Assembly (NCBI GenBank): GCA_041649475.1 | Contig: JBAZNA010000001.1 | Span: forward strand, 197,022 to 261,021 | Direction: 5' to 3' | Source: Patescibacteria group bacterium | GTDB lineage: Bacteria > Patescibacteriota > Patescibacteriia > Magasanikbacterales > GWA2-37-8 | DNA length: 64,000 nt | In this document: piece by piece, positions 1-64,000 of the stretch | Layout: each line of letters opens with the position of its first letter | Position numbering within the stretch: the stretch's first letter is position 1 | Position numbers and translations under genes: made by a program | The notes under the pieces: generated by a model | Seen by the model: only the letters and a program-made list of their open reading frames with translations | What the model was told of the DNA's origin: nothing | Database searches by the model: none

Positions 1-1270
1 GTTGGTCATATATTTATCGGCCAGTTTGGCCGCCGCTTCAATGGCTTCGCCCGTAATTTTCAAGTGGTGATAATTTTCGTAATTGGTTTTTATGCCGTTT
101 AAAATTTTTATGGTGTCGCCAACGCTTGATTCTTTGATATAAATTGGTTGAAACCGACGCTCCAGGGCGGCATCGCTTTCAATGTACTTTTTAAATTCCG
201 CGGGGGTGGTGGCGCCAATGCATCGCAGTTGTCCGCGTGCCAAAACCGGTTTTAAAATATTTGACGCGTCCAGTGTGCCTTGGTTGGAGCCGGCTCCGAC
301 AATATTATGCAGTTCATCAATAAACAGTATGATGTCAGGATTGTTGGCCACGTCTTCAATTATTTGCCGCAGTCGCGCTTCAAATTCACCGCGATAGGTC
401 GTGCCGGCAATTAGCAGTCCCATATCCAGGGCGTATATCTTTTTGCCCCGCAAAATATCCGGTACGTCGCCGGAGACGATTTTTTTAGCCAAACCTTCCA
501 CAATGGCGGTCTTGCCAACGCCCGGATCGCCTAAAAGCACCGGATTGTTTTTAGTGCGTCGGCAGATTATTTGAATCATTCTTTCAATTTCGGTCTCGCG
601 ACCGATAACCGGGTCAATGTTTGTTTGAATTTCCGGACTGGTCAGGTTGGCGGCAAAAAAATCCAGGGCTGATTCCTTTTTTTTGCCTTTTTTTGATAAT
701 TGGGAAAGATTGTTAAGTCCAAGCGGTTCTTCGCCCAAACTCAAACTGTCTTGCAACTTATCAATCATTTCCGGTACGTCATTTATCTGCGGAAACCCCG
801 CAACATTATTCATGACCGTTTCCAACTGGCTTTGCAGATCTTCTGTTTTTAAACTGTGATGCTGGAAAAATTTATCCAGCCACTCATCTTGCGTGGCCAA
901 AAGGGCGGATAATAGATGTTCGGTGCCAATATAGTTGTGGCCATTTTCCTGGGCGATCAGCATGGCTTTCTCTAAAGCCATTTTTGAAGACAAAGAAAAA
1001 GGAGATAAGCTGATTTGGTCTGTTTCCGGACTGTTTGTGGTTGGGTCTTGCGGTACGCTCTCGTCATAACTTAACATGGCCCGTTCAATTTTTTTGGAAT
1101 CAACCTTATATTTGACGAGCAGTTCATTGGCCACTGAGCCCTTTTGCAAAGAAATCGCAAAAAACAGATGCATCGGCTCAACTGATGTGTTTTTGAGTTC
1201 GGTGGCGAGACGAATGCTTCTGATTAAGACCTCGCGCAAATGGGTGGAAAATCTATCTATGATATTCATA
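1..1270 (-). CDS. AAA+ Clp-family unfoldase (ClpC/ClpB-like), N-terminal part; continues past the left window edge
   Basis: My own translation of the minus strand from the ATG at 1270 gives [39 protein letters not shown] (Clp_N-like). Further in it gives [15 protein letters not shown] (Walker A). It is absent from the ORF track because no stop lies inside the window. Confidence 0.85.
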
Positions 1271-1336
1271 ATAGTTGCTTTCATTTATATTGTATAATAT
1301 AATGATTTTAGCTTAATTTGTCAAAAAAATAACGCT

Positions 1337-2704
1337 ATGATAACAATATCTCCAGGAATTTTTAAAGCATACGATATCAGGGGGGTTTATGAAGTGGAAT
1401 TGGATGAGGATTTGGCTTACCGGGTGGGCAAGGCGTTTGCGGAATTTATTAAGAAAGATGCCGGTAAAAACGACTTAACAGTCGCGGTCGGGCAAGATAT
1501 GAGAATTTCTTCGCCGACCTTGTTTGAAGCGGTGGTAAAAGGCATAACCGAACAGGGTGTTAATGTGGTGGATATTGGTTTGGTTTCCACGCCGACTTTT
1601 TATTTTGGCGTCAGCTTCTACGGTTATGACGGCGGTTTGCAGGTTTCGGCTTCGCACAATCCGGCAAAGTATAATGGTTTTAAAATGGTGCGGGCCAGGG
1701 CGGTGCCCATCAGCGGGGAAACCGGAATAATGGAAATCCGGGATATGGCGATTAAAAATGAGTTTGTCGCGGCGCCGGAAAAGGGAAATGTGACAAAGCG
1801 CGAAGGTGTTTTGGAGGAGCAAATAAAATTTGCTTTGCAGTATGTTGATCTCCAAAAAATAAAACCGTTTAAAATTGTCATTGACACGGCCAACGGCATG
1901 GGTGGGCCGATGATGGAAGAATTATTTAAACATTTGCCGTGTAAATTGGAAAAATTATATTTTGAATTGGATGGAACCTTCCCCAATCACGAGGCCGATC
2001 CGTTAAAAGAAGAAAACATGAAGGACTTGCAGAAGCGAGTACTTGAAACCAAAGCGGATTTGGGAATTTCTTTAGATGGCGACGCGGACAGATTATTTTT
2101 TGTTGATGATAAGGGCGTAACCATTGAGCCGGCCATGGTGCGCGGAATTTTGGCCAAGATATTTTTGCGGGATAATCCGGGCGCGAAGATTTGCTATGAC
2201 ATCCGACCGGGAAAAATTACCATTGATATGATTGAAGAGGGCGGGGGCGTGCCGATTGTCACCCGCGTCGGTCATTCTTTGATCAAAGAAAAAATGGCCG
2301 AGGTCGGTTCGGTATTCGCCGGGGAGTCATCCGGGCATTTCTTTTTGAAAATGCCGCACGGAATTTTTGAAGCGCCGGAAATTATGATTTTAAAGATTTT
2401 ACAGGAGTTGTCGGAGAGTGGCCAGAGTTTTAGCGAGTACACCGCGCCCCTGTATAAGTATTTTCATTCCGGTGAAATTAATTTTGAAGTGAAAGACAAA
2501 CAAGCGGTGTTTGATAAGTTGCGGGAAAAATACGGAGCGAATTTGCAGTATGATTTTGACGGTTTGTCATTCCAGTGGCCGGAGTGGTGGTTTAATGTTC
2601 GGGCAAGTAACACAGAGAATAAAATGCGTTTGAATTTGGAAGCGACTAGTGAAGAGATTATGAAAGAGAAAGTTATGGAAGTAAGTGGACTTATTAAATT
2701 TTAA
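1337..2704 (+). CDS. alpha-D-phosphohexomutase (phosphomannomutase/phosphoglucomutase family)
   Basis: 455-aa ORF with the catalytic loop SASHNP and the Mg-binding motif DGDADR. Confidence 0.85.
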   Translation: MITISPGIFKAYDIRGVYEVELDEDLAYRVGKAFAEFIKKDAGKNDLTVAVGQDMRISSPTLFEAVVKGITEQGVNVVDIGLVSTPTFYFGVSFYGYDGGLQVSASHNPAKYNGFKMVRARAVPISGETGIMEIRDMAIKNEFVAAPEKGNVTKREGVLEEQIKFALQYVDLQKIKPFKIVIDTANGMGGPMMEELFKHLPCKLEKLYFELDGTFPNHEADPLKEENMKDLQKRVLETKADLGISLDGDADRLFFVDDKGVTIEPAMVRGILAKIFLRDNPGAKICYDIRPGKITIDMIEEGGGVPIVTRVGHSLIKEKMAEVGSVFAGESSGHFFLKMPHGIFEAPEIMILKILQELSESGQSFSEYTAPLYKYFHSGEINFEVKDKQAVFDKLREKYGANLQYDFDGLSFQWPEWWFNVRASNTENKMRLNLEATSEEIMKEKVMEVSGLIKF

Positions 2705-2729
2705 TTTATTTATATTTAATTTTTAGAAT

Positions 2730-3035
2730 ATGGCGTATGCAGAAAAAAATTTAATAGATAAATTACAAGATGAGATTAGGAATAAGAAGGATAAACAAAT
2801 GGAGGGGTTACGCAGGGCTTTTGAAATTTCTTTTTGGAAATATTGGGATGATCATAGTGAATATCCTAATCTTAATAATGACCAGGATGTTAATCTTTAT
2901 CTTGAGGGCCGTCCAGATTTAAAAGCTGCTGTTTTTAAACTGGATTTGGTTTTGCCTAGAGTGAAAGAAATTGCTTTTGAAATTCTTGAGAATTTAAGGA
3001 AAACAGGGGTAAGAAAAGGTGCGAAGAAGAAATAA
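2730..3035 (+). CDS. hypothetical protein
   Basis: 101-aa ORF in an AT-rich stretch with no recognisable motif. Its 3' end overlaps the convergent ORF 2956..3156. Confidence 0.4.
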   Translation: MAYAEKNLIDKLQDEIRNKKDKQMEGLRRAFEISFWKYWDDHSEYPNLNNDQDVNLYLEGRPDLKAAVFKLDLVLPRVKEIAFEILENLRKTGVRKGAKKK

Positions 3036-3156
3036 GAGTTAAACAATTTCTAAAAATATTTTTAGTGGCCATACCCACTGTTTCACTGTGGTGGGCAACT
3101 CCAACAACTTCGTAAAGTTTGCCTTTGTAGCGCTCGTATTTGCCTAATTTTAGCAT
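2956..3156 (-). pseudogene. possible DUF1653-family remnant
   Basis: The N-terminus MLKLGKYERYKGKLYEVVGVAHHSET resembles the DUF1653 core (YRHYKG..YEV.GVA.HSET). After about 28 aa the similarity is lost, and the frame runs 80 nt into the opposite gene. Confidence 0.3.
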
Positions 3157-3162
3157 AAATAT

Positions 3163-4047
3163 TTACGCCATCCCTCTTAATTTTTTGATTCTGTCTTCAA
3201 TCGGCGGATGAGTGGAGAAAAGATTGGAAACTTTTTTACCGCTAAACGGGCTTGCCAGAAATAAATGGGCAGTGGCCTGATTGGCGTGTGCCAATGGTTG
3301 ATTTTCAGCCGCAATTTTTTCCAAAGCCCGAGCCAAACCTTCGGGATAGCGGGTGAGCAATGATCCGGAAGCATCAGCCAAATACTCTCGCCGGCGGGAA
3401 ATAGCCAATTTTATCAGTTCGGCAATAATTGGAGATAAGATCGCCAAGATAATTCCCACCACCATAAAGATAATGCCGAGATCTCCGCCTTCGCGGTTGT
3501 TGTTTCTTCTCGGCAGCCAACGGCTTCGTAAAAAAATATTTGATAAAATCGCAATTGCTCCCACCATCACCGCCACCAAAGTCATGAAGCGAATGTCATA
3601 GTTCTTAACGTGGGAAAGTTCATGAGCGATTACGCCTTCCAATTCTACGCTTTCTAATTTTTCAATCGCGCCGCGGGTGATGGCAATGGTGGCCATGTCC
3701 GGTTTGCGGCCCGTGGCAAAAGCGTTGATGGCAGGATCTTCCATTATGTATACCTTTGGCACCGGCAAACCGGCAGTGATGCATAAATTTTCAACCAGAT
3801 GATACACATATGGATTTTCATCATGTTCAATCGGGTGGGCGCCGTTTGTCCAAAGCGCAATTTTGTCGCCCTGGAAATATGAAATCGCCGTCATGCCCAG
3901 AGAAAAAATAATCGCAAAGAAAACACCGCCATAACTTCCGGAACCGGAGGCCTGATCAAACACAAACCCCAAAGCAATGATGACCACAATAAAAATCATC
4001 ATCAAAATTATGGATTTTCGTTTGTTGGAATCTATCTCGTTATACAT
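3163..4047 (-). CDS. htpX: M48 zinc metalloprotease HtpX
   Basis: 294-aa membrane protein with the HELSHVKNYD (HExxH) motif and typical HtpX topology. Confidence 0.85.
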   Translation of the reverse strand: MYNEIDSNKRKSIILMMIFIVVIIALGFVFDQASGSGSYGGVFFAIIFSLGMTAISYFQGDKIALWTNGAHPIEHDENPYVYHLVENLCITAGLPVPKVYIMEDPAINAFATGRKPDMATIAITRGAIEKLESVELEGVIAHELSHVKNYDIRFMTLVAVMVGAIAILSNIFLRSRWLPRRNNNREGGDLGIIFMVVGIILAILSPIIAELIKLAISRRREYLADASGSLLTRYPEGLARALEKIAAENQPLAHANQATAHLFLASPFSGKKVSNLFSTHPPIEDRIKKLRGMA

Positions 4048-4062
4048 TTTATGTGTGGCCAG

Positions 4063-4614
4063 CTAGAATTTCACTTGCACGTTTTCCTTTTCCGCCGCAT
4101 CCGCCTGGAAGAAATCGTATTTTTTGAAATTCATCATGCCGGCAAAAATATTTGTCGGGAAGACCTGAATTTGGGTGTTGAAGTCGCGCACGTTGCCGTT
4201 GTAGAAGCGGCGGGAGGCCTGAATTTTATTTTCCGTATCGCTAATTTCACCTTGTAATTGCAAGAAATTCTGATTGGCTTTTAAGTCCGGGTAATTTTCA
4301 CTGACGGCAAACAAGGTTTTTAAGGTGCCTGATAATTGATTTTCCGCTTGTTCGCGTTCAGCCATTGAACCGCCTTTGGCCGACATAGCCGCGGTTCTGG
4401 CTTCAGTTAATTGAACCAAAGTGTCGTGTTCATGGGTCATGTAGCCCTTTACCGTTTCCACTAAATTCGGAATCAAGTCATAGCGGCGTTTCAATTGGAC
4501 GTCAATATCGCTAAAGGCCTCATCCACGCGGTTTTTTGACTTAATTAAACCGTTGTATATGGCTATAATCCAAAAAACGATCACGGCCACTATTGCCAAA
4601 ATTACCCAAAGCAT
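4063..4614 (-). CDS. lemA: LemA family protein
   Basis: 183 aa with an N-terminal TM helix followed by the LemA-like sequence YNGLIKSKNRVDEAFSDIDVQLKRRYDLIPNLVETVKGY. Confidence 0.85.
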   Translation of the reverse strand: MLWVILAIVAVIVFWIIAIYNGLIKSKNRVDEAFSDIDVQLKRRYDLIPNLVETVKGYMTHEHDTLVQLTEARTAAMSAKGGSMAEREQAENQLSGTLKTLFAVSENYPDLKANQNFLQLQGEISDTENKIQASRRFYNGNVRDFNTQIQVFPTNIFAGMMNFKKYDFFQADAAEKENVQVKF

Positions 4615-4727
4615 ATGATTAAGATTAAAATTAAGTTATATTTTCTGCCCGCAGGGCAGCTATTGGCTTTTTCGTGAGTTTATTATATGATATAGCAATA
4701 AAATAAGCAAGATTTTCTCTTTATTGT

Positions 4728-6026
4728 ATGATTACCCTATTAATCTTTTTGGCCATCTTGGCAATTTTGGTTTTATCCCATGAATTTGGGCATTTTGTTG
4801 CCGCGCGCCGAAGCGGGATGAAGGTTTATGAGTTTGGTTTTGGCTTTCCGCCAAGGTTATTTGGCATCCAACTGCTCAAAAGCAGAAAACCGGCTAAAAT
4901 TGGTGAAATTCAAGAAACAGATATAAAAATTGAAGATATAAAAACAGCGGACGGCCAGGAGGTTGTGACCGAAACAGTGACGACAGACACTAAGACAATA
5001 GTTCAAACCACGAAAAAGTGGCGTTTTATTTGGTGGAATAAGGATGTTGTACCTGAAGAAGGAGACAGCACGCTGGAACATGGCACGGTTTATTCTTTTA
5101 ATCTGATTCCCCTGGGCGGTTTTGTGCGTATCAAAGGTGAAGAAGGCGACGAAACAGGTCCGGATAGTTTTAATACGCAAAAAACTTGGAAAAAGGCCAT
5201 CACGCTGGTTGCCGGCGTGGCCATGAATGTGGTTTTAGCCGCGATTTTGCTTTCAATCGGGTTTATGACCGGCATACCGCAAGCGGTTGATGATTCTACG
5301 GTTGGAGTGAGAAACAGGCACGTGGAAATCGTCCAGGTTTTGCCGGGCAAGCCGGCCGAGCTGGCTGGTTTAAAAGCCGGCGATGAATTTTTAAAAATTG
5401 ATAATATAAATTCTCCCAGTTCAAAACAATTGCAGGATTATTTAAATGCCAATAAAGATAAAAATATTAATGTCGTTGTAAACCGGAATGGCCAGCTTAT
5501 TACAAAAGATATTCATCCAATTATTTATCCGGATACGGGCAAGGCGGGTTTGGGTGTGTCCATAGTTGATGTCGGCGTGGTTGGTTATCCGTGGTATAAA
5601 GCCATATATTATGGAATAATAACCACCGGATTTTATTTGAAAGAAATCGTGTTGGCGTTTTACGGTTTGATTAAAGGGCTCTTTGTCGGCGCGCCGGTGG
5701 GTGATGCTGTTTCCGGGCCGGTGGGCATTGCGGTTATGACCGGGCAAGTGGCTAAACTTGGTTTTGCTTATTTGTTAAATTTTACCGCCTTATTATCATT
5801 GAATTTGGCAATCATAAATATTTTGCCGATCCCGGCTTTAGATGGCGGTCGGTTGTTATTTCTGGTAATCAATAAATTTAAACGCAAGCAAATTAATCCC
5901 AAGCATGAACAGTTGGCGCATACCATCGGTTTTGCCCTGTTGATGCTTCTGGTGGTGGTGGTGACGGTAAAAGACATCGGCGCGTTTAGCGGTTCAATCG
6001 TGAACTTCTTTAAAAATTTATTTTAA
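4728..6026 (+). CDS. rseP: M50 site-2 protease (RseP-like) with PDZ domain
   Basis: HEFGHF is near the N-terminus, a PDZ-like region follows (LPGKPAELAGLKAGDEF), and the C-terminus has LNLAIINILPIPALDGG. Confidence 0.85.
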   Translation: MITLLIFLAILAILVLSHEFGHFVAARRSGMKVYEFGFGFPPRLFGIQLLKSRKPAKIGEIQETDIKIEDIKTADGQEVVTETVTTDTKTIVQTTKKWRFIWWNKDVVPEEGDSTLEHGTVYSFNLIPLGGFVRIKGEEGDETGPDSFNTQKTWKKAITLVAGVAMNVVLAAILLSIGFMTGIPQAVDDSTVGVRNRHVEIVQVLPGKPAELAGLKAGDEFLKIDNINSPSSKQLQDYLNANKDKNINVVVNRNGQLITKDIHPIIYPDTGKAGLGVSIVDVGVVGYPWYKAIYYGIITTGFYLKEIVLAFYGLIKGLFVGAPVGDAVSGPVGIAVMTGQVAKLGFAYLLNFTALLSLNLAIINILPIPALDGGRLLFLVINKFKRKQINPKHEQLAHTIGFALLMLLVVVVTVKDIGAFSGSIVNFFKNLF

Positions 6027-6034
6027 TTTTAAAT

Positions 6035-7066
6035 ATGCAATCTAAACTGCAGAAATTAAAAACCGAAGCCCTGCTGGCGATAAAATCCGCAAAAGATAAA
6101 TTGGAAGTTGAGGCCTTGGAACAGAAATTATTCGGCCGCAAGGGCGGAGAGATGACGGATATCTTGAAAGGCATAAAAGATTTGAGCGAAGATGCAAAAA
6201 AAGAAATCGGGCAATTGGCCAATGAAGTGAAAAAAGAAATTGAAAACGCGCTGGCCGCAAAAAAACAAGAGGTTTTGTCAAAAAGTTTTGCCGGCGCCTT
6301 GGAAAAAGAGCGAGTGGATTTAACCCAGCCGGCTTTGCCGCATCAAGAACGCGGGCATCTTCATCCGGTGTCAGTAATTCAAAATCAGTTGGAGGATTTA
6401 TTTGCGTCAATGGGTTTTATGGTTTTAGACGGTTCGGAATTGGAAAGCGATTATTATAATTTTTCAGCGGTAAATATTCCGGAAGATCATCCGGCGCGCG
6501 ACATGCAGGATACTTTTTATATTAAAAACCATCCGGATTGGGTGATGCGAACCCACACTTCTTCAATGCAGGTGCGGGGAATGCAAAAATACGGCGCGCC
6601 GCTTCGGGCGATTATTCCGGGCAAGTGTTACCGGAATGAAGCCACCGATGTCAGGCATGAACACACCTTTTATCAAATGGAGGGGTATGTTGTTGATAAA
6701 AATATCAACTTCGGGCACATGAAAGCGGTTTTGGAAACCGTGGCCAAAAATTTGTACGGCGCGGAAACCCAGGTTCGGCTGCGGCCGAAGTTTTATCCGT
6801 TTGTGGAGCCGGGCGTCAACGGCGAAGTGACTTGTTTTTTGTGTCATGGCAACGGTTGCCGGTTGTGTAAAAACAGCGGCTGGCTGGAGATTTTTGGCGC
6901 CGGTATGATTCACCCCAATGTTTTAAAAGAAGCCAATATTGATTCGAAAATTTATTCCGGTTTTGCTTTTGGCTTTGGTCTCACCCGTTTGGTGATGCTT
7001 AAATACGGCATTGAAGACATCCGCCTGCTCCAAAGCGGGGAGATGAAATTTTTAGAACAATTTTAA
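6035..7066 (+). CDS. pheS: phenylalanine--tRNA ligase alpha subunit
   Basis: 343 aa with class II aaRS motifs (HPARDMQDTFY, FRNE-like CYRNEATDVRHEHTFYQMEG, GFAFGFGLTRL). Confidence 0.95.
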   Translation: MQSKLQKLKTEALLAIKSAKDKLEVEALEQKLFGRKGGEMTDILKGIKDLSEDAKKEIGQLANEVKKEIENALAAKKQEVLSKSFAGALEKERVDLTQPALPHQERGHLHPVSVIQNQLEDLFASMGFMVLDGSELESDYYNFSAVNIPEDHPARDMQDTFYIKNHPDWVMRTHTSSMQVRGMQKYGAPLRAIIPGKCYRNEATDVRHEHTFYQMEGYVVDKNINFGHMKAVLETVAKNLYGAETQVRLRPKFYPFVEPGVNGEVTCFLCHGNGCRLCKNSGWLEIFGAGMIHPNVLKEANIDSKIYSGFAFGFGLTRLVMLKYGIEDIRLLQSGEMKFLEQF

Positions 7067-7084
7067 CTTTCTTTCACACAGAAT

Positions 7085-9532
7085 ATGCTTATCTCTTTTA
7101 ACTGGTTAAAAAAATACGTCAAGTTACCTGATTCGGTTAGTGCCGAGGATGTAGCTGAAAAATTAAAGCAAAGCACGGTGGAAATTGAAAAAGTGGCCAG
7201 TCGCGCCAAGGATTTGGAAAATATTGTAGTTGGAAAAGTTGTGTCTTGCGATAAACATCCGAATGCCGATAAATTACAGGTTTGCAAAGTCAGCGTCGGC
7301 AATGAAGAAGTGGAAGTTGTTTGCGGAGGCAGTAATGTGAAAGAAGGAATGCTGGTGGCGCTGGCAAAAGTTGGCGCCAAAGTGCGCTGGCATGGAGCCG
7401 GGGAGTTGGTTGAGCTTGCGCCAACAGAGATTCGCGGCGTGAAATCATTCGGGATGATTTGCGCGTCAACTGAAATCGGTCTGGCTGACATGTTTCCTTT
7501 AAAAAGCGAAAAAGAAATTTTGGATTTGAGCGGCGTGAAAGCAAAGCCGGGCGCGCCTTTAAACAAAGCGTTGGGTTTGGATGATGCGGTTTTAGAAATT
7601 GATAATAAATCTTTGAGCAACCGGCCCGATCTGTGGGGGCATTACGGCCTGGCGCGTGAAGTGGCCGCGTTATATAAAAAGGATTTAAAAGCATACGAGG
7701 TCAAGAAAATAAAATCGGGCAAGGGCCTGAAAGTGAAAGTAGAAATTGAAGATAAAAAGTTGTGTCCGCGGTATATGGCCGTGGCCGTCTCGGGAATTAA
7801 GGTGAAAGAGTCCCCGGAGTGGCTAAAGAAAAGTTTGTTAGCAGTGGGCCTGCGACCAATAAACAACATCGTTGATATCACCAATTATGTGATGATGGAT
7901 TTGGGTCAGCCCATGCATGCGTTTGATGCCAAGGTTTTATCTGGCGATAAGAAACAGGCCGCGATTGTGGTGCGGCGTGCGAAAGACGGCGAAGAATTCG
8001 TTACTTTGGATGAACAGAAAAGAAAATTGGATTCGTCAATGCTTATGATTGCCAATCCGGAAAAATCGTTGGCCATTGCCGGCGTAATGGGCGGGATGGA
8101 AAGCGGAATTAATGCCGGTACTGATACTATAATTTTTGAATCCGCCAATTTTGATGCTTCATCAATAAGAAAAACGTCTACTAAATTGGGTTTGCGCACT
8201 GATTCATCGGCTCGTTTTGAAAAAAGTTTGGATCCGAATTTGTGCGTGTCGGCTTTAAGCAAAGCCGTCCAATTGGCGCTGGAATTAAATCCCGGCGCCG
8301 GTGTAGGCGGTAATATTGCCGATGAAGCAAATTTTCATCTTAGCACGGGTCCAATAGGATTTGGCCTGGAATATTTGAAGAAAATTGCCGGAGTGGAAAT
8401 TTCCAAAAAAGAAGCGGTAAGCATTTTAGAACGATTGGGTTTTGCGGTCACCGGTAAAGGCGATGAAATGAAAGTAAAAATTCCCAGCTGGCGCGCCACC
8501 AAAGACATCTCTCTTCCCGAGGACTTGGTTGAAGAAATTGTGCGTATTTATGGCTATGAAAATATATTGTCTGCGATGCCGACGTTTCCGATAAACCCGC
8601 CGGAAGAAAACAAAGTGCGTAAACTGGAAAGACAAATTAGGGATTTGCTGGTAAAAGAAATGTCATATACGGATATGTATAATTATTCTTTTGTCAGTCC
8701 GCAGATGATTGCCAAAATGAATGATGATGTTAAAAAATATATTGAACTTGATAATCCAATTTCGCAGGAACGGCCGTATGTGCGCCGGCATTTAATCACT
8801 AACCTGTTGGAAAATATTTTAAAAAATATTGATAATCATCCCACTTTGCGTTTATTTGAAATCGGTAAAACCTTTATAAGTGAAAAGCCGGGGCAAAGAA
8901 CAATGGCCAACAATGACGATCTGCTTCCGCGCCAGGACACCTGGCTGACAAGTGTGTTTGTGGAAAAGAAAAATGCGGCGCCGTTTTGGCAGGCACGCCG
9001 GGTAGTGGAAAATATTCTGGGCGATTTGGGGCAAAATTTTGAAGTGAAGGTGCCGAAAGAAATTTATCCGTGGCAGCATAAAGCGCGCGTGGCCAGAGTA
9101 ATGGTTGCCGGAGAAGATGTGGGTTCGGTTTATGAACTTAATCCGGCCGCGGGAGCCAACTTAGGTTTAGAGTGGAGCGTGGGCGTGGCGGCGTTAAACA
9201 TTGATAAGCTGGCAATGCTGCCTGTGTCTGACAAAAAATATAAACCACTGTCAGAATATCCGGCCATAGAACGGGATTTGGCGATTTTGGTGAAAAAAGA
9301 AGTTTCACACGGTGAAATTATTTCAGCCCTGGCGCACACTGATCCGATTTTAGCATCTGTGGATCTGTTTGACGTCTATGAAGGAGAGAACATCGGCGCC
9401 GGTTACAAAAGCATGGCTTATCATTTTGTCTATCGCGACCTTAAGCGAACCCTTACGGCCGGAGAGGTTGAAAAAGTGCACAGTAAAATTTTAAAAATTC
9501 TTCAGGAAAAATTTAAAGCGAGCGTGAGATAG
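7085..9532 (+). CDS. pheT: phenylalanine--tRNA ligase beta subunit
   Basis: 815 aa, directly after pheS. It has the N-terminal tRNA-binding OB domain (HPNADKLQVCKV), B3/4 and B5 regions, and a FDX-ACB C-terminus. Confidence 0.95.
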   Translation: MLISFNWLKKYVKLPDSVSAEDVAEKLKQSTVEIEKVASRAKDLENIVVGKVVSCDKHPNADKLQVCKVSVGNEEVEVVCGGSNVKEGMLVALAKVGAKVRWHGAGELVELAPTEIRGVKSFGMICASTEIGLADMFPLKSEKEILDLSGVKAKPGAPLNKALGLDDAVLEIDNKSLSNRPDLWGHYGLAREVAALYKKDLKAYEVKKIKSGKGLKVKVEIEDKKLCPRYMAVAVSGIKVKESPEWLKKSLLAVGLRPINNIVDITNYVMMDLGQPMHAFDAKVLSGDKKQAAIVVRRAKDGEEFVTLDEQKRKLDSSMLMIANPEKSLAIAGVMGGMESGINAGTDTIIFESANFDASSIRKTSTKLGLRTDSSARFEKSLDPNLCVSALSKAVQLALELNPGAGVGGNIADEANFHLSTGPIGFGLEYLKKIAGVEISKKEAVSILERLGFAVTGKGDEMKVKIPSWRATKDISLPEDLVEEIVRIYGYENILSAMPTFPINPPEENKVRKLERQIRDLLVKEMSYTDMYNYSFVSPQMIAKMNDDVKKYIELDNPISQERPYVRRHLITNLLENILKNIDNHPTLRLFEIGKTFISEKPGQRTMANNDDLLPRQDTWLTSVFVEKKNAAPFWQARRVVENILGDLGQNFEVKVPKEIYPWQHKARVARVMVAGEDVGSVYELNPAAGANLGLEWSVGVAALNIDKLAMLPVSDKKYKPLSEYPAIERDLAILVKKEVSHGEIISALAHTDPILASVDLFDVYEGENIGAGYKSMAYHFVYRDLKRTLTAGEVEKVHSKILKILQEKFKASVR

Positions 9533-9540
9533 TAAAAAAT

Positions 9541-9569
9541 TTGTTGCATCTTTAAATTTGTGCTATAAT
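9541..9569 (+). promoter_or_regulatory. sigma70-type promoter (TTGTTG-N17-TATAAT with extended TGc)
   Basis: The sequence reads ttgttg catctttaaatttgtgc tataat. It lies 39 nt upstream of the 9608 start. Confidence 0.5.
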
Positions 9570-9607
9570 ATCTTCAGATTATTTTTATTTTTAATTTAAG
9601 GAGCGGT

Positions 9608-9994
9608 ATGATAGAAACTTCCAAAGATATTTTATACCTGGTCATCGCGTTTTGTGTTTTGTGGCTGACGGTTTTTCTCTGCTGGACGTTTTTCTACGTG
9701 GTGAAAATTTTAAAGAACACCAACCGGGTGGTTGAAGAATTTCGCTCGCGCCTGCAACTGCTAACTGAAACCATAAATTATGTGCGCGGCAAGGTGGAAA
9801 GCATTCATGCTTTGATTGGTTTAGCCGGCGGCAATGTAGCCAATGCCGTAAAAAATATCGTGAGCAAGAAAGCCAAAGAATGGGTTGATAGCGGTTCTAA
9901 AAAAATGAATACTTCAGCTAAAGACGCGGTGGACTTTGCGGTAAAAGCGACTGCAAAGGGCATGAGCAAGGTAGCAAAGAAGATTAGAAGATAA
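9608..9994 (+). CDS. small membrane-anchored protein (DUF948/YtxH-like, tentative)
   Basis: 128 aa with one N-terminal TM helix and then a Lys/Ala-rich helical region. AAGGAG lies 4 nt before the ATG. Confidence 0.6.
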   Translation: MIETSKDILYLVIAFCVLWLTVFLCWTFFYVVKILKNTNRVVEEFRSRLQLLTETINYVRGKVESIHALIGLAGGNVANAVKNIVSKKAKEWVDSGSKKMNTSAKDAVDFAVKATAKGMSKVAKKIRR

Positions 9995-10010
9995 AATAAA
10001 TTTAAACAAG

Positions 10011-10032
10011 AGAGCCCACCCGGGCTCTTTTA
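10011..10032 (+). terminator. intrinsic terminator
   Basis: Hairpin agagccc-accc-gggctct followed by tttt. Confidence 0.7.
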
Positions 10033-10046
10033 AGTTGCCTCCTATC

Positions 10047-10075
10047 TTGACAAAAAAATATTTTTAGTGTATTCT
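10047..10075 (+). promoter_or_regulatory. candidate promoter of GC-rich gene 1 (TTGACA-N17-TATTCT)
   Basis: The -35 hexamer is perfect and the -10 is moderate. The 5' UTR is about 70 nt and contains small hairpins. Confidence 0.4.
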
Positions 10076-10149
10076 TGGTGATTATTCCTTAGGTAAGGAA
10101 GCCCGGACCATTCCGGTTCGGGTATGATGATAGAGGAAGGAGAAAAAAG

Positions 10150-10497
10150 ATGGGAATGCGCGCGAAGGACTGGGAGGCGGCCCAGGCCGTTTTCTTGAAA
10201 GAGGCCGGTGCCGACCCTGACCCCGACGATTCGTGGACCGTAGTTCGGTCGCCGAGTTTGCAGGAGCTTCTGCTGGCAAAGGAGCAGGAGTTCCCGGTTG
10301 AGCTCGAGCTCTCCGACGGCCGCAAGATGACCGTGTTCGTCGAGGATATCAAGGACCCCGACGCGCACGGCGAAGTGGAGGTGTACGTAATGTACGTCGC
10401 CAACGGCAACCGGCGCCGGCGGTACCTGCACTTCACCCCCGACGTCTACGAGCCCAGGGTCAACGTCTACCCCGAGCCCAAGGAATCCGTGGGCTGA
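10150..10497 (+). CDS. GC-rich orphan protein 1 (115 aa, acidic, no recognised domain)
   Basis: AGGAG lies 7 nt before the ATG. Hand count gives 38/60 G+C in the first 60 nt. Third codon positions in this frame are overwhelmingly G/C. The gene has its own promoter and terminator. Confidence 0.65.
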   Translation: MGMRAKDWEAAQAVFLKEAGADPDPDDSWTVVRSPSLQELLLAKEQEFPVELELSDGRKMTVFVEDIKDPDAHGEVEVYVMYVANGNRRRRYLHFTPDVYEPRVNVYPEPKESVG

Positions 10498-10520
10498 CCC
10501 CACTTCCTCCCTCGTCTCAC

Positions 10521-10548
10521 GCCCAAGCATCTGCTTGGGCCTTTTTTT
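10521..10548 (+). terminator. intrinsic terminator
   Basis: Hairpin gcccaagc-atct-gcttgggc followed by cttttttt. Confidence 0.8.
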
Positions 10549-10549
10549 G

Positions 10550-10578
10550 TTGATTTTGTTATGGCTTTCGGGTAAGAT
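10550..10578 (+). promoter_or_regulatory. candidate dnaE promoter (TTGATT-N17-TAAGAT)
   Basis: The -10 ends only 9 nt before the dnaE ATG, which implies a very short leader or none. Confidence 0.4.
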
Positions 10579-10587
10579 ACGAGCACT

Positions 10588-13500
10588 ATGCCCGACTTTG
10601 TTCACCTCCATGTCCACAGCCATTATTCGCTTTTAGATGGCCTGCCAAAAATTGACGAGCTAGTTAAGCATGCCAAAAGTTTGGGCATGACTGCCCTTGC
10701 CCTCACCGATCATGGTAATATGTATGGCGCCATTGAGTTTTATGAGCGGTGTCAGAAAGAGGGAATAAAACCGATCATCGGCATGGAGGCATACTTGGCT
10801 CCGGGCAGTCGTTTTGATAAAAATCAAAATGACAAGTATTATCATCTGGTGTTGTTGGCTTTGGATTATACCGGTTATAGAAATTTGATGAAGCTGGCTT
10901 CGCTGGCTCATCTGGAGGGGTTCTATTACAAACCCCGTGTTGATAAAGAACTTCTAAAACAATATCATGAAGGTTTGGTTGCTTCATCTGCCTGTTTTGG
11001 CGGCGAGATTCCTTGGATTTTGCGCAAAGAAGATAATTTTGAGAAAGCCAAAAAAGTGGCGTTGGAATACGAAGAAATTTTTGGCAAAGGAAATTTTTAT
11101 CTGGAACTGCAGGACTTGCCGGGTTTGGAAGGTCAGATGGAGATGAATACAAAATTAATTAAGCTTTCCCAAGATACTGGCGTCCCGCTTATTGTCACCC
11201 GTGACGTGCATTATTTGAAACCGGAGGACGCCGAAGCCCAGGATATTTTAACCTGCATCCGCGACGGCCGGACTTTGGATGAACCCAATCGCCAGACCAT
11301 GAATGCGGTTGATTGTTCAATGGCTAGCGTCAAAGAAATCGCCGGCCGCTTTAAACATATTCCTGAAGCATTGGAGAACACGGTTAAGATTGCCGAAAGA
11401 GCGAATCTGGTTTTAGAACTTAATAAATGGCATTTTCCGCCTCTTGAGCTTCCGGTCGGGCAGACCGCCGACAGTTATTTGCGCGAGCAGGTTTATGAAA
11501 GATTGCCGAAGCTGTTGCAGATAACCGAGGAGGTGAAAAAAAGAGTTGACTATGAGTTGGAAATTATCGCCAAAAAAGGTTATTCTCCGTATTTTTTAAC
11601 AGTTGCCGATTATGTGCAGTATGCGCGCGACCACGGCATTGCCGAAACGACCAGGGGCTCGGCTGCTGGTTCAATCGTTTCTTACGCTATAGGAATCGTC
11701 ACTGTTAATCCGCTGTATTTCAAATTGCCGTTTGAAAGATTTTTAAATCCATTCCGTCCCAGCCCGCCGGATATTGACGCGGACTTCGCCGACGACCGCC
11801 GCGACGACATGATTGCTTATGTCACGCAAAAATATGGTGCGGACAAAGTGGCGCAGATTATTACCTTCGGAACGATGATGGCGCGCGGAGCGGTGCGCGA
11901 TGTGGGCCGAGCGCTGGGCTATACCTATTCTTTTTGCGATCAGATTTCAAAAATGATTCCTTTTGGCGCGCAGGGTTTTCACATGAATATTGCCAAAGCC
12001 ATGGAGCTGGAGCCGGATTTAAAAAAATTATACGATCAAAATCCGCAAGCCCACCGTTTATTGGATTTGGCGCAAAAAGTGGAGGGCTGCGCCCGACACA
12101 CTTCCATACACGCGGCCGGAGTGGTGATTTCACCGACGCCGCTTACGGATTTTACTCCGGTTCAGCGCGAAACCGGCGGTGAGAGAATTACCACTCAATA
12201 TGAAATGCACGCGGTGGAGGCGGCTGGAGTTTTGAAAATGGACTTTTTGGGGATCCGCAATTTATCTATTTTGGGTCATGCCGTGGAAATTATAGAAAAA
12301 ACAACCGGCCAGAAAATTGATATCTACAAATTGCCCTGGGATGACAAAAAAACCTATGAAATGCTGGCGCGCGGTGAAACTATCGGTGTGTTCCAGCTTT
12401 CCGGATCTGGCATGACCAGATATTTGAAAGAATTAAAGCCGGCCAGCATCTTTGATATTATGGCCATGGTGGCACTGTTTCGCCCCGGGCCAATGGAATC
12501 AATTCCCGAATATATAAAAAGAAAAAATCATCCGGAACTGATTGAATATCTTGATCCGCGCATGGAAAATTATCTTGATCAGTCCCTGGGCTTGATTGTT
12601 TATCAGGACGACGTTTTGCTTACGGCTATAAATTTGGCCGGATACAATTGGGAGGAAGCGGATAAATTCAGAAAAGCGATGGGCAAGAAAATTCCGGAAG
12701 AAATGGCCAAGCAGAAAGAGAAATTTTTTAAGGGCTGCCGTGAATTCGGGCATTTGTCCGAAGCAAAAATCAACACCCTGTGGGAACGCATTGAGCCGTT
12801 TGCCGCTTATGGTTTTAACAAGGCCCATGCCTGCAGTTATGGAGTTGTGGCCTATCAGACCGCCTATCTGAAAGCTAATTTTCCGGTGCAGTATATGACC
12901 GCGATTTTGATTGCGGAAAGCGGCGACATTGATAAAGTGCCGGAAATTATTCATGAGTGCGAGAGAATCGGCATAAAGGTCTTACCGCCCGATGTTAATG
13001 AAAGTTTTAAAAATTTCGCCATGATTTCGCCGGAAGACGGATCCGAGCCGCACATTAGGTTCGGTTTAAACGGCATAAAAAATCTGGGCGAGCATATTGC
13101 CGAAGTGATTTACCGCGAACGCAAAGAACATGGCACGTATAAAGACCTGCAGGATTTGCTCACGCGTGTAAATGATAAGGATTTAAACAAAAAGTCCCTG
13201 GAAAGTTTGGCTAAATGTGGCGCGCTTGATTGTTTTGGCCATGACCGGGGATTGCTTTTGGCCAACACGGACAACCTTTTGGGTTTTGTCAGGCAGATGC
13301 ATGAGAAAACCCAATCAAACCAGAATTCGCTTTTTTCAGGCACAACGATTGATTTGTCCGCCAAAGTTCAGCTTAATCCGGCGCCCCTGGCCGATGAAGC
13401 CGACAAGCTGATTTGGGAAAAAGAATTGCTGGGACTCTTCGTCACTTCCCATCCATTTAAGTATTTTGAAAAAATTATGAACGGCGTGCTGACACCGATT

Positions 13501-14055
13501 AAGGACTTGCCCAATCAGCCGCGCAACAGCCGGGTGGTGGTGGGCGGATTTATTGATTCCACCAAGAAAAAAATTACCAGAAGCGGCAAGGCGATGATGT
13601 TCGCCAAAATTCAGGATCTAAGCGGTGGGTTGGAACTTTTGATTTTCCCGCGCACCTTTGAAACCACCAAAGATGTTTGGCAAGAAGGAAAACCGGTTTG
13701 CGTGGTGGGCAAGACATCAGAAGAAGAAGGGGATGACAAACTGTTTGTGGACCGGGCGTATATTTTAACCAAAGAAAACGCGGCTACGCTGGCCATGCAA
13801 ATGAATATCAATCAGGGTGCGCCGTCTTTGCGCCAGTATGCGCCGAATTTTGTCAGTCCGGAAGAAGAGGGCTTTGAAGTTGTGGTCAGCCCGGCCAAGA
13901 TAAAAACCGAATCAGATAATATTAAAAAAATTCTAGGGAGGTATCCGGGCGATAAGGTGGTGTATATAAAAGTGGGGAATAAAAAAATAAAAAGCGGCTA
14001 CCGGGTGGACGGCTGCACAGAGTTGAAAGAAGAACTTAAACAATTTTCCAATTAG
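10588..14055 (+). CDS. dnaE: DNA polymerase III alpha subunit
   Basis: 1155 aa with an N-terminal PHP domain (HLHVHSHYSLLDG), a polymerase core and a C-terminal OB fold. Confidence 0.95.
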   Translation: MPDFVHLHVHSHYSLLDGLPKIDELVKHAKSLGMTALALTDHGNMYGAIEFYERCQKEGIKPIIGMEAYLAPGSRFDKNQNDKYYHLVLLALDYTGYRNLMKLASLAHLEGFYYKPRVDKELLKQYHEGLVASSACFGGEIPWILRKEDNFEKAKKVALEYEEIFGKGNFYLELQDLPGLEGQMEMNTKLIKLSQDTGVPLIVTRDVHYLKPEDAEAQDILTCIRDGRTLDEPNRQTMNAVDCSMASVKEIAGRFKHIPEALENTVKIAERANLVLELNKWHFPPLELPVGQTADSYLREQVYERLPKLLQITEEVKKRVDYELEIIAKKGYSPYFLTVADYVQYARDHGIAETTRGSAAGSIVSYAIGIVTVNPLYFKLPFERFLNPFRPSPPDIDADFADDRRDDMIAYVTQKYGADKVAQIITFGTMMARGAVRDVGRALGYTYSFCDQISKMIPFGAQGFHMNIAKAMELEPDLKKLYDQNPQAHRLLDLAQKVEGCARHTSIHAAGVVISPTPLTDFTPVQRETGGERITTQYEMHAVEAAGVLKMDFLGIRNLSILGHAVEIIEKTTGQKIDIYKLPWDDKKTYEMLARGETIGVFQLSGSGMTRYLKELKPASIFDIMAMVALFRPGPMESIPEYIKRKNHPELIEYLDPRMENYLDQSLGLIVYQDDVLLTAINLAGYNWEEADKFRKAMGKKIPEEMAKQKEKFFKGCREFGHLSEAKINTLWERIEPFAAYGFNKAHACSYGVVAYQTAYLKANFPVQYMTAILIAESGDIDKVPEIIHECERIGIKVLPPDVNESFKNFAMISPEDGSEPHIRFGLNGIKNLGEHIAEVIYRERKEHGTYKDLQDLLTRVNDKDLNKKSLESLAKCGALDCFGHDRGLLLANTDNLLGFVRQMHEKTQSNQNSLFSGTTIDLSAKVQLNPAPLADEADKLIWEKELLGLFVTSHPFKYFEKIMNGVLTPIKDLPNQPRNSRVVVGGFIDSTKKKITRSGKAMMFAKIQDLSGGLELLIFPRTFETTKDVWQEGKPVCVVGKTSEEEGDDKLFVDRAYILTKENAATLAMQMNINQGAPSLRQYAPNFVSPEEEGFEVVVSPAKIKTESDNIKKILGRYPGDKVVYIKVGNKKIKSGYRVDGCTELKEELKQFSN

Positions 14056-15034
14056 GGTCGGCCTTAAGGTTCCGCCAATTTGTAAAATCTTCTTTAAGGG
14101 TATGATAATATCCGGCCACGGCAATCATGGCCGCGTTGTCCATGCAGTATTTTAAGTCCGGATATTTTATGTTGCTGCCGGAAAGTGCATCGGCGAAGGT
14201 TTCCCGCAGTTTTAAATTTGCGCTCACGCCGCCGCCAACCACGATTGTCTTCGGCCGGAATTCTTGCACCGCTTTGACGGTTTTAGAAACCAAAACATCA
14301 ACAATGGCCTGTTCCAAACTGGCGCAAAAATCTTCCAGTGTAATTTTTTTATTGATTTTATGATCTCTTAACCAATAAAGAGCCGAGGTTTTCAGTCCGG
14401 CAAAACTAAAATTATAATTATCATCATTTATCATCGGCCGCGGAAATTTTATCGCCTGCGGATTTCCGTTTTTTCCCAGTTTAGAAATTTGCGGACCGCC
14501 CGGATAGGGGAGATCAACCAGCTTGGCCACCTTATCAAAACATTCTCCGGCTGCGTCGTCACGGGTCGCGCCCAGTAGTTTATATTGCCTGGGTTTTTTT
14601 ATTAAAATTAATTCGGTATGGCCGCCGCTCACCACCAAACACAAAGCTGGAAATTCTATCTTGGAGTCGGCCGCGATCTCCGTAGAATAAATATGGCCTT
14701 CAATATGATTTACTGCCACCACCGGAATTTTTAAAGCGTACGATAAAGTTCTGGCCGCTTCCACGCCTACCAATAATCCGGTAATCAGCCCGGGTCCGGC
14801 CGTGACCGCAATCGCATCCGGCTGGGGCTGGTTTTCCAAAATGAGTTCAATCAGCGGCGTAATTTTTTCCGCATGCGCCCGGCCGGCGATTTCCGGCACC
14901 ACCCCGCCGTATTTTTTGTGAATGTCAATTTGCGAAGCGGTTTTTTCCGATACCACAACGCAACCTTGGCTTGAACAATTGAGCAAGGCCACCGAAGTAT
15001 CGTCACAGGAACTTTCTATACCAAGAATAAGCAT
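14036..15034 (-). CDS. tsaD: tRNA N6-adenosine threonylcarbamoyltransferase
   Basis: MLILGIESSCDDTSVALL..., the HIEGH motif and GGVSAN. I moved the start to the ATG at 15034. The 39 extra codons in the track ORF run into the neighbouring GC-rich region. Confidence 0.9.
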   Translation of the reverse strand: MLILGIESSCDDTSVALLNCSSQGCVVVSEKTASQIDIHKKYGGVVPEIAGRAHAEKITPLIELILENQPQPDAIAVTAGPGLITGLLVGVEAARTLSYALKIPVVAVNHIEGHIYSTEIAADSKIEFPALCLVVSGGHTELILIKKPRQYKLLGATRDDAAGECFDKVAKLVDLPYPGGPQISKLGKNGNPQAIKFPRPMINDDNYNFSFAGLKTSALYWLRDHKINKKITLEDFCASLEQAIVDVLVSKTVKAVQEFRPKTIVVGGGVSANLKLRETFADALSGSNIKYPDLKYCMDNAAMIAVAGYYHTLKEDFTNWRNLKADPNWKIV

Positions 15035-15079
15035 ATTTTTCGCAATACCGAATTTCCTATTTAGAAACTCGGTATTACG

Positions 15080-15101
15080 GAGGAAGACGTGTGTCTTCCT
15101 C
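15080..15101 (-). terminator. 9-bp GC-rich hairpin downstream of GC-rich gene 2 (no clear U-tract)
   Basis: gaggaagac-gtgt-gtcttcctc, 17 nt after the stop codon. No T-run follows it. Confidence 0.35.
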
Positions 15102-15117
15102 GACTCCTTATGTCTCC

Positions 15118-15564
15118 TTATGGCCAGTTGAGTTCCGCCGGCATAGGCCAATCACTGGCGTCGAAACTCACGAATCCCGGCGTCCATTTGAACTTGGACG
15201 CTTCTCCCGGACCAGAAGTGCCCGTGAGCTCGTGAATTTTTTTAGAACTGAGCACCTTGAGCGGCGACATCTCTTTCGGCTCCGGGCTATCGATAGTGGC
15301 CTGGAGAGAATAACCAATCCCTTTCGTGGGATTGTAGAGGAGAAGTTGCGTGGCGACTTTTGCCCGTTTGTGCTCAAGGCAGTCCCACACCATCTTCAAG
15401 AGCGGCTTCTCCACTACGACCACAGGTTCATTATCCTCTGCAGTCAGAGCTGGGAATACACCCATCAGTCCGTGTTCGATCAGCAGTAGGTAACCGTACC
15501 GAAGCTGCCATCCGCTCAGATCCTTTTCGAAGATGCTTCCCAGCGCCGGTCCTTGTTTGCTCAT
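15118..15564 (-). CDS. GC-rich orphan protein 2 (148 aa, no recognised domain)
   Basis: GGAGG lies 5 nt before the ATG at 15564 (MSKQGPALG...). The track start at 15576 is a TTG that overlaps the SD. The gene begins 33 nt after the tRNA-Met 3' end. Confidence 0.6.
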   Translation of the reverse strand: MSKQGPALGSIFEKDLSGWQLRYGYLLLIEHGLMGVFPALTAEDNEPVVVVEKPLLKMVWDCLEHKRAKVATQLLLYNPTKGIGYSLQATIDSPEPKEMSPLKVLSSKKIHELTGTSGPGEASKFKWTPGFVSFDASDWPMPAELNWP

Positions 15565-15597
15565 GGTTTCCTCCAAGATCGAGATCGTTTTCCCGAG

Positions 15598-15671
15598 TGT
15601 CAGGGGAGGGAGTCGGACCCTCGACCTTAGGGTTATGAATCCTACGCTCTTACCAACTGAGCTACCCTGAC
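15598..15671 (-). tRNA. tRNA with CAU anticodon (elongator Met or lysidine-Ile2)
   Basis: Hand-folded cloverleaf with acceptor GTCAGGG/CCCTGAC, anticodon loop TTCATAA and T arm GAGGG-TCCGACT-CCCTC. CCA is not encoded. Confidence 0.9.
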
Positions 15672-15680
15672 ATTACCGAA

Positions 15681-15709
15681 AGTATACAAAAAAAAATGGC
15701 TTTAGTCAA
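15681..15709 (-). promoter_or_regulatory. promoter of tRNA-CAU (TTGACT-N17-TATACT)
   Basis: The -10 ends 9 nt before the first tRNA nucleotide. Confidence 0.55.
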
Positions 15710-15755
15710 TGTTGATTTTGGCTCTGTTCTGTGATAGTGTAAATTCAATAATTTT

Positions 15756-16796
15756 GTGATTATGTTGGAAAAAAGGCCTTATGAAAACTCAATACCGCTT
15801 GTCGGCCAGAATCGGCCGTCTTTTGCTGTGGAAAAAGTTGTTTTGGGGCAGAAAAGAGAAGCCAGGGAGTGTTTGAGACGCTGTTATGAATATCGCGACA
15901 GCAAGGGTGAATTTATCGCCCAGGGGTTGGTTGATGTAAATGCCAAACCGTTTCCTATTGAATCGCCGGATCCAAAGCTTGGATTTTACAACGGCTGGAA
16001 GCTGGAGTCCTTTATTATTATATCCAAAGAAGGAAAAAAGCGTGACGTATTAAAAAATTTAAACAAAGACGGCCAGCCGCTGCCGGATATAGTCATAGAC
16101 GATTTGGTGGAGCAATGTGGGTATATCAATGAACCAAAAAAGATGATAGTCGTGCCGCCGCTTAAGTCCGCCAAAGAAATTGAAGAGTTGGTGCATGAAA
16201 ATATGCACGCACAACAGGATAATAACAGCCATTTTAAACCACTTTTGGATTTGTATGAATGGTCGGAGATGGATGCCGGTGCGCTTGGCGAGGCGGAAGT
16301 GGAAAAACGGTTGCGTGAAATTTTGCGGGCGGTTTCCCATTTTGGCGAAGCAAAAAAGTTTGCCAAGCAATTGAAGGATGATGTTACTTTTTTTGAAGGC
16401 GCACTGCGGTCTGGCAAAGTGCCGGCCTCTGAAGTGCCAAAGATGATGGAAGAGCGGGTCAAACGGATACAAAAAATGTTTTCTTTACCAATGCAGATAT
16501 GTGAGATAGACGCCGAAGACGGGGGATTAAAAGGGTTGGAAGAAATTAAAGAAACCATAGGCGCTGATTTTTTGGCGCCGTTTATCTGGACACCGTCAGT
16601 GATTGCCGACACCCCGCACTCCAGAGCGCTGGACGCGGAAGAAGAAAACCGCTTTGAGGTGTTGGGAACATCTGATTTATACGAGCAAAAGAAAAAATTT
16701 GAGCACGGCAAGCCGTCAGTCACCAGTGTGCCGGCGATTGTCAAAATGTATCTTGAATCCGTGGGCGCTTTGCCGGCGCCATGGGAAAAAGGTTGA
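15756..16796 (+). CDS. hypothetical protein with an HExxH motif (HENMH)
   Basis: 346-aa ORF. Only the putative metallopeptidase-like motif ELVHENMHAQ is recognisable. The start could be the ATG at 15762. Confidence 0.55.
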   Translation: MIMLEKRPYENSIPLVGQNRPSFAVEKVVLGQKREARECLRRCYEYRDSKGEFIAQGLVDVNAKPFPIESPDPKLGFYNGWKLESFIIISKEGKKRDVLKNLNKDGQPLPDIVIDDLVEQCGYINEPKKMIVVPPLKSAKEIEELVHENMHAQQDNNSHFKPLLDLYEWSEMDAGALGEAEVEKRLREILRAVSHFGEAKKFAKQLKDDVTFFEGALRSGKVPASEVPKMMEERVKRIQKMFSLPMQICEIDAEDGGLKGLEEIKETIGADFLAPFIWTPSVIADTPHSRALDAEEENRFEVLGTSDLYEQKKKFEHGKPSVTSVPAIVKMYLESVGALPAPWEKG

Positions 16797-16834
16797 CTTT
16801 CACCGAATTTTCTGGTATCATAATGCCGCACTAT

Positions 16835-16909
16835 GGCCCCATCGTCTAGTGGTTAGGACATCTCGCTTTCAATGAGAAAACACGGGTCCGATTCCCGTTG
16901 GGGCTACCA
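16835..16909 (+). tRNA. tRNA-Glu (UUC), CCA encoded
   Basis: GGCCCCATCGTCTAGTGGTTAGGAC..., anticodon loop CTTTCAA, T arm ACGGG-TCCGATT-CCCGT and a 3' ACCA. Confidence 0.9.
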
Positions 16910-16914
16910 ATACA

Positions 16915-16944
16915 AAAGATTCCGGAGAACCGGAATCTTTTGTT
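16915..16944. terminator. bidirectional intrinsic terminator
   Basis: Perfect 11-bp stem aaagattccgg-agaa-ccggaatcttt flanked by A/T runs. It sits between tRNA-Glu (+) and the convergent lipoprotein gene (-). Confidence 0.75.
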
Positions 16945-16955
16945 ACGGGCGATGG

Positions 16956-17666
16956 CTAGAGGCCGAGCTTTGTTTTACAAGTTTTCGTAATAGCTTCTTT
17001 TGTCACACCGTATTTTGCCGCAAGCATATACCAATAATTATACAATCTTTGGGCATTTAACATGGCTACAAAAATATTATGGGAACGAACGTCGGCCGAT
17101 TGGGCCAGCTCCAGCATTTTTTGACACTCTCCGGTTGTCACTGTCCCGCCCAGATTAAACGGTTCATCAATTCTCATCATGACAAGTGCCTGACATTCCG
17201 CTCCTTCCACCAAGTTAATGCTAAGGGCCAGTTTGTCCTTTGTAACTACCATGATATTACCCGACAACGCTATCTTGTAACCGTGTTTTTTAAAGGCGTT
17301 TTCCAGTTTCGCTGTTGTCGGTTTGATTTTGACAACATACATTAGGGCATCTCCGACCTGATCGCCTTGTCCGATATTGGCGGAAAAAATTATTTCACCG
17401 CCGGCTTCGCTGTAAATTGATTTTAATTCTTTGGCCAACCCATTGGGAACCTCTGCTTCTGTGGCTGAATTGCACATATCCCCGGAATCTTTGTTATCAT
17501 CCGGCGGTTCCGTCGCAGTGCTGTTCGGAGACTGTTGGTTGACAGCCGGCGGGTAAATGTTCTCCTGCTTTGAATTTTGAGCGGGACTTTTATTAATACA
17601 TCCGGCGCCGGTTAAAATCAAAATACTGCCTAAAACAAACGCAATACCAAGAATTTTTTTGTTCAT
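16956..17666 (-). CDS. putative lipoprotein
   Basis: Signal peptide with a lipobox (ILILTGAGC), followed by a Pro/Asn/Gln-rich linker. Confidence 0.65.
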   Translation of the reverse strand: MNKKILGIAFVLGSILILTGAGCINKSPAQNSKQENIYPPAVNQQSPNSTATEPPDDNKDSGDMCNSATEAEVPNGLAKELKSIYSEAGGEIIFSANIGQGDQVGDALMYVVKIKPTTAKLENAFKKHGYKIALSGNIMVVTKDKLALSINLVEGAECQALVMMRIDEPFNLGGTVTTGECQKMLELAQSADVRSHNIFVAMLNAQRLYNYWYMLAAKYGVTKEAITKTCKTKLGL

Positions 17667-17840
17667 ATTTGAAATTAGTGCATTAATAAATTTAGCAAGG
17701 AAAATTTTTGGCTGATATAATTATATCATTTTATGTTAAGAATAACAAAAATCGTCTACAAACCAAACTCCACCCATAAGGTGGAGTTTGTGATATAATA
17801 CAAATATCAATAATTTAATTTTTTATTCTTAACAAACACT

Positions 17841-18014
17841 ATGACCAAACATCAAGGCGTCTCAAGCGGAATCTACGGCCTGGCATTCATCGGCGCTCTT
17901 ATTTATTATATCCAACACGCCACCACATTCTGGATGGGCGTGCTGGGATTTTTGAAGGCCCTGGTTTGGCCGGCATTTTTGATTTATAAATTGTTGGAAT
18001 TTTTACACATGTAA
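17841..18014 (+). CDS. small (57 aa) two-TM membrane protein
   Basis: My own translation: MTKHQGVSSGIYGLAFIGALIYYIQHATTFWMGVLGFLKALVWPAFLIYKLLEFLHM. It is below the 60-aa track cutoff. An extended -10 TGATATAAT lies at 17791..17799. Confidence 0.6.
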   Translation: MTKHQGVSSGIYGLAFIGALIYYIQHATTFWMGVLGFLKALVWPAFLIYKLLEFLHM

Positions 18015-18020
18015 ATATAA

Positions 18021-18055
18021 AGATCCTGTTGCTTCGCAAGCAGGATCTCTTTTTC
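18021..18055. terminator. bidirectional intrinsic terminator
   Basis: agatcctg..caggatct stem with an inner ttgc/gcaa extension, followed by a T-run. It sits between convergent genes. Confidence 0.75.
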
Positions 18056-18073
18056 TCCTTTCACATTATCCTT

Positions 18074-18400
18074 TCACAGGACCACTTCTTCGTAGTAGTC
18101 GGCCCGCTCGTGGCTAGCGTAGGGGCTTGATTTGGCATCCTTGAGCGCAGCTGCGGCGAACGGTTCGTCTATGGTGACCTCGGCAACGTTCTCGCACTTG
18201 GCGATCAACAGCTGACAACCATCACAGCCGAATCCGGTCACGGTTGCCAGAACCAGCGCCTCCTTGATCTTCGGTACCCGGCCCTCTTTGCGGATGGCTT
18301 CGGCCACATCGGCCGCGTTTTCTCCACCGCAGTCGGTCCAGAACTTGAAAACAACCTCATCACCCTTGCGCACACTAACGAGTCCGGTTTTTCCGTGCAT
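18074..18400 (-). CDS. GC-rich orphan protein 3 (108 aa; contains a CDGC CxxC motif)
   Basis: AAGGAGG lies 6 nt before the ATG, and the SD starts on the stop codon of the upstream low-GC oxidase gene (cctAAGGAGGggtgatATG). G+C rises abruptly at this junction. Confidence 0.6.
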   Translation of the reverse strand: MHGKTGLVSVRKGDEVVFKFWTDCGGENAADVAEAIRKEGRVPKIKEALVLATVTGFGCDGCQLLIAKCENVAEVTIDEPFAAAALKDAKSSPYASHERADYYEEVVL

Positions 18401-18411
18401 ATCACCCCTCC

Positions 18412-19713
18412 TTAGGTAACTTTACATGTTTTTTCATAAAGATCAAGAAAAATATCCTCCGGGTCAGTTTTCTTTTTAACCGCGTAATAATTATCTTTGT
18501 TCCAGGTTTTCCAAAAGTCATCTTCCGAATAATAGTTGGTGGAAATCAAGGTTTTGATGCCGCCAATAGCCATCAATTCTTCCTCAAACATTTTGTAATA
18601 GTTTTTGTCCGGCCGTTTTGGCAGTCCGTAGATGGCCAGATCTAAAAACAACTCGTCTTTCATTTTTTCAAAAAATTCTCCGGAAATCCATTCATAATGC
18701 CGGGCAATTTTATAAGGCACGCACCATAAAGGGAAAAAATTTATCTCTTTTTCATACCATTTCATAAAATTTTCACCTTCAGAAAACGGGATGAAGGTGT
18801 CAACCGTTACTGGTATCTTATCAGCCGGGATAACTTTGCGAAATTTTTGCACCAGTTTTAATAAGCTTGAAGAATTAATAAATTTACCAAAAAACAAACG
18901 TCCCAGAAATGATTTTGGGGTGACATTGGTCACACCTTTGTCATAGCGGAAAAAATAATCAATGGTTTTAAGATAATCTTCTTTTCGTATTTTTGTGCTT
19001 TTATAATATACCCTCATCCAGTCATAACTGTGGGTGTAGGGCGCCGTGTCAACAAAATTTCCTGTACTTAATACTAACTCGGTGGGGGAATGGATTATAC
19101 CATCCATAAAATCAACATCTTTTTTGGTGTAGTGATCCCAGATGGTAGCTTTATACTCCTTAATATCCACACATTTTTGATAAGTGACTTTAACAAACGG
19201 CTTGGCCGGAACCAATCTGAATTTGAGTTTAGCCAGAAGGCCCAAAGTGCCAAAGGTGCCGTGTATCATTTGAAATAATAAACTGTTGTCATTATCCGGA
19301 GAGCAGGTCAGAACCTCGCCTTGCGCGGTAATAATCTCATATTCCAGACAAGTGTCGTGGAAACCCCCATATTTGTATGACATTGATTCTAATGAACAGC
19401 CGGAAACCGCGCCACCGATGGTAATTGTTTTCAGTTCCGGTACAACAATCGGCACCAGGCCATATTTCAGAGTGGCTGTTGCCAAATCTACAAAAGTTAC
19501 GCCTGATTCGGCAACACAAGTCCGCGCATCAGGGTCAATACTGATAATTTCATTTAAATCACTGATGTCAATTTCTTCATTCCAGTATTTCTGTTCTTCA
19601 GGTTTGGGCACTACATGAGAAACCGCTTTCTTTTTAAATAATACCGGCTTGCCGTTTTTGTGCGCTTTCAGCTGTCCGGCAATTCTTTCAATTTTTTGTG
19701 CATGAGTTATCAT
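18412..19713 (-). CDS. FAD-binding (PCMH-type) oxidoreductase, DHCR24/DWARF1-like
   Basis: 433 aa. ITIGGAVSGCSLESMSYKYGGFHDT and GTFGTLGLLAKLKFRLVP resemble FAD_binding_4 family proteins. Confidence 0.75.
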   Translation of the reverse strand: MITHAQKIERIAGQLKAHKNGKPVLFKKKAVSHVVPKPEEQKYWNEEIDISDLNEIISIDPDARTCVAESGVTFVDLATATLKYGLVPIVVPELKTITIGGAVSGCSLESMSYKYGGFHDTCLEYEIITAQGEVLTCSPDNDNSLLFQMIHGTFGTLGLLAKLKFRLVPAKPFVKVTYQKCVDIKEYKATIWDHYTKKDVDFMDGIIHSPTELVLSTGNFVDTAPYTHSYDWMRVYYKSTKIRKEDYLKTIDYFFRYDKGVTNVTPKSFLGRLFFGKFINSSSLLKLVQKFRKVIPADKIPVTVDTFIPFSEGENFMKWYEKEINFFPLWCVPYKIARHYEWISGEFFEKMKDELFLDLAIYGLPKRPDKNYYKMFEEELMAIGGIKTLISTNYYSEDDFWKTWNKDNYYAVKKKTDPEDIFLDLYEKTCKVT

Positions 19714-19878
19714 ATTTTTGATAACTTATCTTAGCAAAATTTTTCATTCTTAGCAAACTATAGGGAAGTTATCCACATCTCCTCAAAAAAAGTACGAAAT
19801 GTGCTATAATATACATAATTAATTAATTGCCGGGGTACTTGATTTTTTTAAGTATCCGCTGGCTATAGCAAGATACAT

Positions 19879-21693
19879 ATGAAAACATTTAAAATGTTTT
19901 CTGGAGTTGTAGGAATTTTTTTATTTATTCTTCTCGGTCTGGCCGGACCAAACACCGCGTATGCGGCAATAGCAACGTCTCCCAATCTTGGAGATGCAGC
20001 TAGTTTTTCAGTTTTGGCCGGTTTATCAATGAGCGCCGCCGGCGCCGGCACTACAATTTCCGGTGATTTGGGCCTAAGCCCAGGTCTTGAGACCTCAAAA
20101 ACCGGGCCTTGGACAGTGGGGGGATCACAATATTTTGGTACAACTGGTTTGTCCGCGACTGCTCAAGGGGCTGCTTTAATTGCTTATGGTAACCTGGCAG
20201 GTCAAACAACCAGCGGGGTGTGGGGTACAACCCCATGGACTCCGGTGCCGGGTGTGTGGACTTCAGCCAGTGATAAAACGTTTACCGGAACGATCTATCT
20301 TAACGGCACTTACGATGATGTTTGGGTTTTTCAGGTTGGGGGTGACTTTACGTTCAGTGGTTCAATTGTTTTGCAAGGCAATGCCCAGGCCTGTCATGTG
20401 TTTTGGCAGGTTGGCAGCAGTGCGACCATCGGTTCAGACAGTACTTTTGTCGGAACACTCATTGCGCAAACTTCTGTCACGCTGGTCTCTGGTGCAACTG
20501 TTAATGGCAGAATTATAGCTCTCAATGGTTCTTTAACAACAGACGGAAATAATATTTCCGGACCAACATGTGCGACTGCGCCTGTAGTTGCAACACCCGT
20601 ATCCGGTGGCCAGCGTTATGGAACGATTAGTGTTGTTAAAACAGTCATCAACGACAATGGCGGAACCAAGACCGTTGCTGATTTTCCACTGTTCGTTAAT
20701 GGCACAGCCGTTGTTTCTGGTCAGACCAACGTTTTCCCCGCGCCTGCCGGTGTGTATTCTATTACCGAAACCTCTGATCCTAATTACACCCAGACATTTT
20801 CCGGTGATTGCAACTCCACCGGGCATCTGGATCTTAATGTTGGCAATACCGCGGTCTGTATAATTACAAATGATGACATTGGCGCGCCGGTAGTTGTTCC
20901 GCCCGTACCACCACTCATTGATGTGATAAAAGTACCGGATCCTTTGGCTTTGCCGGCTGGTCCAGGTCCGGTGGCATACACCTACACGCTCCGTAATATT
21001 GGAACGGTTCCAGTAACCGACCTAACGATGGTTGGCGATACTTGTAGTCCAATAAATCTTATTTCCGGCGACACAAATGGCGATTCAAAGCTTGATATGG
21101 ATGAAACTTGGGTATACCGCTGTTCAACAACGCTTTCAGAAACTCACACCAACACCGTTGTCGCGACCGGATGGGCCAATGGCATCAGTGCGGTTGATAT
21201 CGCGCATGCTACGGTCGTTGTCGGCGCACCAATAATTCCACCTTTGATTCACATTACAAAAATTCCTAATCCGTTAACACTCTTGGCCGGAGGGGGAATG
21301 GTTACCTATACTAAACAAGTAACCAACCCGGGAACGGTTGCGTTAAGCAACGTCCGTGTTACTGATGATAAATGCAGTTCGGTGGTATATATTTCCGGCG
21401 ACACAAATAGCGATTCAAAGCTTGATCCAACCGAGACATGGACATATACCTGTCGGACCAGAATAACCAAAACTACGACTAACACCGCCGTGGTAACCGG
21501 TGAAGCCAATGGTCTGACTGTGAGAGATTTTGCAGTCGCCACTGTCGTTGTGACCGCGGTTGCTCCGAAATTACCAAATACCGGGGTTGCTTCCAGTGAA
21601 AATCATATTCCCTGGAATAGTATCATACTGGTTGGTGTCCTTATATTAATTTCAACTTCAACAATTGTCGTTCTAAAGAAACGCAGAATTTAA
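19879..21693 (+). CDS. LPXTG-anchored surface protein with an N-terminal ice-binding-like (DUF3494) domain
   Basis: It has a signal peptide and then LGDAASFSVLAGLSMSAAGAGTTISGDLGLSPG, which is the DUF3494 signature. A prealbumin-like middle domain and two roughly 110-aa repeats follow. The C-terminus has LPNTG, a TM helix and KKRRI. Confidence 0.8.
   Translation: MKTFKMFSGVVGIFLFILLGLAGPNTAYAAIATSPNLGDAASFSVLAGLSMSAAGAGTTISGDLGLSPGLETSKTGPWTVGGSQYFGTTGLSATAQGAALIAYGNLAGQTTSGVWGTTPWTPVPGVWTSASDKTFTGTIYLNGTYDDVWVFQVGGDFTFSGSIVLQGNAQACHVFWQVGSSATIGSDSTFVGTLIAQTSVTLVSGATVNGRIIALNGSLTTDGNNISGPTCATAPVVATPVSGGQRYGTISVVKTVINDNGGTKTVADFPLFVNGTAVVSGQTNVFPAPAGVYSITETSDPNYTQTFSGDCNSTGHLDLNVGNTAVCIITNDDIGAPVVVPPVPPLIDVIKVPDPLALPAGPGPVAYTYTLRNIGTVPVTDLTMVGDTCSPINLISGDTNGDSKLDMDETWVYRCSTTLSETHTNTVVATGWANGISAVDIAHATVVVGAPIIPPLIHITKIPNPLTLLAGGGMVTYTKQVTNPGTVALSNVRVTDDKCSSVVYISGDTNSDSKLDPTETWTYTCRTRITKTTTNTAVVTGEANGLTVRDFAVATVVVTAVAPKLPNTGVASSENHIPWNSIILVGVLILISTSTIVVLKKRRI
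20908..21557 (+). repeat. intragenic tandem duplication (2 x about 330 nt domain repeat)
   Basis: PPLIDVIKVPDPL...GDTNGDSKLDMDETWVYRC... matches PPLIHITKIPNPL...GDTNSDSKLDPTETWTYTC.... The 36-nt core at 21061..21096 and 21391..21426 differs at a single base. Confidence 0.8.
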
Positions 21694-21696
21694 GTT

Positions 21697-22359
21697 ATGC
21701 GTTCCGTAAGAAAATCTAGGCGATCCAAAAGTAAAAGTCCGTCAAAACGGTCCTTGTTTATCGTCAGTATTGTGGGGGTTGCATTTTTTCCGGCAACCAT
21801 TCTTTTTCCGACCCTACTTCCCGTTAGTCAAATTTCACAAATTAATCAAATCCCGCTAGGTGTAGTTGGAAATAAGTTAGCCGACGCCATCGTTTTACCG
21901 GAACAAATAAGTCCGGGAATTCCGATTCATCTCAAAATTCCGAAAATCCAGGTTGATACTGTTCTTGAACAAGTGGGCCTCCTGCCCAACGGAACAGTGG
22001 GTGTGCCGAAAGGCCCTGCTGCCGCCGGGTGGTTCAATCTTGGACCGCATCCCGGAGATATTGGCAGCGCAGTTATTGCCGGCCATTATGGTCGCTGGCA
22101 AAATGGTGCAAATTCAGTATTTAATAATTTAAATAAGTTGAGGAAAGGTGATAATTTATTCGTTGTTGATGAAAATGGAGCGACCACTACTTTTGTGGTA
22201 CGTGAAAGCCGAAAGTATGACCCGAACGCTGATGCTTCAGCTGTGTTTAGCTCCAATGACGACAAGTCACATCTTAACCTCATTACTTGTGAAGGAAGTT
22301 GGAATAAAGCTGCCAAAAGTTATTCCGGCCGGTTAGTAGTATTTGCAGATAGGCAGTAG
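21697..22359 (+). CDS. sortase family transpeptidase
   Basis: N-terminal TM helix, VIAGHYG (catalytic His), LNLITCEG (TLxTC-type Cys) and a C-terminal Arg. It lies directly after its likely LPNTG substrate. Confidence 0.85.
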   Translation: MRSVRKSRRSKSKSPSKRSLFIVSIVGVAFFPATILFPTLLPVSQISQINQIPLGVVGNKLADAIVLPEQISPGIPIHLKIPKIQVDTVLEQVGLLPNGTVGVPKGPAAAGWFNLGPHPGDIGSAVIAGHYGRWQNGANSVFNNLNKLRKGDNLFVVDENGATTTFVVRESRKYDPNADASAVFSSNDDKSHLNLITCEGSWNKAAKSYSGRLVVFADRQ

Positions 22360-22368
22360 AGCTAAAGT

Positions 22369-23586
22369 ATGATTAAAAAAATTATCATTGGTTTGCTATC
22401 ATTAGCTGCGATTGGGGTTTTTGTATTCGCCGCGGTTTTTTATTATCAAAATCTGCAGGGAAACAGCGCCCCGGAGAGCAATACTATCAGTAGTGCAGCC
22501 GCAGTCGCTACCATTACCACATCGGATCCACCAAACAATCTGGGTCTTTCCCTGCCTGCCGGCATGTCGGTTAAAGTATTCGCGGAAAAGTTAAATAATC
22601 CCCGCGTCTTAAAATTAGACCCCAAAGGCAATTTAGTAGTCAGCGAATTTGCCGGCGGCCGCATAACCGTTTTAATTGATAAAAATGGTGATGGCAAAGT
22701 TGATAGCCAAAAAGTAATTTTGAAAAATTTGAACCAGCCGCATGGTTTTGAATTTTATTGTCTTAAGGGAAAATGTAAATTATACGTAGCCGAAAATGAC
22801 GCGGTTTCTGTGTATGATTACAATTCCAGCACCTTAACCGCCTCCAACCGCAAAAAAATCATTGATTTGCCTGCCGGCGGCGTACATGTGACGCGGACAT
22901 TATTAATTAAAGACAATAAATTATATATAGCCATTGGTTCCAGCTGTAATGTTTGTCATGAAAGCGATAACCACCGTGCCAAGGTTTTGGTCTCTAATTT
23001 GGATGGTTCGGGTTTAAAGGATTTCGCAACCGGCCTGCGCAATTCGGTGTTTATGGTCACCAATCCTCAAACCGGAGAAATCTGGGCCACGGAAAATGGA
23101 CGCGATTTGTTGGGTGATAATATTCCGCCTGATGAAATTAATATCTTGAAGCAAGGAAAAAATTACGGCTGGCCGATTTGTTATGGAAAAAATATTCATG
23201 ATACCGAGTTTGATAAAAATACTTATATCCGTAATCCCTGCATGGAGCCGTTTGAAACCCCAAGTTATATAAACATCCAGGCCCACAGCGCGCCTTTGGG
23301 GTTGGCTTTTGTGCCTAAAGACGGCTGGCCGCAAGCGTGGCAGGGGAGTTTGTTTGTGGCTTTTCACGGTTCCTGGAACCGTACTGTGCCCACGGGTTAT
23401 AAAATTGTCCGGTTTGATTTTAAAAGTAATGGCACGGCCGTGCAGACCGATTTTATTACTGGTTGGCTGAAGGGGGGCACTGCCTGGGGCCGGCCAGTTG
23501 ATATTTTGACCTTACCCGGTGGCATCATGTATGTGTCCGATGATACATCCAATGTGGTTTACCGGTTTACATATAAAATGTTATAA
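22369..23586 (+). CDS. glucose/sorbosone dehydrogenase-like beta-propeller protein
   Basis: N-terminal TM helix or signal. GRDLLGDNIPPDEINILKQGKNYGWP is typical of the GSDH family. Confidence 0.6.
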   Translation: MIKKIIIGLLSLAAIGVFVFAAVFYYQNLQGNSAPESNTISSAAAVATITTSDPPNNLGLSLPAGMSVKVFAEKLNNPRVLKLDPKGNLVVSEFAGGRITVLIDKNGDGKVDSQKVILKNLNQPHGFEFYCLKGKCKLYVAENDAVSVYDYNSSTLTASNRKKIIDLPAGGVHVTRTLLIKDNKLYIAIGSSCNVCHESDNHRAKVLVSNLDGSGLKDFATGLRNSVFMVTNPQTGEIWATENGRDLLGDNIPPDEINILKQGKNYGWPICYGKNIHDTEFDKNTYIRNPCMEPFETPSYINIQAHSAPLGLAFVPKDGWPQAWQGSLFVAFHGSWNRTVPTGYKIVRFDFKSNGTAVQTDFITGWLKGGTAWGRPVDILTLPGGIMYVSDDTSNVVYRFTYKML

Positions 23587-23613
23587 TCTAACTAATAAAC
23601 GCCTGCAGAAGTT

Positions 23614-24366
23614 ATGAAGAAATACATAGCAATCGTATCGGTTTTGGTAGTAGCCTGTTTGGGCCTGTATCTTAATCGGGCCTATCGTCATATTTCTGTG
23701 TCTATTGGTGAAAAAAATTTAGCGAATCCGACTGTTCATCAAACCATCGTTTTACCGCCGGCCACAACCACATCAACCGCCAAAATAGTTTATGCGGCGC
23801 TGGGAGACAGCTTAACCGTCGGCGTTGGCGCGACTGCAGAGCAAAAAACATACCCATATCTTGTAGCCAAACTTTTGGCACAGGAAAAAAATATTCAAGT
23901 GACAGTTGCCAATTTAGGCATACCCGGAGCCACCAGCGCCGATGTTTTAAATCAGCAGGTGCCGCAAGCAGCAAAGCTTCACCCGGATATGGTTATATTG
24001 GCCGTTGGTATTAATGATATGTTAAACAGAGTGCCGACAGATGTGTTTGAAAAAAATATGGTTTCCATTGTTAACGGCTTGGCCGGCGCCGCTACACATA
24101 TAACTGTTATCAATATCCCGTATCTCGGGGGTAGCCAGGCATATTGGCCGCCATACAGATGCTATTTTGATTGGCAAACTAGACGTTATAATAATTTTTT
24201 AAACAAGGCGCTCGCCAATAAAAATGTTGCAGTTATTGATTTATATACCCTGACGCACGAGCAAGCGTTTAATGATAAAAATTACTATTCAGTTGACGGT
24301 TTTCATCCGTCAGATGAAGGATATCAATTTTGGAGCAATATAATTTATGGCAATCTTAATTACTGA
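23614..24366 (+). CDS. SGNH/GDSL hydrolase
   Basis: ALGDSLTVG (block I), GINDM (block III) and DGFHPSDEGY (block V DxxH). Confidence 0.8.
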   Translation: MKKYIAIVSVLVVACLGLYLNRAYRHISVSIGEKNLANPTVHQTIVLPPATTTSTAKIVYAALGDSLTVGVGATAEQKTYPYLVAKLLAQEKNIQVTVANLGIPGATSADVLNQQVPQAAKLHPDMVILAVGINDMLNRVPTDVFEKNMVSIVNGLAGAATHITVINIPYLGGSQAYWPPYRCYFDWQTRRYNNFLNKALANKNVAVIDLYTLTHEQAFNDKNYYSVDGFHPSDEGYQFWSNIIYGNLNY

Positions 24367-25447
24367 TGCTTTAAGACAAAATTGGGTGGTGATAACGGGG
24401 CTACTATTGGCGCTAGTGGTATCAATACGCCGCACTAAAGACGACTCTTTTTTTCCACCGCAAACCACCACCGAACTCAAAGGTTTGGCGATTTTAATGG
24501 TGGTTTTTTCTCATATTGGTTATTTTTTAGTCAGCGATCGCCAGTTTTTAGTGCCGCTCTCCAATTATGCCGGCGTGGGGGTGGATTTATTTTTGGTATT
24601 GTCCGGTTATGGTTTGGTGGTTTCGGCCTTGAAAAAACCATTATCAATCGGTCAATTCTACTCTAAACGTTTGCGCCGTATTTATATACCCGTGGCCGTG
24701 ACCGTGGCGCTTTTTGTTCTGCTTGATTTCTTTTTTCTGCACCTAACCTATCCTTTAAAAACCGTTATAGAAAATTTATTGGGATTTTTTCCGCGCGCGG
24801 ATTTATATCAGGATATTAATTCGCCTTTGTGGTATATCACACCGCTTCTGGCGTATTACCTTCTTTTTCCGCTGATTTTTTGGAAGCGCTTTCCGGCGGT
24901 GTCTGCCATTGGTATGGCTTTAGTCGGGTGGCTGTTTATAAAATACTCTCCCCAATTTCATATTGTTTCCGTGGATATGATAAAGCTGTATAAACTTCAC
25001 TTTCTGTCATTTCCACTGGGCGTAGCTTTGGGGGCGTTAAGTCCGATGTTAAGCCGTCTGCGTCTGTCGGCCGTTTGGCGCTGGCTGATAATTATTTTAT
25101 CTTTGGGCGTGTTTGCCTATACCTATTCTCATTCGTTTGTGACTGATAGTGTGTTAAGAGATGCAGTCGCCAGTTTGATGACGGTGATGGCTGTCATAGC
25201 CCTGTTTGTTTATAAAAAGATCAATTTTAAAATCCTCGCCCTGTTAGGCGTGTTTTCTTTTGAAATATATTTATTGCACTGGCCGCTTCTCTATCGCTAT
25301 AATTTTTTATACGGCAAAATTCCGGCCGGCTTGGCCACGCTTATTTATCTCGCCTTGTTTTTGGGACTGGGATTTTTATACCAAAAATTACTCTCCTTGT
25401 TCTATCCCGTTAGGCGTCAGCCGGATGTTTCCGGTAAGTCCGTTTGA
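24347..25447 (+). CDS. acyltransferase family 3 (membrane O-acyltransferase)
   Basis: 366-aa polytopic membrane protein with an N-terminal LKGLAILMVVFSHIGYF motif. It overlaps the SGNH gene by 20 nt. Confidence 0.8.
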   Translation: MAILITDALRQNWVVITGLLLALVVSIRRTKDDSFFPPQTTTELKGLAILMVVFSHIGYFLVSDRQFLVPLSNYAGVGVDLFLVLSGYGLVVSALKKPLSIGQFYSKRLRRIYIPVAVTVALFVLLDFFFLHLTYPLKTVIENLLGFFPRADLYQDINSPLWYITPLLAYYLLFPLIFWKRFPAVSAIGMALVGWLFIKYSPQFHIVSVDMIKLYKLHFLSFPLGVALGALSPMLSRLRLSAVWRWLIIILSLGVFAYTYSHSFVTDSVLRDAVASLMTVMAVIALFVYKKINFKILALLGVFSFEIYLLHWPLLYRYNFLYGKIPAGLATLIYLALFLGLGFLYQKLLSLFYPVRRQPDVSGKSV

Positions 25448-25822
25448 AGTGCCTTCTAAAGTGGCGGTAATGGTGTAATAATTTGTGCCGCTGGTTGAAC
25501 TGTAAATATAATTTCCGGACTGCGGATCTTTCGGAACTTTTCCCATATAAGCGCCGACACAGCCGGTGGCTTGCCAGCCGTCGGAGTTGAGGCAGGCCGT
25601 ATCAGTGTTTCCTAAAGCTACGTCATCGCCAATCGGGTAATGGTTTTCGTCGTTATTATAAAGTTCCAGGGCCGTGCCAATTTGTCTAAGATCGGCCAGC
25701 CGCTTGGTGTCTCGCGACGCGGATTTGGCCGTGCCGTAGACCACAATCACAATTGTTGCCAGTAGTCCGATAATAGCGATCACAATCAGTAATTCTATTA
25801 AAGTGAAACCTTTTTTGGACAT
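25388..25822 (-). CDS. type IV pilin / pseudopilin
   Basis: MSKKGFTLIELLIVIAIIGLLATIV is a prepilin N-methylation motif. I moved the start to 25822 (the alternative ATG is at 25858). The upstream extension in the track ORF is antisense GC-rich sequence. Confidence 0.8.
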   Translation of the reverse strand: MSKKGFTLIELLIVIAIIGLLATIVIVVYGTAKSASRDTKRLADLRQIGTALELYNNDENHYPIGDDVALGNTDTACLNSDGWQATGCVGAYMGKVPKDPQSGNYIYSSTSGTNYYTITATLEGTSNGLTGNIRLTPNGIEQGE

Positions 25823-25865
25823 AAATGATTTTAGTTTTTTAAATTCGGTTGAATACATTATAACA

Positions 25866-25903
25866 TAAAAAAAGAGGCAATTCCACCGGCGGCAGAACTG
25901 CCT
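25866..25903 (-). terminator. intrinsic terminator of GC-rich gene 4
   Basis: On the minus strand: aggcagttc-11 nt loop-gaattgcct followed by cttttttt. Confidence 0.65.
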
Positions 25904-25928
25904 TGAAACCTTCTTCTGGTCTTCCTCC

Positions 25929-26282
25929 TTAGGTGTCAACCGTCTCCACCGGAGGGTTGGGCACTGTTGGCCCCCAGAGAGGGACGAATTCCGTGCTCTG
26001 GAAGTTCTTGCGACACAACTCTTCAAGACCAGGGGTATCGCCATCGTAGATGACCCGGGAGGCCGTAATCACGGCCCGATCCTGCTTGGACCCGAACCCC
26101 ATCTGGGCGGCCAAGTTGTAGGCGTTCCTAGCCGAAGGGGCTTCACCGTTTTTTTGCACTTCCGCGCGAATTGCGTCAGCAAAACGCTTGGTGAGATTGC
26201 CGCCGCGGCCAACCACAACTTTCATCAAAACCACGTCGCCTCGGAAAACGATGACCATTCCCGGAACAGCAGTCGTGGACAT
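25929..26282 (-). CDS. GC-rich orphan protein 4 (117 aa; N-terminal block similar to orphan 3)
   Basis: AAGGAGG lies 7 nt before the ATG. The gene has its own promoter and terminator. It shares 13 of 33 ungapped identities with the 18074..18400 product. Confidence 0.65.
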   Translation of the reverse strand: MSTTAVPGMVIVFRGDVVLMKVVVGRGGNLTKRFADAIRAEVQKNGEAPSARNAYNLAAQMGFGSKQDRAVITASRVIYDGDTPGLEELCRKNFQSTEFVPLWGPTVPNPPVETVDT

Positions 26283-26318
26283 GGAGAATCCTCCTTATCG
26301 CAAACAAAGCGATGTTCA

Positions 26319-26347
26319 ATTTTAACATGGGAATTTGCCAGTGTCAA
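26319..26347 (-). promoter_or_regulatory. promoter of GC-rich gene 4 (TTGACA-N17-TAAAAT)
   Basis: rc reads ttgaca ctggcaaattcccatgt taaaat. Confidence 0.6.
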
Positions 26348-26361
26348 GATTCGTAAATAAC

Positions 26362-26395
26362 AAAAAATCCCCTTCGCAGGGGACTTTTGTTTTTG
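26362..26395. terminator. terminator after HU gene (bidirectional)
   Basis: tcccct-tcgc-agggga flanked by an A6 run on one side and a T-rich run on the other. Confidence 0.75.
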
Positions 26396-26407
26396 AAATG
26401 TTAGCTA

Positions 26408-26683
26408 TTATTTCAAAGCATCCTTTAAGGCCTTACCAGCTTTGAATTTTGGTACGGTCACGGCTGGGATTTGGATCTTTTGAGAAGGATTTTGTGGGTT
26501 CACACCCTGGCGGGCAGCGCGCTTTTTAGCGCTGAAAGCGCCAAAACCTGTCAAAACAACCTCTTCGCCTTTCTTTAACATGTCAGTAATTACCTCTACC
26601 ATTGAGTTTAGAGTATCTTCTGTCTGTCTCTTTGGTAAATTTAATTTTTCGGCTATAGCTTGAGCTAAATCTGCTTTATTCAT
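26408..26683 (-). CDS. hup: HU/IHF-family DNA-binding protein
   Basis: MNKADLAQAIAEKL...GFGAFSAKKRAARQGVNPQNPSQKIQIPAVTVPKFKAGKALKDA. Confidence 0.9.
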   Translation of the reverse strand: MNKADLAQAIAEKLNLPKRQTEDTLNSMVEVITDMLKKGEEVVLTGFGAFSAKKRAARQGVNPQNPSQKIQIPAVTVPKFKAGKALKDALK

Positions 26684-26804
26684 AGTGTCACCCCCTTTCT
26701 TTGGGAGATAAATAACATTAGTTTACGACAAGGTGTATTCTATCACATCTACACTATTTTGCCTATATTAAGCAAAACTAGTTGTCCACAGGTCAAAGAA
26801 CGCC

Positions 26805-28337
26805 TTATTTTGCGTATTCCACCACTCTGGTTTCACGAATTATGGTTACTCTGATTTCTCCAGGATACTGTAATTCTTGCTCAATTTTACGGGCAATGTC
26901 CTTGGCTAATTGGAAGGCAGAGTAATCATCAATTTCGTTTGGTTTAACGAAGATCCGTATTTCTCGTCCGGCTTGGATGGCATACACCTTTTCAATTCCC
27001 GGGAAGGAGGTGGCTGTTTTCTCCAGTTCTTCCAAGCGAGCGATGAATTGTTCATAACTGTCTTTGCGGGCGCCGATTCTGGCGCCGGAAATTGCATCCG
27101 CGGCTTTGGCAATGCTGGCAAAGATATTGAATGTTTTATCCAGGTGATGAGTCAAAGCTGTTTGGGCAATGTCTTCATCCATATTGAATTTTTTGAGGAT
27201 CATGTTGCCGATTTCCGGGTGAGAGCCCTGGGTTTCCTGATCAACTGATTTGCCGATATCATGAAAGAAGCCGCATTTTTTTGCTCTGGCGGCGTCCAGT
27301 CCAAGTTCGCTCGCAATCAAGGATGACAAATATCCCACTTCCATTGAATGGTTCAAGATGTTTTGTCCGTAACTGGTTCTGTATTTTAAGCGTCCGACAA
27401 TGCCGACCAGTTTTGGATCAATGCCGGTGATACCCATTTTATATAGGGCTTCTTCACCGGCTTTCTTTATATCAATGGCCAAATCCTGTTTGGCTTTTTC
27501 AATAAATTCTTCAATGCGGGCCGGCTGGATTCTGCCGTCGGCCATTAATTTTTCCAAAGCCAGTTTGGCAATTTGGCGTCTGATCGGGGAGAAGCCGGAA
27601 ACCATGATCGCGTCCGGAGTGTCGTCAATGATAAGTTCACAGCCGGTTAGTTTTTCAATGGTTTTAATGTTGCGGCCTTCTTTGCCGATGATGCGCCCCT
27701 TCATTTCCTCGCTGGGCAAGGACACGGTGGTTGAAGTGATTTCAGCCGCGTGCGAAGAGGCACAGCGCTGAATGGCTTCACCGATAATAGTGCGCGCCTT
27801 TTCTTCAAAGACCTCGCCGGATTCTTTTTCCAGTTTCATGATGCGGGCGGCCAAATCATTTTTACTTTCCTCTTCCACCCTAACTAAGAGTTCGGTCTTG
27901 GCTTCGTCTCTGGTCAGTCCGGCAATGCCCTGCAGTTTTTCAATTTCCTGATCGCGCATTTTTTCCAAATCCTGCTTGATTTGCTGGACTTTTTCCACTT
28001 TTTCCTGGAGTTTTTGCTGTTTGTCCTGGAATTCTAAAAGTTTCTGGTCAAACATATTTTCACGTTTTTCCAGACGCTGTTGCACGCTGTGCAATTCCTG
28101 GCGCAATTGTTTTTCTTCCCGTTTGGCTTCATCAATTATCTGCGCGCCTTTTTCTTTGGCTTGCAGGATGAATTCCTGCTGTTTGGTCTTGGCTTCGTTT
28201 AAAAGCTTTTCGGCTTTGGCTTCAATAGAGTTGGCCTGGGCCTGGGCTATTTTTTTACGTAAAATATACCCCAGCAAGAAGGCTATACCGACGCCGACCA
28301 GGGTGATGATCGCCCAGGTAAAATTAGTTAAATGCAT
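26805..28337 (-). CDS. rny: ribonuclease Y
   Basis: N-terminal TM helix, a long coiled coil, a KH domain (GRIIGKEGRNIK) and an HD domain (GFFHDIGK). Confidence 0.9.
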   Translation of the reverse strand: MHLTNFTWAIITLVGVGIAFLLGYILRKKIAQAQANSIEAKAEKLLNEAKTKQQEFILQAKEKGAQIIDEAKREEKQLRQELHSVQQRLEKRENMFDQKLLEFQDKQQKLQEKVEKVQQIKQDLEKMRDQEIEKLQGIAGLTRDEAKTELLVRVEEESKNDLAARIMKLEKESGEVFEEKARTIIGEAIQRCASSHAAEITSTTVSLPSEEMKGRIIGKEGRNIKTIEKLTGCELIIDDTPDAIMVSGFSPIRRQIAKLALEKLMADGRIQPARIEEFIEKAKQDLAIDIKKAGEEALYKMGITGIDPKLVGIVGRLKYRTSYGQNILNHSMEVGYLSSLIASELGLDAARAKKCGFFHDIGKSVDQETQGSHPEIGNMILKKFNMDEDIAQTALTHHLDKTFNIFASIAKAADAISGARIGARKDSYEQFIARLEELEKTATSFPGIEKVYAIQAGREIRIFVKPNEIDDYSAFQLAKDIARKIEQELQYPGEIRVTIIRETRVVEYAK

Positions 28338-28556
28338 AAAAACCTCAAGATTTTGAGGGCGTTATTCAATTGAAGAAGAGTAGCTTTAGATAAGCACAAA
28401 AACACCGGTCAAATCCATCTGATTTGCCCCGGAAAAGTGTTTGTTTAGGTGTTTATTTAGCATAAAGTTGACAATTCGGTTCGGTCTTAACTCTGCGAGT
28501 CAGCTTTCTTCTTAACTATTTAGAATAACGACTCAAAAATCAATTAATTATTTAGT
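28338..28556 (-). promoter_or_regulatory. about 215-nt structured leader or sRNA between a strong promoter and a terminator hairpin abutting the rny ATG
   Basis: On the minus strand the hairpin cctcaa-aatc-ttgagg plus UUUUU ends directly at the ATG. Its 3' arm contains the only SD-like GAGG. The 5' segment tttttgagtcgttattc can pair alternatively with gaataacgccctcaaaa. Confidence 0.45.
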
Positions 28557-28562
28557 GACTCT

Positions 28563-28591
28563 ACTATAGCACTAAAGAGGTGTTTTGTCAA
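28563..28591 (-). promoter_or_regulatory. strong promoter TTGACA-N17-TATAGT (extended TGc)
   Basis: rc reads ttgacaaaacacctctttagtgctatagt. This is identical to the rnpB promoter at 26 of 29 positions. Confidence 0.65.
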
Positions 28592-28797
28592 TTGTTTCTG
28601 CCTTTGCCCCAGATTTTCCATTCCCAGACCCCTCTGTTTTCTTTTGGTTCTTCCGGCGAATTTTCACGTCTTTCTTCCTCAATGATAGGCATTTCCTCAT
28701 CATATATTCTTGGCCTCTCTTTTTCTCTCTCTTGCTCTTCGCGTCTCCTTATCTCTTCAATAATTAAATCATCCAGCGGACTAAGTTTTTTAGCCAT
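28588..28797 (-). CDS. small highly charged hypothetical protein (69 aa)
   Basis: E/R/K-rich ORF starting 4 nt after the truB stop. No known motif. Confidence 0.4.
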   Translation of the reverse strand: MAKKLSPLDDLIIEEIRRREEQEREKERPRIYDEEMPIIEEERRENSPEEPKENRGVWEWKIWGKGRNN

Positions 28798-28801
28798 AAA
28801 A

Positions 28802-29440
28802 TTATGTTAAATTTATTGCGTTTTTTAAATAGTTTTCACCAATAGCCGTCCGTTCCAGTTCCTCGCAGTAAGCGCCAATGCCGAGTTTTTCGCCAATATC
28901 ATTGGCCAGGGAACGGATGTAGGTGCCTGTAGAGCATTTTACCTCAATTTTTAGAATTGGCCAAGAGTAGTCAAGCAGGTTGATTTCGTAAATTTCAATT
29001 TCGTTGGGCTGACGTTCAATTGTTTTGCCCTGTCTGGCCAGTTTATACAAACGCTGGCCGTTGATTTTTTTGGCTGAAAACATCGGCGGGGTTTGCAATT
29101 GTTTGCCGATAAAAGATTTTAAAATTGATGAGATGGTTTTTTTATCTGGAATTTTGGTTGGGTCTTTGGTTGGGTTTTGGTATTCGGAAATTTTGCCGGT
29201 CTTGTCATAAGTGTCAGAGGTTGCACCGAGTTTAATGGTGGCAATATATGTTTTCGGCAATTGTTTGAATTCATCCAATTTTTTAGTGCAGTCGCGGCCG
29301 ACGCCGACAATCAAAAGACCGGTCGCGAACGGATCAAGGGTGCCGGCATGACCAACTTTGATTTTTTTGTCGGTCCGGATATGCGCCACTACATCATGAC
29401 TGGTCCAGCCGGCGGGTTTGTTGATAAATAGAAATGGCAT
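28802..29440 (-). CDS. truB: tRNA pseudouridine(55) synthase
   Basis: NKPAGWTSHDVV and GHAGTLDPFATGLL (catalytic Asp motif). Confidence 0.9.
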   Translation of the reverse strand: MPFLFINKPAGWTSHDVVAHIRTDKKIKVGHAGTLDPFATGLLIVGVGRDCTKKLDEFKQLPKTYIATIKLGATSDTYDKTGKISEYQNPTKDPTKIPDKKTISSILKSFIGKQLQTPPMFSAKKINGQRLYKLARQGKTIERQPNEIEIYEINLLDYSWPILKIEVKCSTGTYIRSLANDIGEKLGIGAYCEELERTAIGENYLKNAINLT

Positions 29441-29473
29441 ACTATCCCTGCATTATAAACATAATTTTAAAAT

Positions 29474-29504
29474 AAAAAAAGAGCTTCCCTGGGGAGGGAA
29501 GTTC
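29474..29504 (-). terminator. intrinsic terminator of GC-rich gene 5
   Basis: On the minus strand: gaacttccct-cccc-agggaagctc followed by ttttttt. Confidence 0.75.
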
Positions 29505-29580
29505 AGTGGGGGTTGGCTCCGGTGTGATCGCCTGATGGCGAATTGGAGCACGGTAGGAAAGAGCAGGGCGGGGCGGCTGG

Positions 29581-29922
29581 CTAGCCGGCGGCGGAAGCGG
29601 CGATGGGGGCGATCTTGGGCTGGATGTCGATCACGGGGATCGGCTCGGGCAGACCGTCGAAGCGCTGGCGGAGCCAGTCGATCTCGGGCTCCGAGGCCTC
29701 GCCCATGAAGATCTCGATGTAGAACGTCCCCCTGATGAGGCCCTCGTACTTCAGCTTGAAGCCGGGGATCTCGTCGTCGAAGTCGGCCTTGTGCGGCCTG
29801 TTGACGTACCTGTTGAAGTCGTTGAGCGAGCAGTACCTGACGCTGCCGTCCACGAACTGGATCCGTACGGCCCTTGTCTGCAAGGTCGTGTCCGGGAACG
29901 TCATCAGCTTCTGGATCGGCAT
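29581..29922 (-). CDS. GC-rich orphan protein 5 (113 aa, no recognised domain)
   Basis: AAGGAG lies 6 nt before the ATG at 29922 (MPIQKLMTFPD...). The longer track ORF start has no SD. Confidence 0.6.
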   Translation of the reverse strand: MPIQKLMTFPDTTLQTRAVRIQFVDGSVRYCSLNDFNRYVNRPHKADFDDEIPGFKLKYEGLIRGTFYIEIFMGEASEPEIDWLRQRFDGLPEPIPVIDIQPKIAPIAASAAG

Positions 29923-30037
29923 CTCCCTCTCCTTGGGACTACGAGCTCGTGTGACCATCTTGTTATGCCTCCCTTGTTTCCGTGTTGGGCCCAATGCCCC
30001 TAAACTTGTTGGCCTTGTCCAGGCCGTGATGGGCTAA

Positions 30038-30066
30038 ATGGTATCACAATAATACGATTATGTCAA
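30038..30066 (-). promoter_or_regulatory. candidate promoter of GC-rich gene 5 (TTGACA-N17-TACCAT)
   Basis: It lies back-to-back with the infB promoter and implies a GC-rich 5' UTR of about 108 nt. Confidence 0.45.
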
Positions 30067-30082
30067 GAAGAATGGCCAAAAA

Positions 30083-30111
30083 TTGACTAAATGCCAAGAT
30101 AAAGATATAAT
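30083..30111 (+). promoter_or_regulatory. infB promoter (TTGACT-N17-TATAAT)
   Basis: ttgact aaatgccaagataaaga tataat, 20 nt before the ATG. Confidence 0.55.
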
Positions 30112-30131
30112 ATAGTGTAATTAAATTAGGT

Positions 30132-32156
30132 ATGAATGTCAGTGAATTAGCCAGACAATTACGCGTACATCCGCAGAAACTCCTGCAAATTTTGCCCGAG
30201 TTCGGTTTTGATATTGGTGCGAAAGCAGTGAAGATTGACGACCGTGTAGCCCAACAGATTCAGCGCGATTGGCGAAAAATCAAATATATTATTGATGAAA
30301 GAGAACGCAAGGAGAAAGAAAAGCAGAAGGAACTGGAGAAAGAAGCCAGAAAAAGCACAGGCACTTCTGTGGCCATACCGCAAAAATTGACTGTCCGCGA
30401 ACTGGCTGATGCTTTGCAAATGCCGCCGACAAAACTGATAATGGAACTGATGAAAAATGGCATTCTGGCCACGCAAAATGAAAACATTGATCATGACACA
30501 GCCATGCTTATTGCCCAGGAATTTGGTTTTACCGTGACGGAAAAAACCGAAGACAACCACAAAGAAGACACCCATGTTCAGAATTTGGAAAATATTTTAA
30601 CCAGCGATGCGAGCGGTGAGAACAAAATTGCGCGTCCGCCGGTGGTGGTGGTTATGGGTCATGTTGATCATGGAAAAACAAAATTATTGGACGCGATCAG
30701 AAGCACGAACGTAGTTGATTCCGAGGCCGGAGGCATCACCCAGCATATTGGCGCCTATCAGGTTGTCTGGACCAATCCAAAAACCAAAGAAAAAACTCCG
30801 CTGACATTTATTGACACCCCGGGTCATGAGGCCTTTACGGTCATGCGCAGCCGCGGCGCCAAAGTGGCGGACATTGCCATATTGGTGGTGGCCGCCGATG
30901 ACAGCGTGAAGCCACAAACCATTGAAGCGATAAATATAATGAAGGCGGCCAAACTGTCAATCGTGGTGGCCATTAATAAAATAGATAAAGAAGGCGCTGA
31001 TCCGCAAAAAGTGCGGGTTGATTTGTCTCAACATAATATTATCTCCGAAGAATGGGGCGGCGATGTGCCGATGGTTGAGATTTCCGCCAAGCAGAAATTA
31101 AATATTGATAAATTATTGGATGTTTTACTCTTGGTTGCGGATTTGCATGCCGATGAAATAAAAGCTAACCCGGACAGATCGGCGGCCGGAACCGTGATTG
31201 AGGCCCACGTTGATAAGGGCGAGGGGCCGGTGGCCACAATCTTGGTGCAAACCGGAACTTTAAAAATCAATGATCCGTTGGTGGTAAACGGTGAAATTTA
31301 CGGAAAAGTTAAGGCCATGAGAAATTATAAAGGCGATATTTTGGAAACCGCCGGACCAAGCAACCCGGTTCGTATCCTAGGATTTAAAGTGGCCCCGCAA
31401 GTCGGAGATGTTTTGGATGTCGGCAGTTTTGAAACCGCCACTAACATAAACATAAAAGAAAAAAGATCAAAACAATCCGGAGCCGAACAAGGTTCCGCGT
31501 CCACAGTAGAGGTCACTGCCGAAGGCGAAGAGAAAAAGTTTTTGAATTTGGTGATTAAGGCGGATACTTTGGGGTCGCTTGAAGCCATCATTGGATCACT
31601 GGAAAAAATTAAGAATGACGAAGTGGGCGTGAAGGTAGTGGGGAAGGGTTTGGGCAATATTACCGCCGATGATGTGGCCAAAGCCGAAGCCGCGGGCGGA
31701 ATTATTTGCGGTTTTAATGTCGTGGCTATGCCTAACGCGCAAACCATGATTGCCGACAAAAACATCAGCTTCATGCAATACAAAATTATTTATGATTTGC
31801 TGGATTATATTAAAGAGGAGCTGCAAAAAATGTTAAATCCTGAAAAAATAATAACGGAGCTGGGCGCGGTAAAAATCATAGCTGTTTTTAGAACCGAGAA
31901 AAATTACATGATTGTTGGCGGTCGCGTAACATCCGGCAAACTTCGTAAAGATTGTTTGGTCAAGGTGATACGAAAAGGCGAAGCGGTTGGCGAGGGTAAA
32001 TTATCTCAATTACAAATTGCCAAACAGACGGTAAATGAGGTTGCTGAAGGCAATGAATGCGGAATGCAGTTTGACGGCAAATTACGACTGGAAGCTGGGG
32101 ATGTTTTGGAGGCCTATAAAGAAGAAATCAAAGAGAAAAAATTAATTTTAAATTAA
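30132..32156 (+). CDS. infB: translation initiation factor IF-2
   Basis: G domain GHVDHGKTKLLD, DTPGHEAF and NKIDK, plus the C-terminal IF-2 domains. Confidence 0.95.
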   Translation: MNVSELARQLRVHPQKLLQILPEFGFDIGAKAVKIDDRVAQQIQRDWRKIKYIIDERERKEKEKQKELEKEARKSTGTSVAIPQKLTVRELADALQMPPTKLIMELMKNGILATQNENIDHDTAMLIAQEFGFTVTEKTEDNHKEDTHVQNLENILTSDASGENKIARPPVVVVMGHVDHGKTKLLDAIRSTNVVDSEAGGITQHIGAYQVVWTNPKTKEKTPLTFIDTPGHEAFTVMRSRGAKVADIAILVVAADDSVKPQTIEAINIMKAAKLSIVVAINKIDKEGADPQKVRVDLSQHNIISEEWGGDVPMVEISAKQKLNIDKLLDVLLLVADLHADEIKANPDRSAAGTVIEAHVDKGEGPVATILVQTGTLKINDPLVVNGEIYGKVKAMRNYKGDILETAGPSNPVRILGFKVAPQVGDVLDVGSFETATNINIKEKRSKQSGAEQGSASTVEVTAEGEEKKFLNLVIKADTLGSLEAIIGSLEKIKNDEVGVKVVGKGLGNITADDVAKAEAAGGIICGFNVVAMPNAQTMIADKNISFMQYKIIYDLLDYIKEELQKMLNPEKIITELGAVKIIAVFRTEKNYMIVGGRVTSGKLRKDCLVKVIRKGEAVGEGKLSQLQIAKQTVNEVAEGNECGMQFDGKLRLEAGDVLEAYKEEIKEKKLILN

Positions 32157-32163
32157 TCTTCAT

Positions 32164-32487
32164 ATGGAGTACGTTTTTAATCAGGCAAATTTTAATGAGG
32201 AGGTTTTACGGTCAAAGGAGCCGGTGTTCGTGGATTTCTGGGCGCCCTGGTGCGGACCTTGCCAGACCATGGGACCGATGGTGGAAGAATTGGCCAAAGA
32301 ATTTGACGGAAAAAATATAAAAATCGGCAAATGCAATGTTGATGAAAACGGCGATATCGCCATGCAGTATAATATAATGAGCATCCCTTCATTTATTGTT
32401 TTTAAAGACGGACAGGTGGTTGATCAGATTGTCGGGGGAGTACAAAAAGAGAAGTTGAAGGAAATGATAGAAAAACAGGTGGGCTAA
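32164..32487 (+). CDS. trxA: thioredoxin
   Basis: 107 aa with the WCGPC active site. Confidence 0.9.
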   Translation: MEYVFNQANFNEEVLRSKEPVFVDFWAPWCGPCQTMGPMVEELAKEFDGKNIKIGKCNVDENGDIAMQYNIMSIPSFIVFKDGQVVDQIVGGVQKEKLKEMIEKQVG

Positions 32488-32502
32488 AACTTTTACTAAA
32501 AC

Positions 32503-32602
32503 AAAAGAGGGGCATCAGTTGTCTTTGAGCGGGTTTGAGCGCCGCAGCGCTCACCCTGAGCCTCGCGGCGAGGAAAGCGAAAAGATAACTGATGCCCCTT
32601 TT
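32503..32602 (+). terminator. unusually large GC-rich multi-hairpin element with a T-run (probable trxA terminator or small structured RNA)
   Basis: The 13-bp outer stem aggggcatcagtt/aactgatgcccct encloses about 66 nt. That interior contains the hairpins tgagcgc-cgca-gcgctca and cctcg-cgg-cgagg. The element is followed by tttt. Confidence 0.5.
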
Positions 32603-32610
32603 GTTATAGT

Positions 32611-32639
32611 TTGATTTTTTCCATAGGATTAGGTAAAAT
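32611..32639 (+). promoter_or_regulatory. candidate leuS promoter (TTGATT-N17-TAAAAT)
   Basis: ttgatt ttttccataggattagg taaaat. Confidence 0.5.
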
Positions 32640-32660
32640 GAATATTGGCTCTACAGTATT

Positions 32661-34979
32661 ATGCAAAAATATAATCCTAAGAAAATTGAGAAAAAATGGC
32701 AGAAGTTTTGGGAAGAAAACAAGACCTTTGAGGTTGCTGAAGAAAAAGCCAAGAATAAATTTTATGCCTTGATTGAGTTTCCGTATCCGAGCGGAGAGGG
32801 TTTGCATGTCGGCCATCCGCGGCCATTTACGGCCATGGATGTGATTGCGCGCAAAAAGAGAATGGAAGGTTTTAATGTTTTGTATCCGATCGGTTTTGAT
32901 TCATTTGGTTTGCCGACGGAAAATTATGCCATAAAGACCGGGAAAGCGCCGCAGGAGGTAACTGAAAAAAATATTGCCAATTTTACGCGCCAGTTAAAAA
33001 TGCTGGGCTACAGTTTTGATTGGTCGCGCGTGATTAATACCTCTGATCCAGAATATTATAAATGGACGCAGTGGCAATTTTTACAATTTTTTAAACACGG
33101 CTTGGCTTATAAAAAGAAAATAGCTATCAATTGGTGTCCGAAAGACAAAATCGGTCTGGCTAATGAAGAAGTGGTTGACGGCAAGTGCGAGCGGTGCGGT
33201 ACGCCGGTTGAAAAAAGGGATAAAGAGCAGTGGATGCTGGCCATCAGAAAATACGCGGATAAATTGTTGGCCGGTTTGAAGGATGTTGATTATATTGAAC
33301 GCGCAAAAATTCAACAGGAAAATTGGATTGGCCGGAGCGAAGGCGCGGAAGTGGATTTCAGTTTAAAAAAACATAAAGAAAAGATAAAAGTTTTTACCAC
33401 CCGGCCGGACACTTTGTTTGGCGCGACCTATATGGTTTTGTCGCCGGAGCATGAGTTGGTGCAGAAACTGAAACCGGAAATAAAAAATTGGAATAAAGTG
33501 GAAAAATATCTTGAAGAGGCCAAAAGAAAATCCGATCTGGAACGTACTGAATTGCAAAAAGAGAAAACTGGGGTTGAACTGCAGGGCATAAAGGCGATTA
33601 ACCCTGTTAATAATGAAGAGATTCCGGTTTGGGTGGCTGATTATGTTTTGACCAGCTATGGTACCGGCGCCATTATGGCCGTGCCGGCGCACGATGAAAG
33701 AGATAGAGAATTTGCGGAAAAGTTTAAGTTGGAAATCAGAGAGATGGTTCCCGAAAATATGGAAAAAATAATGAAATGGCTTGAAGAGAAAGGTGTTGGC
33801 AAGGCCGTTGTTAATTATAAACTTCGCGACTGGGTTTTTTCCCGACAAAGGTATTGGGGCGAGCCGATCCCATTGGTTTATTGTGAACATTGCGGCGGTT
33901 GGATTCCACTTCCCGAAGATCAGCTCCCACTAGAGCTTCCTAAAGTAAAAAAATACGAACCCACTGACACGGGCGAGTCGCCGCTCGCGGCCATGGAAAA
34001 ATGGGTGAACACCAAATGCCCAAAGTGCGGCGGTCCGGCGCGCCGGGAAACCGACACCATGCCCAATTGGGCCGGTTCCAGTTGGTATTTTTTAAGATAT
34101 TGCGATCCGCACAACGACCAAACATTTGCGGCGGCAGATAAATTGAGATATTGGATGCCGGTTGATTGGTATAACGGGGGCATGGAACACGTGGTTTTGC
34201 ATTTATTGTATTCAAGGTTTTGGAATCAGTTTTTATACGATATCGGCGAAGTACCCGCCAGCGAGCCGTATAAGAAACGCACTTCGCACGGTTTGATTTT
34301 AGCCAAAGGCGGCGAAAAAATGTCCAAATCAAAAGGCAATGTGATTAACCCGGATGAGATGGTTGAACAGTTCAGCGCCGACACCTTGCGCGCGTACATA
34401 ATGTTTATGGGTCCTTTTGATCAGGCGGTTGAGTGGGACACCAACGGCCTGGTGGGTGTGCAAAGATTTTTGGAAAAGGTTTGGCAGATGCAGGAAAAAT
34501 TAAGCGCCGAGTCATCGCCCAAACTGGTGGCTTTGCTTCATCAAACCATTGCCAAAGTTTCCGAAGACATTGACGGCATGAGATTTAACACGGCCATCGC
34601 CAAGATGATGGAACTGGTAAATGAAATGGTTGATCGTCAGGCGGTGTCAAAATCGGATTATGAAATTTTAATAAAATTATTATCACCGTTTGCTCCGCAT
34701 CTGGCCAATGAGATTTGGGAACTTTTGGGAAATAAATCCGATTTGGCTTTTGAACCATGGCCAAAATTCAATGCGGCACTGGCCAAAGACAGTGAATTTA
34801 CTTTGGCCGTGCAGGTGAACGGAAAATTGCGGGATGCAATTTTAGTTGATGCCGGAATCTCCGAAGCGGAGGCAAAACAAACCGCCTTAGCCAGCGAGAA
34901 AGTGCAAAAATGGCTGGAAGGAAAGAAACCTAAAAAAGTTATTTACGTCAAAGGCAAGTTAATTAGTATAGTTGTGTAA
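32661..34979 (+). CDS. leuS: leucine--tRNA ligase
   Basis: HVGHPR (HIGH), KMSKSKGN (KMSKS) and the CP1 editing motifs TTRPDTLFGATY and GTGAIMAVPAHDERD. Confidence 0.95.
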   Translation: MQKYNPKKIEKKWQKFWEENKTFEVAEEKAKNKFYALIEFPYPSGEGLHVGHPRPFTAMDVIARKKRMEGFNVLYPIGFDSFGLPTENYAIKTGKAPQEVTEKNIANFTRQLKMLGYSFDWSRVINTSDPEYYKWTQWQFLQFFKHGLAYKKKIAINWCPKDKIGLANEEVVDGKCERCGTPVEKRDKEQWMLAIRKYADKLLAGLKDVDYIERAKIQQENWIGRSEGAEVDFSLKKHKEKIKVFTTRPDTLFGATYMVLSPEHELVQKLKPEIKNWNKVEKYLEEAKRKSDLERTELQKEKTGVELQGIKAINPVNNEEIPVWVADYVLTSYGTGAIMAVPAHDERDREFAEKFKLEIREMVPENMEKIMKWLEEKGVGKAVVNYKLRDWVFSRQRYWGEPIPLVYCEHCGGWIPLPEDQLPLELPKVKKYEPTDTGESPLAAMEKWVNTKCPKCGGPARRETDTMPNWAGSSWYFLRYCDPHNDQTFAAADKLRYWMPVDWYNGGMEHVVLHLLYSRFWNQFLYDIGEVPASEPYKKRTSHGLILAKGGEKMSKSKGNVINPDEMVEQFSADTLRAYIMFMGPFDQAVEWDTNGLVGVQRFLEKVWQMQEKLSAESSPKLVALLHQTIAKVSEDIDGMRFNTAIAKMMELVNEMVDRQAVSKSDYEILIKLLSPFAPHLANEIWELLGNKSDLAFEPWPKFNAALAKDSEFTLAVQVNGKLRDAILVDAGISEAEAKQTALASEKVQKWLEGKKPKKVIYVKGKLISIVV

Positions 34980-34984
34980 TTATT

Positions 34985-35389
34985 ATGAATACAGAAATGG
35001 GTTCAGTAGAATCTATTCCAGGTGAAAATAGAAAAGATTTATCCTTAGGGATATCCGACCAGGCAGAAGCTAAGGACTACATTAATAAATTACTGGCGGG
35101 CGGGGTTAAGCCAAAAATTTCAGTGCCAAAGAGATTTTTGGAAAATGTTTTAAAGGAAGGTTCGCTTTCCGCAAAGAAATCATGGATACCAAAATTTTCA
35201 ATTTTAGTGGGGACCTTGAATATTGATCCATATTCATATAGCACAGATAAGGAAAGAGTGATATTTGAAGTGACTAATCCGGAAGTGCCGGTTGAACCGC
35301 GATTTACCGGCAAAGATAAAAAATTTCACGGAATAATATATTTTCCGGAAGGACACATTGATCTAAAAGATTTAAAGAGAGTTAATTAA
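34985..35389 (+). CDS. hypothetical protein
   Basis: 134-aa ORF tightly packed between leuS and the ComEC gene. No motif recognised. Confidence 0.45.
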   Translation: MNTEMGSVESIPGENRKDLSLGISDQAEAKDYINKLLAGGVKPKISVPKRFLENVLKEGSLSAKKSWIPKFSILVGTLNIDPYSYSTDKERVIFEVTNPEVPVEPRFTGKDKKFHGIIYFPEGHIDLKDLKRVN

Positions 35390-35392
35390 TTT

Positions 35393-36712
35393 ATGTTACA
35401 GGAGGGGTTAAAGAAAATTGCTGATTCCAAAAGCAAAATGTTTTTTATATTTTGCCTTTGTTTTATTATTGGGGTTGGTATTTTTACTTTTGACGTAAAG
35501 CCGCCCGACTCGCCCAAAAATATAAATTATTATAACGGCAGTCAAATGGAACTCACTGGCTATGTTTCCAGTGAACCGAATATTGGCCTAAGTAATACGC
35601 AATATATTTTAAAGACAAAAACAGGAAAAGTTCTGTTATCCGCGCCTCTTTACCCGCAGTATAATTACGGGGATGAATTGCAAGTAAAATGTATTTTGCA
35701 AGACACCAAAACATATTTGATCGCGCAAGGGGTGTGGTCAATATGCAATAGGCCAAAAATTTTATCAGTTTCAACCGGCACCGGCGGTTCAATTTTAATG
35801 AAAAAGATATTATGGTTTAAAGCAAAAATAAATAAGCAGTTAAATCAGTTGTGGCCCGAACCAGACAGCAGTTTTATGGCCGGATTATTATATGGCAGTA
35901 AAAGCGGCCTGCCTAAAGAACTTTCCGATAATTTTAGCCGCACCGGTGTGACTCACATTATCGCCGTGTCAGGGTTTAATATCAGTATTATTGTCAGTTT
36001 CCTGATGTCTATTTTGATTTTGATTGGATTATACAGACAGCAGGCCTTTTGGGTGGCCGTTTTTGGAATAATTTTATTTGTGATTTTTACCGGCGCCTCG
36101 GCTTCGGTGGTGCGGGCGGCAATTATGGGGATAATTGTTTTATTGAGCCAATATTTGGGCCGGCCGGCGCAGATAGGTAACACGTTGGTATTTACCGCCG
36201 CGCTCATGTCCGCCTTAAACCCTTATGTTTTGATTTGGGATGCCGGTTTTCAGTTGTCATTTTTAGCCACATTGGGTTTGATCTACTTATCGCCGATAGT
36301 TAATTCATATCTGACAAGATTAAAAATTCCTGAATTTATTCTGGAGAATCTCTCCACCACTTTGGCGGCCATTATTGCTACCCTGCCTTTGATTTTGTTT
36401 CAGTTCGGCCGGTTATCCATAGTGGCTCCGCTGGTAAATATCTTAATTTTATGGATAATACCCTGGCTGATGCTTTTTGGGTTTGTTTCTTTGGTCATAA
36501 GTTTTGTGGTTTTTCCTTTAGGACAGGTGGCGGCGTGGATAGCCGGATTGGGGTTGAATTATGTTATAATGGTAGTTAATTGGTTTGGCAATCAATCGTG
36601 GTCGGCCATTGATATACAAATTCCGTTTTGGGCCATGGTTTTGCTCTACATTTTAATTATTTATATTTATGTCAAAAAAAATAAAAGTGCTGTCGTCCGC
36701 AGAGGGGTATAA
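35393..36712 (+). CDS. comEC: ComEC/Rec2 DNA-uptake channel (OB/DUF4131 plus competence domain only)
   Basis: Polytopic membrane protein with GVTHIIAVSGFNISII and ASASVVRAAIMG, the competence-domain signatures. It has no MBL domain. Confidence 0.8.
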   Translation: MLQEGLKKIADSKSKMFFIFCLCFIIGVGIFTFDVKPPDSPKNINYYNGSQMELTGYVSSEPNIGLSNTQYILKTKTGKVLLSAPLYPQYNYGDELQVKCILQDTKTYLIAQGVWSICNRPKILSVSTGTGGSILMKKILWFKAKINKQLNQLWPEPDSSFMAGLLYGSKSGLPKELSDNFSRTGVTHIIAVSGFNISIIVSFLMSILILIGLYRQQAFWVAVFGIILFVIFTGASASVVRAAIMGIIVLLSQYLGRPAQIGNTLVFTAALMSALNPYVLIWDAGFQLSFLATLGLIYLSPIVNSYLTRLKIPEFILENLSTTLAAIIATLPLILFQFGRLSIVAPLVNILILWIIPWLMLFGFVSLVISFVVFPLGQVAAWIAGLGLNYVIMVVNWFGNQSWSAIDIQIPFWAMVLLYILIIYIYVKKNKSAVVRRGV

Positions 36713-37280
36713 TTTAGCAGCCGATTATTACGATGAAAAGGAAAAATATTTAAACAGTTTTGAACAAGGCAAAATTTTGCCGATGCTTGGCGATGTGACC
36801 AATAAAAAGGTCTTGGATGTCGGCGCCGGCACCGGCCGCTTGGCGGTTTACCTGGCCAATAGGGGAGCCGAGGTCACGGCTTTAGATATTTCCGGAAAGA
36901 TGCTGGAAATGATTAAACGCAAACATAAAAAAATAGTCACCAAAATCGGGGATGCGGAAAATTTGCCGTTTAAAGATAGTTCCTTTGATATCGCGGTGGC
37001 GGCCTTTTTAATTGTGCATTTAAAAGATCCGAGGAGATTTTTTGATGAGGTCTATCGGGTTTTAAAAGATGACGGTATTTTTGTTGTCACCAATATCAAC
37101 CAGACAGACCCGCCCCTGGTTAAGACCAAGCAGGGAGAAATTATAATAGAATCCTTTTATCACCGGCCGGAAAAAATCAGGGAAATTCTGGAATCGCTGG
37201 CATTTAAGATAGAAAAGGAAACTTTTATAACACAAGGGGATGATGTTTGGATAAACCAAATTATAGTAGCAAGGAAATAG
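36669..37280 (+). CDS. class I SAM-dependent methyltransferase
   Basis: VLDVGAGTGRLAVYLA (motif I) and a methyltransferase-11-like layout. It overlaps the ComEC 3' end by 44 nt. Confidence 0.8.
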   Translation: MSKKIKVLSSAEGYNLAADYYDEKEKYLNSFEQGKILPMLGDVTNKKVLDVGAGTGRLAVYLANRGAEVTALDISGKMLEMIKRKHKKIVTKIGDAENLPFKDSSFDIAVAAFLIVHLKDPRRFFDEVYRVLKDDGIFVVTNINQTDPPLVKTKQGEIIIESFYHRPEKIREILESLAFKIEKETFITQGDDVWINQIIVARK

Positions 37281-37296
37281 TTTACTTCATTGGCTT

Positions 37297-38148
37297 ATGA
37301 CAAAAAGGAGGGTTATTTTGTTTTTGTTTGTTATCCTGATAATGATTTTGGTCTTGTTTTTTTATATAAAACTTTCCCGATCCAATCCAAAATTCAGCGT
37401 CACTTTTTTCAACATCGGCCAAGGCGACGCGGCTTTGATTAAATTTAATAACGGTCAAAAAATGTTGGTTGATTGCGGTCCGGACAGAAAAATTTTAGCC
37501 AAACTCGGTGCGGTTCTGCCGTTTTATGACAAAACCATAGATTTTTTATTAATTTCTCATCCGGATGCCGACCATTACGGGGGTTGTGCTGATGTTTTGG
37601 ACAGATATGATGTTAAAAAAATTATTACCAATAGCACAAAAAAAGAAACGGACCCTTATTGGCGATATTTTGACCAAAAAGAAAAACAGGAGGGAGCAAA
37701 GATAAAAATTATGACCGGGCCGGAAGAATGGGTGATTGGTAGTTCAACTTTGGGGTTTTTAAATCCGGACAGCTCGCTCGCTTTGTCTGCCAAGGATGCA
37801 GAAGGGAACAATGCTTCAATTGTTTTTCGCCTGATTAATGACAATGAAAAATTTTTATTTACCGGCGATATGGAGGTTCCGCTTGAAGACGCGCTTGAAC
37901 AAAAGTATTGTTCATCAACCCCGCGTGATTGTCCAGCGCTTAAAGCCGATATTTTAAAAGTCGGCCATCATGGCAGTGATAGTTCTACCGGCCAGAAACT
38001 GCTAAGCGCCACAAATCCCAGAGAAACTATTGTGTCGGTTGGTCAGAACACCTTTGGCCATCCGTCTTTTCGGGTATTAAAAAAGCTGGAACGGGCCAAA
38101 ATAAAGGTGTTGCGCACTGACGAGATTGGTGATATATTTAAGTACTAG
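37297..38148 (+). CDS. membrane-anchored MBL-fold hydrolase (ComEC C-terminal-domain-like)
   Basis: N-terminal TM helix, GQGDAALIKF, HPDADHYGG and GHHGS. Confidence 0.75.
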   Translation: MTKRRVILFLFVILIMILVLFFYIKLSRSNPKFSVTFFNIGQGDAALIKFNNGQKMLVDCGPDRKILAKLGAVLPFYDKTIDFLLISHPDADHYGGCADVLDRYDVKKIITNSTKKETDPYWRYFDQKEKQEGAKIKIMTGPEEWVIGSSTLGFLNPDSSLALSAKDAEGNNASIVFRLINDNEKFLFTGDMEVPLEDALEQKYCSSTPRDCPALKADILKVGHHGSDSSTGQKLLSATNPRETIVSVGQNTFGHPSFRVLKKLERAKIKVLRTDEIGDIFKY

Positions 38149-38154
38149 AGGTAT

Positions 38155-38796
38155 ATGAAAATTAAAAATGTCATTTGTATAATTTTTGTATCCACGTTGG
38201 TTTTTTTACCCAGTCGGCTTGTTTTTGCCGCCAGCACCTCAACTACACCGGTAACGGTTGATTTTGACAATGATGGTTTGGCAGATACCTTGGAGGTTGC
38301 CTTAGGTACTGATCTGCAAAATCCTGATACCGACAGTGATGGCTTTAAAGATGGTAATGAGGTATATAACGGGTTTAATCCTTTGGTGGGTAATAAAGAC
38401 CGGAGCATGCCGCGCAAAGTTGAAGTTGATTTGTCAAAACAGCAGTTGTATTATTATTTGAATGACGTCAAAATTGGTTCAATGCCGGTTTCTACGGGCT
38501 TGCCAAGAATGCCCACGCCAGTCGGAGATTTTAAGGTAATGCGCAAAGTAATGATTATAGATTATATTGGTCCGGGTTATAATCTGCCCAATACCAAGTG
38601 GAATATGGAATTTAAGAGGCATTTTTTCTTGCATGGCGCTTATTGGCATAATCAGTTTGGCATCAGGCCGATGAGCCATGGCTGTGTGAATATTGCCTAT
38701 AAAAATGCCCAAAAACTTTATGCTTTTGTAGATGCTGGCGATGCAGTTAAGATATATGGAAAAACACCCTTAGCAAGCGTTGCTTTAGCAAAATAG
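38155..38796 (+). CDS. L,D-transpeptidase (YkuD) with thrombospondin-type-3-like Asp repeats
   Basis: Signal peptide, DFDNDGLADTLE...NPDTDSDGFKDGNE, and the catalytic SHGCVNI. Confidence 0.85.
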   Translation: MKIKNVICIIFVSTLVFLPSRLVFAASTSTTPVTVDFDNDGLADTLEVALGTDLQNPDTDSDGFKDGNEVYNGFNPLVGNKDRSMPRKVEVDLSKQQLYYYLNDVKIGSMPVSTGLPRMPTPVGDFKVMRKVMIIDYIGPGYNLPNTKWNMEFKRHFFLHGAYWHNQFGIRPMSHGCVNIAYKNAQKLYAFVDAGDAVKIYGKTPLASVALAK

Positions 38797-38842
38797 TTCC
38801 TTTTATGGTATAATATAGACGTTCTAAAATCGCATTTTCTCT

Positions 38843-39991
38843 ATGATCACTCACAGAGTAACAACTAAAGTGGCGCCGGAGCCGCCGGTACGTTTTTATC
38901 GCACCATTGCCATTTCTTTTTTAGTTATCACCCTCGCTCTTTTAGGAATTATTATTTTTTTTACCTCTAAAAGCGCCACGGTGGTGATTGTGGCTAAAAA
39001 TGACAACAAGAATATCAGTTTAAATGTTGATATCGGTTCAGATAATAGCAGCTTGTCTATTCCCGGTATTGTCACAACTACGGTTTTTTCCTGGAGTGAA
39101 AAATATTTTCCAACCGGCAGTGACGTGTCAGATGGCGTGGCCACGGGTAAAGCCATAATATACAATGAATCAAATATTTCTCAAACACTGGTAAAGACCA
39201 CCCGCCTCTTGACTTCTGCCGGCGTATTATTTAGATTATCAGAACGCGTTCTGGTTCCCGCGGGCGGCTCCGTGACAGCTGATGTTTATGCTGATCAAGC
39301 CGGCGCCAGCGGCGATATCGGGCCGAGCACCTTTACCGTTCCGGGTTTATCCGCGGACAGGCAGAAGTCAATTTATGCCAAGAGTACTTCAGCCATGAGC
39401 GGCGGAGTGAAGAAAGTTGGGATTCTAACCGATAATGATTTAAAAACAGCTGCCAAGGATTATGATGATAAAGTTGCCAAGGCGGTTAGCGAAGCCCTGG
39501 GGAACAGTCCGTATAATGCTTATGACGCAAAATTGGTCTCGGTAATTGATAAAAATGTTAAAGCCGATCATAAGGCCGGCGACGAAGTAAGTGAATTTAC
39601 TTTGTCCGGCACCAGTAGTGTGGCAGTGGTTTATTACAACAGAACATCTTTGCAAACGCTGGTGGAAAAATCCATCAAGGATAAAATTGATGTCACGACC
39701 GAGAGAATCCTGTCGGCCAGCAAAGATCCACAGGTCTCATTGGTTGATTACGACGTCAAAAAGAATGTCGCCCGGTTTTCCGTGTATCAGGATGTTTTAG
39801 TCACTTTGGATGCCAATGCCGATCGTCTGTCAGTCAGTAATTTTTTTGGAAAAAATAAAGATGATATTGAGAGATATGTTTTGAGTTTACCGCACGTGGT
39901 AGGGGTGGACGCGCAATTTTCACCGTCTTGGATGGGCAGCGCGCCGAGCGTGTCGGATAAGATAAAGGTGGTTGTAAAGAGCGTACAGTAG
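38843..39991 (+). CDS. membrane-anchored hypothetical protein
   Basis: 382 aa with one TM helix near the N-terminus and then a beta-rich extracytoplasmic region. No secure family call. Confidence 0.5.
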   Translation: MITHRVTTKVAPEPPVRFYRTIAISFLVITLALLGIIIFFTSKSATVVIVAKNDNKNISLNVDIGSDNSSLSIPGIVTTTVFSWSEKYFPTGSDVSDGVATGKAIIYNESNISQTLVKTTRLLTSAGVLFRLSERVLVPAGGSVTADVYADQAGASGDIGPSTFTVPGLSADRQKSIYAKSTSAMSGGVKKVGILTDNDLKTAAKDYDDKVAKAVSEALGNSPYNAYDAKLVSVIDKNVKADHKAGDEVSEFTLSGTSSVAVVYYNRTSLQTLVEKSIKDKIDVTTERILSASKDPQVSLVDYDVKKNVARFSVYQDVLVTLDANADRLSVSNFFGKNKDDIERYVLSLPHVVGVDAQFSPSWMGSAPSVSDKIKVVVKSVQ

Positions 39992-40004
39992 TTTGATTAA
40001 TTAT

Positions 40005-41795
40005 ATGAATAATGAAAAATTGGAAATCATGAGGCATAGCTGCGCTCATTTGGTGGCGGCGGCTGTTTATGAGCTTTATCCGGACGCAAAGTTCGGCGTC
40101 GGGCCGGTGGTGGAAAACGGCTTTTATTATGATATAGATTTTAAGAAGCCAATCGGTGAAGCTGATTTGGAAAAGATTGAAGCCAAAGCCGGGGAATTGG
40201 CCAAAAAAGATCTAAAATTTGAACGCCAGGAGATGTCTCTTGATGAAGCGATTAAATTTTTCAAAAAAGAAAAACAGGATTATAAGGTTGAGCTTTTGCA
40301 GGATTTAAAAAAGCACGGCACCACCAACCTGAAAGACGTTGAAGAAATGAAAGATATGGATGTAAAAAATGTTTCTTTGTATAAAACTGGGGAGTTTGTT
40401 GATTTGTGCCGCGGACCGCACATCAAGTCCAGCAAGGAAATCGGCGCATTTAAAATCACCAAATTGGCCGGGGCTTATTGGCGCGGTAAAAATGAAAATC
40501 CGCAACTACAAAGAATTTACGGCGTTTGTTTTGCCAAAACATCCGAGCTTGAAGAGTATTTACACATGATGGAGGAGGCGGAGAAAAGAGATCACAGAAA
40601 GATTGGTCAGGAACAGAAATTATTTTTTATTGATGATTTAGTCGGCAAGGGCTTGATCATGTGGCAGCCGAATGGAACAATTATTAGAAATGAAATTGAA
40701 AAATTGGCGGTGGAAGAGGAAAACAAAGGCGGATACGTGCGCGTGGTGACTCCGCACATGGCCAAAGAGGAATTGTATTTAACTTCCAAACACTTGCCAT
40801 ATTACAAAGACAGCATGTATCCGGCCATGACAATGGATGACGGTGTGTATTATTTAAGAGGTATGAATTGTCCGCATCACCATTTGATTTACCGGCACGA
40901 AATGCGCAGCTATAGGGACTTGCCAATCAGAATTGCCGAGTATGGTACTGTTTATAGGAATGAATTGTCCGGAACTCTGGCTGGACTGCTTCGGGTGCGC
41001 GGATTGGCCATGAACGATGCTCATATTTATTGCCGCAAGGATCAAATCAAATCCGAATTTAAAGCCGTGATGGAGCTGACAATGAAATATTTTGACATTT
41101 TTGGGATGAATGACTATTGGTTCAGATTATCAAAATGGAGTCCAAAACATTTGGAAAAATATATCAATGAGCCGGCCAATTGGGAATATGCTCAAAATAT
41201 AATCAGGGAGGTCTTGGATGAAATGAAAGTTAAGTATGTTGAAATAGACGACGAAGCGGCATTTTATGGCCCGAAGGTGGATGTTCAATTAAAATCGGTA
41301 ATTGGCAGGGAAGAAACCATGTCAACCATTCAGCTGGATTTTGTTGCTAAGCAGAGATTTGGCTTGGCCTATACGGACGAGACCGGTAAAGAGAATAATG
41401 AGGTCTTTGTGATTCATCGCGCTCCACTTTCCACTCATGAAAGATTCATGGCGTTTTTAATAGAGCACTATGCCGGCAGTTGGCCGGTTTGGCTGTCTCC
41501 GGTTCAGGTTTTGCTGGCGCCGGTTTCAGAAAAACATGTTGACGGTGCAAAAAAGTTGGCCAAAGAATTGTTTGAAGTCGGAATTCGCGTAGAAATTGAT
41601 GATGCCAATGAAACGATTGGCAATAAAGTGCGCAAGGCCGTGGAACGGAAGATCCCATATATTGTGGTGGTGGGTGATAAAGAGTTGGGCGGGGAGGATT
41701 GGATGATTAGAGTGAGAGGACAGAAGGAGCAAGTGAAGATGTCAAAGGATGAATTTGTTAAAAAAGTAGCTGATGAAATAAGTAAAAGAAAGTAG
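40005..41795 (+). CDS. thrS: threonine--tRNA ligase (no TGS domain)
   Basis: It starts MNNEKLEIMRHSCAHL (N2 editing domain HxxxH). Class II motifs and the anticodon-binding domain are present. The track ORF begins 12 nt earlier at a TTG. Confidence 0.93.
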   Translation: MNNEKLEIMRHSCAHLVAAAVYELYPDAKFGVGPVVENGFYYDIDFKKPIGEADLEKIEAKAGELAKKDLKFERQEMSLDEAIKFFKKEKQDYKVELLQDLKKHGTTNLKDVEEMKDMDVKNVSLYKTGEFVDLCRGPHIKSSKEIGAFKITKLAGAYWRGKNENPQLQRIYGVCFAKTSELEEYLHMMEEAEKRDHRKIGQEQKLFFIDDLVGKGLIMWQPNGTIIRNEIEKLAVEEENKGGYVRVVTPHMAKEELYLTSKHLPYYKDSMYPAMTMDDGVYYLRGMNCPHHHLIYRHEMRSYRDLPIRIAEYGTVYRNELSGTLAGLLRVRGLAMNDAHIYCRKDQIKSEFKAVMELTMKYFDIFGMNDYWFRLSKWSPKHLEKYINEPANWEYAQNIIREVLDEMKVKYVEIDDEAAFYGPKVDVQLKSVIGREETMSTIQLDFVAKQRFGLAYTDETGKENNEVFVIHRAPLSTHERFMAFLIEHYAGSWPVWLSPVQVLLAPVSEKHVDGAKKLAKELFEVGIRVEIDDANETIGNKVRKAVERKIPYIVVVGDKELGGEDWMIRVRGQKEQVKMSKDEFVKKVADEISKRK

Positions 41796-41815
41796 CTTTT
41801 AATAAAAAGAAAAAA

Positions 41816-41839
41816 GCACCCATTACCGGGTGTTTTTTT
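41816..41839 (+). terminator. intrinsic terminator after thrS
   Basis: gcaccc-attacc-gggtgt followed by ttttttt. Confidence 0.65.
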
Positions 41840-41855
41840 ATCCCCAGGTTTACCC

Positions 41856-41884
41856 TTGACCAATTGTCTTTTTTATGCTAAAGT
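41856..41884 (+). promoter_or_regulatory. promoter of GC-rich gene 6 (TTGACC-N17-TAAAGT)
   Basis: ttgacc aattgtcttttttatgc taaagt. The 5' UTR contains the hairpin cctgcc-agagaaa-ggcagg. Confidence 0.55.
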
Positions 41885-41931
41885 ATGTGGTTCCTGCCAG
41901 AGAAAGGCAGGTCAGAAAGGAGGCCTCTCGG

Positions 41932-42312
41932 ATGACACGGGTCATGAGTTTGATGGCTTTCTACGCGACTTATCGTCTCTTAAAGGTCGCGTACCGTGCG
42001 ACCGAGAGACAGCTTAGGCTATTCTTCGTCCCCAAGCCGGGGTGCGAGGGGGCCTACGAGGTGGATGAGCAAATCTTCGCCAAGGTTCGGACGCTCATCG
42101 TCAATTCCAGGTCGTTTCAGACCGAAATCTACCCGCTGAACGCCAGTGACGTGGGGGAAGATTTCCGCCTTGGCGACCAGGATTTCACCGGCTCGGTGAT
42201 GGTCTGGCTGAAGGAAGTAGATCCTTTAGACGCACTGTTTACCGACAGAATCAAGGAGGTTGTGTTCGGAGAGGAGAAAGAGTATCGCTTTCAGTGCGGT
42301 TCCCGCAACTAG
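41932..42312 (+). CDS. GC-rich orphan protein 6 (126 aa, no recognised domain)
   Basis: AAGGAGG lies 8 nt before the ATG at 41932 (MTRVMSLMAFY...). The earlier track start lies inside the promoter. Confidence 0.6.
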   Translation: MTRVMSLMAFYATYRLLKVAYRATERQLRLFFVPKPGCEGAYEVDEQIFAKVRTLIVNSRSFQTEIYPLNASDVGEDFRLGDQDFTGSVMVWLKEVDPLDALFTDRIKEVVFGEEKEYRFQCGSRN

Positions 42313-42406
42313 CATCTGGGCGCTCATCTTCACTCCTCTCCGGGCGCCTTTACTACTTGGACTCGGATTGGTATAATATATTTACTAAAATTTAATTTTA
42401 TATCAT

Positions 42407-42973
42407 ATGTTAAGCGAAGCATCAGCAAGAGCGGCAAAAGCCAGACAATTTCGCGCTAAAAATGCTGAAGTAACCGTACCTCATAGAGAGGCCGCCAGAA
42501 AACTTAAAGCCCAGATGAAGGAAGAAAAACAGGCAACAGCAAGAAATATGGTTCGTGAGGAAATTGAAACTTTGGCTGACAAATTGGAGGCGGAAGGAGA
42601 TAAAGCAATAAATGGAGTTTTAGGCACCATAATTGAAAATGGCGATGTTGATGATTTGGATGTTTTAAAAATGTTAGACGGTTTCTGTTATCTGAAAAGA
42701 ACAGAATTAGAACATGACAAAGTTGATAGAAGTATTTTGATGAGAGATGATACCTTGAGGGCGCAGGTGAAAAAAGCTTTAGAAAATTATAGCACCGGTG
42801 TTAAAAACCAAAAGAAAATTTTTGACGCCAGTGCGGGATTTGAAACCGGAAAGGAATACGCGCTTAAAGAAGGTGAAGACGCCATCAATGAACTTATGAG
42901 CCGGGCCCGTCAAAATATTGACGGTTTGATAACCGACAGAATCAACGAGATGGCTAACGAAGGAAAAAATTAA
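42407..42973 (+). CDS. hypothetical helical protein
   Basis: 188 aa, charged and helical. The extended -10 TGgTATAAT is at 42369..42377. The stop overlaps the miaB start (TAATG). Confidence 0.5.
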   Translation: MLSEASARAAKARQFRAKNAEVTVPHREAARKLKAQMKEEKQATARNMVREEIETLADKLEAEGDKAINGVLGTIIENGDVDDLDVLKMLDGFCYLKRTELEHDKVDRSILMRDDTLRAQVKKALENYSTGVKNQKKIFDASAGFETGKEYALKEGEDAINELMSRARQNIDGLITDRINEMANEGKN

Positions 42974-44259
42974 TGTCCGGTTTTTATCACATCACAACCT
43001 TCGGCTGTCAGATGAATAAAAATGACTCCGAGCGTCTTTCGGCTCTGTTAAATTCCCTTGGTTTACAAAACACAATTCGGCCGGAACAGGCCGATTTGTT
43101 GTTTATAAATACCTGCAGTGTCCGCCAGCATGCGGAAGACAGGGTGTTTGGCTTGGTGAGGGAATGGCAAAAATTACGGTCGGCCAAACCGAATTTGATT
43201 ATCGGCGTTACCGGCTGTATGCCGGGCAGAGACAAGGACGGAAAGCTGAAAGAAAAAATTCCGGGAGCGGATTTATTTTTTGGCATTGAAGAAATGGTGA
43301 TGTTGCCGAAATGGATCAGGGGATTAAATCCGGATTTGATTGCGCCAGCCAAGGGTTTAAGCGACTATCTTTTGATTAATCCGGTGAGAGAAAATAAAGC
43401 CAAGGCGTTTATTACGATTGCTACCGGCTGTAATAATTTTTGTACCTATTGCGTAGTGCCTTATGCGCGTGGCCGGGAAAAGAACAGGCCGGCTAAAGAT
43501 ATTTTAAATGAGATTAAGACCGCGGCTGTGGATGGCTGTAAAGAGGTAACTCTGCTGGGTCAGACCGTAAATAATTATAAAGATGGAGATTATGACTTTG
43601 TTGATTTGCTGGAGGATGTGAATAAAATTAGCGGGATTGAACGAATAAATTGGACGGCTCCGGATCCGCAGTATTTTAACGATCGTCAGATTGAGGCCTT
43701 AAAATTGCCCAAGCAAATGAATTATTTGCATTTACCAGCGCAAAGCGGGGATAATGAGATTTTAAGAAAAATGAATCGCAAATATACGCGTGAAGATTAT
43801 ATTAATTTGGTGAAAAAAATTCGCGCCGCTCGGCCGGAAATCGCTTTGGGCACTGATTTGATCGTTGGCTTTTGCGGAGAAACCGAAGAACAATTCCAAA
43901 ACACTTTGGATTTATATAAACAATGCGATTTTGATATTTCCTATCACGCCATGTATAGTTCAAGAAGCGGAACAGCCGCGGCCAAGGCGTTTAAAGATGA
44001 TGTGCTCCAGGAAGAAAAAAAGCGCCGTTGGCGCGCGGTTCAGGATTTGATGGAAGAAATTGTTTATCGGAAAAATCAAAAATATTTAAATCAGACAGTT
44101 TCGGTTTTGGTTGATTCGTGCGAAGAGGGGGTATGTAGCGGAAATTCCAGCGAGATGAAACTGGTTCAGTTTCCGGGCAATGAAGATTTAATTGGCCAGA
44201 TTATTGATGTTAAAATCACCAGGCCGGAGATGTGGGTGTTGAGAGGAGTGCTAGTTTAA
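42973..44259 (+). CDS. miaB: tRNA (i6A37) methylthiotransferase, radical SAM
   Basis: UPF0004 N-domain Cys residues, the radical-SAM motif CNNFCTYCVVP and a TRAM C-terminus. Confidence 0.9.
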   Translation: MSGFYHITTFGCQMNKNDSERLSALLNSLGLQNTIRPEQADLLFINTCSVRQHAEDRVFGLVREWQKLRSAKPNLIIGVTGCMPGRDKDGKLKEKIPGADLFFGIEEMVMLPKWIRGLNPDLIAPAKGLSDYLLINPVRENKAKAFITIATGCNNFCTYCVVPYARGREKNRPAKDILNEIKTAAVDGCKEVTLLGQTVNNYKDGDYDFVDLLEDVNKISGIERINWTAPDPQYFNDRQIEALKLPKQMNYLHLPAQSGDNEILRKMNRKYTREDYINLVKKIRAARPEIALGTDLIVGFCGETEEQFQNTLDLYKQCDFDISYHAMYSSRSGTAAAKAFKDDVLQEEKKRRWRAVQDLMEEIVYRKNQKYLNQTVSVLVDSCEEGVCSGNSSEMKLVQFPGNEDLIGQIIDVKITRPEMWVLRGVLV

Positions 44260-44286
44260 TTAGAATATTATTTGGTAGAGGGTACA

Positions 44287-45174
44287 CTAAAGTTTGATAC
44301 TTTTGAGAGATATTTTTAAATATAAATTTGAAGTCTTGTTTATTAAGAATTTTAATGTTTTGGGCAATACCCTGTCTAATAATGCAAGAAACGAGATAGT
44401 ATATATTAAGGTTAAAAAATTATTTTTAAGTATCGTGATTATAAAATTTGGTTTATAATCCATCTTCCAGAATATTATATAAAGAATAAAATGTAATATG
44501 CAGAAGAATGCTATTGGCCAGAATGGAGCTTTAAAACCAAGTAGATCCCATTTTTCTGGCTCACCGAATTGGTTATTACTTTCGGGCGAGTTATAAATTT
44601 TATCATTCTTCATAATCCTTGACCAAATATCAGTGAATTTGGTTCCAGATATTATAAGTAGTAACCATTGAAAGCAGTCAGATATAAATTTTATAATATC
44701 GGTTATAATTACCCTCCAAAATAATAATTTTAACCTAAGTTTAAAACCCTTTAGTGGCATGGTTGGTTTTGTATGAAGCAAGTATAGCTCGTCGAGTAAC
44801 ATATTTGCTGTTATTTCTTTATTTTTTTTATAAAATTTGTTCAAGATAACATCATAAAAATACTCATCATTTGAAGTAAAATCTATCGGGCCAGTAACTT
44901 TTTTTATTTTATCTTGGTTACTCAATGATATGTAAGATCCTTTGTCATCTTCTTTAAGTTTTCCATAGCTAACCCTTATGGATAGGGGTTTAATGTTGCC
45001 ATCCTTCAGTACATTTTCATTACTGATGTAAATATAGAATATTGATCCCCAATCGTCTGAACCCATTTTTCTAATTATACTAAAGCCAAATTTGCAATCT
45101 TTTAAAGGAGTGAGATTCAAAAATAATCCATTAGTTCCTATATTAAAATCTTTTATGAAATCTTGATTTTCCAT
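44287..45174 (-). CDS. very AT-rich orphan membrane protein (295 aa)
   Basis: Hand count gives 12/60 G+C in the first 60 nt. It has a soluble N-terminal half and then 3-4 predicted TM helices. No motif recognised. Confidence 0.55.
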   Translation of the reverse strand: MENQDFIKDFNIGTNGLFLNLTPLKDCKFGFSIIRKMGSDDWGSIFYIYISNENVLKDGNIKPLSIRVSYGKLKEDDKGSYISLSNQDKIKKVTGPIDFTSNDEYFYDVILNKFYKKNKEITANMLLDELYLLHTKPTMPLKGFKLRLKLLFWRVIITDIIKFISDCFQWLLLIISGTKFTDIWSRIMKNDKIYNSPESNNQFGEPEKWDLLGFKAPFWPIAFFCILHFILYIIFWKMDYKPNFIITILKNNFLTLIYTISFLALLDRVLPKTLKFLINKTSNLYLKISLKSIKL

Positions 45175-45209
45175 ATATAAATTTTATGTTAATAAATTGT
45201 AATCAATTT

Positions 45210-45238
45210 TTGCTTATTTCCATTAAAACTGCTAGAAT
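45210..45238 (+). promoter_or_regulatory. candidate miaA promoter (TTGCTT-N17-TAGAAT, extended TGc)
   Basis: ttgctt atttccattaaaactgc tagaat. Confidence 0.5.
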
Positions 45239-45291
45239 GTTTAAAGTTATTCAGATTATATAGTAATTGTGTAGTTAAGTCAAAAATTCAC

Positions 45292-46188
45292 ATGGACCGA
45301 ACCCTGCCAAAATTAATCGTCATCCTCGGTCCCACCGGCTCCGGGAAAACGGATCTGGGGATTGCGGTTGCCAAAAAGTATAATGGCGAAATTATTTCGG
45401 CTGATTCAAGACAGATTTACAAACAAATGAACATCGGCACGGCCAAGCCCAAGGGGGAGTGGCAGGACGGCGCTTATACTGTAAACGGCGTTCCGCACTA
45501 TCTAATGGATATAATCAATCCGGATGAAAATTTCACGGTGGCGGATTTTAAAGAGCAGGCCACTTTCCATATCAATGACATTTTAAAACGTAAAAAATTA
45601 CCTATTATTGTCGGCGGCACCGGATTGTATATTCAATCAATTGTAGATAATTTGGATATTCCTAAAGTGGCGCCCAGCACCGAGCTAAGATCAGAATTAG
45701 AAAAGAAAACCCAGCCGGAACTTATAGAAATATTAAAACAACTTGATCCGGAATCTGCCGAAAAAATAGATTTAAAAAATCCGCGCCGGGTTTTGCGGGC
45801 GCTGGAAGTGGCAATGATAACCGGTGAATCATTTTTTAATCAAAGAAAGAAGCAAGTGCCACTTTATGACGCCAAAGAATTTGGTATCAACATTTCCAAA
45901 GAGGAATTATATAGACGACTGGACGCCAGAGTGGACCAACAAATCAAAGACGGGCTGGTTGAAGAAGTAAAAAATTTATCTCAAAAATACAGTTGGGATT
46001 TGCCCAGCATGAGCGGAATTGGTTATAAACAGATCGGCTGCTTCCTGCGTGGCGAAATGACTTTGGAACAGGCAATTGAAGTTTTAAAGAGAGATACCAG
46101 AAGATATGCCAAGCGCCAAATGACCTGGTTTAAAAAGGATCAGAGAATAAATTGGATTACTGATTTAGAAGAATTTCATCTCCCATGA
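45292..46188 (+). CDS. miaA: tRNA dimethylallyltransferase
   Basis: P-loop GPTGSGKT, ISADSRQIYKQMNIGTAKP and YAKRQMTWFK. Confidence 0.9.
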   Translation: MDRTLPKLIVILGPTGSGKTDLGIAVAKKYNGEIISADSRQIYKQMNIGTAKPKGEWQDGAYTVNGVPHYLMDIINPDENFTVADFKEQATFHINDILKRKKLPIIVGGTGLYIQSIVDNLDIPKVAPSTELRSELEKKTQPELIEILKQLDPESAEKIDLKNPRRVLRALEVAMITGESFFNQRKKQVPLYDAKEFGINISKEELYRRLDARVDQQIKDGLVEEVKNLSQKYSWDLPSMSGIGYKQIGCFLRGEMTLEQAIEVLKRDTRRYAKRQMTWFKKDQRINWITDLEEFHLP

Positions 46189-47971
46189 AATCAAGACGCT
46201 GACCTGTCACAGTGTCATCGGCCTGAACATGAACCTTGGAAACAAGCGTATTTTGGGTAGGATTGAGTTTGCTTAAGATCAAGGTAAATGGCATAGCCAG
46301 GGTATCGGCGTTTTCCGGCATTTCCGGAATCGTCCAGGTAATTTTTTTAGCCGCGCTGTCAAAATTGAAAGTTCCGGCCGGAGCGGATGGCTGACCTTGC
46401 AAACTAACATCGCCGTAAACATCAGCCGTTAAAGTCACATTCTTCAAAGCATGAAAGTGGTTGGTCAGCACCCAGTTGATTTGATGGGTTTTGTTGTCGC
46501 CGGAAGCGCTGTCGCGCGGATCAAATTTTAAATCGGAATTTAAAGTGATCACAATCAGATTGCTGGAAATGGTGTGGCTGGCGCCGGTGGAATCAGTATA
46601 AGAGACCTCGGCGGCGGCATTTATTTGAAAGGCGGATAAATTGGAAAGATCAAAATTTTCTGAAGTTTTTATCGGAATCTTTGTATCAATGGTAATTTCA
46701 TCTCCTTTGTTAACCGCTCCCAAACCGGCAATCTGTGTTTTGCTAAAGGTCATCTCTCCGCGTCTTATAGTGTCGCTGATTTGTACGCCTTTGATGTCCG
46801 CGTTATATTTATCAACTTCCTGCGACCAATCCAAAACACTCTGCCGGTTTAAAGATGGCGCGTCCAAATTCAATTTAACAATCGCGTTTTTTAGATTACT
46901 GTTGCTGGTGTTTTTAAGATCAATCGTGATGTTAAGCATGTCCCCGGGCTGGGCATTGAAGTTAGCCATTGTTCCGTTCATGGTTAAACTGAATCCCAAA
47001 TCACTTTGCAAAAGTTCTGTGTTAAAGTCGGTTTTGGCCAATTGGAAAACTTTATCATTGGCCGAAGAACTCAAGATACCCGAAATTGTGTTCGCGGACG
47101 AAGAGCTGGAGAATTTGCCGAATAATTTAAAAGTGTAACCGGTGTTGGCTGTGGTTGAAGGGCCTGCGGCCAAATCAATTGACCATTTTTTATTTTTGTT
47201 TAAAACCGGTGTGGCTGAAGCGATGTGAAAATTAGCAGGCACTGAAGGAATTAAATCTAGTTTGCTGACTCGGGACGGGTTTTCTTGCTTGACGGTAAAG
47301 TCATACTCAACCAGATTGCCGATGGCCGCTTTGTCCGGGCCGGCTATAGTCAGAGAGAACGGAGAATTGGTGGTTTTAACTTCTAAAATCGCGGTTTTCT
47401 GAAATTCAGAATTAAAATTTTCCGGTTGATAGGTTAAGAAAGCCCGCCAGGATTGGCTCTGGTCGGTTGAGCCATAAGTGATGCCGGTGATGGTGATGGT
47501 TCCAACTTGGAAAGGGGACAGCTTGCCCAGATCCCATTGGGTATGGCCGGTGTTTTGCGCGTCCGGATTGCTGGAAATGAAGATAAAACCAGCCGGATAT
47601 TCAACATTTAAGACCGCGCTTTCAAGCGACAAGTTTTGGTTGTTTTTATAATCAATTTGGTAGGTGGTGGTTACTCCGGCCATGATGTTATCTGGACCGT
47701 TTACACTAAGATTGACTTTGTCGGCGGAGAATTTTCCGTTTCCGGGCATTAGGAAAAAGCCGATCCAGGCAATGGCGGCGAGTACCGCGCAAAAAATAAT
47801 AAAAATAACCAGAGTTTTTAAAAAAGAACGGCCTTTTTTAATTTTAATTTTTTTCATATCAGGCAAATTACCATGGTCATCTTCATAAATTGAAACCAGT
47901 TGTTTTTCAATCTGTGAGTTTTTAACACTGGCTAATTTTTTTGTCGTCATCCTTTTGCGCGGCGTAGGCAT
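46157..47971 (-). CDS. large membrane-anchored extracytoplasmic protein (hypothetical)
   Basis: 604 aa with a Lys-rich cytoplasmic N-terminus, one TM helix and then repeated beta-rich modules. Its 3' end overlaps miaA by 32 nt. Confidence 0.6.
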   Translation of the reverse strand: MPTPRKRMTTKKLASVKNSQIEKQLVSIYEDDHGNLPDMKKIKIKKGRSFLKTLVIFIIFCAVLAAIAWIGFFLMPGNGKFSADKVNLSVNGPDNIMAGVTTTYQIDYKNNQNLSLESAVLNVEYPAGFIFISSNPDAQNTGHTQWDLGKLSPFQVGTITITGITYGSTDQSQSWRAFLTYQPENFNSEFQKTAILEVKTTNSPFSLTIAGPDKAAIGNLVEYDFTVKQENPSRVSKLDLIPSVPANFHIASATPVLNKNKKWSIDLAAGPSTTANTGYTFKLFGKFSSSSSANTISGILSSSANDKVFQLAKTDFNTELLQSDLGFSLTMNGTMANFNAQPGDMLNITIDLKNTSNSNLKNAIVKLNLDAPSLNRQSVLDWSQEVDKYNADIKGVQISDTIRRGEMTFSKTQIAGLGAVNKGDEITIDTKIPIKTSENFDLSNLSAFQINAAAEVSYTDSTGASHTISSNLIVITLNSDLKFDPRDSASGDNKTHQINWVLTNHFHALKNVTLTADVYGDVSLQGQPSAPAGTFNFDSAAKKITWTIPEMPENADTLAMPFTLILSKLNPTQNTLVSKVHVQADDTVTGQRLDFMGDEILLNQ

Positions 47972-47979
47972 ATAGGTAA

Positions 47980-50382
47980 TTAATTTATTTTATTATCTTG
48001 ATTTAAAATCATGCTCCAAATCATGTCTTGATTTAGAAGCTGATTGTTGATTGTGGCTCCGTTGGAAGCGAGGGTTATGTTGGTTCCATCTTTCCAAACC
48101 GGATGCCAGAGGTCGGGGTAGATTATTTGATTGTCAAAGTTGCTGTCAATGCCGGATTGATTCTGGACTACCAGCTGGTATTTTGAACTCGGCACTGAAG
48201 ATTGGAAAATCCCGGCCCATTTGTTTGCCGGTTTATTTTGTTCCAGGTTAAATGCTTTAAACGGCAATTTGTAAACAAACTGCACTTCACTGGTTTGGCC
48301 CGGCAGAGTGGCAATCCAATTTCCAAAAGCGGTTTTACTGAATTCATTGGTTACCCTGGTGCCTGAAACCGGGTCAATGTTGATTTCTTTTTCAAATTCA
48401 TTAAGCATTTTATCCTCTGTAGTCCACTTATCGGGAACTTTTAAGTGCTGTTCATCGGGCCAGGAAAAGCCGCTGGCGCTAACGAGTTCACTGCCTTGCG
48501 GAACATAGACCCTGATATAATCAATATTCGTCTGACCGTATAATTGTTCTCCGGATACTCCGGTGTGTTCTCTTTTTACCACCACGCTGTCTAAAATTGT
48601 TCCGTCCGGCTGAACCACTGCCTGGTGGCTGATTGTCTGTTTAATTTTAGCATCGCTTTTTTGACCCTGGATGTTGGTATTTACCACCATCAGGTAATCT
48701 TGTCCGGCCGAGGTCTTGAGTATCTTTCCGCCCCAGCCGAAATTATTTATTGTCTCTTCGGTGTTGTTGTTGGTGAAATAGGCCTGGACCTCTTTTTGTT
48801 GTAAGGCCTCATGCAAATTTGTGAGAATCGGCAGAATATCCTGCGGTTTTATGTTTTTTAAATAATCCACAAACATCGGCGCCAGATCCGATAAAATTTG
48901 TTTTGGTTTGTTGTTGGCTTTGTCTGGTCCGTATTCAACGATATTTTGAATGGCCGGCAGGGCATTAGCCGCGGTTAAAGTGAGGTTGTATTTTTGGGCG
49001 GTAACCGGCCCGATAATAGAAAGAATGCGGTTTAAAACTGTGGCATTAATGGCAATGACGCCATCGGCCGTGATGTTGCGGCTGTGTCTGTAAAACCAGA
49101 GCATGTTTTGCGCGCTGGCAGGAAAATCCGGGAACCAATTTGAATCCTGAAATTCCCAGCGCTTATTGATAAATAACAGGGGGGTGGGCGGTTCTACCGA
49201 TTCAGAAAGCTGGCCTTGCAAATCATAAGATCCGCCGGCCGGAACATCCATGTTCGTAATTTTACCATCCACCACGTCCAGCAAAGCGAAACTGCCGGCA
49301 AAGCCCCCGGTCGCCCTTAGTTCTGCCGGATTTTGGAAAACCAGCAAATATCTGCGTAAACCCTTGCCGCCGAAAATTTCCTGCAAGGATTGATTTAAAT
49401 TTGATAAATTTTCCAGATCGCCGGAGAAAGCCGTGAAAATGGTTTTTAATTGGTTGAAAGAATTTTGATACTCAAAAGGCAGAACCTTCGGGTCAACCTG
49501 ACCTAAATTTTTTAGGGCCTCATTGTAGGTGGGAATGGCATACTGCAGATATGCGTTTAAGATGTTCATGCTCTCGGTGAGGGTGGAACTGGGAGAGTTT
49601 TTAATTTCCGCCAATCCTTTGACCATATAAGTGTTGCCGAGAGCAATACTTTGTCCGGCCAGAATTAGTTTTTGTCGGCTTTGAATTTCATTACCAATTA
49701 TTGGTAAAGTTGAAGCGATAGTTTGCACAAGCTGGTGGTTGCTGTTTAGAGTCGCAAGCGCGGCATCAAAGTTTTTCAAAGCATCGCCCAGTGATTTTTG
49801 GGCGTCATCAAGATTGCCGGCCATAATATCGGTGGTGGAATCCTGCAAGGCGATAAAACCTTGGGTGCTGTTTCCAGCCACTTTGTTTACGGTTGATTGC
49901 AGGTCGGTGTAATAGGACTGCGCGCTTGAGGGGAGAATGAATACCAGAGCAATAAGCGTGGCCAAGGCCACGGCGCGGCGGAGGGTGACGTGTTTAAAAT
50001 AATTCTTTTTGATTTTTGGTTTGTGAATTTTAGGAATTTTGGGGGAAAATGAAGGAATCTTAATTGGGGCCTGGTTTTTTATTTTAGGGGCTTCTTCCGG
50101 TTTATGGTGAAAATAATATTCCTGATTTGTGAGTTCTTCTTCCGGAGCGGCAGTGTCAACATTTTTCCAAATGTCATGATGCTGTTCTTTTAAATTGACA
50201 ACATGCGGTGAATCAGGGGAGTTGTAATTGACATGGTGGACAAAAAATTTAAACGGCTGGTTATCCCGTTTTTTTTCCTGGAGTTGTTCCGGACAGGTGG
50301 ATTTGTTGTGCCCAACTCTTTGGCAAATTGCACAGCGCCTAAGCTGGGGTTTTTTGGTTGTTTTTGGCATTTTTTCAAGCAC
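47980..50382 (-). CDS. DUF4012-family membrane protein with an N-terminal CCHC zinc knuckle
   Basis: RYLLVFQNPAELRATGGFAGSFALLDV matches the DUF4012 core. The N-terminus has CAICQRVGHNKSTC (C-X2-C-X4-H-X4-C). One TM helix lies at about aa 135-155. Confidence 0.7.
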   Translation of the reverse strand: MLEKMPKTTKKPQLRRCAICQRVGHNKSTCPEQLQEKKRDNQPFKFFVHHVNYNSPDSPHVVNLKEQHHDIWKNVDTAAPEEELTNQEYYFHHKPEEAPKIKNQAPIKIPSFSPKIPKIHKPKIKKNYFKHVTLRRAVALATLIALVFILPSSAQSYYTDLQSTVNKVAGNSTQGFIALQDSTTDIMAGNLDDAQKSLGDALKNFDAALATLNSNHQLVQTIASTLPIIGNEIQSRQKLILAGQSIALGNTYMVKGLAEIKNSPSSTLTESMNILNAYLQYAIPTYNEALKNLGQVDPKVLPFEYQNSFNQLKTIFTAFSGDLENLSNLNQSLQEIFGGKGLRRYLLVFQNPAELRATGGFAGSFALLDVVDGKITNMDVPAGGSYDLQGQLSESVEPPTPLLFINKRWEFQDSNWFPDFPASAQNMLWFYRHSRNITADGVIAINATVLNRILSIIGPVTAQKYNLTLTAANALPAIQNIVEYGPDKANNKPKQILSDLAPMFVDYLKNIKPQDILPILTNLHEALQQKEVQAYFTNNNTEETINNFGWGGKILKTSAGQDYLMVVNTNIQGQKSDAKIKQTISHQAVVQPDGTILDSVVVKREHTGVSGEQLYGQTNIDYIRVYVPQGSELVSASGFSWPDEQHLKVPDKWTTEDKMLNEFEKEINIDPVSGTRVTNEFSKTAFGNWIATLPGQTSEVQFVYKLPFKAFNLEQNKPANKWAGIFQSSVPSSKYQLVVQNQSGIDSNFDNQIIYPDLWHPVWKDGTNITLASNGATINNQLLNQDMIWSMILNQDNKIN

Positions 50383-50447
50383 TAAAAATTGCCGATAAAT
50401 ATTATGGTATTATACACCATTTTTACGTTCGGCGCACCCGGCAACTG

Positions 50448-51572
50448 TTAATAAGTTTTGTAGATTTGAAGCGTTCTTTTGGCGGTTTCCAGCCAGGAGT
50501 ATTTTTTGAGGATTTGTTGCGATTGTTGGATCAGATTAAGGCGCAAATTTTGGTTAGTAAAGCCGTTATAAAGGGCTTGAGTAATTTCTTCGGGGTTTTT
50601 GGGATCAAAATATAGCGCGGCGCTGCCGAGAATTTCCGGTAAGCAGGCGCTGTTTGCGGAAATTACCGGCACATGGTGGGTCATAGCTTCCAGTGGCGGC
50701 AGGCCAAACCCTTCATACAAGCTTGGGAACACATATAACATGGCTCCGGAGTAGATAGTGTTGAGTTCATCGTCATTTAGATAGTCAGTGAAGATTATAT
50801 TCTTGCATTGTTTAAATTTTTTGCTGTTAATCAAGCGATCATAAAAATAATTTTTCTTGCCAACCAAAATCAGCTGAAAATTGTCGCCGTATTTTTTTTC
50901 AAAATCATGCCAGGCGTCAACCAAGCCCTCCAGATTTTTGTGCGGATAGGCCACGCCGACATATAAGGCGTAGGGTTTGTTAATGTTGAATTTTTTAAAC
51001 AGTTCTTTGTGTGAGATATTATTTTGTTTTTGTTCCTGGGGCTGGGGGGACAGAAGGGTCACGAATATTTTTTGGAGCGGGATTTTAAGGGTTTTATGAA
51101 TGTCTTGTTTGGTAAATTCGGAAGGGGTAATTATTTTTTTGGCTTTTTTTGATATTTTTTTTATTAAAATTTTATGGGCCTGATGTTTAAGCCAATAAAC
51201 AATCACACTTCGCGTGCTGGCGCGGCGCGTCGGATAATGAAAAAGAATTAAATCGTGAATGGTTACCATAAACGGCCCGTTGTAAAAATAGGGGACATTC
51301 CAATGCGGAAAATGCATCAGATCAACTTTTTGCTGTTTTATTATTTTAGGTATCTTCGTTTGTTCGGCCAATCCGTACCAATAAACATCGGCTAAAACTT
51401 TTTTAAAGTTTGAATTGGCGGGCTGAAACTCTTCAAAATTTTCTTTGCGCAAAAAAATAATATATTCATTGGCTGAATCAATTTTTTCCAGATTTTTAAT
51501 CAATTGTTCAATGTATCGTCCCAAGCCGCCTTGTTTTGGGCCATACATTCTGGCGTCTATGCCGATGCGCAT
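50448..51572 (-). CDS. glycosyltransferase family 4 (GT-B)
   Basis: C-terminal EGFGLPPLEAM motif and the typical GT4 layout. Confidence 0.85.
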   Translation of the reverse strand: MRIGIDARMYGPKQGGLGRYIEQLIKNLEKIDSANEYIIFLRKENFEEFQPANSNFKKVLADVYWYGLAEQTKIPKIIKQQKVDLMHFPHWNVPYFYNGPFMVTIHDLILFHYPTRRASTRSVIVYWLKHQAHKILIKKISKKAKKIITPSEFTKQDIHKTLKIPLQKIFVTLLSPQPQEQKQNNISHKELFKKFNINKPYALYVGVAYPHKNLEGLVDAWHDFEKKYGDNFQLILVGKKNYFYDRLINSKKFKQCKNIIFTDYLNDDELNTIYSGAMLYVFPSLYEGFGLPPLEAMTHHVPVISANSACLPEILGSAALYFDPKNPEEITQALYNGFTNQNLRLNLIQQSQQILKKYSWLETAKRTLQIYKTY

Positions 51573-51574
51573 AA

Positions 51575-52720
51575 TTATAAGTTAGTCACTATATTTAACC
51601 AGTTTTTGGCTGTAATTGTCCAGTTGAACTTGGTTGCCTGGGTCAGGCCTTTATTTTTAAAATACATTTTTAGATCGGTGCTGTTTAAGATTTTAATCAT
51701 GGCTTCGGCAAGAGAGCTGGTATCGGTTGGGTTGGTTAGCAGAGCTGCACCCTCGGTGATTTCCGGCAGTGAAGATCGGTTTGAGGTAATAACCGGCGTG
51801 CCCTCGGCCATAGCTTCTATTACCGGAAAGCCAAAACCTTCATAAAAACTGGGAAAGACAAATAATTCCGCCGCTTTATAAAGGGCGGGTTTGTCGGCCG
51901 AGTCAACGTAATCAATAAATTTTATCTGATCTTTAATTGGCGATGATTTTATTCTTTGAAAAATATGTTTATAGCGCCAACCCCTGGCGCCGGCAATCAC
52001 TAAAGAGCAGGGGAAAGCCAATTTTGGGAAAGCTTTCTCATAGGCCTCAATCAAGCCGATAATGTTTTTACGCGGTTCAAGAGTGCCTAAAAATAGGATA
52101 AATTTTTCCGGGAGATTATATTTTTGTTGGATATTTTGCGTGCCATTTGTGGAGGTATTAAAATTAGAATCCAAGCCCGGATATAAAGTTTTAATCTTTT
52201 CTCCGGCTATGGCGTATTTTTCCACTATGTCTTTTTTGGTATTTTCCGATGGCGTCAGAATTACATTTGCTTGTTCGCATTGTTTTTTAGCGTTGACTAT
52301 TTTATGCCAGAGGCGTTGTTTTAAAGAATAAAAATCAGGAAAAAATTCAAAAGACAAGTCGTGAATGGTAAGAATTATTTTTGTTTTATTGGCGAGCGAG
52401 GTGAAGTTAATGTTGGGCGAATAAAAAATATCAATGTTTTGCCTGGAAATCTTGGTTATCAGTTTATCCAGTCGCGGCCGTTTAAATACTTGTAAAGAAA
52501 AGTTAAATAATTTATTGGGCCATCTGGTGGTCACAAAATGCACGTTGTTTTGCTCCCACTTCGGGATAAATTTTGAAACATCAGCATGCGAATTATAAAA
52601 AAGAAAATATTGATTATTTTTATCAATTTCAAAAATAGCGTTGAGGAGTCCGTAGGTATACTCGCCAACGCCGGTGCGAACTAGTGACATTAACGGGCGG
52701 ATGTCTATGCCGATATTCAT
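51575..52720 (-). CDS. glycosyltransferase family 4 (GT-B)
   Basis: EGFGFPVIEAMAEGTPVI motif. Confidence 0.85.
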   Translation of the reverse strand: MNIGIDIRPLMSLVRTGVGEYTYGLLNAIFEIDKNNQYFLFYNSHADVSKFIPKWEQNNVHFVTTRWPNKLFNFSLQVFKRPRLDKLITKISRQNIDIFYSPNINFTSLANKTKIILTIHDLSFEFFPDFYSLKQRLWHKIVNAKKQCEQANVILTPSENTKKDIVEKYAIAGEKIKTLYPGLDSNFNTSTNGTQNIQQKYNLPEKFILFLGTLEPRKNIIGLIEAYEKAFPKLAFPCSLVIAGARGWRYKHIFQRIKSSPIKDQIKFIDYVDSADKPALYKAAELFVFPSFYEGFGFPVIEAMAEGTPVITSNRSSLPEITEGAALLTNPTDTSSLAEAMIKILNSTDLKMYFKNKGLTQATKFNWTITAKNWLNIVTNL

Positions 52721-52785
52721 AAGCGAAATGAGTGAGAGAAATGAAATTATTTATAATTTCATTTCCGAACGAATGAGCTTATATC

Positions 52786-53130
52786 TTAATATAACTTTTT
52801 GTAACTTTCAAAATGTATCTTATCGTCTGTAAAAATTTCTATAACTTTATACTTTCCCTTAGTATAGCTTTCATTATCTTGTTTAAAATGTGTTGCCTCA
52901 ATTATGATTATGCCGGCCTTTGGTTTGGAGAGGTTTTCATTACCGGTTGTTTCAAGGAGCGGCAGTTCGCCATCCAGCCAATACAAACGTTGTCCCTTTT
53001 TTAAAAATGGATAGATCTCTCCGGTAATCAATTTTTCCGGAATGCACTCTTCAATTTTACGATTTCCAGCACGATATTCAGAAATATTTCGCAGGGCCAG
53101 ATCAGGATTAAATTCAAATTTAATACCCAT
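52786..53130 (-). CDS. hypothetical protein (AT-rich) inside the glycosyltransferase cluster
   Basis: 114-aa ORF with no motif. A perfect 12-bp palindrome (gaaatgaaatta/taatttcatttc) lies just downstream at about 52739..52766. Confidence 0.45.
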   Translation of the reverse strand: MGIKFEFNPDLALRNISEYRAGNRKIEECIPEKLITGEIYPFLKKGQRLYWLDGELPLLETTGNENLSKPKAGIIIIEATHFKQDNESYTKGKYKVIEIFTDDKIHFESYKKLY

Positions 53131-53134
53131 ATAA

Positions 53135-54256
53135 TTATTTTATTAAAACTTCCTGGTTCATGCCTTTTTTAAATTCCTCATGTCTGTCATTAATCTTTTT
53201 TTTGAAATTATTTTTAAAATTATTTACGTCAAATTTCAGAGCATGTTCGCGGATTTTGGCGCTGTCCCAATTTTCAAAATTAAAATTTAATAGGGCATCT
53301 AAAAGCGATTCCCAGCTTTGGCTGTGGAAAAATTTACCGGTTTCATTGGAGATAACCGTTTCCGTGGCTCCGCCTTGGCAGTAGGCGATTACCGGTCGGC
53401 CGCTGGCCATTGATTCAATGGCAGTGATGCCAAAATCCTCCAGTTGAGGATGAATATATGCTTTGGCACGGCTAAGCAGATCGGCTTTGGCCGTTTCCGA
53501 GATTTGTTCCAAAAATTCAATATTCGGTTTGGCTATTTTTTTTAAGGTTGATAATTCCGGACCGGTGCCAAAAATTTTAAGCGGCCAGCGCAGACGATTA
53601 AAAGCTTTAACAATTAAATCCGTGCGTTTATAAGGCACAAGTCGTCCGCCGGCTACAAAATAATCGCCGATGTTGGGTTGAATTTTGAAGTTTTGGGTGT
53701 CAACCGGCGGATAAATAACTTCGCTTTCGCGGCGGTAGTATTTATGGATTCTTTGTTGGACTGTTTTTGAGTTGGCTATAAAATAATCAACTCGGTCAAC
53801 ACTCATTTTATCCCAGATGCGCAAGTTATGGACCATGCCCGGTAAGAACAGTTTTATTAATCCATTTTGCCGCAGGTCGGAAATATATTCGCGATGATCG
53901 GCCCATAAAAATCTGGGCGGAGTGTGGCAGTATGAAATATGGAGAGTGCCGGGCGGGGTAATTACGCCTTTGGCAAACACGCTTGAGGTTGAAATAACCA
54001 CATCAAATCCATTCAGGTCTTGGCTTTCCGTGGCCACCGGCATCCAGGGTAAGTACCATTGGTAGCTGGTTCGGCCAAAAGGCAAACGGGCCAAAAAGGT
54101 CTCTTTGATATTTTTATCAGGAAAAGAAGTGATTTTTTTCTTGTTATGAAATAAAACAAAAATCGGCGCTTCCGGCCAGATTTCATGCATGGCTTTTAGC
54201 ACTCTTTCGGCCCCTCCATCTTGTGCCAGATAATCGTGAACAAGCGCGATTTTCAT
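53135..54256 (-). CDS. glycosyltransferase family 4 (GT-B)
   Basis: EDFGITAIESMASGRPVI motif. Confidence 0.85.
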   Translation of the reverse strand: MKIALVHDYLAQDGGAERVLKAMHEIWPEAPIFVLFHNKKKITSFPDKNIKETFLARLPFGRTSYQWYLPWMPVATESQDLNGFDVVISTSSVFAKGVITPPGTLHISYCHTPPRFLWADHREYISDLRQNGLIKLFLPGMVHNLRIWDKMSVDRVDYFIANSKTVQQRIHKYYRRESEVIYPPVDTQNFKIQPNIGDYFVAGGRLVPYKRTDLIVKAFNRLRWPLKIFGTGPELSTLKKIAKPNIEFLEQISETAKADLLSRAKAYIHPQLEDFGITAIESMASGRPVIAYCQGGATETVISNETGKFFHSQSWESLLDALLNFNFENWDSAKIREHALKFDVNNFKNNFKKKINDRHEEFKKGMNQEVLIK

Positions 54257-54261
54257 ATTTT

Positions 54262-55680
54262 TTATAGGGAGCCGGTTTTTCTGATGACAACAAAAGGTGT
54301 TTTAATTAGAATTATGAGATCTAAAAATAAACTCCAGTTTTCTATATAAAATGTGTCCAGCTTTATTTCTTCTTCATAGCTTAAATTGCTGCGTCCGGAA
54401 ATTTGCGCCAAGCCGGTGATACCGGGTTTGATTTCTAAAACTATTTTATGCTTTCTTTCGTAATTTTCAACCTCCCGGGGCTGGTGCGGACGCGGGCCGA
54501 CCAAACTCATTTCACCTTTGAACACATTAAAGAATTGTGGCAATTCGTCTATGCTCCAGCGGCGGATAAACCGGCCAAACGGAGTGACACGCGGGTCATT
54601 TTTGATTTTGTAAATCGGACCGTTTTTTATGCTTTGTTTTTTGATCAGTTCCTGTTCTTTGGCCAAAGCCACGGTGGAAGCTTTTTTGCCAAACTGAATG
54701 CCGTTTGAATCTTTTTGATACATTGATCGAAATTTTAGCGTGAAGAATTTTTTATCGGCTTTGCCGACTCTTTCATTTTTGTAAATCACCGGCCGGCCGG
54801 TTTCAATTAAAATTATTAAAGAGATAATTAAATAAATTGGAGAGAGGATAATTATAAAAAATATACTGCCGATAATATCTATTAGTCGTTTGAAAATTCT
54901 GCCCCAACCCGTCAGCCGCGTTAAGCGCAGTTCAATAATCGGAATGCCGGTGATGGTGGAAACGGCCATGTTGGTGGAAATGGTTGAAAACAAATCAGCT
55001 GAATATTTGAAAGCGATGTGATGTTCGTTGGCAAAATCAATTGCTTCCAACGCCTCTTTTTCATTAGCTTTCGGATCCGTAAAAATTATTTCGTCCGGTT
55101 TTAGTTTTAAAATTGTTGGTTCGCTGGCGACATCAAAACCATCGTAGGTGGCCACCACTTTATAGCCAAATGACTTGTTGAGTAGTGATTGCTTGATTTC
55201 CTGGCCGATAATTTCTTTGCCGATAATAATTGTGCGGCGTAGTCCTACGCCGGCTTTGTGTAGCCAGATTTTTAAACCGGCGGTGAGGATGCGCCCCAGT
55301 GACACAAAGATAATGGCTAAAATCCAACCGACCAAAACCAAAAATCTGGAATCAAATTTTTGCAAGGTGAAAAAAACATAAATGGTGATGCCGGCAAAAC
55401 CGGTGGCGGTGGCCATGACCACTCGGGTGAGATCGCGGGCGAGCTTGCGGTTGGGGTTGGTGCTATATAACCCGGATAAAGCAAAAATAATAATCCAGGC
55501 CGCGGCTGTAAGCAAGACCAATGGCCAGTATCTTTGCCAGGAAAGATTAAACAAAACCGGCCGGATGGCTTTGGCAAAATCAGCAAAGCGAAGCGTGTAG
55601 GCAGTAAAGCCGGCCAGTATCAGCAGGGCAAAGTCAAGAGGAAGTTGGAGTAAGGTAAAAAAGAGTTCAAATTTTTTCAT
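54262..55680 (-). CDS. polyprenyl-phosphate glycosyl-phosphotransferase (bacterial sugar transferase, WbaP-like)
   Basis: Multi-TM N-terminus and a C-terminal sugar-transferase domain (DELPQFFNVFKGEMSLVGPRP). I moved the start to MKKFELFF at 55680. The 115-codon extension in the track is antisense to the GC-rich island. Confidence 0.85.
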   Translation of the reverse strand: MKKFELFFTLLQLPLDFALLILAGFTAYTLRFADFAKAIRPVLFNLSWQRYWPLVLLTAAAWIIIFALSGLYSTNPNRKLARDLTRVVMATATGFAGITIYVFFTLQKFDSRFLVLVGWILAIIFVSLGRILTAGLKIWLHKAGVGLRRTIIIGKEIIGQEIKQSLLNKSFGYKVVATYDGFDVASEPTILKLKPDEIIFTDPKANEKEALEAIDFANEHHIAFKYSADLFSTISTNMAVSTITGIPIIELRLTRLTGWGRIFKRLIDIIGSIFFIIILSPIYLIISLIILIETGRPVIYKNERVGKADKKFFTLKFRSMYQKDSNGIQFGKKASTVALAKEQELIKKQSIKNGPIYKIKNDPRVTPFGRFIRRWSIDELPQFFNVFKGEMSLVGPRPHQPREVENYERKHKIVLEIKPGITGLAQISGRSNLSYEEEIKLDTFYIENWSLFLDLIILIKTPFVVIRKTGSL

Positions 55681-55734
55681 AGTTGTGGGCGCGGTGCGCT
55701 TAGGTTGAGTATATTTTACGCCAACTGCCCAACA

Positions 55735-55763
55735 TTGACAAGAGAGCTGTTTTAGTGTTAATT
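55735..55763 (+). promoter_or_regulatory. candidate promoter of GC-rich gene 7 (TTGACA-N17-TTAATT, with TG upstream)
   Basis: Its -35 hexamer overlaps, on the opposite strand, the -35 of a TTGTCA-N17-TAAAAT promoter (55713..55741) that faces the sugar-transferase gene. Confidence 0.45.
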
Positions 55764-55838
55764 TAACGTGCTGTGGCGAAACCATTCTGGCCAAGCCCGA
55801 CAGCGTCTGTAAACACGGTCGTATAAAGGAGACAAAAC

Positions 55839-56504
55839 ATGGCGACCGCAAAACAGATTCCGTTTTTGATGGGAAGGTTGGTGGAGCATCAGTTTTACTT
55901 CTGTGCTTTGTCCACCGCAAGCGCCACGTGGGCGAGCCAAAACCCGAAAGACGCCATTGCCTTGTGCGTGGCGGCGATCGAGAATCGCCAAAAGGAGCGT
56001 CAGTCCGACCCGGCGCCTTCGCCACTCCTCACCTTGGTCGGTGCCGTCGTGATCTGGCTGGCCGTGAGGTTCGTTGCCAGTGAACACCTGGTGAAGAATA
56101 CCGAGAAGAACGCGCCGGTGAAGATTTCCTACATCTTCGATAAGGTCACCGTGTGGTTCCAGGGCAAGATCGAGGAGCGGGTCGAGGGCGAGATGGCTCT
56201 GTGCTGCCATACCCTGAACTCCGACTCGGACGATAACCTCATCATCAACCAGCTCGGCGGCGAGACCAAGGCCGAGACCGCCCTTGCCGAGGTCTTTGCC
56301 TGCTTGGAGAAGCAACCCAACGGCGAGGATGGTGCGCTACTCACTAACGGCCACGCGAACATCTTCTATGTTCGCAACACCGAAGGTGTGTTGTGCGTGA
56401 TCCAAGTGATCTGGCGCGGTGACGGTTGGACCTTCTACACCCGTTCGGTCGGTTCTCTGGACACATGTACCGAGGGCCGCCGGGTGTTCTCCCGCGCCGC
56501 ATAG
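55839..56504 (+). CDS. GC-rich orphan protein 7 (221 aa; one hydrophobic segment LLTLVGAVVIWLAVRFVA)
   Basis: AAGGAG lies 7 nt before the ATG. A strong terminator follows the gene. No recognisable domain. Confidence 0.6.
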   Translation: MATAKQIPFLMGRLVEHQFYFCALSTASATWASQNPKDAIALCVAAIENRQKERQSDPAPSPLLTLVGAVVIWLAVRFVASEHLVKNTEKNAPVKISYIFDKVTVWFQGKIEERVEGEMALCCHTLNSDSDDNLIINQLGGETKAETALAEVFACLEKQPNGEDGALLTNGHANIFYVRNTEGVLCVIQVIWRGDGWTFYTRSVGSLDTCTEGRRVFSRAA

Positions 56505-56524
56505 TTTGTTCCTTCCTTCCAAGC

Positions 56525-56556
56525 GCCCCGCCTGTCAGATGGTGGGGCATTTTTTT
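56525..56556 (+). terminator. intrinsic terminator
   Basis: gccccgcc-tgtcagat-ggtggggc followed by attttttt. Confidence 0.8.
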
Positions 56557-56565
56557 ATCCAAATC

Positions 56566-56594
56566 TTGACAAAACCCCTCATTTGTGCTATAGT
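56566..56594 (+). promoter_or_regulatory. rnpB promoter (TTGACA-N17-TATAGT, extended TGc)
   Basis: ttgaca aaacccctcatttgtgc tatagt. The -10 ends 7 nt before the P1 stem. Confidence 0.65.
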
Positions 56595-56600
56595 TAACCC

Positions 56601-56994
56601 ATTCATAGCGGATGATCGAGCCGACTTAGTCGGCTAGGAAAGTCCGAACACCCAAGATGGCAGTGGGTAACGCCCACCGCTACGGTGGCAACGCCGTGGT
56701 TGGGAAAGTGGCACAGAGACAATTCTAACCCCGACAAGCTCGGGGTAAAAGGTGAAAAGTGTATGGGGGATTTGGTTCTCGAGACCAAAGCTACTATACT
56801 CGGCTGATAGCAATATCAGTTCGTGCTAAACCCTGCCTGGTGCAAGAGCAGCGTTTCGCGGCGCAAAACCGCGGTTCGAAAAGTTCGCTCGCTAGAACGC
56901 GTTAGCAATAACGCGTCCAGATAAATGATCGTCACCTCGCCCCATTTTTAAACAAAATGGTGCGGAGCACAAAATTCGGCTTATAGCTATGAAT
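56601..56994 (+). ncRNA. rnpB: RNase P RNA (bacterial type A)
   Basis: P1 pairing attcatagc/gctatgaat. P4 strands GGAAAGTCCGAACAC and ACAAAATTCGGCTTAT. Also GGGTAACGCCCAC, GGGAAAGTGGCACAGAGA and AGATAAATGATCG. Confidence 0.9.
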
Positions 56995-57024
56995 AAAAAA
57001 GACGACCCGCAAGGGCCGTCTTTT
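56995..57024. terminator. bidirectional intrinsic terminator
   Basis: aaaaaa gacgaccc-gcaa-gggccgtc tttt, between rnpB (+) and the convergent 57040..58578 gene (-). Confidence 0.75.
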
Positions 57025-57039
57025 AATATATCCGCGGAT

Positions 57040-58578
57040 TTATGATGTTCCCGGCGCCATCGTTGGTTGCTGTTGCATCATCGGCTGTTGTGGTTGTTGT
57101 GGCATGTATTGTTGCATTCCCTGCGGCATTTGTACTTGTTTAAATTGTTGCGGCCCTTGTTCCCAAGGCATTATTTCTCCTTCTTGTCCGGTCAGTTCAT
57201 TAACCTTATTGCCAAAATCCTGTCTTAAATTTTCTAAGTCATCCAGGGCTGATGTAATCGTATCAACATCATAATTTTTACTCGCAATCAAATCTTTTAT
57301 TTCCTGTCCTTTTACTTTTATTTCATCCAGAATTGGTACAAGTTCGGATGTGTCTATCTTCTTTTTCTTTAATTGATTGATTGTTTGTTGCGCTTGATTG
57401 ACACTTTGTTTAAAGGTGGAATTGAAACTGCCCAGGTTACCCATCATCATTATAATCTGGTCATTCTGCATTATGTCATCCATTTGGCCGAAGAAATCAT
57501 TTTCCACGGTATCAAACGCGCCCTGTGAATCATCGGTGGCCATTTTGCTTACCGCGTCCGCTTTAACCGCTTTGAGTTTATTAACCGCCTCTTCAAATGC
57601 GTTGTAAACACTTTGGATGTCTATGCCCTTCTTAACTAATTTATCAGTGATTTGTTTGGCGCGTTTGAGCTCACGGGTAAGCATGGTGAGCTGTTTGTCC
57701 ATCTGTTTTAAGGTTTGCGGCCAGCGAGCCAGCATCTCCAGTGTCTGACGGTCTTGGTTTAAATTTTCCATTGCTTCAGACATTGAATTGAAATCAATAT
57801 CATTCAACTGATCGGCGGTGGTCGCGTTTTTTATACTGTTAATAATATTCCTTAGGTTAAGAATATTTTCTTGGGTGTTGGTCGGAATGGATATTTTTTG
57901 TTTTTGGAATTTGGCCACTTGTTTTTCAAACATATTAAGCTGCGATTCCATGCCTTTGATATTTCGTTTCATGTCCTGCAATCTTTGGTTTGCCTGAAAA
58001 ACATCCTGCCTATATTGGTCTAAGGATTGTGACAGATCCTGCATCTCGCCCATATCAACATTTTGCATTTCTTCCATGGTGCTCACATTGGAAGCGGCCG
58101 CGACCAAATCTTTTAATTTAACCAAATTTTGTTTGATATCATCCGGTACGGTGATTCCGCTTTTCTCCGATTGGGCTATCATCCGGTCGTATTCTTTAAT
58201 GGATCGTTGCAGTTGTTTTATACTATTTTTTATTTGTTTAAGCTGTTGTTCCGGACTTGGACCATAATTCGGTTGTTGCGGCGGCTGTTGTGGGGGTTGT
58301 GGTTGTGGCTGTGGTTGTGGCTGTGGTTCAGGACCCGGCTGTTGCGGGCCAGGGTTGGGCTCCGGAGATGGTTGAGGTGGAGTCGGGGGAGTTGGTTCGG
58401 GGGGAGCCGGAGCAATGACTTGTTGCTCTTCCGCTGAAGTATTGTTGGTGCCTAGCGTGCTTAAAAAGTTTTTTAATATTTGCGGAAGTTCTATATAAAA
58501 AGCTTTGGCTGGCATGGCAAATGAAAAAGTCACGGCCATGGCCACGGTTAGAATAGAAATGTTTATTATTTTTTTCAT
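57040..58578 (-). CDS. secreted coiled-coil protein with Pro/Gln-rich low-complexity regions
   Basis: Signal peptide MKKIINISILTVAMAVTFSFAMPAKA, then PEPTPPTPPQPSPEPNPGPQQPGPEPQPQPQPQPQPPQQPPQQP, a long Q/N/K-rich helical region and a Q/M/P-rich C-terminus. Confidence 0.6.
   Translation of the reverse strand: MKKIINISILTVAMAVTFSFAMPAKAFYIELPQILKNFLSTLGTNNTSAEEQQVIAPAPPEPTPPTPPQPSPEPNPGPQQPGPEPQPQPQPQPQPPQQPPQQPNYGPSPEQQLKQIKNSIKQLQRSIKEYDRMIAQSEKSGITVPDDIKQNLVKLKDLVAAASNVSTMEEMQNVDMGEMQDLSQSLDQYRQDVFQANQRLQDMKRNIKGMESQLNMFEKQVAKFQKQKISIPTNTQENILNLRNIINSIKNATTADQLNDIDFNSMSEAMENLNQDRQTLEMLARWPQTLKQMDKQLTMLTRELKRAKQITDKLVKKGIDIQSVYNAFEEAVNKLKAVKADAVSKMATDDSQGAFDTVENDFFGQMDDIMQNDQIIMMMGNLGSFNSTFKQSVNQAQQTINQLKKKKIDTSELVPILDEIKVKGQEIKDLIASKNYDVDTITSALDDLENLRQDFGNKVNELTGQEGEIMPWEQGPQQFKQVQMPQGMQQYMPQQPQQPMMQQQPTMAPGTS
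58296..58328. repeat. hexanucleotide tandem repeat (TGGTTG/TGGCTG x about 5) encoding (PQ)n
   Basis: gttgtggttgtggctgtggttgtggctgtggtt inside the 57040..58578 CDS. Confidence 0.7.
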
Positions 58579-58591
58579 AAGGTTTAGTTTT

Positions 58592-59539
58592 TTATTTGAC
58601 CCCGGATTGGTCCAGGGCAGTACGGATAATTTGAGCCGACCTTTTAAATTTTTTTAATTCTTCATTGTTTAATTTTATATCCAGCACTTTTTTTATGCCG
58701 GTGCGGCCAACTGTGCTGGGCAAAGAGATACAGACATCTTTTACGCCATATTGTCCGCTCATTAGGGAAGAAACCGAGTAAGCATGATCTTCGTCATTTA
58801 TAATTGATTTAACAATGCGGGCAACAGCGGCGGCGATTCCATAGTAGGTGGCGCCTTTTTTACGGATAATTTCCTGGGCTGAGTCCCTGGTTCGGGTATA
58901 AGCGGCGGCAACTGTTTTTTTATCGTATTTAGGCAGGGAAGCAATATTTTCTCCCATAACATTGGCATGGGAATAAACCGGCACTTCGCTGTCGCCATGT
59001 TCGCCGATTAAATACGCGCCCATGCTATGCGGGTCAACATTGAATTTTTTTGCCAATAAATAGCGGAAACGGGAAGAATCCAAAGTTGTGCCGGTGCCAA
59101 AGACCTGGTTTTTTGGGAATTTTGAAACTTTTAACGCGGTATAGGTCAAAACGTCCAAGGGATTTGTGACCATCAGAATAATGGCGTCTTTAGTATATTT
59201 GCAGACATTCTTTACTACTTCGGTAATAATTTTGACATTTGTTTTTGCCAATTCCAGTCGGGTTTGGCCCGGTTTTTGGTTTATACCGGCGGCAATCACC
59301 ACCACATCGGCGTCTTTACAATCTTTATAGTCGCCGGCCCAAACGTGGGAGTCCGGCGCAAAGGAAATGGCATGTTCTATGTCCAGCGCCTCGCCTTCAC
59401 ATTTCTTTTTGTTTACGTCAATCAAGACAATTTCCGAAGCTACGCCTTCAATCATCATAGTGTAGGCGGCGGTTGAGCCGACAAAACCCGTGCCGATTAC
59501 CACCACGCGGGTTGACTCCATTTTTTTTGGTTTGGGCAT
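58592..59539 (-). CDS. ldh: L-lactate dehydrogenase
   Basis: VVVIGTGFVGST (NAD binding) and LIGEHGDSEVP (LDH signature). Confidence 0.88.
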   Translation of the reverse strand: MPKPKKMESTRVVVIGTGFVGSTAAYTMMIEGVASEIVLIDVNKKKCEGEALDIEHAISFAPDSHVWAGDYKDCKDADVVVIAAGINQKPGQTRLELAKTNVKIITEVVKNVCKYTKDAIILMVTNPLDVLTYTALKVSKFPKNQVFGTGTTLDSSRFRYLLAKKFNVDPHSMGAYLIGEHGDSEVPVYSHANVMGENIASLPKYDKKTVAAAYTRTRDSAQEIIRKKGATYYGIAAAVARIVKSIINDEDHAYSVSSLMSGQYGVKDVCISLPSTVGRTGIKKVLDIKLNNEELKKFKRSAQIIRTALDQSGVK

Positions 59540-59588
59540 AAAAAAAGCATTATATTATTATAATGCCTTTATTATACAGGATTTATTC

Positions 59589-61373
59589 CTATACCTCAAT
59601 AACTACCGGCAGCACCATCGGACGTTTCTCGGTCTTGCTGAATAGGAACTGACCGACGTAATCGCGGATTTTGTTCCGGATATAATTGGTGTCTGCCCAA
59701 GACAGGGGATCAGAATCAATCACCAGCTTTTTTACGCGGTGGCGCAGATCCTCAATTAGTTCTTTATTCTCTTTTAAGAACACGAACCCGCGCGAGATGA
59801 TGTCAGGGTTTTGAATCAGTTTGCCGGTTTTGCTGTCAACGGTTGCAATAATTACAATCATTCCGTCTTCAGCCAATACCTGCCGGTCGCGCAAGACAAT
59901 GTTGGTTTCATCGCTTACGCCGAGCCCGTCAACGAACACATAATCAGCCGGCAGTTTTGTGGAAGTCATTTTACCGCTGCCATGCGAGAATTCAATCACT
60001 TGTCCGTTATCGGCAATGAAAATGTTTTCTTTGGGGAAACCCATCGACTGGGCGACTTTTGCATTGTAATGCAGTAAGAAGTGATTGCCTTCAATTGGAA
60101 TGAAGTATTTCGGATTTATCAACCTGATCATCAGTTTTACGTCATCAGATTTGGCATGGCCGCCGGCATGGACGTCCATCATTTGATAATGGATAACTTC
60201 CGCGCCTTTTCTAAACAGCGTGTCTTTCAAACGTTGGACAGTTCTTTCATTTCCCGGAATAACTGACGAAGAGAAAACAACCGTGTCGCCCGGGGTCAGA
60301 CGGATAAACCGGTGTTCGCCGCTCGCAATACGCATTAGCGATGCATTTTTTTCTCCCTGCGCGCCGGTGCAGATTATCACCACTTTGTTATCCGGATAAT
60401 CGCTGACTTTGTTTAGGTCAATTAAGGTTTTGGGAGAAAACTGCATGTAGCCGAGCTCTTTGGCTATGCCGACATTGCTTTTCATGCTGAAGCCGTCAAG
60501 CGCAACTATTTTACCCAGCTTTTCCGATATTTCAATAATCTGTTTGATACGGGAAAGCAGGGAAGAGAAAGTACCGATGATTAATCGTCCCGGCGCCTTG
60601 GAGATGATTTCATCCAGGTTGGTGCCGATTTCCATTTCGGAAATCTGGTGTCCGGGCTGGGAGGCATTGGTGCTGTCGCTTAAGAGTGCGAGCACACCTT
60701 GAGAGCCGATGCGGGCAATTTTCTGTAAGTCCGCCGGCTGTTCGCCTGATGGCTGATAATCAAATTTCCAATCGCCGGTGTGAACAATGACGCCCTCCGG
60801 AGTGTGGATCACCACACCCATTGAATCGGGAATATTGTGGTTTAAGTGGAAAAATTCCAACTCAAAACTTCCCAGCGTCAGTTTGTCATCAACGTTTAAA
60901 TTATTAATGTTGAGCGGGCGCAGGCCTTTGTAATCCTCTTGTCGCTTTTTGATAATCGCGTTGGTGAGCGGCAAGGCGTAAATCGGCGGGTATCCCAGTT
61001 GCGGAATCAAATGGGGGATGCCGCCGATATGGTCATAGTGGGCGTGCGTGATGATAACGCCGCGAATATGTTTTTCTTTGCCTTTGAGATAGCTCATGTT
61101 TGGAATGATGTAATCAATCCCGGGCATGTCTTCTTCGGGGAACTGCAAGCCCATGTCAATGATGATAATATCGCCATTGTATTCCAAAAGCGTGCAGTTG
61201 CGTCCGACTTCTTCCAGGCCGCCCAGCACGGCGATTTTTAATTTTGTTTCATCGCCGCGAAAGCGCGCGAAAGACGGGCCTCTTGGGGCCGGAACCGGTT
61301 GTCTGGGTCTTGCGTCCGTGTGATACGTCCGCTTGCCCCTACTGGATTTTTGTGTTTGTGTGTATCTGATCAT
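59589..61373 (-). CDS. rnj: ribonuclease J
   Basis: MBL plus beta-CASP architecture with ITHAHYDHIGG. It has a basic N-terminal extension. Confidence 0.9.
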   Translation of the reverse strand: MIRYTQTQKSSRGKRTYHTDARPRQPVPAPRGPSFARFRGDETKLKIAVLGGLEEVGRNCTLLEYNGDIIIIDMGLQFPEEDMPGIDYIIPNMSYLKGKEKHIRGVIITHAHYDHIGGIPHLIPQLGYPPIYALPLTNAIIKKRQEDYKGLRPLNINNLNVDDKLTLGSFELEFFHLNHNIPDSMGVVIHTPEGVIVHTGDWKFDYQPSGEQPADLQKIARIGSQGVLALLSDSTNASQPGHQISEMEIGTNLDEIISKAPGRLIIGTFSSLLSRIKQIIEISEKLGKIVALDGFSMKSNVGIAKELGYMQFSPKTLIDLNKVSDYPDNKVVIICTGAQGEKNASLMRIASGEHRFIRLTPGDTVVFSSSVIPGNERTVQRLKDTLFRKGAEVIHYQMMDVHAGGHAKSDDVKLMIRLINPKYFIPIEGNHFLLHYNAKVAQSMGFPKENIFIADNGQVIEFSHGSGKMTSTKLPADYVFVDGLGVSDETNIVLRDRQVLAEDGMIVIIATVDSKTGKLIQNPDIISRGFVFLKENKELIEDLRHRVKKLVIDSDPLSWADTNYIRNKIRDYVGQFLFSKTEKRPMVLPVVIEV

Positions 61374-61426
61374 ATATATTAATGAATTAAGAAGCCAAAA
61401 TATAATTTTGGAGTTTATTTAAATTG

Positions 61427-61508
61427 TGGGCGAGGAGGGATTTGAACCCTCATGACCGAAGTCATACGCTTCTGAGACGTACGCGTATACCAATTCCGCC
61501 ACTCGCCC
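61427..61508 (-). tRNA. tRNA-Leu (CAG), class II with long variable arm
   Basis: rc reads GGGCGAGTGGCGGAATTGGTA...CTCAGAA...TGACTTCGGTCAT GAGGG-TTCAAAT-CCCTC CTCGCCCA. Confidence 0.9.
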
Positions 61509-61513
61509 TGAAG

Positions 61514-63415
61514 TTAGTTAAATTTCCAATGCCTGGTGGTTTTGATGTACCAGTTATTTAGATCATTATATCTGTCTGACGGTGAAACGATTTTATCTAA
61601 ATTTATTCCCCGCACTTCTTTGCTCACCGTGAAAGTGTAACTGGGTGTATACAAGAAGACAGCCGGAACGTCTTTGTTTAATGTGTTTTGAAAATCAGTA
61701 TACAAACTGGCGCGCTTACTGTCGTCTGTGGTTGATCTGGCCTCTTCAAGTATCTTATCAGCGCTCCTGTTGGAATACAAGGCCAAATTAAGACCCGGAT
61801 AATCAACTTGTGAGGAGTGCCAAAATGGATACGGATCCGGATCACCGCCAACTATTTCTCCATAGAGAATAACTTGATAATTGCGGTCTTTAATATTTGT
61901 TTTGGCAATTTCATGGCTGTCAACGTATTCTATTTTGGTTTGCACGCCAATGGCCTGCCACATTTTGGCTATGGACTCCGCGGCCTGATGATATTCCGGA
62001 GTGTCGGCTGTGGTAATCGTCAGTGTTAAAATATTGTTATTTTTATCTTCCCGGTAAAACGCCTGGCCGCTGTCCATTTCCTGGCGCGCCGCGTCGCCGA
62101 CTTCCTTTTGAATCTGTTCTATAGAAGAAGTGGCGTCCAGAGTTGTGGTTGAGGCGCGAATGTCATCTATTTCTGTCTGTCTGGTTTTAAGCAGGGCGTT
62201 ATATTTTAATTTGTAATAATCCTCCGGTTGGATGCGCTTCCATTTTTTATCCAGCAGGGTATTGGCCTTATCTATATCAAAAGCAATTGATTGTATTTTG
62301 TTGGAGAAGCCGACTTGACCGCGCAAAATCGGTGAATTTATTACTTCGCCATTGCCGCCCGTGGCGTCACTGGCAACTTTGTCTTTATTTATAGCCAGAG
62401 CCAAAGCATTTCGCAGGTCGCTATCCTGCAGATCAGCAGCAAAATTTTGGTTGAAAAATAAAGCGGTATATTGGGGCAATTGCAGTTTATGAAGTTCAAA
62501 ATTTTTATTGCCGATTTTATCGGCCAAATCCTGCGGAATGAAACTCAAAGCCATTATGTCCTGGCCCTTTAGAGCGCTGGCCGCTTGCGTGTAATCGGTA
62601 TAAAATTTAAAAGTGATTGTCTTCAGGTATGGCTGTTTTTGGTAATAATATTTGTTATGGACCAAAACATAATCTTGCAGATTGCCGTTTGAATCTTTTA
62701 TTAATTTATCAAACATCCACGGTCCGGTGCCTACCGGCTGTAGATTTTGTTGAGCCAGCTTAATGCTTGCCGGAGGGACATCCGACCAGGTGTGCTGGGG
62801 CAAAATGCCGACAGTCAAACTGCTTAAGAATGGCGCGTAAGGATTTTTTAAAATAAAGCGTATGGAATAATCGCCGGTTTTTTCAATCTGCACTCCCTGA
62901 AAAGCAGGATAGAGCGGGCTGTTTACTTCCGGATTTTCAATTGTTTCAAAAGTAAACAATACGTCATCGGCCGTAAAATTTTCACCGTCAGACCAGTGAA
63001 TATTTTGTTTTAAATTTATATCGTAAATTTTTCCGTCGGCGCTGATTTTATAATCAGTGGCCAGATCAGCGACCAGATTTTGGTTGTTGTCGTATTTGAA
63101 AAGTCCGGAGTAGATCAAATAGGTGATATCGGCGTCTACGTCATCGGTTGAGGAAAAGACCGGATTTATAAATTGCGGCTGGCCGATCAGACCCTCGCTG
63201 TAATCTCCGCCGGAGGCGGGGACGATGGTGTTGTTGTTGATAAAGAGTAGAACCACAAACGCGGCGAGGGCGCAAACCATCATCAGGGACATCAGTAAGA
63301 TAATTTTTTTCTCAAATTTTGTTAAAAACCGCGGCAAGTATTTTAGTTGCGCGAAGTTGGGAAAAAAATGATGCCTAACCCGCTTGAGTAACTTTTTGTC
63401 AAGATCCGAGTTCAT
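61514..63415 (-). CDS. ABC transporter substrate-binding protein, family 5 (peptide/nickel type)
   Basis: 633 aa with an N-terminal TM anchor and SBP_bac_5-like sequence (WSDGENFTADDVLFTFE). Confidence 0.75.
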   Translation of the reverse strand: MNSDLDKKLLKRVRHHFFPNFAQLKYLPRFLTKFEKKIILLMSLMMVCALAAFVVLLFINNNTIVPASGGDYSEGLIGQPQFINPVFSSTDDVDADITYLIYSGLFKYDNNQNLVADLATDYKISADGKIYDINLKQNIHWSDGENFTADDVLFTFETIENPEVNSPLYPAFQGVQIEKTGDYSIRFILKNPYAPFLSSLTVGILPQHTWSDVPPASIKLAQQNLQPVGTGPWMFDKLIKDSNGNLQDYVLVHNKYYYQKQPYLKTITFKFYTDYTQAASALKGQDIMALSFIPQDLADKIGNKNFELHKLQLPQYTALFFNQNFAADLQDSDLRNALALAINKDKVASDATGGNGEVINSPILRGQVGFSNKIQSIAFDIDKANTLLDKKWKRIQPEDYYKLKYNALLKTRQTEIDDIRASTTTLDATSSIEQIQKEVGDAARQEMDSGQAFYREDKNNNILTLTITTADTPEYHQAAESIAKMWQAIGVQTKIEYVDSHEIAKTNIKDRNYQVILYGEIVGGDPDPYPFWHSSQVDYPGLNLALYSNRSADKILEEARSTTDDSKRASLYTDFQNTLNKDVPAVFLYTPSYTFTVSKEVRGINLDKIVSPSDRYNDLNNWYIKTTRHWKFN

Positions 63416-63438
63416 TGAAGAAGATTTAAAATTGAGTT

Positions 63439-63654
63439 TTATAAGGCGAGGCGCAGTAAGGAAACGCCAAAGAAAATTATGGAAATAACAATCGTGCCGG
63501 TATGAAGAATTTTATCAACCCCCCGTTTGGTGCTGTAGATGTTGCTTGAACCGCCGAACACCCCGCCCAGTCCGGTGCCTTTTTGCTGGATAAGAATAAC
63601 CGCCACTAAGAAAGCCGCTAGAATGATTTGAATGATGTTAAAAAAAGTGTCCAT
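63439..63654 (-). CDS. secG: preprotein translocase subunit SecG
   Basis: MDTFFNIIQIILAAFLVAVILIQQKGTGLGGVFGGSS... I chose the start at the ATG at 63654. Confidence 0.8.
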   Translation of the reverse strand: MDTFFNIIQIILAAFLVAVILIQQKGTGLGGVFGGSSNIYSTKRGVDKILHTGTIVISIIFFGVSLLRLAL

Positions 63655-63782
63655 AGAAGTATTAAATGATGTATACAGTATATCACTAATTTGGAAATTT
63701 GTCAATGTTACGGTGGAGATCTTGTATTTTTACTCATTTGTATGTATAATACCGCAAATGCAAACATAACCTCTTCTTTAAT

Positions 63783-64000
63783 ATGGCAGACACCAACGGC
63801 ATAAATTTAAAATGGTATCAAAAGTGGTGGGGAGTATCGCTTATAGGTTTGATTGGTTTGGTGTCTGTAGCTTTAATTGTTTTCTTGGCTTTAACCGGTA
63901 AATATTGGTGGGATATCAAGCATGGCAAAGCAGAATTTTTAGCTCAAACCTTCTATTCTGGTTTTGCCAAGTCAACCTCAATTGCGGGTAACTCTAAAAT
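63783..64000 (+). CDS. membrane-anchored hypothetical protein, 5' part (runs off the right edge)
   Basis: My own translation from the ATG at 63783: MADTNGINLKWYQKWWGVSLIGLIGLVSVALIVFLALTGKYWWDIKHGK... It has one TM helix. Confidence 0.5.
   Translation, partial: MADTNGINLKWYQKWWGVSLIGLIGLVSVALIVFLALTGKYWWDIKHGKAEFLAQTFYSGFAKSTSIAGNSK

Follow-up and report, generated by a model that had tools for sequence, protein, structure and literature searches.

Shine-Dalgarno motifs mark GC-rich single-gene cassettes but not most core genes in a Candidatus Magasanikbacteria genome

The genes in a 64,000-nt window from a Candidatus Magasanikbacteria (Patescibacteria) MAG fall into two cleanly separated classes of translation start. 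Core genes mostly lack a Shine-Dalgarno (SD) motif, whereas exactly seven small GC-rich ORFs (O1 to O7) all carry a strong one (AAGGAG(G), GGAGG or GGGAGG, 5–9 nt from the ATG), as originally predicted. With moderate confidence, we favour the reading that two kinds of start coexist here, and that the SD of the second class is functional and has been kept by selection within Patescibacteria.

The sequence examined comprised ~71 kb of the ~963-kb contig. The seven ORFs have a GC content of 0.54–0.64 against 0.435 for the host, and a GC3 of 0.62–0.93 against ~0.48. Pfam identities agreed for PGM, pheS, pheT, dnaE, infB, trxA, leuS, ldh, RNase J and HU, and all eleven start contexts cited in the original prediction matched the sequence as written. 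The SD-led starts are as follows.

9598–9603, plus strand: SD AAGGAG of the 9608 gene
9608–9994, plus strand: CDS of the 9608 gene, a 128-aa membrane protein, host-like GC
10137–10142, plus strand: O1 SD AAGGAG, 7 nt to ATG; -8.8 and -13.0 kcal/mol with two assumed tails
10150–10497, plus strand: O1 CDS, 115 aa, GC 0.64, GC3 0.85, WC526_01050
15118–15564, minus strand: O7 CDS, 148 aa, GC3 0.62, WC526_01065
15570–15574, minus strand: O7 SD GGAGG, 5 nt to ATG
18074–18400, minus strand: O2 CDS, 108 aa, GC3 0.68, WC526_01095
18407–18413, minus strand: O2 SD AAGGAGG (extended TAAGGAGGGGTGAT), immediately 3' of the stop codon of a FAD_binding_4 gene
25929–26282, minus strand: O3 CDS, 117 aa, GC3 0.67, WC526_01135, a paralogue of O2
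26290–26296, minus strand: O3 SD AAGGAGG, 7 nt to ATG
26408–26683, minus strand: HU gene, host-like GC, GC3 0.37
26688–26700, minus strand: extended HU SD AGAAAGGGGGTGA, pairing with a UCACCUCCUUUCU tail at 13 consecutive positions (one G-U), -21 kcal/mol
29581–29958, minus strand: O4 CDS, 125 aa, GC3 0.93, WC526_01160
29968–29973, minus strand: O4 SD GGGAGG, 9 nt to the ATG at 29958
41917–41923, plus strand: O5 SD AAGGAGG, 8 nt to ATG
41932–42312, plus strand: O5 CDS, 126 aa, GC3 0.72, WC526_01215
55826–55831, plus strand: O6 SD AAGGAG, 7 nt to ATG
55839–56504, plus strand: O6 CDS, 221 aa, GC3 0.78, WC526_01275

SD strength was scored as the duplex energy of the region from -20 to -1 paired with ACCUCCUUA, an assumed tail that may not be that of the host. 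With this tail the seven ORFs gave -8.7 to -12.5 kcal/mol, and only two of 48 other genes reached -8 kcal/mol, namely HU (-12.0) and the 9608 gene (-8.8; Fisher exact p = 1.8e-7 for 7/7 versus 2/48). A second, Bacillus-type tail, GAUCACCUCCUUUCU, which likewise may not be the host's, produced the same split, with -9.1 to -16.3 kcal/mol for the seven ORFs, a host median of -2.0, and 2 of 45 host genes at or below -8. HU and the 9608 gene, the two exceptions named originally, are thus the only ones among ~45–48 other genes. As a control, a strong motif was observed at 39 of 2656 (1.5%) of the start codons that open ORFs of at least 30 codons. A reverse scan placed strong-SD sites at real gene starts for the seven ORFs and HU only, the SD of the 9608 gene being under the threshold of that scan; the remaining 31 sites were either internal or antisense, or opened short ORFs that carry no annotation.

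Most of the GC-rich cassettes are, judged from their predicted signals, autonomous units with their own sigma-70-type promoter and intrinsic terminator. Both a promoter-like site and a terminator accompany O1, O3 and O4; O5 has a promoter-like site only, and O6 a terminator and an uncertain promoter. O2 lies directly after a host gene, and O7 follows a tRNA-Met gene with which it probably shares one transcript. Some cassettes have a leader of 30–75 nt. In type, the cassette promoters match those of the host's tRNA and RNase P genes.

10047–10075, plus strand: O1 promoter-like site TTGACA-17-TATTCT, 10 of 12 matches
10521–10549, plus strand: O1 intrinsic terminator, stem of 8 bp (6 of them GC) followed by a T run
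15681–15709, minus strand: promoter-like site TTGACT-17-TATACT, upstream of tRNA-Met (15597–15671) and O7
18021–18048, minus strand: O2 terminator hairpin, a 10-bp palindrome that the scan lists on the plus strand; on the minus strand a short T-rich stretch follows
25875–25903, minus strand: O3 intrinsic terminator, 13 pairs followed by a T run
26319–26347, minus strand: O3 promoter-like site TTGACA-17-TAAAAT, extended TG, 11 of 12 matches
29484–29501, minus strand: O4 intrinsic terminator
30038–30066, minus strand: O4 promoter-like site TTGACA-17-TACCAT, extended TG
41856–41884, plus strand: O5 promoter-like site TTGACC-17-TAAAGT, extended TG, overlapping NCBI's ATG at 41875
55710–55841, plus strand: O6 leader, matching a conserved structured 5'-UTR motif of O6-family genes (43.8 bits, E = 2e-7)
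56525–56548, plus strand: O6 intrinsic terminator, 8 pairs of which 7 are GC, then a T run

SD-trained gene callers misplace starts in this genome, PGM being started at GTG 1394 and O5 within its own promoter. For O4, the alternative ATG at 29922 (NCBI's start) is preceded by a second AAGGAG.

Core genes carry a start signature of their own. U occupies position -1 in 39 of 44 window genes (89%), and in 78% of the 284 host ORFs examined from relatives, with starts assigned by a simple rule, compared to 20% at internal in-frame ATGs. A at -3 is found in only 36–46% of host starts, so that a Kozak-like A(-3) is not the main upstream determinant. In the A/U-rich region from -22 to -2, G makes up only ~10% of the bases and SD cores are depleted. 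Quadruplet pairing of U(-1) with A37 of the initiator tRNA raises initiation (PMC10018350), and SD-poor lineages depend on A-rich, unstructured start regions (PMC6847099). Core genes combine a short, G-depleted, A/U-rich leader and a U before the AUG, with no SD, a pattern that fits initiation on unstructured mRNA aided by a fourth base pair, U(-1)-A37. The near-universal U(-1) (~80–90%) suggests a primary role in initiation.

Relatives show the same absence of SDs. Across 35 related Magasanikbacteria loci, 2.5% of the 322 ORFs of at least 200 aa carry an SD, and in one related genome the ribosomal-protein operon is entirely without SD, with U(-1) present. Together with the 43 of 45 window core genes that lack one, these data bear out the proposal that host initiation is mostly SD-independent.

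The second class, made up of the seven GC-rich cassettes, HU and the membrane protein of the 9608 gene, would instead be SD-led, the pairing of the 16S 3' tail anchoring the 30S subunit on these mRNAs. Mean MFE from -30 to +30 was -9.7 kcal/mol for the seven ORFs and -5.4 for host genes (Mann-Whitney p = 0.014), and from +1 to +45 it was -8.1 versus -4.4. The likeliest reason for the SD would be that these GC-rich mRNAs are more structured at the start and lack the host-type start context; U(-1) is not enriched in this class. As the sole reason, structure makes a weak argument, since local MFE is unremarkable for O1 (-3.0) and O4 (-6.5), a strong SD persists in the three O6-family members of host-like GC3, and HU and the 9608 gene combine an SD and U(-1) with host-like GC.

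The SDs could serve very high output of small genes, and the original prediction had offered such tuning as one option. Near-consensus promoters, strong terminators, the SD on HU (usually a very abundant protein), and a preference for NNC in the two-fold pyrimidine-ending codons of the GC-rich genes, which resembles translational selection, all fit this idea. However, the ribosomal-protein, EF-G and SecY genes of relatives have no SD and a GC3 that is host-like or lower; as the highly expressed ribosomal-protein class is SD-less in this clade, the SD does not appear to be the host's route to high expression. Moreover, the GC3 of HU is only 0.37, and K, E and Q codons also shift to G-ending forms, which points to a broad rise in GC3 and not to a choice of host-optimal codons. 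Tuning for high translation is therefore unsupported, and we regard it as unlikely.

The extended SD of HU is conserved in a relative (L003), and this 13-nt complement, together with GAAAGGA variants, points to a canonical ...CACCUCCUUUCU 16S tail. The organism's 16S thus probably keeps a CCUCC tail. Correctly spaced and conserved SDs on specific genes would likewise mean that this clade has kept its anti-SD and uses it. The related Magasanikbacteria loci retrieved contained no 16S gene, and one Paceibacterota locus had a 16S end without CCUCC.

A second alternative, drawn by analogy with Bacteroidia, is that the anti-SD is usually masked or unused and that SD-led mRNAs (the GC-rich cassettes and HU) are translated well only when the tail is free, as a regulon of specialised ribosomes that would switch an accessory gene set globally at the level of translation. 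The clean separation of the start classes is consistent with this, and the HU motif recalls the extended rpsU SD of Flavobacteriia (PMC9976891, PMC13000453). The conserved structured leader of the O6 family, which gave no Rfam match and suggests post-transcriptional control, could also be accommodated. However, rpsU/bS21 was found neither in the window nor in any locus retrieved, and the SD-led genes have no recognisable function in common. We consider such a regulon improbable.

Evidence for selection on the SD comes from O2 and O6. O2 has syntenic orthologues at 72% and 54% identity, and all three copies (window, L006 and L003) retain AGGAGGG as the core of the motif. Its dN/dS of 0.27–0.37 indicates purifying selection, and its dS from the syntenic orthologue, 0.67, matches the 0.69 of the host gene next to it. 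The O6 family is uncharacterised and large (~1,760 clusters, thousands of sequences), and all members traced to an organism are from Patescibacteria. A strong SD was observed in 34 of 54 full-length members (63%), mostly 5–7 nt before the start, and a motif of at least AAGGA in 91%, compared to 5% and 12%, respectively, of 202 ORFs neighbouring O6-family genes. Three members with host-like GC3 all retain a strong SD, and the L072 member, with host-like GC, still has GGAGG. A six-nucleotide motif at fixed spacing that survives such deep divergence in O2 and O6 argues for a functional SD, as a non-functional one would decay; from these sequences we infer that the SDs are actually used in translation.

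These data bear directly on the other option offered originally, that the SDs are relics of a recent gain from SD-dependent, high-GC donors, with the GC3 range of 0.93–0.62 reflecting ages of amelioration. GC3 does lie far over the host value across nearly all two-fold codons, and in most close relatives the equivalent site upstream of dnaE lacks a GC-rich island. The GC3 of 0.67–0.75 in O2 orthologues after a dS of ~0.7–1.1 fits, numerically, slow amelioration from a very GC-rich ancestor. O1 is a singleton with no homologues in a global search of 5.8 billion proteins, and a donor origin is still viable for O1 and O4 (GC3 0.85–0.93). However, none of the seven gave a homologue beyond Patescibacteria, the searches being global for O1, O2 and O6 and narrower for the others. 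O3, O4, O5 and O7 had no homologue in plasmid and phage collections (O3 none beyond its paralogue O2), and O4, O5 and O7 had no IMG/VR match either. Hence the label "orphan" suits O1 and, within those narrower collections, O3 (bar O2), O4, O5 and O7, but not O2 or O6. The promoters, moreover, are of host type. For O2, a dS equal to that of its host neighbour together with the retained SD core disfavours a donor relic. In 95% of loci the O6-family gene exceeds its neighbours in GC, which a single old transfer followed by amelioration cannot explain, and the SD of the family is conserved where the hosts' own genes are SD-less. A donor relic is thus disfavoured at least for the vertically inherited O2 and for the O6 family, and for the set as a whole we hold it to be quite unlikely.

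That the pattern is an artefact of chance or annotation, with G-rich motifs commoner in GC-rich DNA and ORFs that are perhaps not genes, is very hard to sustain: the islands do contain several overlapping ORFs, 19% of decoy ORFs in them reach the SD threshold (with best-of-several start choice) and O7, the weakest of the seven, has the lowest GC3, no homologues found and an alternative antisense ORF with its own GGAGG, but GC periodicity places the beginning of the coding-type frame at the SD-led ATG in 6 of 6 islands detected by GC, spacing is 5–9 nt in 7 of 7, O2 is under purifying selection, the structure models of O2 and O6 are confident (pLDDT 84.8 and 91.7), the O6 family is conserved in thousands of sequences, and the arrangement recurs in separately produced assemblies, although these are 100% identical and may come from one sample or strain.

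Beyond the coexistence of two functional kinds of start, one may speculate that Magasanikbacteria, and probably wider Patescibacteria, run two separate regimes in one cell, a U(-1)AUG regime for core genes and an SD regime for a pool of GC-rich accessory cassettes plus HU, in which availability of the 16S tail acts as a global translational switch for that pool, and its GC bias and SD are selected together. We put this forward as a long shot; if true, it would give CPR bacteria an equivalent of the Bacteroidia bS21 circuit, governing a whole accessory gene class. How start codons are chosen without an SD is an open question. CPR bacteria have not been cultured and have reduced ribosomes; one ribosome facing two cleanly separated types of start offers a natural internal control.

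Compared with acquired genomic islands, the cassettes share atypical composition, but neither mobility signatures nor donor homologues were found, the latter in global searches for O1, O2 and O6 and narrower ones for the rest. No flanking repeats or mobility genes were detected at the islands, a tRNA adjoins O7 only, and the flanks are housekeeping genes that keep the same order in relatives. A gene class GC-richer than its host is also the opposite of the usual AT-rich foreign DNA. Phage morons are autonomous promoter-gene-terminator units of deviant composition, lying between conserved genes (Hendrix and colleagues). The cassettes resemble them in the single ORF with its own promoter and terminator (O1, O3 and O4), in the sharp contrast in composition and in their position between conserved housekeeping genes. 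Unlike morons, they lie on a bacterial chromosome, have no phage genes close by and no matches in PHROG, IMG/VR or INPHARED/phage collections, and at least two of their families have been passed on vertically within Patescibacteria.

Among SD-poor bacteria, the CCUCCU motif is missing from about half of the Parcubacteria (Tsurumaki et al. 2022, PMC9297842), a work that does not state the anti-SD state of Magasanikbacteria. The two cases are alike in superphylum and in their SD-poor core genes; unlike the Parcubacteria that lost the anti-SD, the conserved and properly spaced SDs here would imply that it was kept. Pairing of U(-1) with A37 of tRNAfMet is a modest modulation in E. coli (PMC10018350; Esposito et al. 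2003 cited there), whereas U(-1) is near-universal in the core genes described here. A further parallel is with Bacteroidia, where Flavobacterium johnsoniae uses SD-independent initiation and keeps an SD on rpsU alone (PMC6847099, PMC7797042, PMC9976891, PMC13000453), and where sequestration of the anti-SD by bS21/bS18/bS6 is a characteristic feature. Both systems have core genes without SD and with A-rich, unstructured starts, and very few genes with a strong or extended SD. They differ in the start context, U(-1) here versus A(-3) there, and in the SD-led set, which here consists of diverse GC-rich cassettes and HU rather than rpsU.

Strong Shine-Dalgarno motifs (SDs) divide the genes of the window into two groups. 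We compared seven small GC-rich ORFs (O1-O7) with the other, mostly core genes (host genes), two of which, of host-like GC content, also bear an SD. These features are, in the order of the window:

9608-9994 (+), 9608 gene, membrane protein, host-like GC
10150-10497 (+), O1, GC-rich small ORF
15118-15564 (-), O7, GC-rich small ORF
18074-18400 (-), O2, GC-rich small ORF
25929-26282 (-), O3, GC-rich small ORF
26408-26683 (-), HU gene, host-like GC
29581-29958 (-), O4, GC-rich small ORF
41932-42312 (+), O5, GC-rich small ORF
55839-56504 (+), O6, GC-rich small ORF

The original prediction gave strong SDs to all GC-rich ORFs and none to most core genes, and every start context that it quoted was found in the sequence. 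SD energies computed against the tail ACCUCCUUA ranged from -8.7 to -12.5 kcal/mol for all seven ORFs, at a spacing of 5-9 nt, while HU and the 9608 gene were the only ones of the other 48 to reach -8 (Fisher p = 1.8e-7). A second run with a Bacillus-type tail left the split between the seven ORFs and the host genes unchanged, and the background of SD-type motifs at arbitrary start codons was 1.5%. In a reverse scan, strong SD sites at true gene starts were confined to the seven ORFs and HU. Three SD-like alternative starts within host genes, at 1394 (PGM), 37318 and 54202, were taken as chance because conserved N-terminal motifs would be lost. Leftward extension beyond the window added five or six genes, all lacking an SD, and no new islands. 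The SD dichotomy is real and highly significant.

GC content of the window is 43.5%, and a 300-nt scan showed sharp-edged islands of 0.56-0.66 GC. In every such island, the frame with coding-type periodicity (GC3 >> GC2) was the ORF opening at the SD-led ATG; O7, just downstream of a tRNA-Met gene, was a seventh and milder case additional to the scan islands. This method replaced a naive longest-ORF caller, which was dropped as antisense and run-on host ORFs outcompeted inside the islands. Public gene calls conflict on the starts at 1337/1394, 41875/41932 and 29922/29958. For PGM, the called start is GTG 1394, which follows a GGGGGG motif and cuts off the conserved FKAYDIRG N-terminus; the NCBI start of O5 (41875) is an ATG within the predicted O5 promoter, with 41932 as the alternative; and O4 is called from two different SD-led ATGs (29922 and 29958).

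The window also encodes RNase P RNA, three tRNAs and the housekeeping genes PGM, pheS/T, dnaE, tsaD, infB, trxA, leuS, a thrS-like gene, ldh, RNase J, RNase Y, HU and truB. The NCBI record of O1 lies on a 963-kb contig, whose proteins are numbered MFA50617xx under locus tags WC526_, and relatives of dnaE at 70-79% identity occur in many Candidatus Magasanikbacteria MAGs. DNA in an ENA and a Logan assembly was 100% identical to the window, making polymorphism-based selection tests impossible.

Host starts carried a different signature. A U just 5' of the AUG, U(-1), was present at 39 of 44 host starts in the window (89% for core genes), and positions -20 to -1 were 77% A+T. Host leaders had about 10% G upstream, were depleted in SD cores relative to a control region and enriched in TTTAA/TAAAT-type words. 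In related Magasanikbacteria (loci L009-L056, L069, L072 and L155 were among those covered), U(-1) was seen at 78% of 284 host ORFs, compared to 20% at internal in-frame ATGs. The UAUG context looks near-universal in this clade. In two related genomes, the genes for ribosomal proteins, those next to them in the operon, and S12 and S7 were all SD-less, with U(-1) in nearly all; these genes and the SD-less core genes of the window support the earlier suggestion that the host initiates mainly without SDs. In contrast, U(-1) was present in one of the seven GC-rich ORFs and in 15 of 54 genes of the O6 family, a large uncharacterised protein family containing O6. Since U(-1) is common in host starts and rare in GC-rich ORFs, the dichotomy is between two start types and goes beyond whether an SD is there. 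A37 of the initiator tRNA can form a base pair with U(-1), a base that promotes initiation in E. coli (PMC10018350). A 295-aa ORF at 44287-45174 (-) is AT-rich and foreign-looking (28% GC, GC3 0.28), yet has a host-type start with U(-1) and no SD, the reverse of what the GC-rich genes show.

Start regions were more structured in the seven ORFs than in host genes. GC-rich mRNAs may thus be barred from the unstructured U(-1) route of the host and would depend on SD pairing, and SD dependence of mRNAs unsuited to the host route is the best-supported reading. Structure can be only part of the cause, however, because SDs also precede genes of host-like GC, namely HU, the 9608 gene and some O6 members. 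A live alternative, by analogy with the regulated use of the 16S tail in Bacteroidia (PMC9976891), is that access to the tail may be regulated here as well; bS21 was not found in any fetched locus.

The SDs could also be relics of an SD-dependent donor, as the original prediction allowed. For the O2 and O6 families this is disfavoured. The dS between O2 and its orthologue in the related locus L006 (0.67) is near-equal to that of the adjacent host gene (0.69), indicating vertical co-divergence, and a dN/dS of 0.27-0.37 indicates purifying selection on O2. The AGGAGGG core is unbroken in 3/3 O2 orthologues, with diverged flanks. In a survey of the O6 family (80 metagenomic loci, yielding 54 non-redundant full-length genes and 202 neighbouring ORFs), a strong SD was found in 34/54 genes and AAGGA or better at a suitable distance in 91%, against 5% and 12% of neighbouring ORFs; the member in L072 keeps GGAGG despite host-like GC. 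Relatives hold further small genes that are GC-rich and SD-led (L003 3119-3838, L069 6932-7501, and islands in L016, L026, L031 and L039). Persistence of the SDs in these families and relatives exceeds what a neutral 6-nt motif allows, and argues that SDs are functional in these organisms. For O1 and O4, the SDs may still be donor relics. The other proposal, that the SDs are tuned for high translation, is unproven.

A structured leader is conserved upstream of O6-family genes (window 55710-55841 (+), L073 4885-5006, L086 4878-4997 and at least 25 other loci). It consists of a 24-bp hairpin with compensatory changes at 16 pairs (13 sequences), a conserved GAAACC..GGCCAAG..ACAGC stretch and then the SD. 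The leaders of all seven genes, including this one, matched no Rfam family, and a covariance model of the O6 leader matched solely upstream of O6-family genes. We consider it a candidate new cis-regulatory RNA.

GC at the three codon positions was 0.59/0.41/0.75 in the seven ORFs and 0.49/0.35/0.48 in host genes. Two-fold codons accounted for most of the difference (TTC 85% vs 22%, AAG 69% vs 20%), and near-identical codons (GCC, GGC, ACC, CCG) were used in four-fold boxes by both groups. Host four-fold codon choice is already C/G-ending in spite of 43% GC. Codon bias of highly expressed genes was rejected as the source of the GC-richness, as neither HU nor the ribosomal-protein genes are rich in GC3. 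Slow amelioration could still account for O2 taken alone. In the O6 family, GC3 exceeded that of neighbours in 95% of loci (mean excess 0.19; slope against host GC3 0.5), which requires a persistent bias, whether through selection or through ongoing exchange in a gene pool of higher GC. A GC-rich region in a related Magasanikbacteria locus (L038 16400-20300) spans several genes over about 4 kb rather than a single-gene cassette, and is possibly a larger foreign island.

The seven genes had been described as orphans. This holds for O1, which had no relative among 5.8 billion proteins, but not for O2 or O6. O2 and O3 are paralogues, and O2 has orthologues in related genomes at 72% and 54% identity, one placed alike after a FAD-binding gene. 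The O6 family comprises 1,760 cluster representatives (E <= 1e-3), every named member being from Patescibacteria; its motifs are strongly conserved, and its model (pLDDT 91.7) gave no significant fold match in the PDB. A narrow, not global, search for cluster mates of O3, O4, O5 and O7 at 90% identity found none outside their own genome. The seven proteins had no matches in Pfam, PHROGs, PADLOC or NCBIfam; neither did O1, O3, O4, O5 and O7 in tblastn against plasmid and phage collections, nor O4, O5 and O7 in IMG/VR. The O6 family had two marginal matches to viral sequences. No direct or inverted repeats flanking the islands were found.

O1, O3 and O4 are each equipped with both a promoter-like site (TTGACA-17-TAnnnT) and a GC-rich hairpin that leads into a T run. 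A promoter-like site also precedes O5; O6 has a terminator besides its leader, and its promoter is uncertain. The promoter type is that of the host tRNA and RNase P promoters. O2 follows a FAD-binding-domain gene and starts 11 nt past its stop codon, and O7 begins 33 nt beyond tRNA-Met(CAU) (15597-15671 (-)), with a promoter on the tRNA side and none of its own; the two are probably co-transcribed. The three G-C pairs of an initiator anticodon stem are absent from this tRNA, which is therefore an elongator Met or Ile2 tRNA.

The anti-SD is missing in part of the Parcubacteria (PMC9297842). A search for 16S 3' ends over all fetched loci returned a single copy, in the Paceibacterota locus L048 ((-), near position 162), which reads ...AAGTCGTAACAAGGCACGGGTAGCGGAAGCTGTTCGTGGAATAATTC and lacks CCUCC; this sequence agrees with the reported loss. 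For Magasanikbacteria, a canonical tail is suggested by the exceptionally long SD of HU, AGAAAGGGGGTGA (26688-26700 (-)), which pairs with a UCACCUCCUUUCU tail over 13 positions (-21 kcal/mol) and is conserved in a related genome (L003, about 2690-2712). The extended SD of HU recalls that of rpsU in Flavobacteriia. The pattern is a variation on the known theme of SD-poor lineages.

Follow-up and report, generated by a model that had tools for sequence, protein, structure and literature searches.

Seven dispersed GC-rich genes in gaps between core genes of a Magasanikbacteria genome, one of them apparently of DGR type

Composition and setting of the seven genes

The stretch of DNA analysed here, referred to as the window, covers 64 kb (43.5% G+C) of a genome from the Magasanikbacteria, ultra-small Patescibacteria of the CPR. 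Seven genes dispersed along it, designated c1 to c7, are compositional outliers:

c1, 10150-10497, plus strand: GC 0.635, GC3 0.853
c2, 15118-15564, minus strand: GC 0.537, GC3 0.617
c3, 18074-18400, minus strand: GC 0.581, GC3 0.679
c4, 25929-26282, minus strand: GC 0.576, GC3 0.669
c5, 29581-29922, minus strand: GC 0.629, GC3 0.965
c6, 41932-42312, plus strand: GC 0.543, GC3 0.717
c7, 55839-56504, plus strand: GC 0.589, GC3 0.784

Their GC ranges from 0.54 to 0.64 (z 3.0–5.6) and their GC3 from 0.62 to 0.97 (z 2.7–8.3), outside the range of the other 51 ORFs of the window, which average 0.423 in GC (sd 0.038, maximum 0.481) and 0.444 in GC3 (sd 0.063, maximum 0.566). An earlier note on this DNA had singled out the same seven, and its hand counts of 38/60 and 21/60 proved exact on recount. 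Once the seven genes and rnpB are left out, a GC of 0.537 or more is reached in just 0.05% of 350-nt windows. Five of the seven are picked up by a two-state GC segmentation; c2 and c6 deviate less strongly, c2 least of all. Codon choice is shifted from that of core genes (AAG 0.69 versus 0.21, GAG 0.72 versus 0.27, CTC 0.31 versus 0.06), and codon usage and composition both lie outside the genome distribution, which is the mark of an islet. A further gene of the window, at 44287-45174, is an outlier on the AT-rich side (GC 0.279).

All seven regions display a strong three-base periodicity in a single frame only, with GC1/GC2/GC3 values of 0.54/0.39/0.97 in c5 and 0.68/0.37/0.85 in c1; the GC excess resides chiefly in third positions and chiefly within the coding region. 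Every ATG is preceded, at a distance of 5–8 nt, by the strong SD of AGGAG type that the earlier note had described. Because of this codon periodicity and these SD sites, the seven GC-rich units are genuine protein-coding genes. ORF length and frame are preserved in the orthologues of c4 and c6, with dN/dS below 1. A structured non-coding RNA was ruled out as a candidate, given the single-frame periodicity, the SD sites and the Rfam matches, which at gathering thresholds comprise rnpB and three tRNAs only, with no RNA family at the seven genes.

The transcription units can be delineated as follows:

c1 unit, 10047-10550, plus strand: promoter-like site, SD, CDS and terminator hairpin
c1 promoter-like site, 10047-10075, plus strand: TTGACA-17-TATTCT
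c1 terminator hairpin, 10521-10540, plus strand: followed by a T-run
c2 CDS, 15118-15564, minus strand: 148 aa
c3 unit, 18015-18400, minus strand: CDS 18074-18400 (108 aa), with a hairpin at 18021-18048 after the CDS
c4 unit, 25875-26347, minus strand: promoter-like site, CDS 25929-26282 (117 aa) and terminator at 25903-25875
c4 promoter-like site, 26347-26319, minus strand: TTGACA-17-TAAAAT with TG
c5 unit, 29484-30034, minus strand: CDS 29581-29922 (113 aa) and terminator-like hairpin at 29501-29484
c6 unit, 41856-42312, plus strand: promoter-like site and CDS 41932-42312 (126 aa)
c6 promoter-like site, 41856-41884, plus strand: TTGACC-17-TAAAGT with TG

The core-gene neighbours named in the earlier note were all confirmed: DUF948, dnaE, tRNA-Met, tsaD, FAD oxidase, HU, pilin, truB, infB, thrS, miaB, sugar transferase and rnpB. 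Other parts of its description need tempering. Five genes had been credited with their own promoter, whereas a consensus scan backs a promoter-like site for three (c1, c4 and c6); terminator-like hairpins lie 3' of c1, c4, c5 and c7. The term 'insulated' was too strong, as tRNA-Met (15597-15671), which has a promoter-like site (15709-15681), ends 33 nt before c2, and c3 starts 11 nt past the FAD-oxidase stop. The 3' end of c2 abuts or overlaps the start of tsaD. A GC jump within a few nucleotides is seen at some edges but not at the 5' ends of c2, c6 and c7. The reported lack of mobility genes and att-like repeats was borne out: direct or inverted repeats flanking the seven genes do not exceed chance, and a Pfam scan of 29 neighbouring ORFs disclosed no integrase or transposase. 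Only c2 sits beside a tRNA.

Relatives of the individual genes

Homologues were sought by an exhaustive search of 1.84 billion representatives, in which matches are visible at E below about 1e-23, and by a word-seeded one across 5.8 billion clusters. The former yielded no donor-like homologue of c1 to c5, and the latter added the c4 orthologue alone. The acidic 115-aa product of c1 matched only itself in both searches and nothing in Pfam, NCBIfam, PHROGs, PADLOC or PDB; c2 had no detectable homologue in either search. c3 and c4 are paralogues (38% identity over 58 aa, E 1e-7), c4 being the sole relative detected for c3, and the pair probably encodes small alpha/beta proteins. c5 is located in the divergent infB/truB gap, within a GC island that the two-state segmentation places at 29487-30034; other gene callers set its start upstream, giving 125 aa. 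Neither search gave a non-self homologue of c5. A distant homologue (29% identity, E 6e-7) occupies the syntenic place in one relative (L063) and also lies within a GC island.

The close relatives that hold orthologues of c4 and c6 are known from contigs of 1.3–2.2 kb only (samples SRR22315506 and SRR25490529). The c4 orthologue is found at the same locus, and that of c6 (P0015, 74% aa identity) has thrS on one side and the downstream neighbour of c6 on the other, on a contig (L099) that is 92% identical to the window in nucleotides overall. In this latter comparison c6 and thrS have the same dS, 0.22, and dN/dS is 0.65 for c6 versus 0.04 and 0.13 for its neighbours; the ratio for c4 is 0.35, and the genes neighbouring c4 and c6 range from 0.04 to 0.16. 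Since both genes have orthologues in the same context and a dS close to that of their neighbours, they are not strain-specific insertions, and these comparisons indicate that they predate the divergence from relatives at dS 0.2–0.5. Vertical inheritance among close relatives would account for them, with amino-acid change, relative to silent change, proceeding at 2.5 to 15 times the pace of their neighbours. GC and GC3 of both genes equal those of their orthologues after a dS of 0.2–0.4.

The features at c7 are:

c7 CDS, 55839-56504, plus strand: 221 aa, an N-terminal helical region and a C-terminal domain of ~160 aa
c7 VR-equivalent segment, 56385-56500, plus strand: encodes ...GVLCVIQVIWRGDGWTFYTRSVGSLDTCTEGRRVFSR and can be aligned to variable repeats in homologues
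Hairpin 3' of c7, 56525-56548, plus strand: 8 bp stem with 7 G-C pairs and a T-run, 21 nt past the stop

The C-terminal domain assigns c7 to a large family, at least 1797 strong, of variable (target) proteins of DGRs; c7 scores 289 bits against the family profile, matches many members with HMMER E values of 1e-24 to 1e-45 and has a predicted model of pLDDT 95.7. Judged by sequence, c7 belongs to a known DGR variable-protein family, and would be a C-type-lectin-like variable protein of the DGR-diversified kind. DGR targets with a C-type-lectin fold include Mtd and TvpA, and DGR clade 2 is restricted to Patescibacteria (PMC8144416). Five of six c7-homologue loci have an RVT_1 gene no more than 2 kb away, accompanied in three by bAvd; one homologue locus, L105, has no RT. 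Four homologue loci harbour a TR/VR pair, the VR being the last ~110–117 nt of the gene, and the mismatches fall at TR adenines, which change to any base, in 17/17, 21/21, 17/19 and 18/22 cases. The family alignment displays hypervariable columns amid the conserved W..GW...V...G..VFSR. Adenine makes up 14% of the VR-equivalent segment of c7 versus 22% of the remaining gene, and position 210, a Trp in over 90% of the family, is Cys. A blastn search at word size 7 found no template repeat of the c7 3' region in the 64 kb of the window, a pattern scan of metagenomes gave no hit on the source contig, and profiles built from five CPR DGR RTs and three Avds found neither protein in six frames of the window (best E 0.07 and 0.3). 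Having no RT or TR nearby, c7 would be a remote or an orphaned target. The hairpin past its stop is the top-scoring terminator-like site in the scan; it might serve for intrinsic termination, for DGR target recognition, or for both.

Members of the c7 family are found mainly in CPR genomes and are GC-rich in all of them: gene GC is 0.52–0.59 and GC3 0.56–0.78 whatever the flanking GC (0.37–0.57), while the adjacent DGR RT, at 0.34–0.45, tracks the flank. The composition of c7 is clearly a trait of its family, kept up there beside an AT-rich RT, and agrees better with active maintenance than with foreign ancestry.

Origin of the GC-rich genes

A comparison with about 74 related Magasanikbacteria genomes or loci reveals that the infB/truB gap and the site downstream of HU stand empty or house GC-rich genes of other, unrelated kinds. 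Of 55 relatives, 17 have no more than 300 bp in the gap beside infB and 15 have a GC island there; at the c4 gap, the content after HU differs among relatives. Presence is patchy, with empty sites, at both the c5 and the c4 gap. The seven genes thus belong to the accessory part of the genome, as had been supposed, and the pattern is not peculiar to the window: relatives carry about 90 GC islands in 1.2 Mb, many of them in the infB/truB-rny gap and directly after HU. Their genes are mostly singletons and include GDH, ADSL, PyrF, PNP, M20 and Cys-rich lipoproteins. Orphan ORFs, which have no homologue in other loci, deviate in both directions (dGC above +0.08 in 21%, below -0.08 in 10%), compared with 1% and 0% of core genes.

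The explanation that appears best, by a modest preference, is that the seven are heterogeneous, fast-evolving flexible-genome genes, placed singly in gaps between core genes; overall they would amount to ordinary flexible-genome islets and one recognisable DGR-type gene. In relatives the same gaps are empty or hold other unrelated genes of atypical composition. The GC-rich, G/C-ending codon usage of the seven would mark a gene pool decoupled in composition from the AT-leaning core genome. Entry and exchange may proceed by recombination without site-specific machinery, followed by expression from local promoters or by read-through, and the products probably take part in ligand, partner or phage interactions in which rapid change is advantageous. 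As neither a donor nor a mobile vector was found for any of the seven, the case for a lateral origin is one of composition and patchy distribution only.

A possible though less probable explanation is that these are long-resident, fast-evolving genes in which a gene-specific process holds GC3 against AT-leaning drift, the candidates being selection on codon or mRNA properties and, at recombination hot spots, GC-biased gene conversion. The constancy of the c7 family beside its drifting RT speaks for such a process, which could act in the same way on the other six genes, as do the unchanged GC and GC3 of c4 and c6, the location of both c5 and its syntenic homologue in GC islands, and a GC excess that is mostly third-position and mostly coding-confined. 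Against this, a dS of 0.2–0.4 is too short for much amelioration, and the third-position differences between c4 and its orthologue, 12 GC versus 13 AT, are uninformative as to direction without an outgroup. The similarity between c5 and the L063 gene could come from related donors. AT-rich outliers among orphans (10%, and the gene at 44287-45174 with GC 0.279) suit mixed foreign origins, and the island genes of relatives include ordinary enzymes. More tentative still is the extension of this explanation to the Magasanikbacteria, perhaps to the CPR generally, as a process that keeps small, fast-evolving, single genes GC-rich, with GC3 up to 0.97.

That the genes were captured repeatedly and recently from a donor of high GC, perhaps a host bacterium, as the earlier note had entertained, is improbable. 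GC3 values of up to 0.97, a codon usage typical of high-GC genomes and the imported look of some islet genes in the same gaps of relatives (enzymes and Cys-rich lipoproteins with GC3 of 0.85–0.97) would suit it, and HGT into Patescibacteria is frequent in a published survey (PMC12455944). A sampled recent donor should, however, leave a non-self homologue, and c1, c2, c3 and c5 have none at E below about 1e-23 among the 1.84 billion representatives or in the 5.8-billion-cluster search, while those of c4 and c6 come from close relatives, from which the two genes predate the split with a dS like that of their neighbours. The c7 family occurs mainly in CPR genomes and is constantly GC-rich, the GC1 and GC2 of c5 (0.54 and 0.39) are low for a donor of 65–70% GC, and phage and plasmid collections gave no match save a c7-domain homologue on Bradyrhizobium plasmids.

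The other suggestion of the earlier note, an undescribed class of genes such as effector or immunity genes, read here as one kind of cassette with a common mechanism of insertion or expression, is very unlikely. All seven genes are indeed single, small and preceded by a strong SD, promoters and terminators close to consensus accompany several of them, dN/dS is raised in both measurable genes (c4 and c6), and islets of the same kind recur in the same gaps across the lineage. Yet the seven share no sequence, domain or flanking motif, only c3 and c4 being related; GC3 spreads from 0.62 to 0.97, an own promoter-like site is present in three genes only, c7 is a DGR-type protein, the islets of relatives hold unrelated cargo that includes metabolic enzymes, and PADLOC and PHROGs matches are absent.

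An artefact, whether a chimeric assembly with foreign fragments or structured RNA with by-product ORFs, is scarcely credible and already largely refuted: GC-rich DNA does carry stacked spurious ORFs on both strands, and rnpB and the tRNAs are likewise GC-rich, but independent assemblies repeat the junctions of c7 (L085, same sample), c6 (L099) and c4 (L101-L103), two of these three sets stemming from other samples, and single-frame periodicity, correctly spaced SDs, frames kept in orthologues under dN/dS below 1, the c7 model with its 1797 homologues and the restriction of Rfam matches to rnpB and three tRNAs all argue against it.

Significance and likeness to known systems

In CPR genomes, an outlying composition should not be taken for a sign of recent import from a host; the genes described here combine lineage-specific ones that are stable but evolve fast with one variable protein of DGR type. 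The infB/truB gap and the site downstream of HU emerge as hot spots where Magasanikbacteria vary, and the orphan proteins are candidates for interaction with partner, host or phage. If gene-specific maintenance were true, a high GC would be the hallmark of 'diversifying' genes and not of foreign ancestry, the clearest example being a DGR target that stays near 55% GC while its own RT drifts with the genome. The constant high G+C of DGR targets beside an AT-rich RT, if general, calls for a mechanistic explanation.

Integron cassettes resemble the seven in being small single-gene units of foreign composition with no assigned function. Nevertheless, the seven are dispersed rather than arrayed, several have their own promoter-like site, no attC-like repeat is found here and no integrase among the scanned ORFs. 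Integron cassettes were rejected as a match, the only hairpins being short terminators with no shared inverted-repeat element.

The likeness to flexible-genome islets and HGT regions (PMC12455944) is closer: the composition is odd and the distribution among relatives patchy, the seven sit between core genes and once beside a tRNA, and the proteins are mostly hypothetical and fast-evolving. The differences are that the units here are single genes of 0.3–0.7 kb with no integrase, transposase or repeats, that the bias is to higher and not lower GC, that a donor is not identifiable for the seven, and that no fewer than two islets have stayed stable among related species.

The likeness to DGRs concerns one of the seven genes, c7. 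It departs from the typical arrangement: RT, Avd and template repeat are all missing from the 64 kb, a Cys stands where the family mostly has Trp, and the hairpin loop has 8 nt versus the 4-nt GRNA consensus. DGR targets require a GC-rich hairpin 4–34 bp past the VR (PMC3240598), with which the GC-rich hairpin after c7 is compatible, though it may equally be a terminator. In sequence, c7 is homologous to proteins with VR/TR pairs.

Composition, coding character and expression signals

Seven genes of the window had been set apart in an earlier note by their composition:

c1: 10150-10497 (+), GC-rich gene
c2: 15118-15564 (-), GC-rich gene
c3: 18074-18400 (-), GC-rich gene
c4: 25929-26282 (-), GC-rich gene
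c5: 29581-29922 (-), GC-rich gene
c6: 41932-42312 (+), GC-rich gene
c7: 55839-56504 (+), GC-rich gene

That observation is genuine and well described. Whole-window G+C is 43.5 %, and the remaining 51 ORFs are characterized by a GC of 0.423 ± 0.038 (maximum 0.481) and a GC3 of 0.444 ± 0.063 (maximum 0.566), compared to which c1-c7 are clear outliers with GC of 0.537-0.635 (z 3.0-5.6) and GC3 of 0.617-0.965 (z 2.7-8.3). Even the weakest outlier of the seven has a GC that just 0.05 % of other 350-nt windows attain. The hand counts of G+C in the note proved exact and the core-gene neighbours that it named are all correct; the abrupt jump in G+C that it described exists at some gene edges only. Position-specific composition is strong in one frame per region (GC1/GC2/GC3 of 0.54/0.39/0.97 in c5 and 0.68/0.37/0.85 in c1), and synonymous codons lean towards G/C-ending forms (AAG 0.69 versus 0.21, GAG 0.72 versus 0.27, CTC 0.31 versus 0.06). 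Rfam matches in the window are confined to rnpB and three tRNAs. The contexts of c7, c6 and c4 were recovered in independent assemblies from, respectively, the same sample (L085), a different sample (L099) and three further samples (L101-L103). Frame periodicity, codon choice, the Rfam result and these reassembled contexts make misassembly or a non-coding origin very unlikely.

Other compositional anomalies are present in the window. The strongest AT-rich outlier is a 295-aa ORF at 44287-45174 (-), with GC of 0.279 and GC3 of 0.280, no Pfam match and near-consensus promoter-like sites on its flanks; the note cited it solely for contrast. This ORF is probably a further accessory gene, with its composition skewed the other way from c1-c7. 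A 136-nt patch with GC of 0.68 (58278-58413) lies within a 512-aa ORF devoid of Pfam matches (57040-58578, -), and a short GC-rich patch is also found near the 5' end of the RNase J genes of three other loci (L031, L033 and L041).

An AGGAG-type Shine-Dalgarno sequence precedes the start by 5-8 nt in all seven genes, as had been claimed. The five own promoters previously reported are an overstatement, as a consensus scan backs three (c1, c4 and c6); c2 sits behind tRNA-Met and the promoter of that tRNA, and 11 nt separate the FAD-oxidase stop from the start of c3. The statement that most of the genes end in a hairpin is likewise among the overstated details: terminator-like hairpins lie downstream of c1, c4, c5 and c7. 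Several of the genes are predicted to have a sigma-70-like promoter and an intrinsic terminator to themselves, and the set would be expressed as monocistronic units or via read-through from the preceding gene or tRNA. The -35 said to be common to the rnpB and rny-leader promoters is backed by a 29-nt block, TTGACA-17-TATAGT with TG, which is 90 % identical between 56566-56594 (+) and 28591-28563 (-).

Homologues of the seven genes and the c7 family

No match for any of c1-c7 was found in Pfam, NCBIfam, PHROGs, PADLOC or PDB sequences. The sole kinship within the set links c3 and c4 (38 % over 58 residues, E 1e-7); a remote relationship of these two to HU was rejected, the E values being merely 0.5-9. 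In an exhaustive HMMER search of 1.84 billion representatives, in which matches of c1-c6 were readable only to E ~1e-23, c7 gained 1797 matches at E<=1e-3 and 866 at 1e-10. Among the matches listed, c6 has one 74 % homologue and c1, c2, c4 and c5 match only themselves down to that E value. A word-seeded protein search with c1-c5 added a single c4 orthologue. As to a phage origin, tblastn of 50,697 phage records gave no match. The plasmid search returned a single kind of match, a homologue of the c7 domain in Bradyrhizobium: the hypothetical protein of L100 (NZ_CP094524.1, 131602-132276) is 38.6 % identical to the c7 C-terminal domain. Its gene adjoins an NYN-domain gene on conjugative plasmids of four strains, with no annotated reverse transcriptase (RT) beside it in a gene table that is incomplete.

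The c7 family bears the marks of diversity-generating retroelements (DGRs). Six c7 homologues were located on contigs, and in five of these loci an RVT_1 RT lies within ~2 kb of the gene, accompanied in three by bAvd. In four of the six, a repeat close by pairs with the terminal ~110-117 nt of the gene, and mismatches from repeat A to any base account for 17/17, 21/21, 17/19 and 18/22 of the total, a hallmark of mutagenic homing by DGRs. When aligned, the family displays C-terminal hypervariable columns among conserved W..GW..V..G..VFSR residues. Judged by its sequence, c7 is a DGR-type variable protein, a member of the target family. It is the lone member of its family in the window, where no template repeat (TR) for it was found and where a six-frame search detected neither RT nor the accessory gene Avd (best E 0.07 and 0.3). 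Therefore c7 would either be targeted remotely by a DGR at another place in the genome or be an orphan, as is its homologue in locus L105. A degenerate scan of JGI metagenomes for the variable repeat (VR)/TR pattern matched 13 unrelated contigs, the source genome not being among them. A GC-rich hairpin lies 21 nt past the c7 stop; such a hairpin is a published requirement of DGR targets (PMC3240598), and the predicted structure fits this role and that of an ordinary terminator alike.

Two homologous proteins, P0013 (926 aa) and P0014 (379 aa), contain five and two tandem c7-type domains, respectively, each copy terminating in a VR-like ...GW...VFS motif, and may present several DGR-diversifiable modules on one polypeptide. 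A DGR-type RT (E 1e-155 to the CPR RT profile) is encoded at 20258-21430 (-) of the Magasanikbacteria locus L026, ~10 kb from rny, indicating that DGRs are present in this lineage.

GC-rich islands and orthologues in Magasanikbacteria

Relatives gathered by way of RNase Y belong to Candidatus Magasanikbacteria. A two-state GC model applied to the rny surroundings in 80 genomes (about 74 Magasanikbacteria, 1.2 Mb) disclosed ~90 GC-rich islands of 0.2-2 kb each, many of them in the infB|truB-rny gap and directly 3' of HU, which is where c5 and c4, respectively, lie in the window. The gap beside infB varies greatly: it spans <=300 bp in 17 of 55 relatives and >700 bp in 22, and 15 of them have a GC island there. 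Among ORFs that lack a homologue in the other loci, 21 % lie >=0.08 above core GC and 10 % >=0.08 below, versus 1 % and 0 % of core genes. Island genes are mostly singletons; about one fifth contain Pfam domains, among them GDH, adenylosuccinate lyase, PyrF, PNP and M20 peptidase, and several inspected in the infB-rny gap encode lipoproteins rich in Cys and reach a GC3 of 0.97. All this has the look of a flexible gene pool in recombination-tolerant gaps; a published survey describes horizontal gene transfer and islands as abundant in Patescibacteria (PMC12455944).

In one Magasanikbacteria subgroup the infB-rny gap harbours one to three genes with GC3 of 0.75-0.97, which form two small families. 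The five inspected are Cys-rich, with a signal peptide or lipobox and repeated C..C..G.C motifs.

Genes in the infB-rny gap of the subgroup (locus, coordinates)
L022, 7648-9606
L031, 1792-3600
L032, 5476-9550
L033, 7591-9441
L037, 7436-9534
L065, 7197-9437

Many contigs with Magasanikbacteria synteny and an RNase Y 75-83 % identical (L006, L007, L011-L014, L016, L017 and others) carry the label 'uncultured Gammaproteobacteria bacterium', and one is entered as 'Candidatus Udaeobacter'; the public records appear to be taxonomically wrong here.

Orthologues of c4 and c6 have GC and GC3 equal to those of the window genes. L099 is 92 % identical in DNA to 40863-42792 and harbours the c6 orthologue at the same place; dS is 0.22 for c6 and thrS alike, and dN/dS is 0.65 for c6, 0.04 for thrS and 0.13 for the gene downstream of c6. 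L101 is 84 % identical to 26348-25027, with a dS of 0.41 and a dN/dS of 0.35 for c4, and 0.14-0.16 for the pilin and acyltransferase. Homology with L101 begins at the c4 promoter: synteny stops at its -35 (window 26348, L101 914), so that a rearrangement breakpoint coincides with the edge of the c4 unit, and further upstream the c4-pilin pair of L101 is preceded by a divergently oriented gene for a 288-aa secreted protein in place of HU. At least these two of the seven are therefore not recent strain-specific insertions, and they are constrained yet fast-evolving. At such rates orthologues would become unrecognisable where core proteins are only 75-85 % identical, which may explain much of the 'orphan' status. 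A c5 homologue (29 % identical, E 6e-7), also within a GC island, occupies the syntenic infB|truB position of L063. Immediately 3' of it, a 116-aa ORF of ordinary composition (7883-8233, +) is an uncertain candidate for a decayed tandem c5 paralogue, the resemblance being very weak (phmmer E 2.5).

Origin of the composition and standing of the genes

On balance c1-c7 are probably accessory islets of mixed kinds, drawn from a gene pool with a composition of its own. They are located in variable gaps and lack mobility machinery and flanking repeats; target-site duplications and inverted repeats around each of the seven units do not exceed chance. Genes would enter or be exchanged by recombination that dispenses with site-specific enzymes; a type IV pilin gene is present in the genome. 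The c7 family and the raised dN/dS suggest that the products may bind partners or phages, or serve in conflict with them.

The main rival, an actively maintained composition, is considerably less likely. In CPR genomes the GC of the target gene in a DGR cassette is nearly independent of that of the genome (0.37-0.57), and target and RT can differ by 20 GC points within one cassette. Such a gap sits badly with ancestry and points to a cause in the target gene as such.

DGR cassettes with a target/RT GC contrast, CPR genomes (locus, coordinates)
L081, 10001-12470
L104, 8001-10530
L106, 5532-8016
L082
L084

A similar property may or may not hold for c1-c6: only an outgroup would allow their substitutions to be polarised, and a dS of 0.2-0.4 is too short for amelioration to be visible; the silent changes of c4 divide 12 versus 13, a count that would be informative only with an outgroup. 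Translational selection is an unlikely cause of the high GC3, since GC3 is unremarkable in HU, infB and small ribosomal-type genes.

Recent capture from a high-GC host, one of the possible explanations offered in the note, is not supported. Very large collections contain no donor-like homologues of c1-c5 (E to ~1e-23 in the exhaustive search), and the silent divergence of c4 and c6 equals that of their neighbours. Moreover, c7-family genes remain at GC 0.52-0.59 whatever the flank (0.37-0.57), whereas the adjacent RT (0.34-0.45) follows the flank and stays below the local genome.

The reason for the persistent GC-richness is the question that c1-c7 raise, and it is amenable to test. The notion of seven foreign cassettes of one undescribed kind is not borne out: the set comprises flexible-genome islets together with a DGR-type variable protein. 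Both are already known, and c1-c7 are a new instance of both.

Follow-up and report, generated by a model that had tools for sequence, protein, structure and literature searches.

A short stretch of conspicuously GC-rich DNA separates a DUF948-like gene from dnaE in the 64-kb piece of the chromosome of a Magasanikbacteria-like member of the Patescibacteria analysed here (hereafter, the window). The GC content of positions 10158-10541 is 0.64, compared with 0.42-0.43 on either side and 0.435 in the window as a whole. This locus raises the question whether it carries a genuine accessory gene that was inserted, together with its own expression signals, into a conserved gene neighbourhood, and if so, what kind of gene this is and to which known class of mobile or variable elements it comes closest. 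The chromosomal neighbours of the unit are peptidase M50, pheS, pheT, the DUF948-like gene and dnaE. It is the first of five GC-rich cassettes (c1-c5) that are dispersed through the 64 kb rather than arrayed, the others being located at 18074-18400 (c2), 25929-26282 (c3), 29581-29994 (c4) and 55839-56504 (c5).

An extra unit between the DUF948-like gene and dnaE

For comparison, DnaE served as the anchor for collecting 80 loci from genomes and 80 from metagenomes; 47 of the genomic loci contain both the DUF948-like gene and dnaE in the same orientation. The gap between the two genes is AT-rich and spans 59-205 bp in 26 of these 47 loci, compared with 593 bp and 55% GC in the window; the short-gap relatives include several close ones, with DnaE proteins 80-83% identical to that of the window. 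Read base by base, the short-gap layout consists of the stop codon, a hairpin, a T-run, a few bases, TTGATTTTG...TAAGAT and the dnaE ATG; the stop-hairpin-T-run arrangement after the DUF948-like gene was seen in all 12 relatives read in this manner. The same flanking elements are present in the window. The terminator of the DUF948-like gene (hairpin and T-run; 10008..10032, plus strand) is host sequence and forms the left boundary of the insert. The ancestral dnaE promoter, TTGATT-N17-TAAGAT (10550..10578, plus strand), is also host sequence and lies outside the insert, with TTGATT at 10550-10555, TAAGAT at 10573-10578 and the dnaE ATG at 10588; it is kept in position and sequence across the relatives. 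Exactly between the DUF948 T-run and the -35 element of dnaE, the window contains about 515 extra bases (10033..10548, plus strand), which comprise a promoter, leader, coding sequence, 3'UTR and terminator. The comparison of this intergenic region in related genomes, which the earlier note on this DNA had proposed, thus supports its description of a cleanly inserted module, and the dnaE promoter that it had placed immediately after the unit, at 10550, is indeed there and conserved.

Over 7,277 bp that include both junctions, the window agrees base for base with a Logan assembly made independently (L001, run SRR8542065). Terminal inverted repeats are absent from the two ends of the insert (10033 and 10548), and there is no convincing target-site duplication, the only candidate being an ambiguous 4-bp GTTG at both junctions; in these respects, c1 differs from an IS element or MITE. 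A 12-nt repeat, TTCGGGTAWGAT, at the locus is within chance expectation. A search for a strain of the same species with an empty site, by means of the 22-mer from the dnaE leader of the window strain produced no match in a collection that does not contain the window's own genome. Taken together, the comparison with relatives makes it likely that c1 is an accessory transcription unit inserted exactly between the terminator of the DUF948-like gene and the dnaE promoter.

Predicted expression signals

All the elements that the earlier note had listed for this unit, namely, promoter, leader hairpin, Shine-Dalgarno sequence, ORF and terminator, were found where it had placed them, with a leader of 68 nt compared with the claimed length of about 70 nt. 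The predicted promoter is of the sigma-70 type, TTGACA-N17-TATTCT (10047..10075, plus strand; -35 at 10047-10052, -10 at 10070-10075), with a predicted transcription start near 10082. It matches 10 of the 12 consensus positions and is the top promoter-like site between 9400 and 10800 in a consensus scan; the TTTTAGTG context upstream of the -10 element is common to the c1 and c5 promoters. Motifs of this type (TTGACA-N16-18-TANNNT) occur in 11 copies in the window, compared with 1.7 +/- 1.3 in shuffled sequences, a 6-fold enrichment over chance that is reached in none of 100 shuffles. One copy (56566-56594) ends 6 nt upstream of the 5' end of the RNase P RNA, which Rfam locates at 56600-56999 and which serves as an internal positive control for the motif: the organism evidently uses such promoters. 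Four of the 11 sites precede GC-rich cassettes, namely, c1, c3, c4 and c5.

The predicted 5' leader (10082..10149, plus strand) includes hairpins and the Shine-Dalgarno sequence AAGGAG (10137-10142), which is spaced by 7 nt from the ATG at 10150. The small hairpin tcctt-aggt-aagga noticed earlier is present in the sequence (10086-10099) but does not appear in the minimum-energy fold. A stronger GC hairpin is found at about 10101-10123. Overall, the leader shows no unusual degree of structure (z = -1.0 compared with shuffles). The coding sequence for a 115-aa acidic orphan protein (10150..10497, plus strand; NCBI locus tag WC526_01050) is followed by a CU-rich 3'UTR, CCCCACTTCCTCCCTCGTCTCAC (10498..10520, plus strand), that resembles those of c4, c5, L082 (the locus of the c4 homologue, below) and the cassette of the related locus L130. 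This 3'UTR is partially complementary to the Shine-Dalgarno region; pairing between the two as a regulatory feature was rejected given that the duplex is not significant (z = -1.75). The unit ends with an intrinsic terminator (10521..10548, plus strand), which is the right boundary of the insert and consists of an 8-bp GC-rich stem with a 4-nt loop, GCCCAAGC-atct-GCTTGGGC (10521-10540), then a C and T7. With a dG of -15.5 kcal/mol and z = -4.0 compared with shuffles, this structure bears out the claim of a perfect GC hairpin with a T7 run, a single C intervening between the stem and the T-run. No Rfam family matches the c1 region at its gathering score, the best sub-threshold hits scoring 20-22 bits against cut-offs of 39-111; with no such match and no significant fold of the leader, c1 was rejected as an RNA element.

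From this arrangement, we infer that c1 is transcribed and translated as an independent unit. RNA polymerase would start at the near-consensus, host-type promoter, with the transcript beginning near 10082; the 68-nt leader would offer AAGGAG 7 nt ahead of the ATG; the product would be a 115-aa, acidic, cysteine-free, soluble alpha/beta protein; and transcription would end at the GC hairpin and U7, so that dnaE presumably keeps its ancestral promoter and is insulated from the insert.

Different cargo at the same site in related genomes

The content of the DUF948-dnaE interval is larger in the other 21 of the 47 genomic loci. The metagenomic loci supplied closer relatives. In L130 (DnaE 84% identical), a cassette with the architecture of c1 is located at the same junction: a terminator is followed by TTGACA-N17-TATAAT, a leader of about 60 nt, GGAGG, a 132-aa ORF with GC1/2/3 of 0.67/0.42/0.80, a hairpin with T7, and the conserved dnaE promoter. 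In the closest relative, L091 (DnaE 85%), the site is occupied by a GC-rich 160-aa ORF (GC3 0.81) on the opposite strand. The cargo ORFs of L130 and L091 have no Pfam or NCBIfam match, and the window, L091 and L130 contain three mutually unrelated GC-rich ORFs at this site. Yet another locus, L028, contains a complete diversity-generating retroelement (DGR) there. The site between the DUF948-like gene and dnaE is therefore an insertion hotspot with different genes in sister genomes; the comparison shows insertion at a site that tolerates cargo and repeatedly acquires it.

Could these be the descendants of one gene? The occupied sites might also go back to a single insertion in the ancestor of the window, L130 and possibly L091, with the genes now found there having diverged beyond recognition through extremely fast evolution. 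In a neighbour-joining tree of DnaE, the window, L091 and L130, all with an occupied site, form a clade, with the empty-site genomes mostly elsewhere; this tree, however, is based on 300 residues and has no support values. In c1 and the L130 cassette, the parts follow each other in the same order and orientation, the two are similar in size (115 and 132 aa) and composition, and both proteins seem, by eye, to open with a segment prone to form a helix, after which comes a W-T strand. Nevertheless, similarity between the two proteins is nil (BLASTP E = 2.3; Smith-Waterman z = -0.8), and the L091 ORF is on the opposite strand. The similarity of the c1 and L130 leaders is marginal, weakly above chance (z = 2.25), and the likeness of their promoters and leaders does not exceed that between c1 and the unrelated c5, even though the adjacent dnaE promoter is well conserved. 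On this evidence, a single ancestral insertion seems unlikely to be the explanation. A conserved landing pad or leader shared by the cassettes was likewise rejected, the c1-L130 leader likeness being no better than that between c1 and c5. Repeated acquisition of different cargo is the reading that we retain below.

Foreign composition and a possible lineage-wide class of GC-rich cassettes

The base composition, codon usage and amino-acid make-up of c1 are foreign to the host and match a class of GC-rich genes that are scattered through the lineage. The GC3 of c1 is 0.85, compared with 0.46-0.51 in the flanking genes. The relative synonymous codon usage (RSCU) of c1 correlates with that of the most GC-rich of the other islands (c4, c5 and islands of other genomes) at r = 0.62-0.86 and with that of the remaining islands at r = 0.37-0.68, compared with -0.07 to 0.19 for host genes. 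The amino-acid composition of the protein is also of the high-GC type, with GARP/FYMINK of 0.28/0.20 compared with 0.24/0.29-0.30 in host proteins.

The other cassettes of the window have relatives. Cassettes c2 and c3 are paralogues. There is one homologue of c4 (L082, 58% identical), and the two genes have GC3 of 0.90 and 0.95, both in AT-richer contexts. About ten homologues of c5 were found, and this family is GC-elevated across several genomes. The upkeep of GC3 in the c4/L082 pair and the GC elevation of the c5 family fit poorly with a single recent transfer followed by amelioration. At third codon positions, A and T are depleted alike, so that this is no adenine-specific footprint left by the reverse transcriptase of a DGR.

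The relatives of c5 link these cassettes to DGRs. In four independent loci, c5 homologues adjoin bAvd and reverse transcriptase (RT) genes, and the 3' ends of the homologues pair with template repeats (TR), with 17/17, 18/20, 18/20 and 16/17 of the mismatches located at adenines; in L084, 17/17 mismatches between the template repeat and the variable region (VR) are at adenines. Thus, c5 belongs to a DGR-target family. The DGR of L028, which occupies the very interval between the DUF948-like gene and dnaE, has a 298-aa target that is GC-rich (GC3 0.86) and lies beside AT-rich Avd and RT genes, and all 14 TR/VR mismatches are at TR adenines. In 7 of the 7 DGR loci examined, the target has a higher GC3 (0.56-0.88) than its own RT and Avd genes (0.29-0.53) and than host genes. 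A c5 homologue in L008, a locus without a DGR, has a host-like GC3 of 0.25.

It might then be supposed that c1 itself is a present or recent DGR target, its 3' part being a variable region that is rewritten from a remote template repeat, with the GC hairpin after the stop codon serving both target recognition and termination. The GC-rich islands of this lineage often are DGR targets (L028 at the same site, L013, L026 and the c5 homologues of L084-L088), with GC-rich targets beside host-like Avd and RT genes in every DGR locus examined; a member of a target family, c5, is present in the same window; the codon usage of c1 is like that of DGR targets; and a GC-rich inverted repeat comes right after the stop codon of c1, as in many targets (PMC5758913). 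Followed as it is by T7, however, this hairpin is equally well a plain intrinsic terminator, and the search for the other parts of a DGR came back empty. With five RT and Avd queries, tblastn against the 64-kb window yielded nothing below E = 0.1. No part of c1 is repeated in the window or in the fetched loci, and about 170 related loci contain no TR or VR that resembles it, whereas the TR/VR pairs of L028 and L084, with all of their mismatches at adenines, were recovered as positive controls. Because c1 is unlike the variable region of c5, the template of c5 cannot serve it. The conserved IMH-like motif at the VR end, GGTGTTCTCYCGC, which is present in c5, L084, L085 and L088, is absent from c1, and hhalign, when the profile of c1 is compared with that of the c5 targets, returns a probability of 0.2%. 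The c1 protein is half the usual size of a target, and its 90%-identity cluster has a single member, with no variants on record. Taken together, these results, which cover 64 kb of the 963-kb genome and about 170 related loci, make it improbable that c1 is a DGR target. Of the genes at the two edges of the window, which were followed outwards in search of the DGR of this genome, one is not on record and the other lies only on a 4-kb Logan contig. Remote DGR targets are known, so that the absence of RT and Avd genes nearby is not decisive alone.

A broader generalization can be considered, namely, that c1, whatever its individual origin, is one of a lineage-wide class of transcript-sized, GC-rich Patescibacteria cassettes that includes DGR targets and orphans, is equipped with near-consensus promoters and hairpin terminators, and occupies the terminator/promoter junctions of core genes; the extreme GC3 of these cassettes (0.7-0.95 in genomes of 35-45% GC) would be actively maintained or re-supplied rather than being the fading trace of one transfer. 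We regard this as a speculative proposition with a small chance of being correct. If it holds, it would imply either a dedicated exchange mechanism or a hidden GC-rich reservoir, or else a GC-enriching process linked to retroelement activity, and the cassettes might be a hypervariable interaction toolkit of these symbionts. In the literature, we found no paper describing GC-rich Patescibacteria cassettes or GC-rich DGR targets beside AT-rich RT genes. The lineage-wide pattern of GC-rich cassettes and its link to DGR targets is a more valuable lead than c1 alone: should the pattern prove general, the fast-evolving interaction genes of Patescibacteria would be recognizable across whole genomes simply as GC3 outliers, and the mechanistic question would arise why such genes resist the mutational bias of the host.

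The plus-strand frame is protein-coding

Three ORFs of at least 115 codons overlap at the c1 locus. Stop-free runs of at least 115 codons, in any frame, appear in 33% of the shuffles of the GC-rich segment; such long ORFs are thus frequent by chance, ORF length is not evidence of coding, and the case for coding rests on codon periodicity. In the plus-strand frame, GC1/2/3 is 0.68/0.37/0.85, with a periodicity chi-square of 63 (p = 2e-14), and none of 20,000 shuffles matches this spread. Given a single sequence, AF2 folds the product of this frame with a pLDDT of 78.8 and a pTM of 0.67, compared with 31 and 0.19 for the 193-aa antisense product, and the NCBI annotation of the source MAG chooses the plus-strand frame as well (WC526_01050). 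From the codon periodicity and the predicted fold, judged against the antisense control, c1 is a real protein-coding sequence in the plus-strand frame.

These observations bear on the possibility that c1 is non-functional foreign DNA, with an ORF, a promoter and a terminator that arose by chance; it could be a dead fragment acquired from a neighbouring or host cell of high GC content, or else a chimera of the assembly. Patescibacteria probably take up DNA from their environment, c1 has no homologue, its expression is predicted, and chance alone often opens long frames in such a segment, all of which would suit this possibility. The codon periodicity, however, is found in the exact frame that is served by the Shine-Dalgarno sequence and the ATG, and only this frame yields a confident fold prediction. 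A promoter with 10 of 12 consensus positions, an optimally spaced Shine-Dalgarno sequence and a terminator with z = -4, all in the right order and orientation, are unlikely to come together by accident, and the same layout is repeated at c3, c4, c5 and L130. A chimera, for its part, is at odds with the base-for-base agreement of the two assemblies. We therefore consider the dead-fragment and chimera scenarios very unlikely.

The chance that the real gene is one of the two minus-strand ORFs, of 193 aa (10042-10623) or 115 aa (10089-10436), is negligible: these frames are as long as the plus-strand frame or longer, but their GC1/2/3 values (0.70/0.37/0.62 and 0.39/0.65/0.78, respectively) are the mirror image expected of frames antisense to a GC3-rich gene, neither has a Pfam match or is chosen by the NCBI annotation, and the longer one, which the earlier note had named as the possible conserved gene and which folds as poorly as stated above, runs across the c1 terminator and the conserved dnaE promoter into dnaE itself, of which it covers the initial 12 codons (36 nt). 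A 186-aa antisense ORF likewise overlies the unrelated L130 cassette, which indicates that such antisense ORFs are a by-product of GC-rich DNA.

An orphan protein

The 115-aa plus-strand product was described earlier as acidic, which is borne out by its pI of 4.65 and net charge of -9; it has no cysteine and no catalytic or cofactor motifs. Structure prediction and remote homology search on this protein, both proposed in the earlier note, were run and returned a predicted fold and no relatives. In the AF2 model, which is built on one sequence, with five models that span pLDDT values from 56 to 79, an N-terminal helix is followed by a six-stranded antiparallel sheet; this fold has no match among PDB or viral folds.

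A word-indexed search of 5.8 billion clusters matched the protein only to itself. An exhaustive phmmer search of 1.84 billion representatives retrieved, in addition to the protein itself, two long tandem-repeat proteins (P0002 and P0003), which were rejected as artefacts because their scores sum many weak matches to one beta-hairpin. Nothing was found in Pfam, PHROGs, PADLOC or NCBIfam, and tblastn produced no match in 50,697 phage records, 72,556 plasmid records or IMG/VR; a phage or plasmid origin was rejected on the latter grounds. Altogether, about 15 billion proteins include no relative of the c1 protein, which is thus an orphan. Neither a donor lineage nor a vehicle was found for c1 in the databases searched. 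A recent transfer from a well-sampled high-GC organism should have left homologues there, and this lack counts against the reading of c1 as an inserted foreign gene.

As to function, the size and charge of the protein, its lack of motifs, its orphan status and the turnover pattern at the site are the basis for a tentative guess, namely, that it might be a small protein of the cytoplasm that binds or inhibits a partner and belongs to a conflict-type pool of accessory genes with fast turnover. Such a protein would bind another macromolecule, perhaps as an inhibitor or as a factor of the immunity or anti-defence type. Because there is no homologue for comparison, selection on the protein is not measurable, so that c1 may also be a recently acquired gene that is neutral or decaying. 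Taken by itself, c1 is a well-documented case of a horizontally acquired orphan gene, with precise junctions, intact predicted expression signals and a confident predicted fold, and it is a clean candidate for the study of orphan genes in ultra-small symbiotic bacteria that have very little spare genome.

Comparison with known systems

Four known types of variable genes invite comparison with c1. The first are the target genes of Patescibacteria DGRs, which Roux et al. 2021 (PMC8144416) place in their DGR clade 2 and for which there is a survey by Wu et al. 2018 (PMC5758913). Like these target genes, c1 falls in a compositional class with GC3 of 0.56-0.88 in AT-rich genomes, has a strong promoter of the TTGACA type and a hairpin-plus-T-run end, and occupies the same intergenic slot as the L028 DGR, with a member of a target family, c5, in the same window. 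In contrast to them, c1 has no VR/TR pair, no RT or Avd gene nearby, no VR-end motif and no homology to a target family, and is about half the usual size.

Integron cassettes resemble c1 in being small single-gene units, often orphans, that are found at a defined position and turn over rapidly. However, integron cassettes normally lack promoters, end in attC and are located next to an integrase and attI, whereas c1 is equipped with a predicted promoter, and the one strong inverted repeat in it forms a canonical terminator hairpin with T7; furthermore, the cassettes of the window do not form an array.

Strain-specific genomic islets occupy intergenic hotspots between core genes and are part of the flexible genome. 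With these, c1 shares the variable slot between syntenic core genes, the presence of different small accessory genes in that slot, and the atypical composition that implies a horizontal origin. Compared with such islets, the compositional jump at c1 is extreme (GC3 0.85 compared with about 0.47), the gene has no homologue among the roughly 15 billion proteins, and the insertion is precise to the terminator/promoter junction; in addition, the high GC3 of both members of the 58%-identical c4/L082 pair (0.90 and 0.95) argues against simple amelioration.

Phage morons are single genes that have a promoter and a terminator of their own and lie, as independent units, between the conserved genes of a phage (Cumby, Davidson and Maxwell 2012, PMC3594210). 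Similarly, c1 is extra DNA between genes that are adjacent in relatives, its GC content (0.64) departs sharply from that of its surroundings (0.42-0.43), it has its own predicted promoter and terminator, and it carries one small gene, with different cargo in the same slot in related genomes. Unlike a moron, c1 resides on the core chromosome of a Patescibacterium of roughly 1 Mb, not in a phage or prophage; it has no match to phage records, IMG/VR, PHROGs or viral folds; and the expression logic of morons, that is, transcription from a repressed prophage, is inapplicable to it. By this analysis, the moron is the closest described concept: three of its four defining features are found in c1, the promoter and terminator being predicted ones, and c1 is not in a phage. 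Thus, c1 is a moron-like accessory islet that carries an orphan gene.

Other occupants of the DUF948/dnaE slot

The junction of the DUF948-like gene and dnaE, which in the window carries c1 (the GC-rich cassette with the 115-aa orphan ORF), is occupied by different genes in related genomes. In locus L130, where DnaE is 84% identical, this junction contains a cassette (2390-2990) with exactly the architecture of c1, namely, TTGACA-N17-TATAAT, a leader, GGAGG, a GC-rich ORF of 132 aa, and a hairpin with T7; the encoded protein is unrelated to that of c1. The closest relative, L091 (DnaE 85%), carries a 1.2-kb insert in the site equivalent to that of c1 (1800-3000). This insert includes a GC-rich 160-aa ORF (GC3 0.81) encoded on the opposite strand, after which comes an AT-rich segment containing long inverted repeats.

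In a sister clade, the slot holds a different small gene of 88-101 aa with the motif ...Y(E/A)xYYxELLxxY... (L007, 5558-5824; L013, 5601-5906; L101, 2328-2594); the L007 copy is not GC-rich. Several relatives have palindromic elements of the type GTCATTCCCGCGAAAGCGGGAATC... inserted into the leader of dnaE, between the -10 element and the ATG in L003, L052/L105, and L091; such elements are also found in L014 (5829-5993). These palindromes look like a miniature repeat element common in these genomes.

GC-rich cassettes c2-c4 and the promoters of the window

Three further GC-rich units of the window are encoded on the minus strand. Cassettes c2 (18074-18400; 108 aa) and c3 (25929-26282; 117 aa) are paralogues, with 39% identity across 57 aa, for which no family match was found. 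There is no promoter dedicated to c2, which directly follows a 433-aa gene and has an SD; c3 comes with its own promoter, TTGACA-N17-TAAAAT, and its own terminator. Cassette c4 (29470-30066; ORF 29581-29958), located between truB and infB, reaches a GC3 of 0.90. Its only homologue, 58% identical and found on short Logan contigs (L082/L083), has a promoter and leader in common with c4, and a GC3 of 0.95 compared with 0.46 in the flanks. Thus, the GC3 has stayed extreme even though the proteins have diverged substantially.

Part of the fifth GC-rich region of the window is explained by RNase P RNA (Rfam RF00010, 175 bits), which together with its promoter spans 56566-56999. The predicted promoter, TTGACA-N17-TATAGT, lies 6 nt before the start of this RNA and validates the promoter model. 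At the consensus promoters (10047, 28563, 55735, 56566, and 63677), the -10 hexamer is preceded, at a distance of one base, by (T)TAGTG or TGTG; this shared extended -10 context suggests a TGn-type extended -10 element in this genome. The window also encodes tRNAs at 15598-15671, 16835-16906, and 61427-61508.

A putative DGR target and its GC content

Cassette c5 (55735-56555, plus strand; ORF 55839-56504) encodes a GC-rich 221-aa ORF (GC3 0.78) of a patescibacterial family whose members adjoin bAvd and a reverse transcriptase (RT) and bear adenine-mutated variable regions. The conserved motif at the variable region end, GGTGTTCTCCCGC, is retained near 56480, yet no RT, Avd, or template repeat was found within the window. 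Judging from these sequence features, c5 is an orphan or remote target of a diversity-generating retroelement (DGR).

In all seven DGR loci compared (L028, 1681-4654; L013, L026, L084, L085, L086, L088), the target gene is GC-rich along its entire length (GC3 0.56-0.88), whereas Avd and RT (GC3 0.29-0.53), as well as the neighbouring genes, resemble the AT-rich host. A homologue without a DGR (L008) is host-like (GC3 0.25). We found no published account of a GC-rich DGR target beside AT-rich Avd and RT.

The 3'UTRs of DGR-target-type genes contain a roughly periodic run of short YTYGG-like motifs upstream of the terminator hairpin (for example, ccttgg-gatctttgg-gttttgacccttagg), directly past the stop codons in L084 (4622-4700), L085 (4682-4750), and L028 (2578-2640), and also in L086, L088, L026, L013, and L046. 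Unlike these genes, c1 lacks the YTYGG-like run and has a CU-rich 3'UTR.
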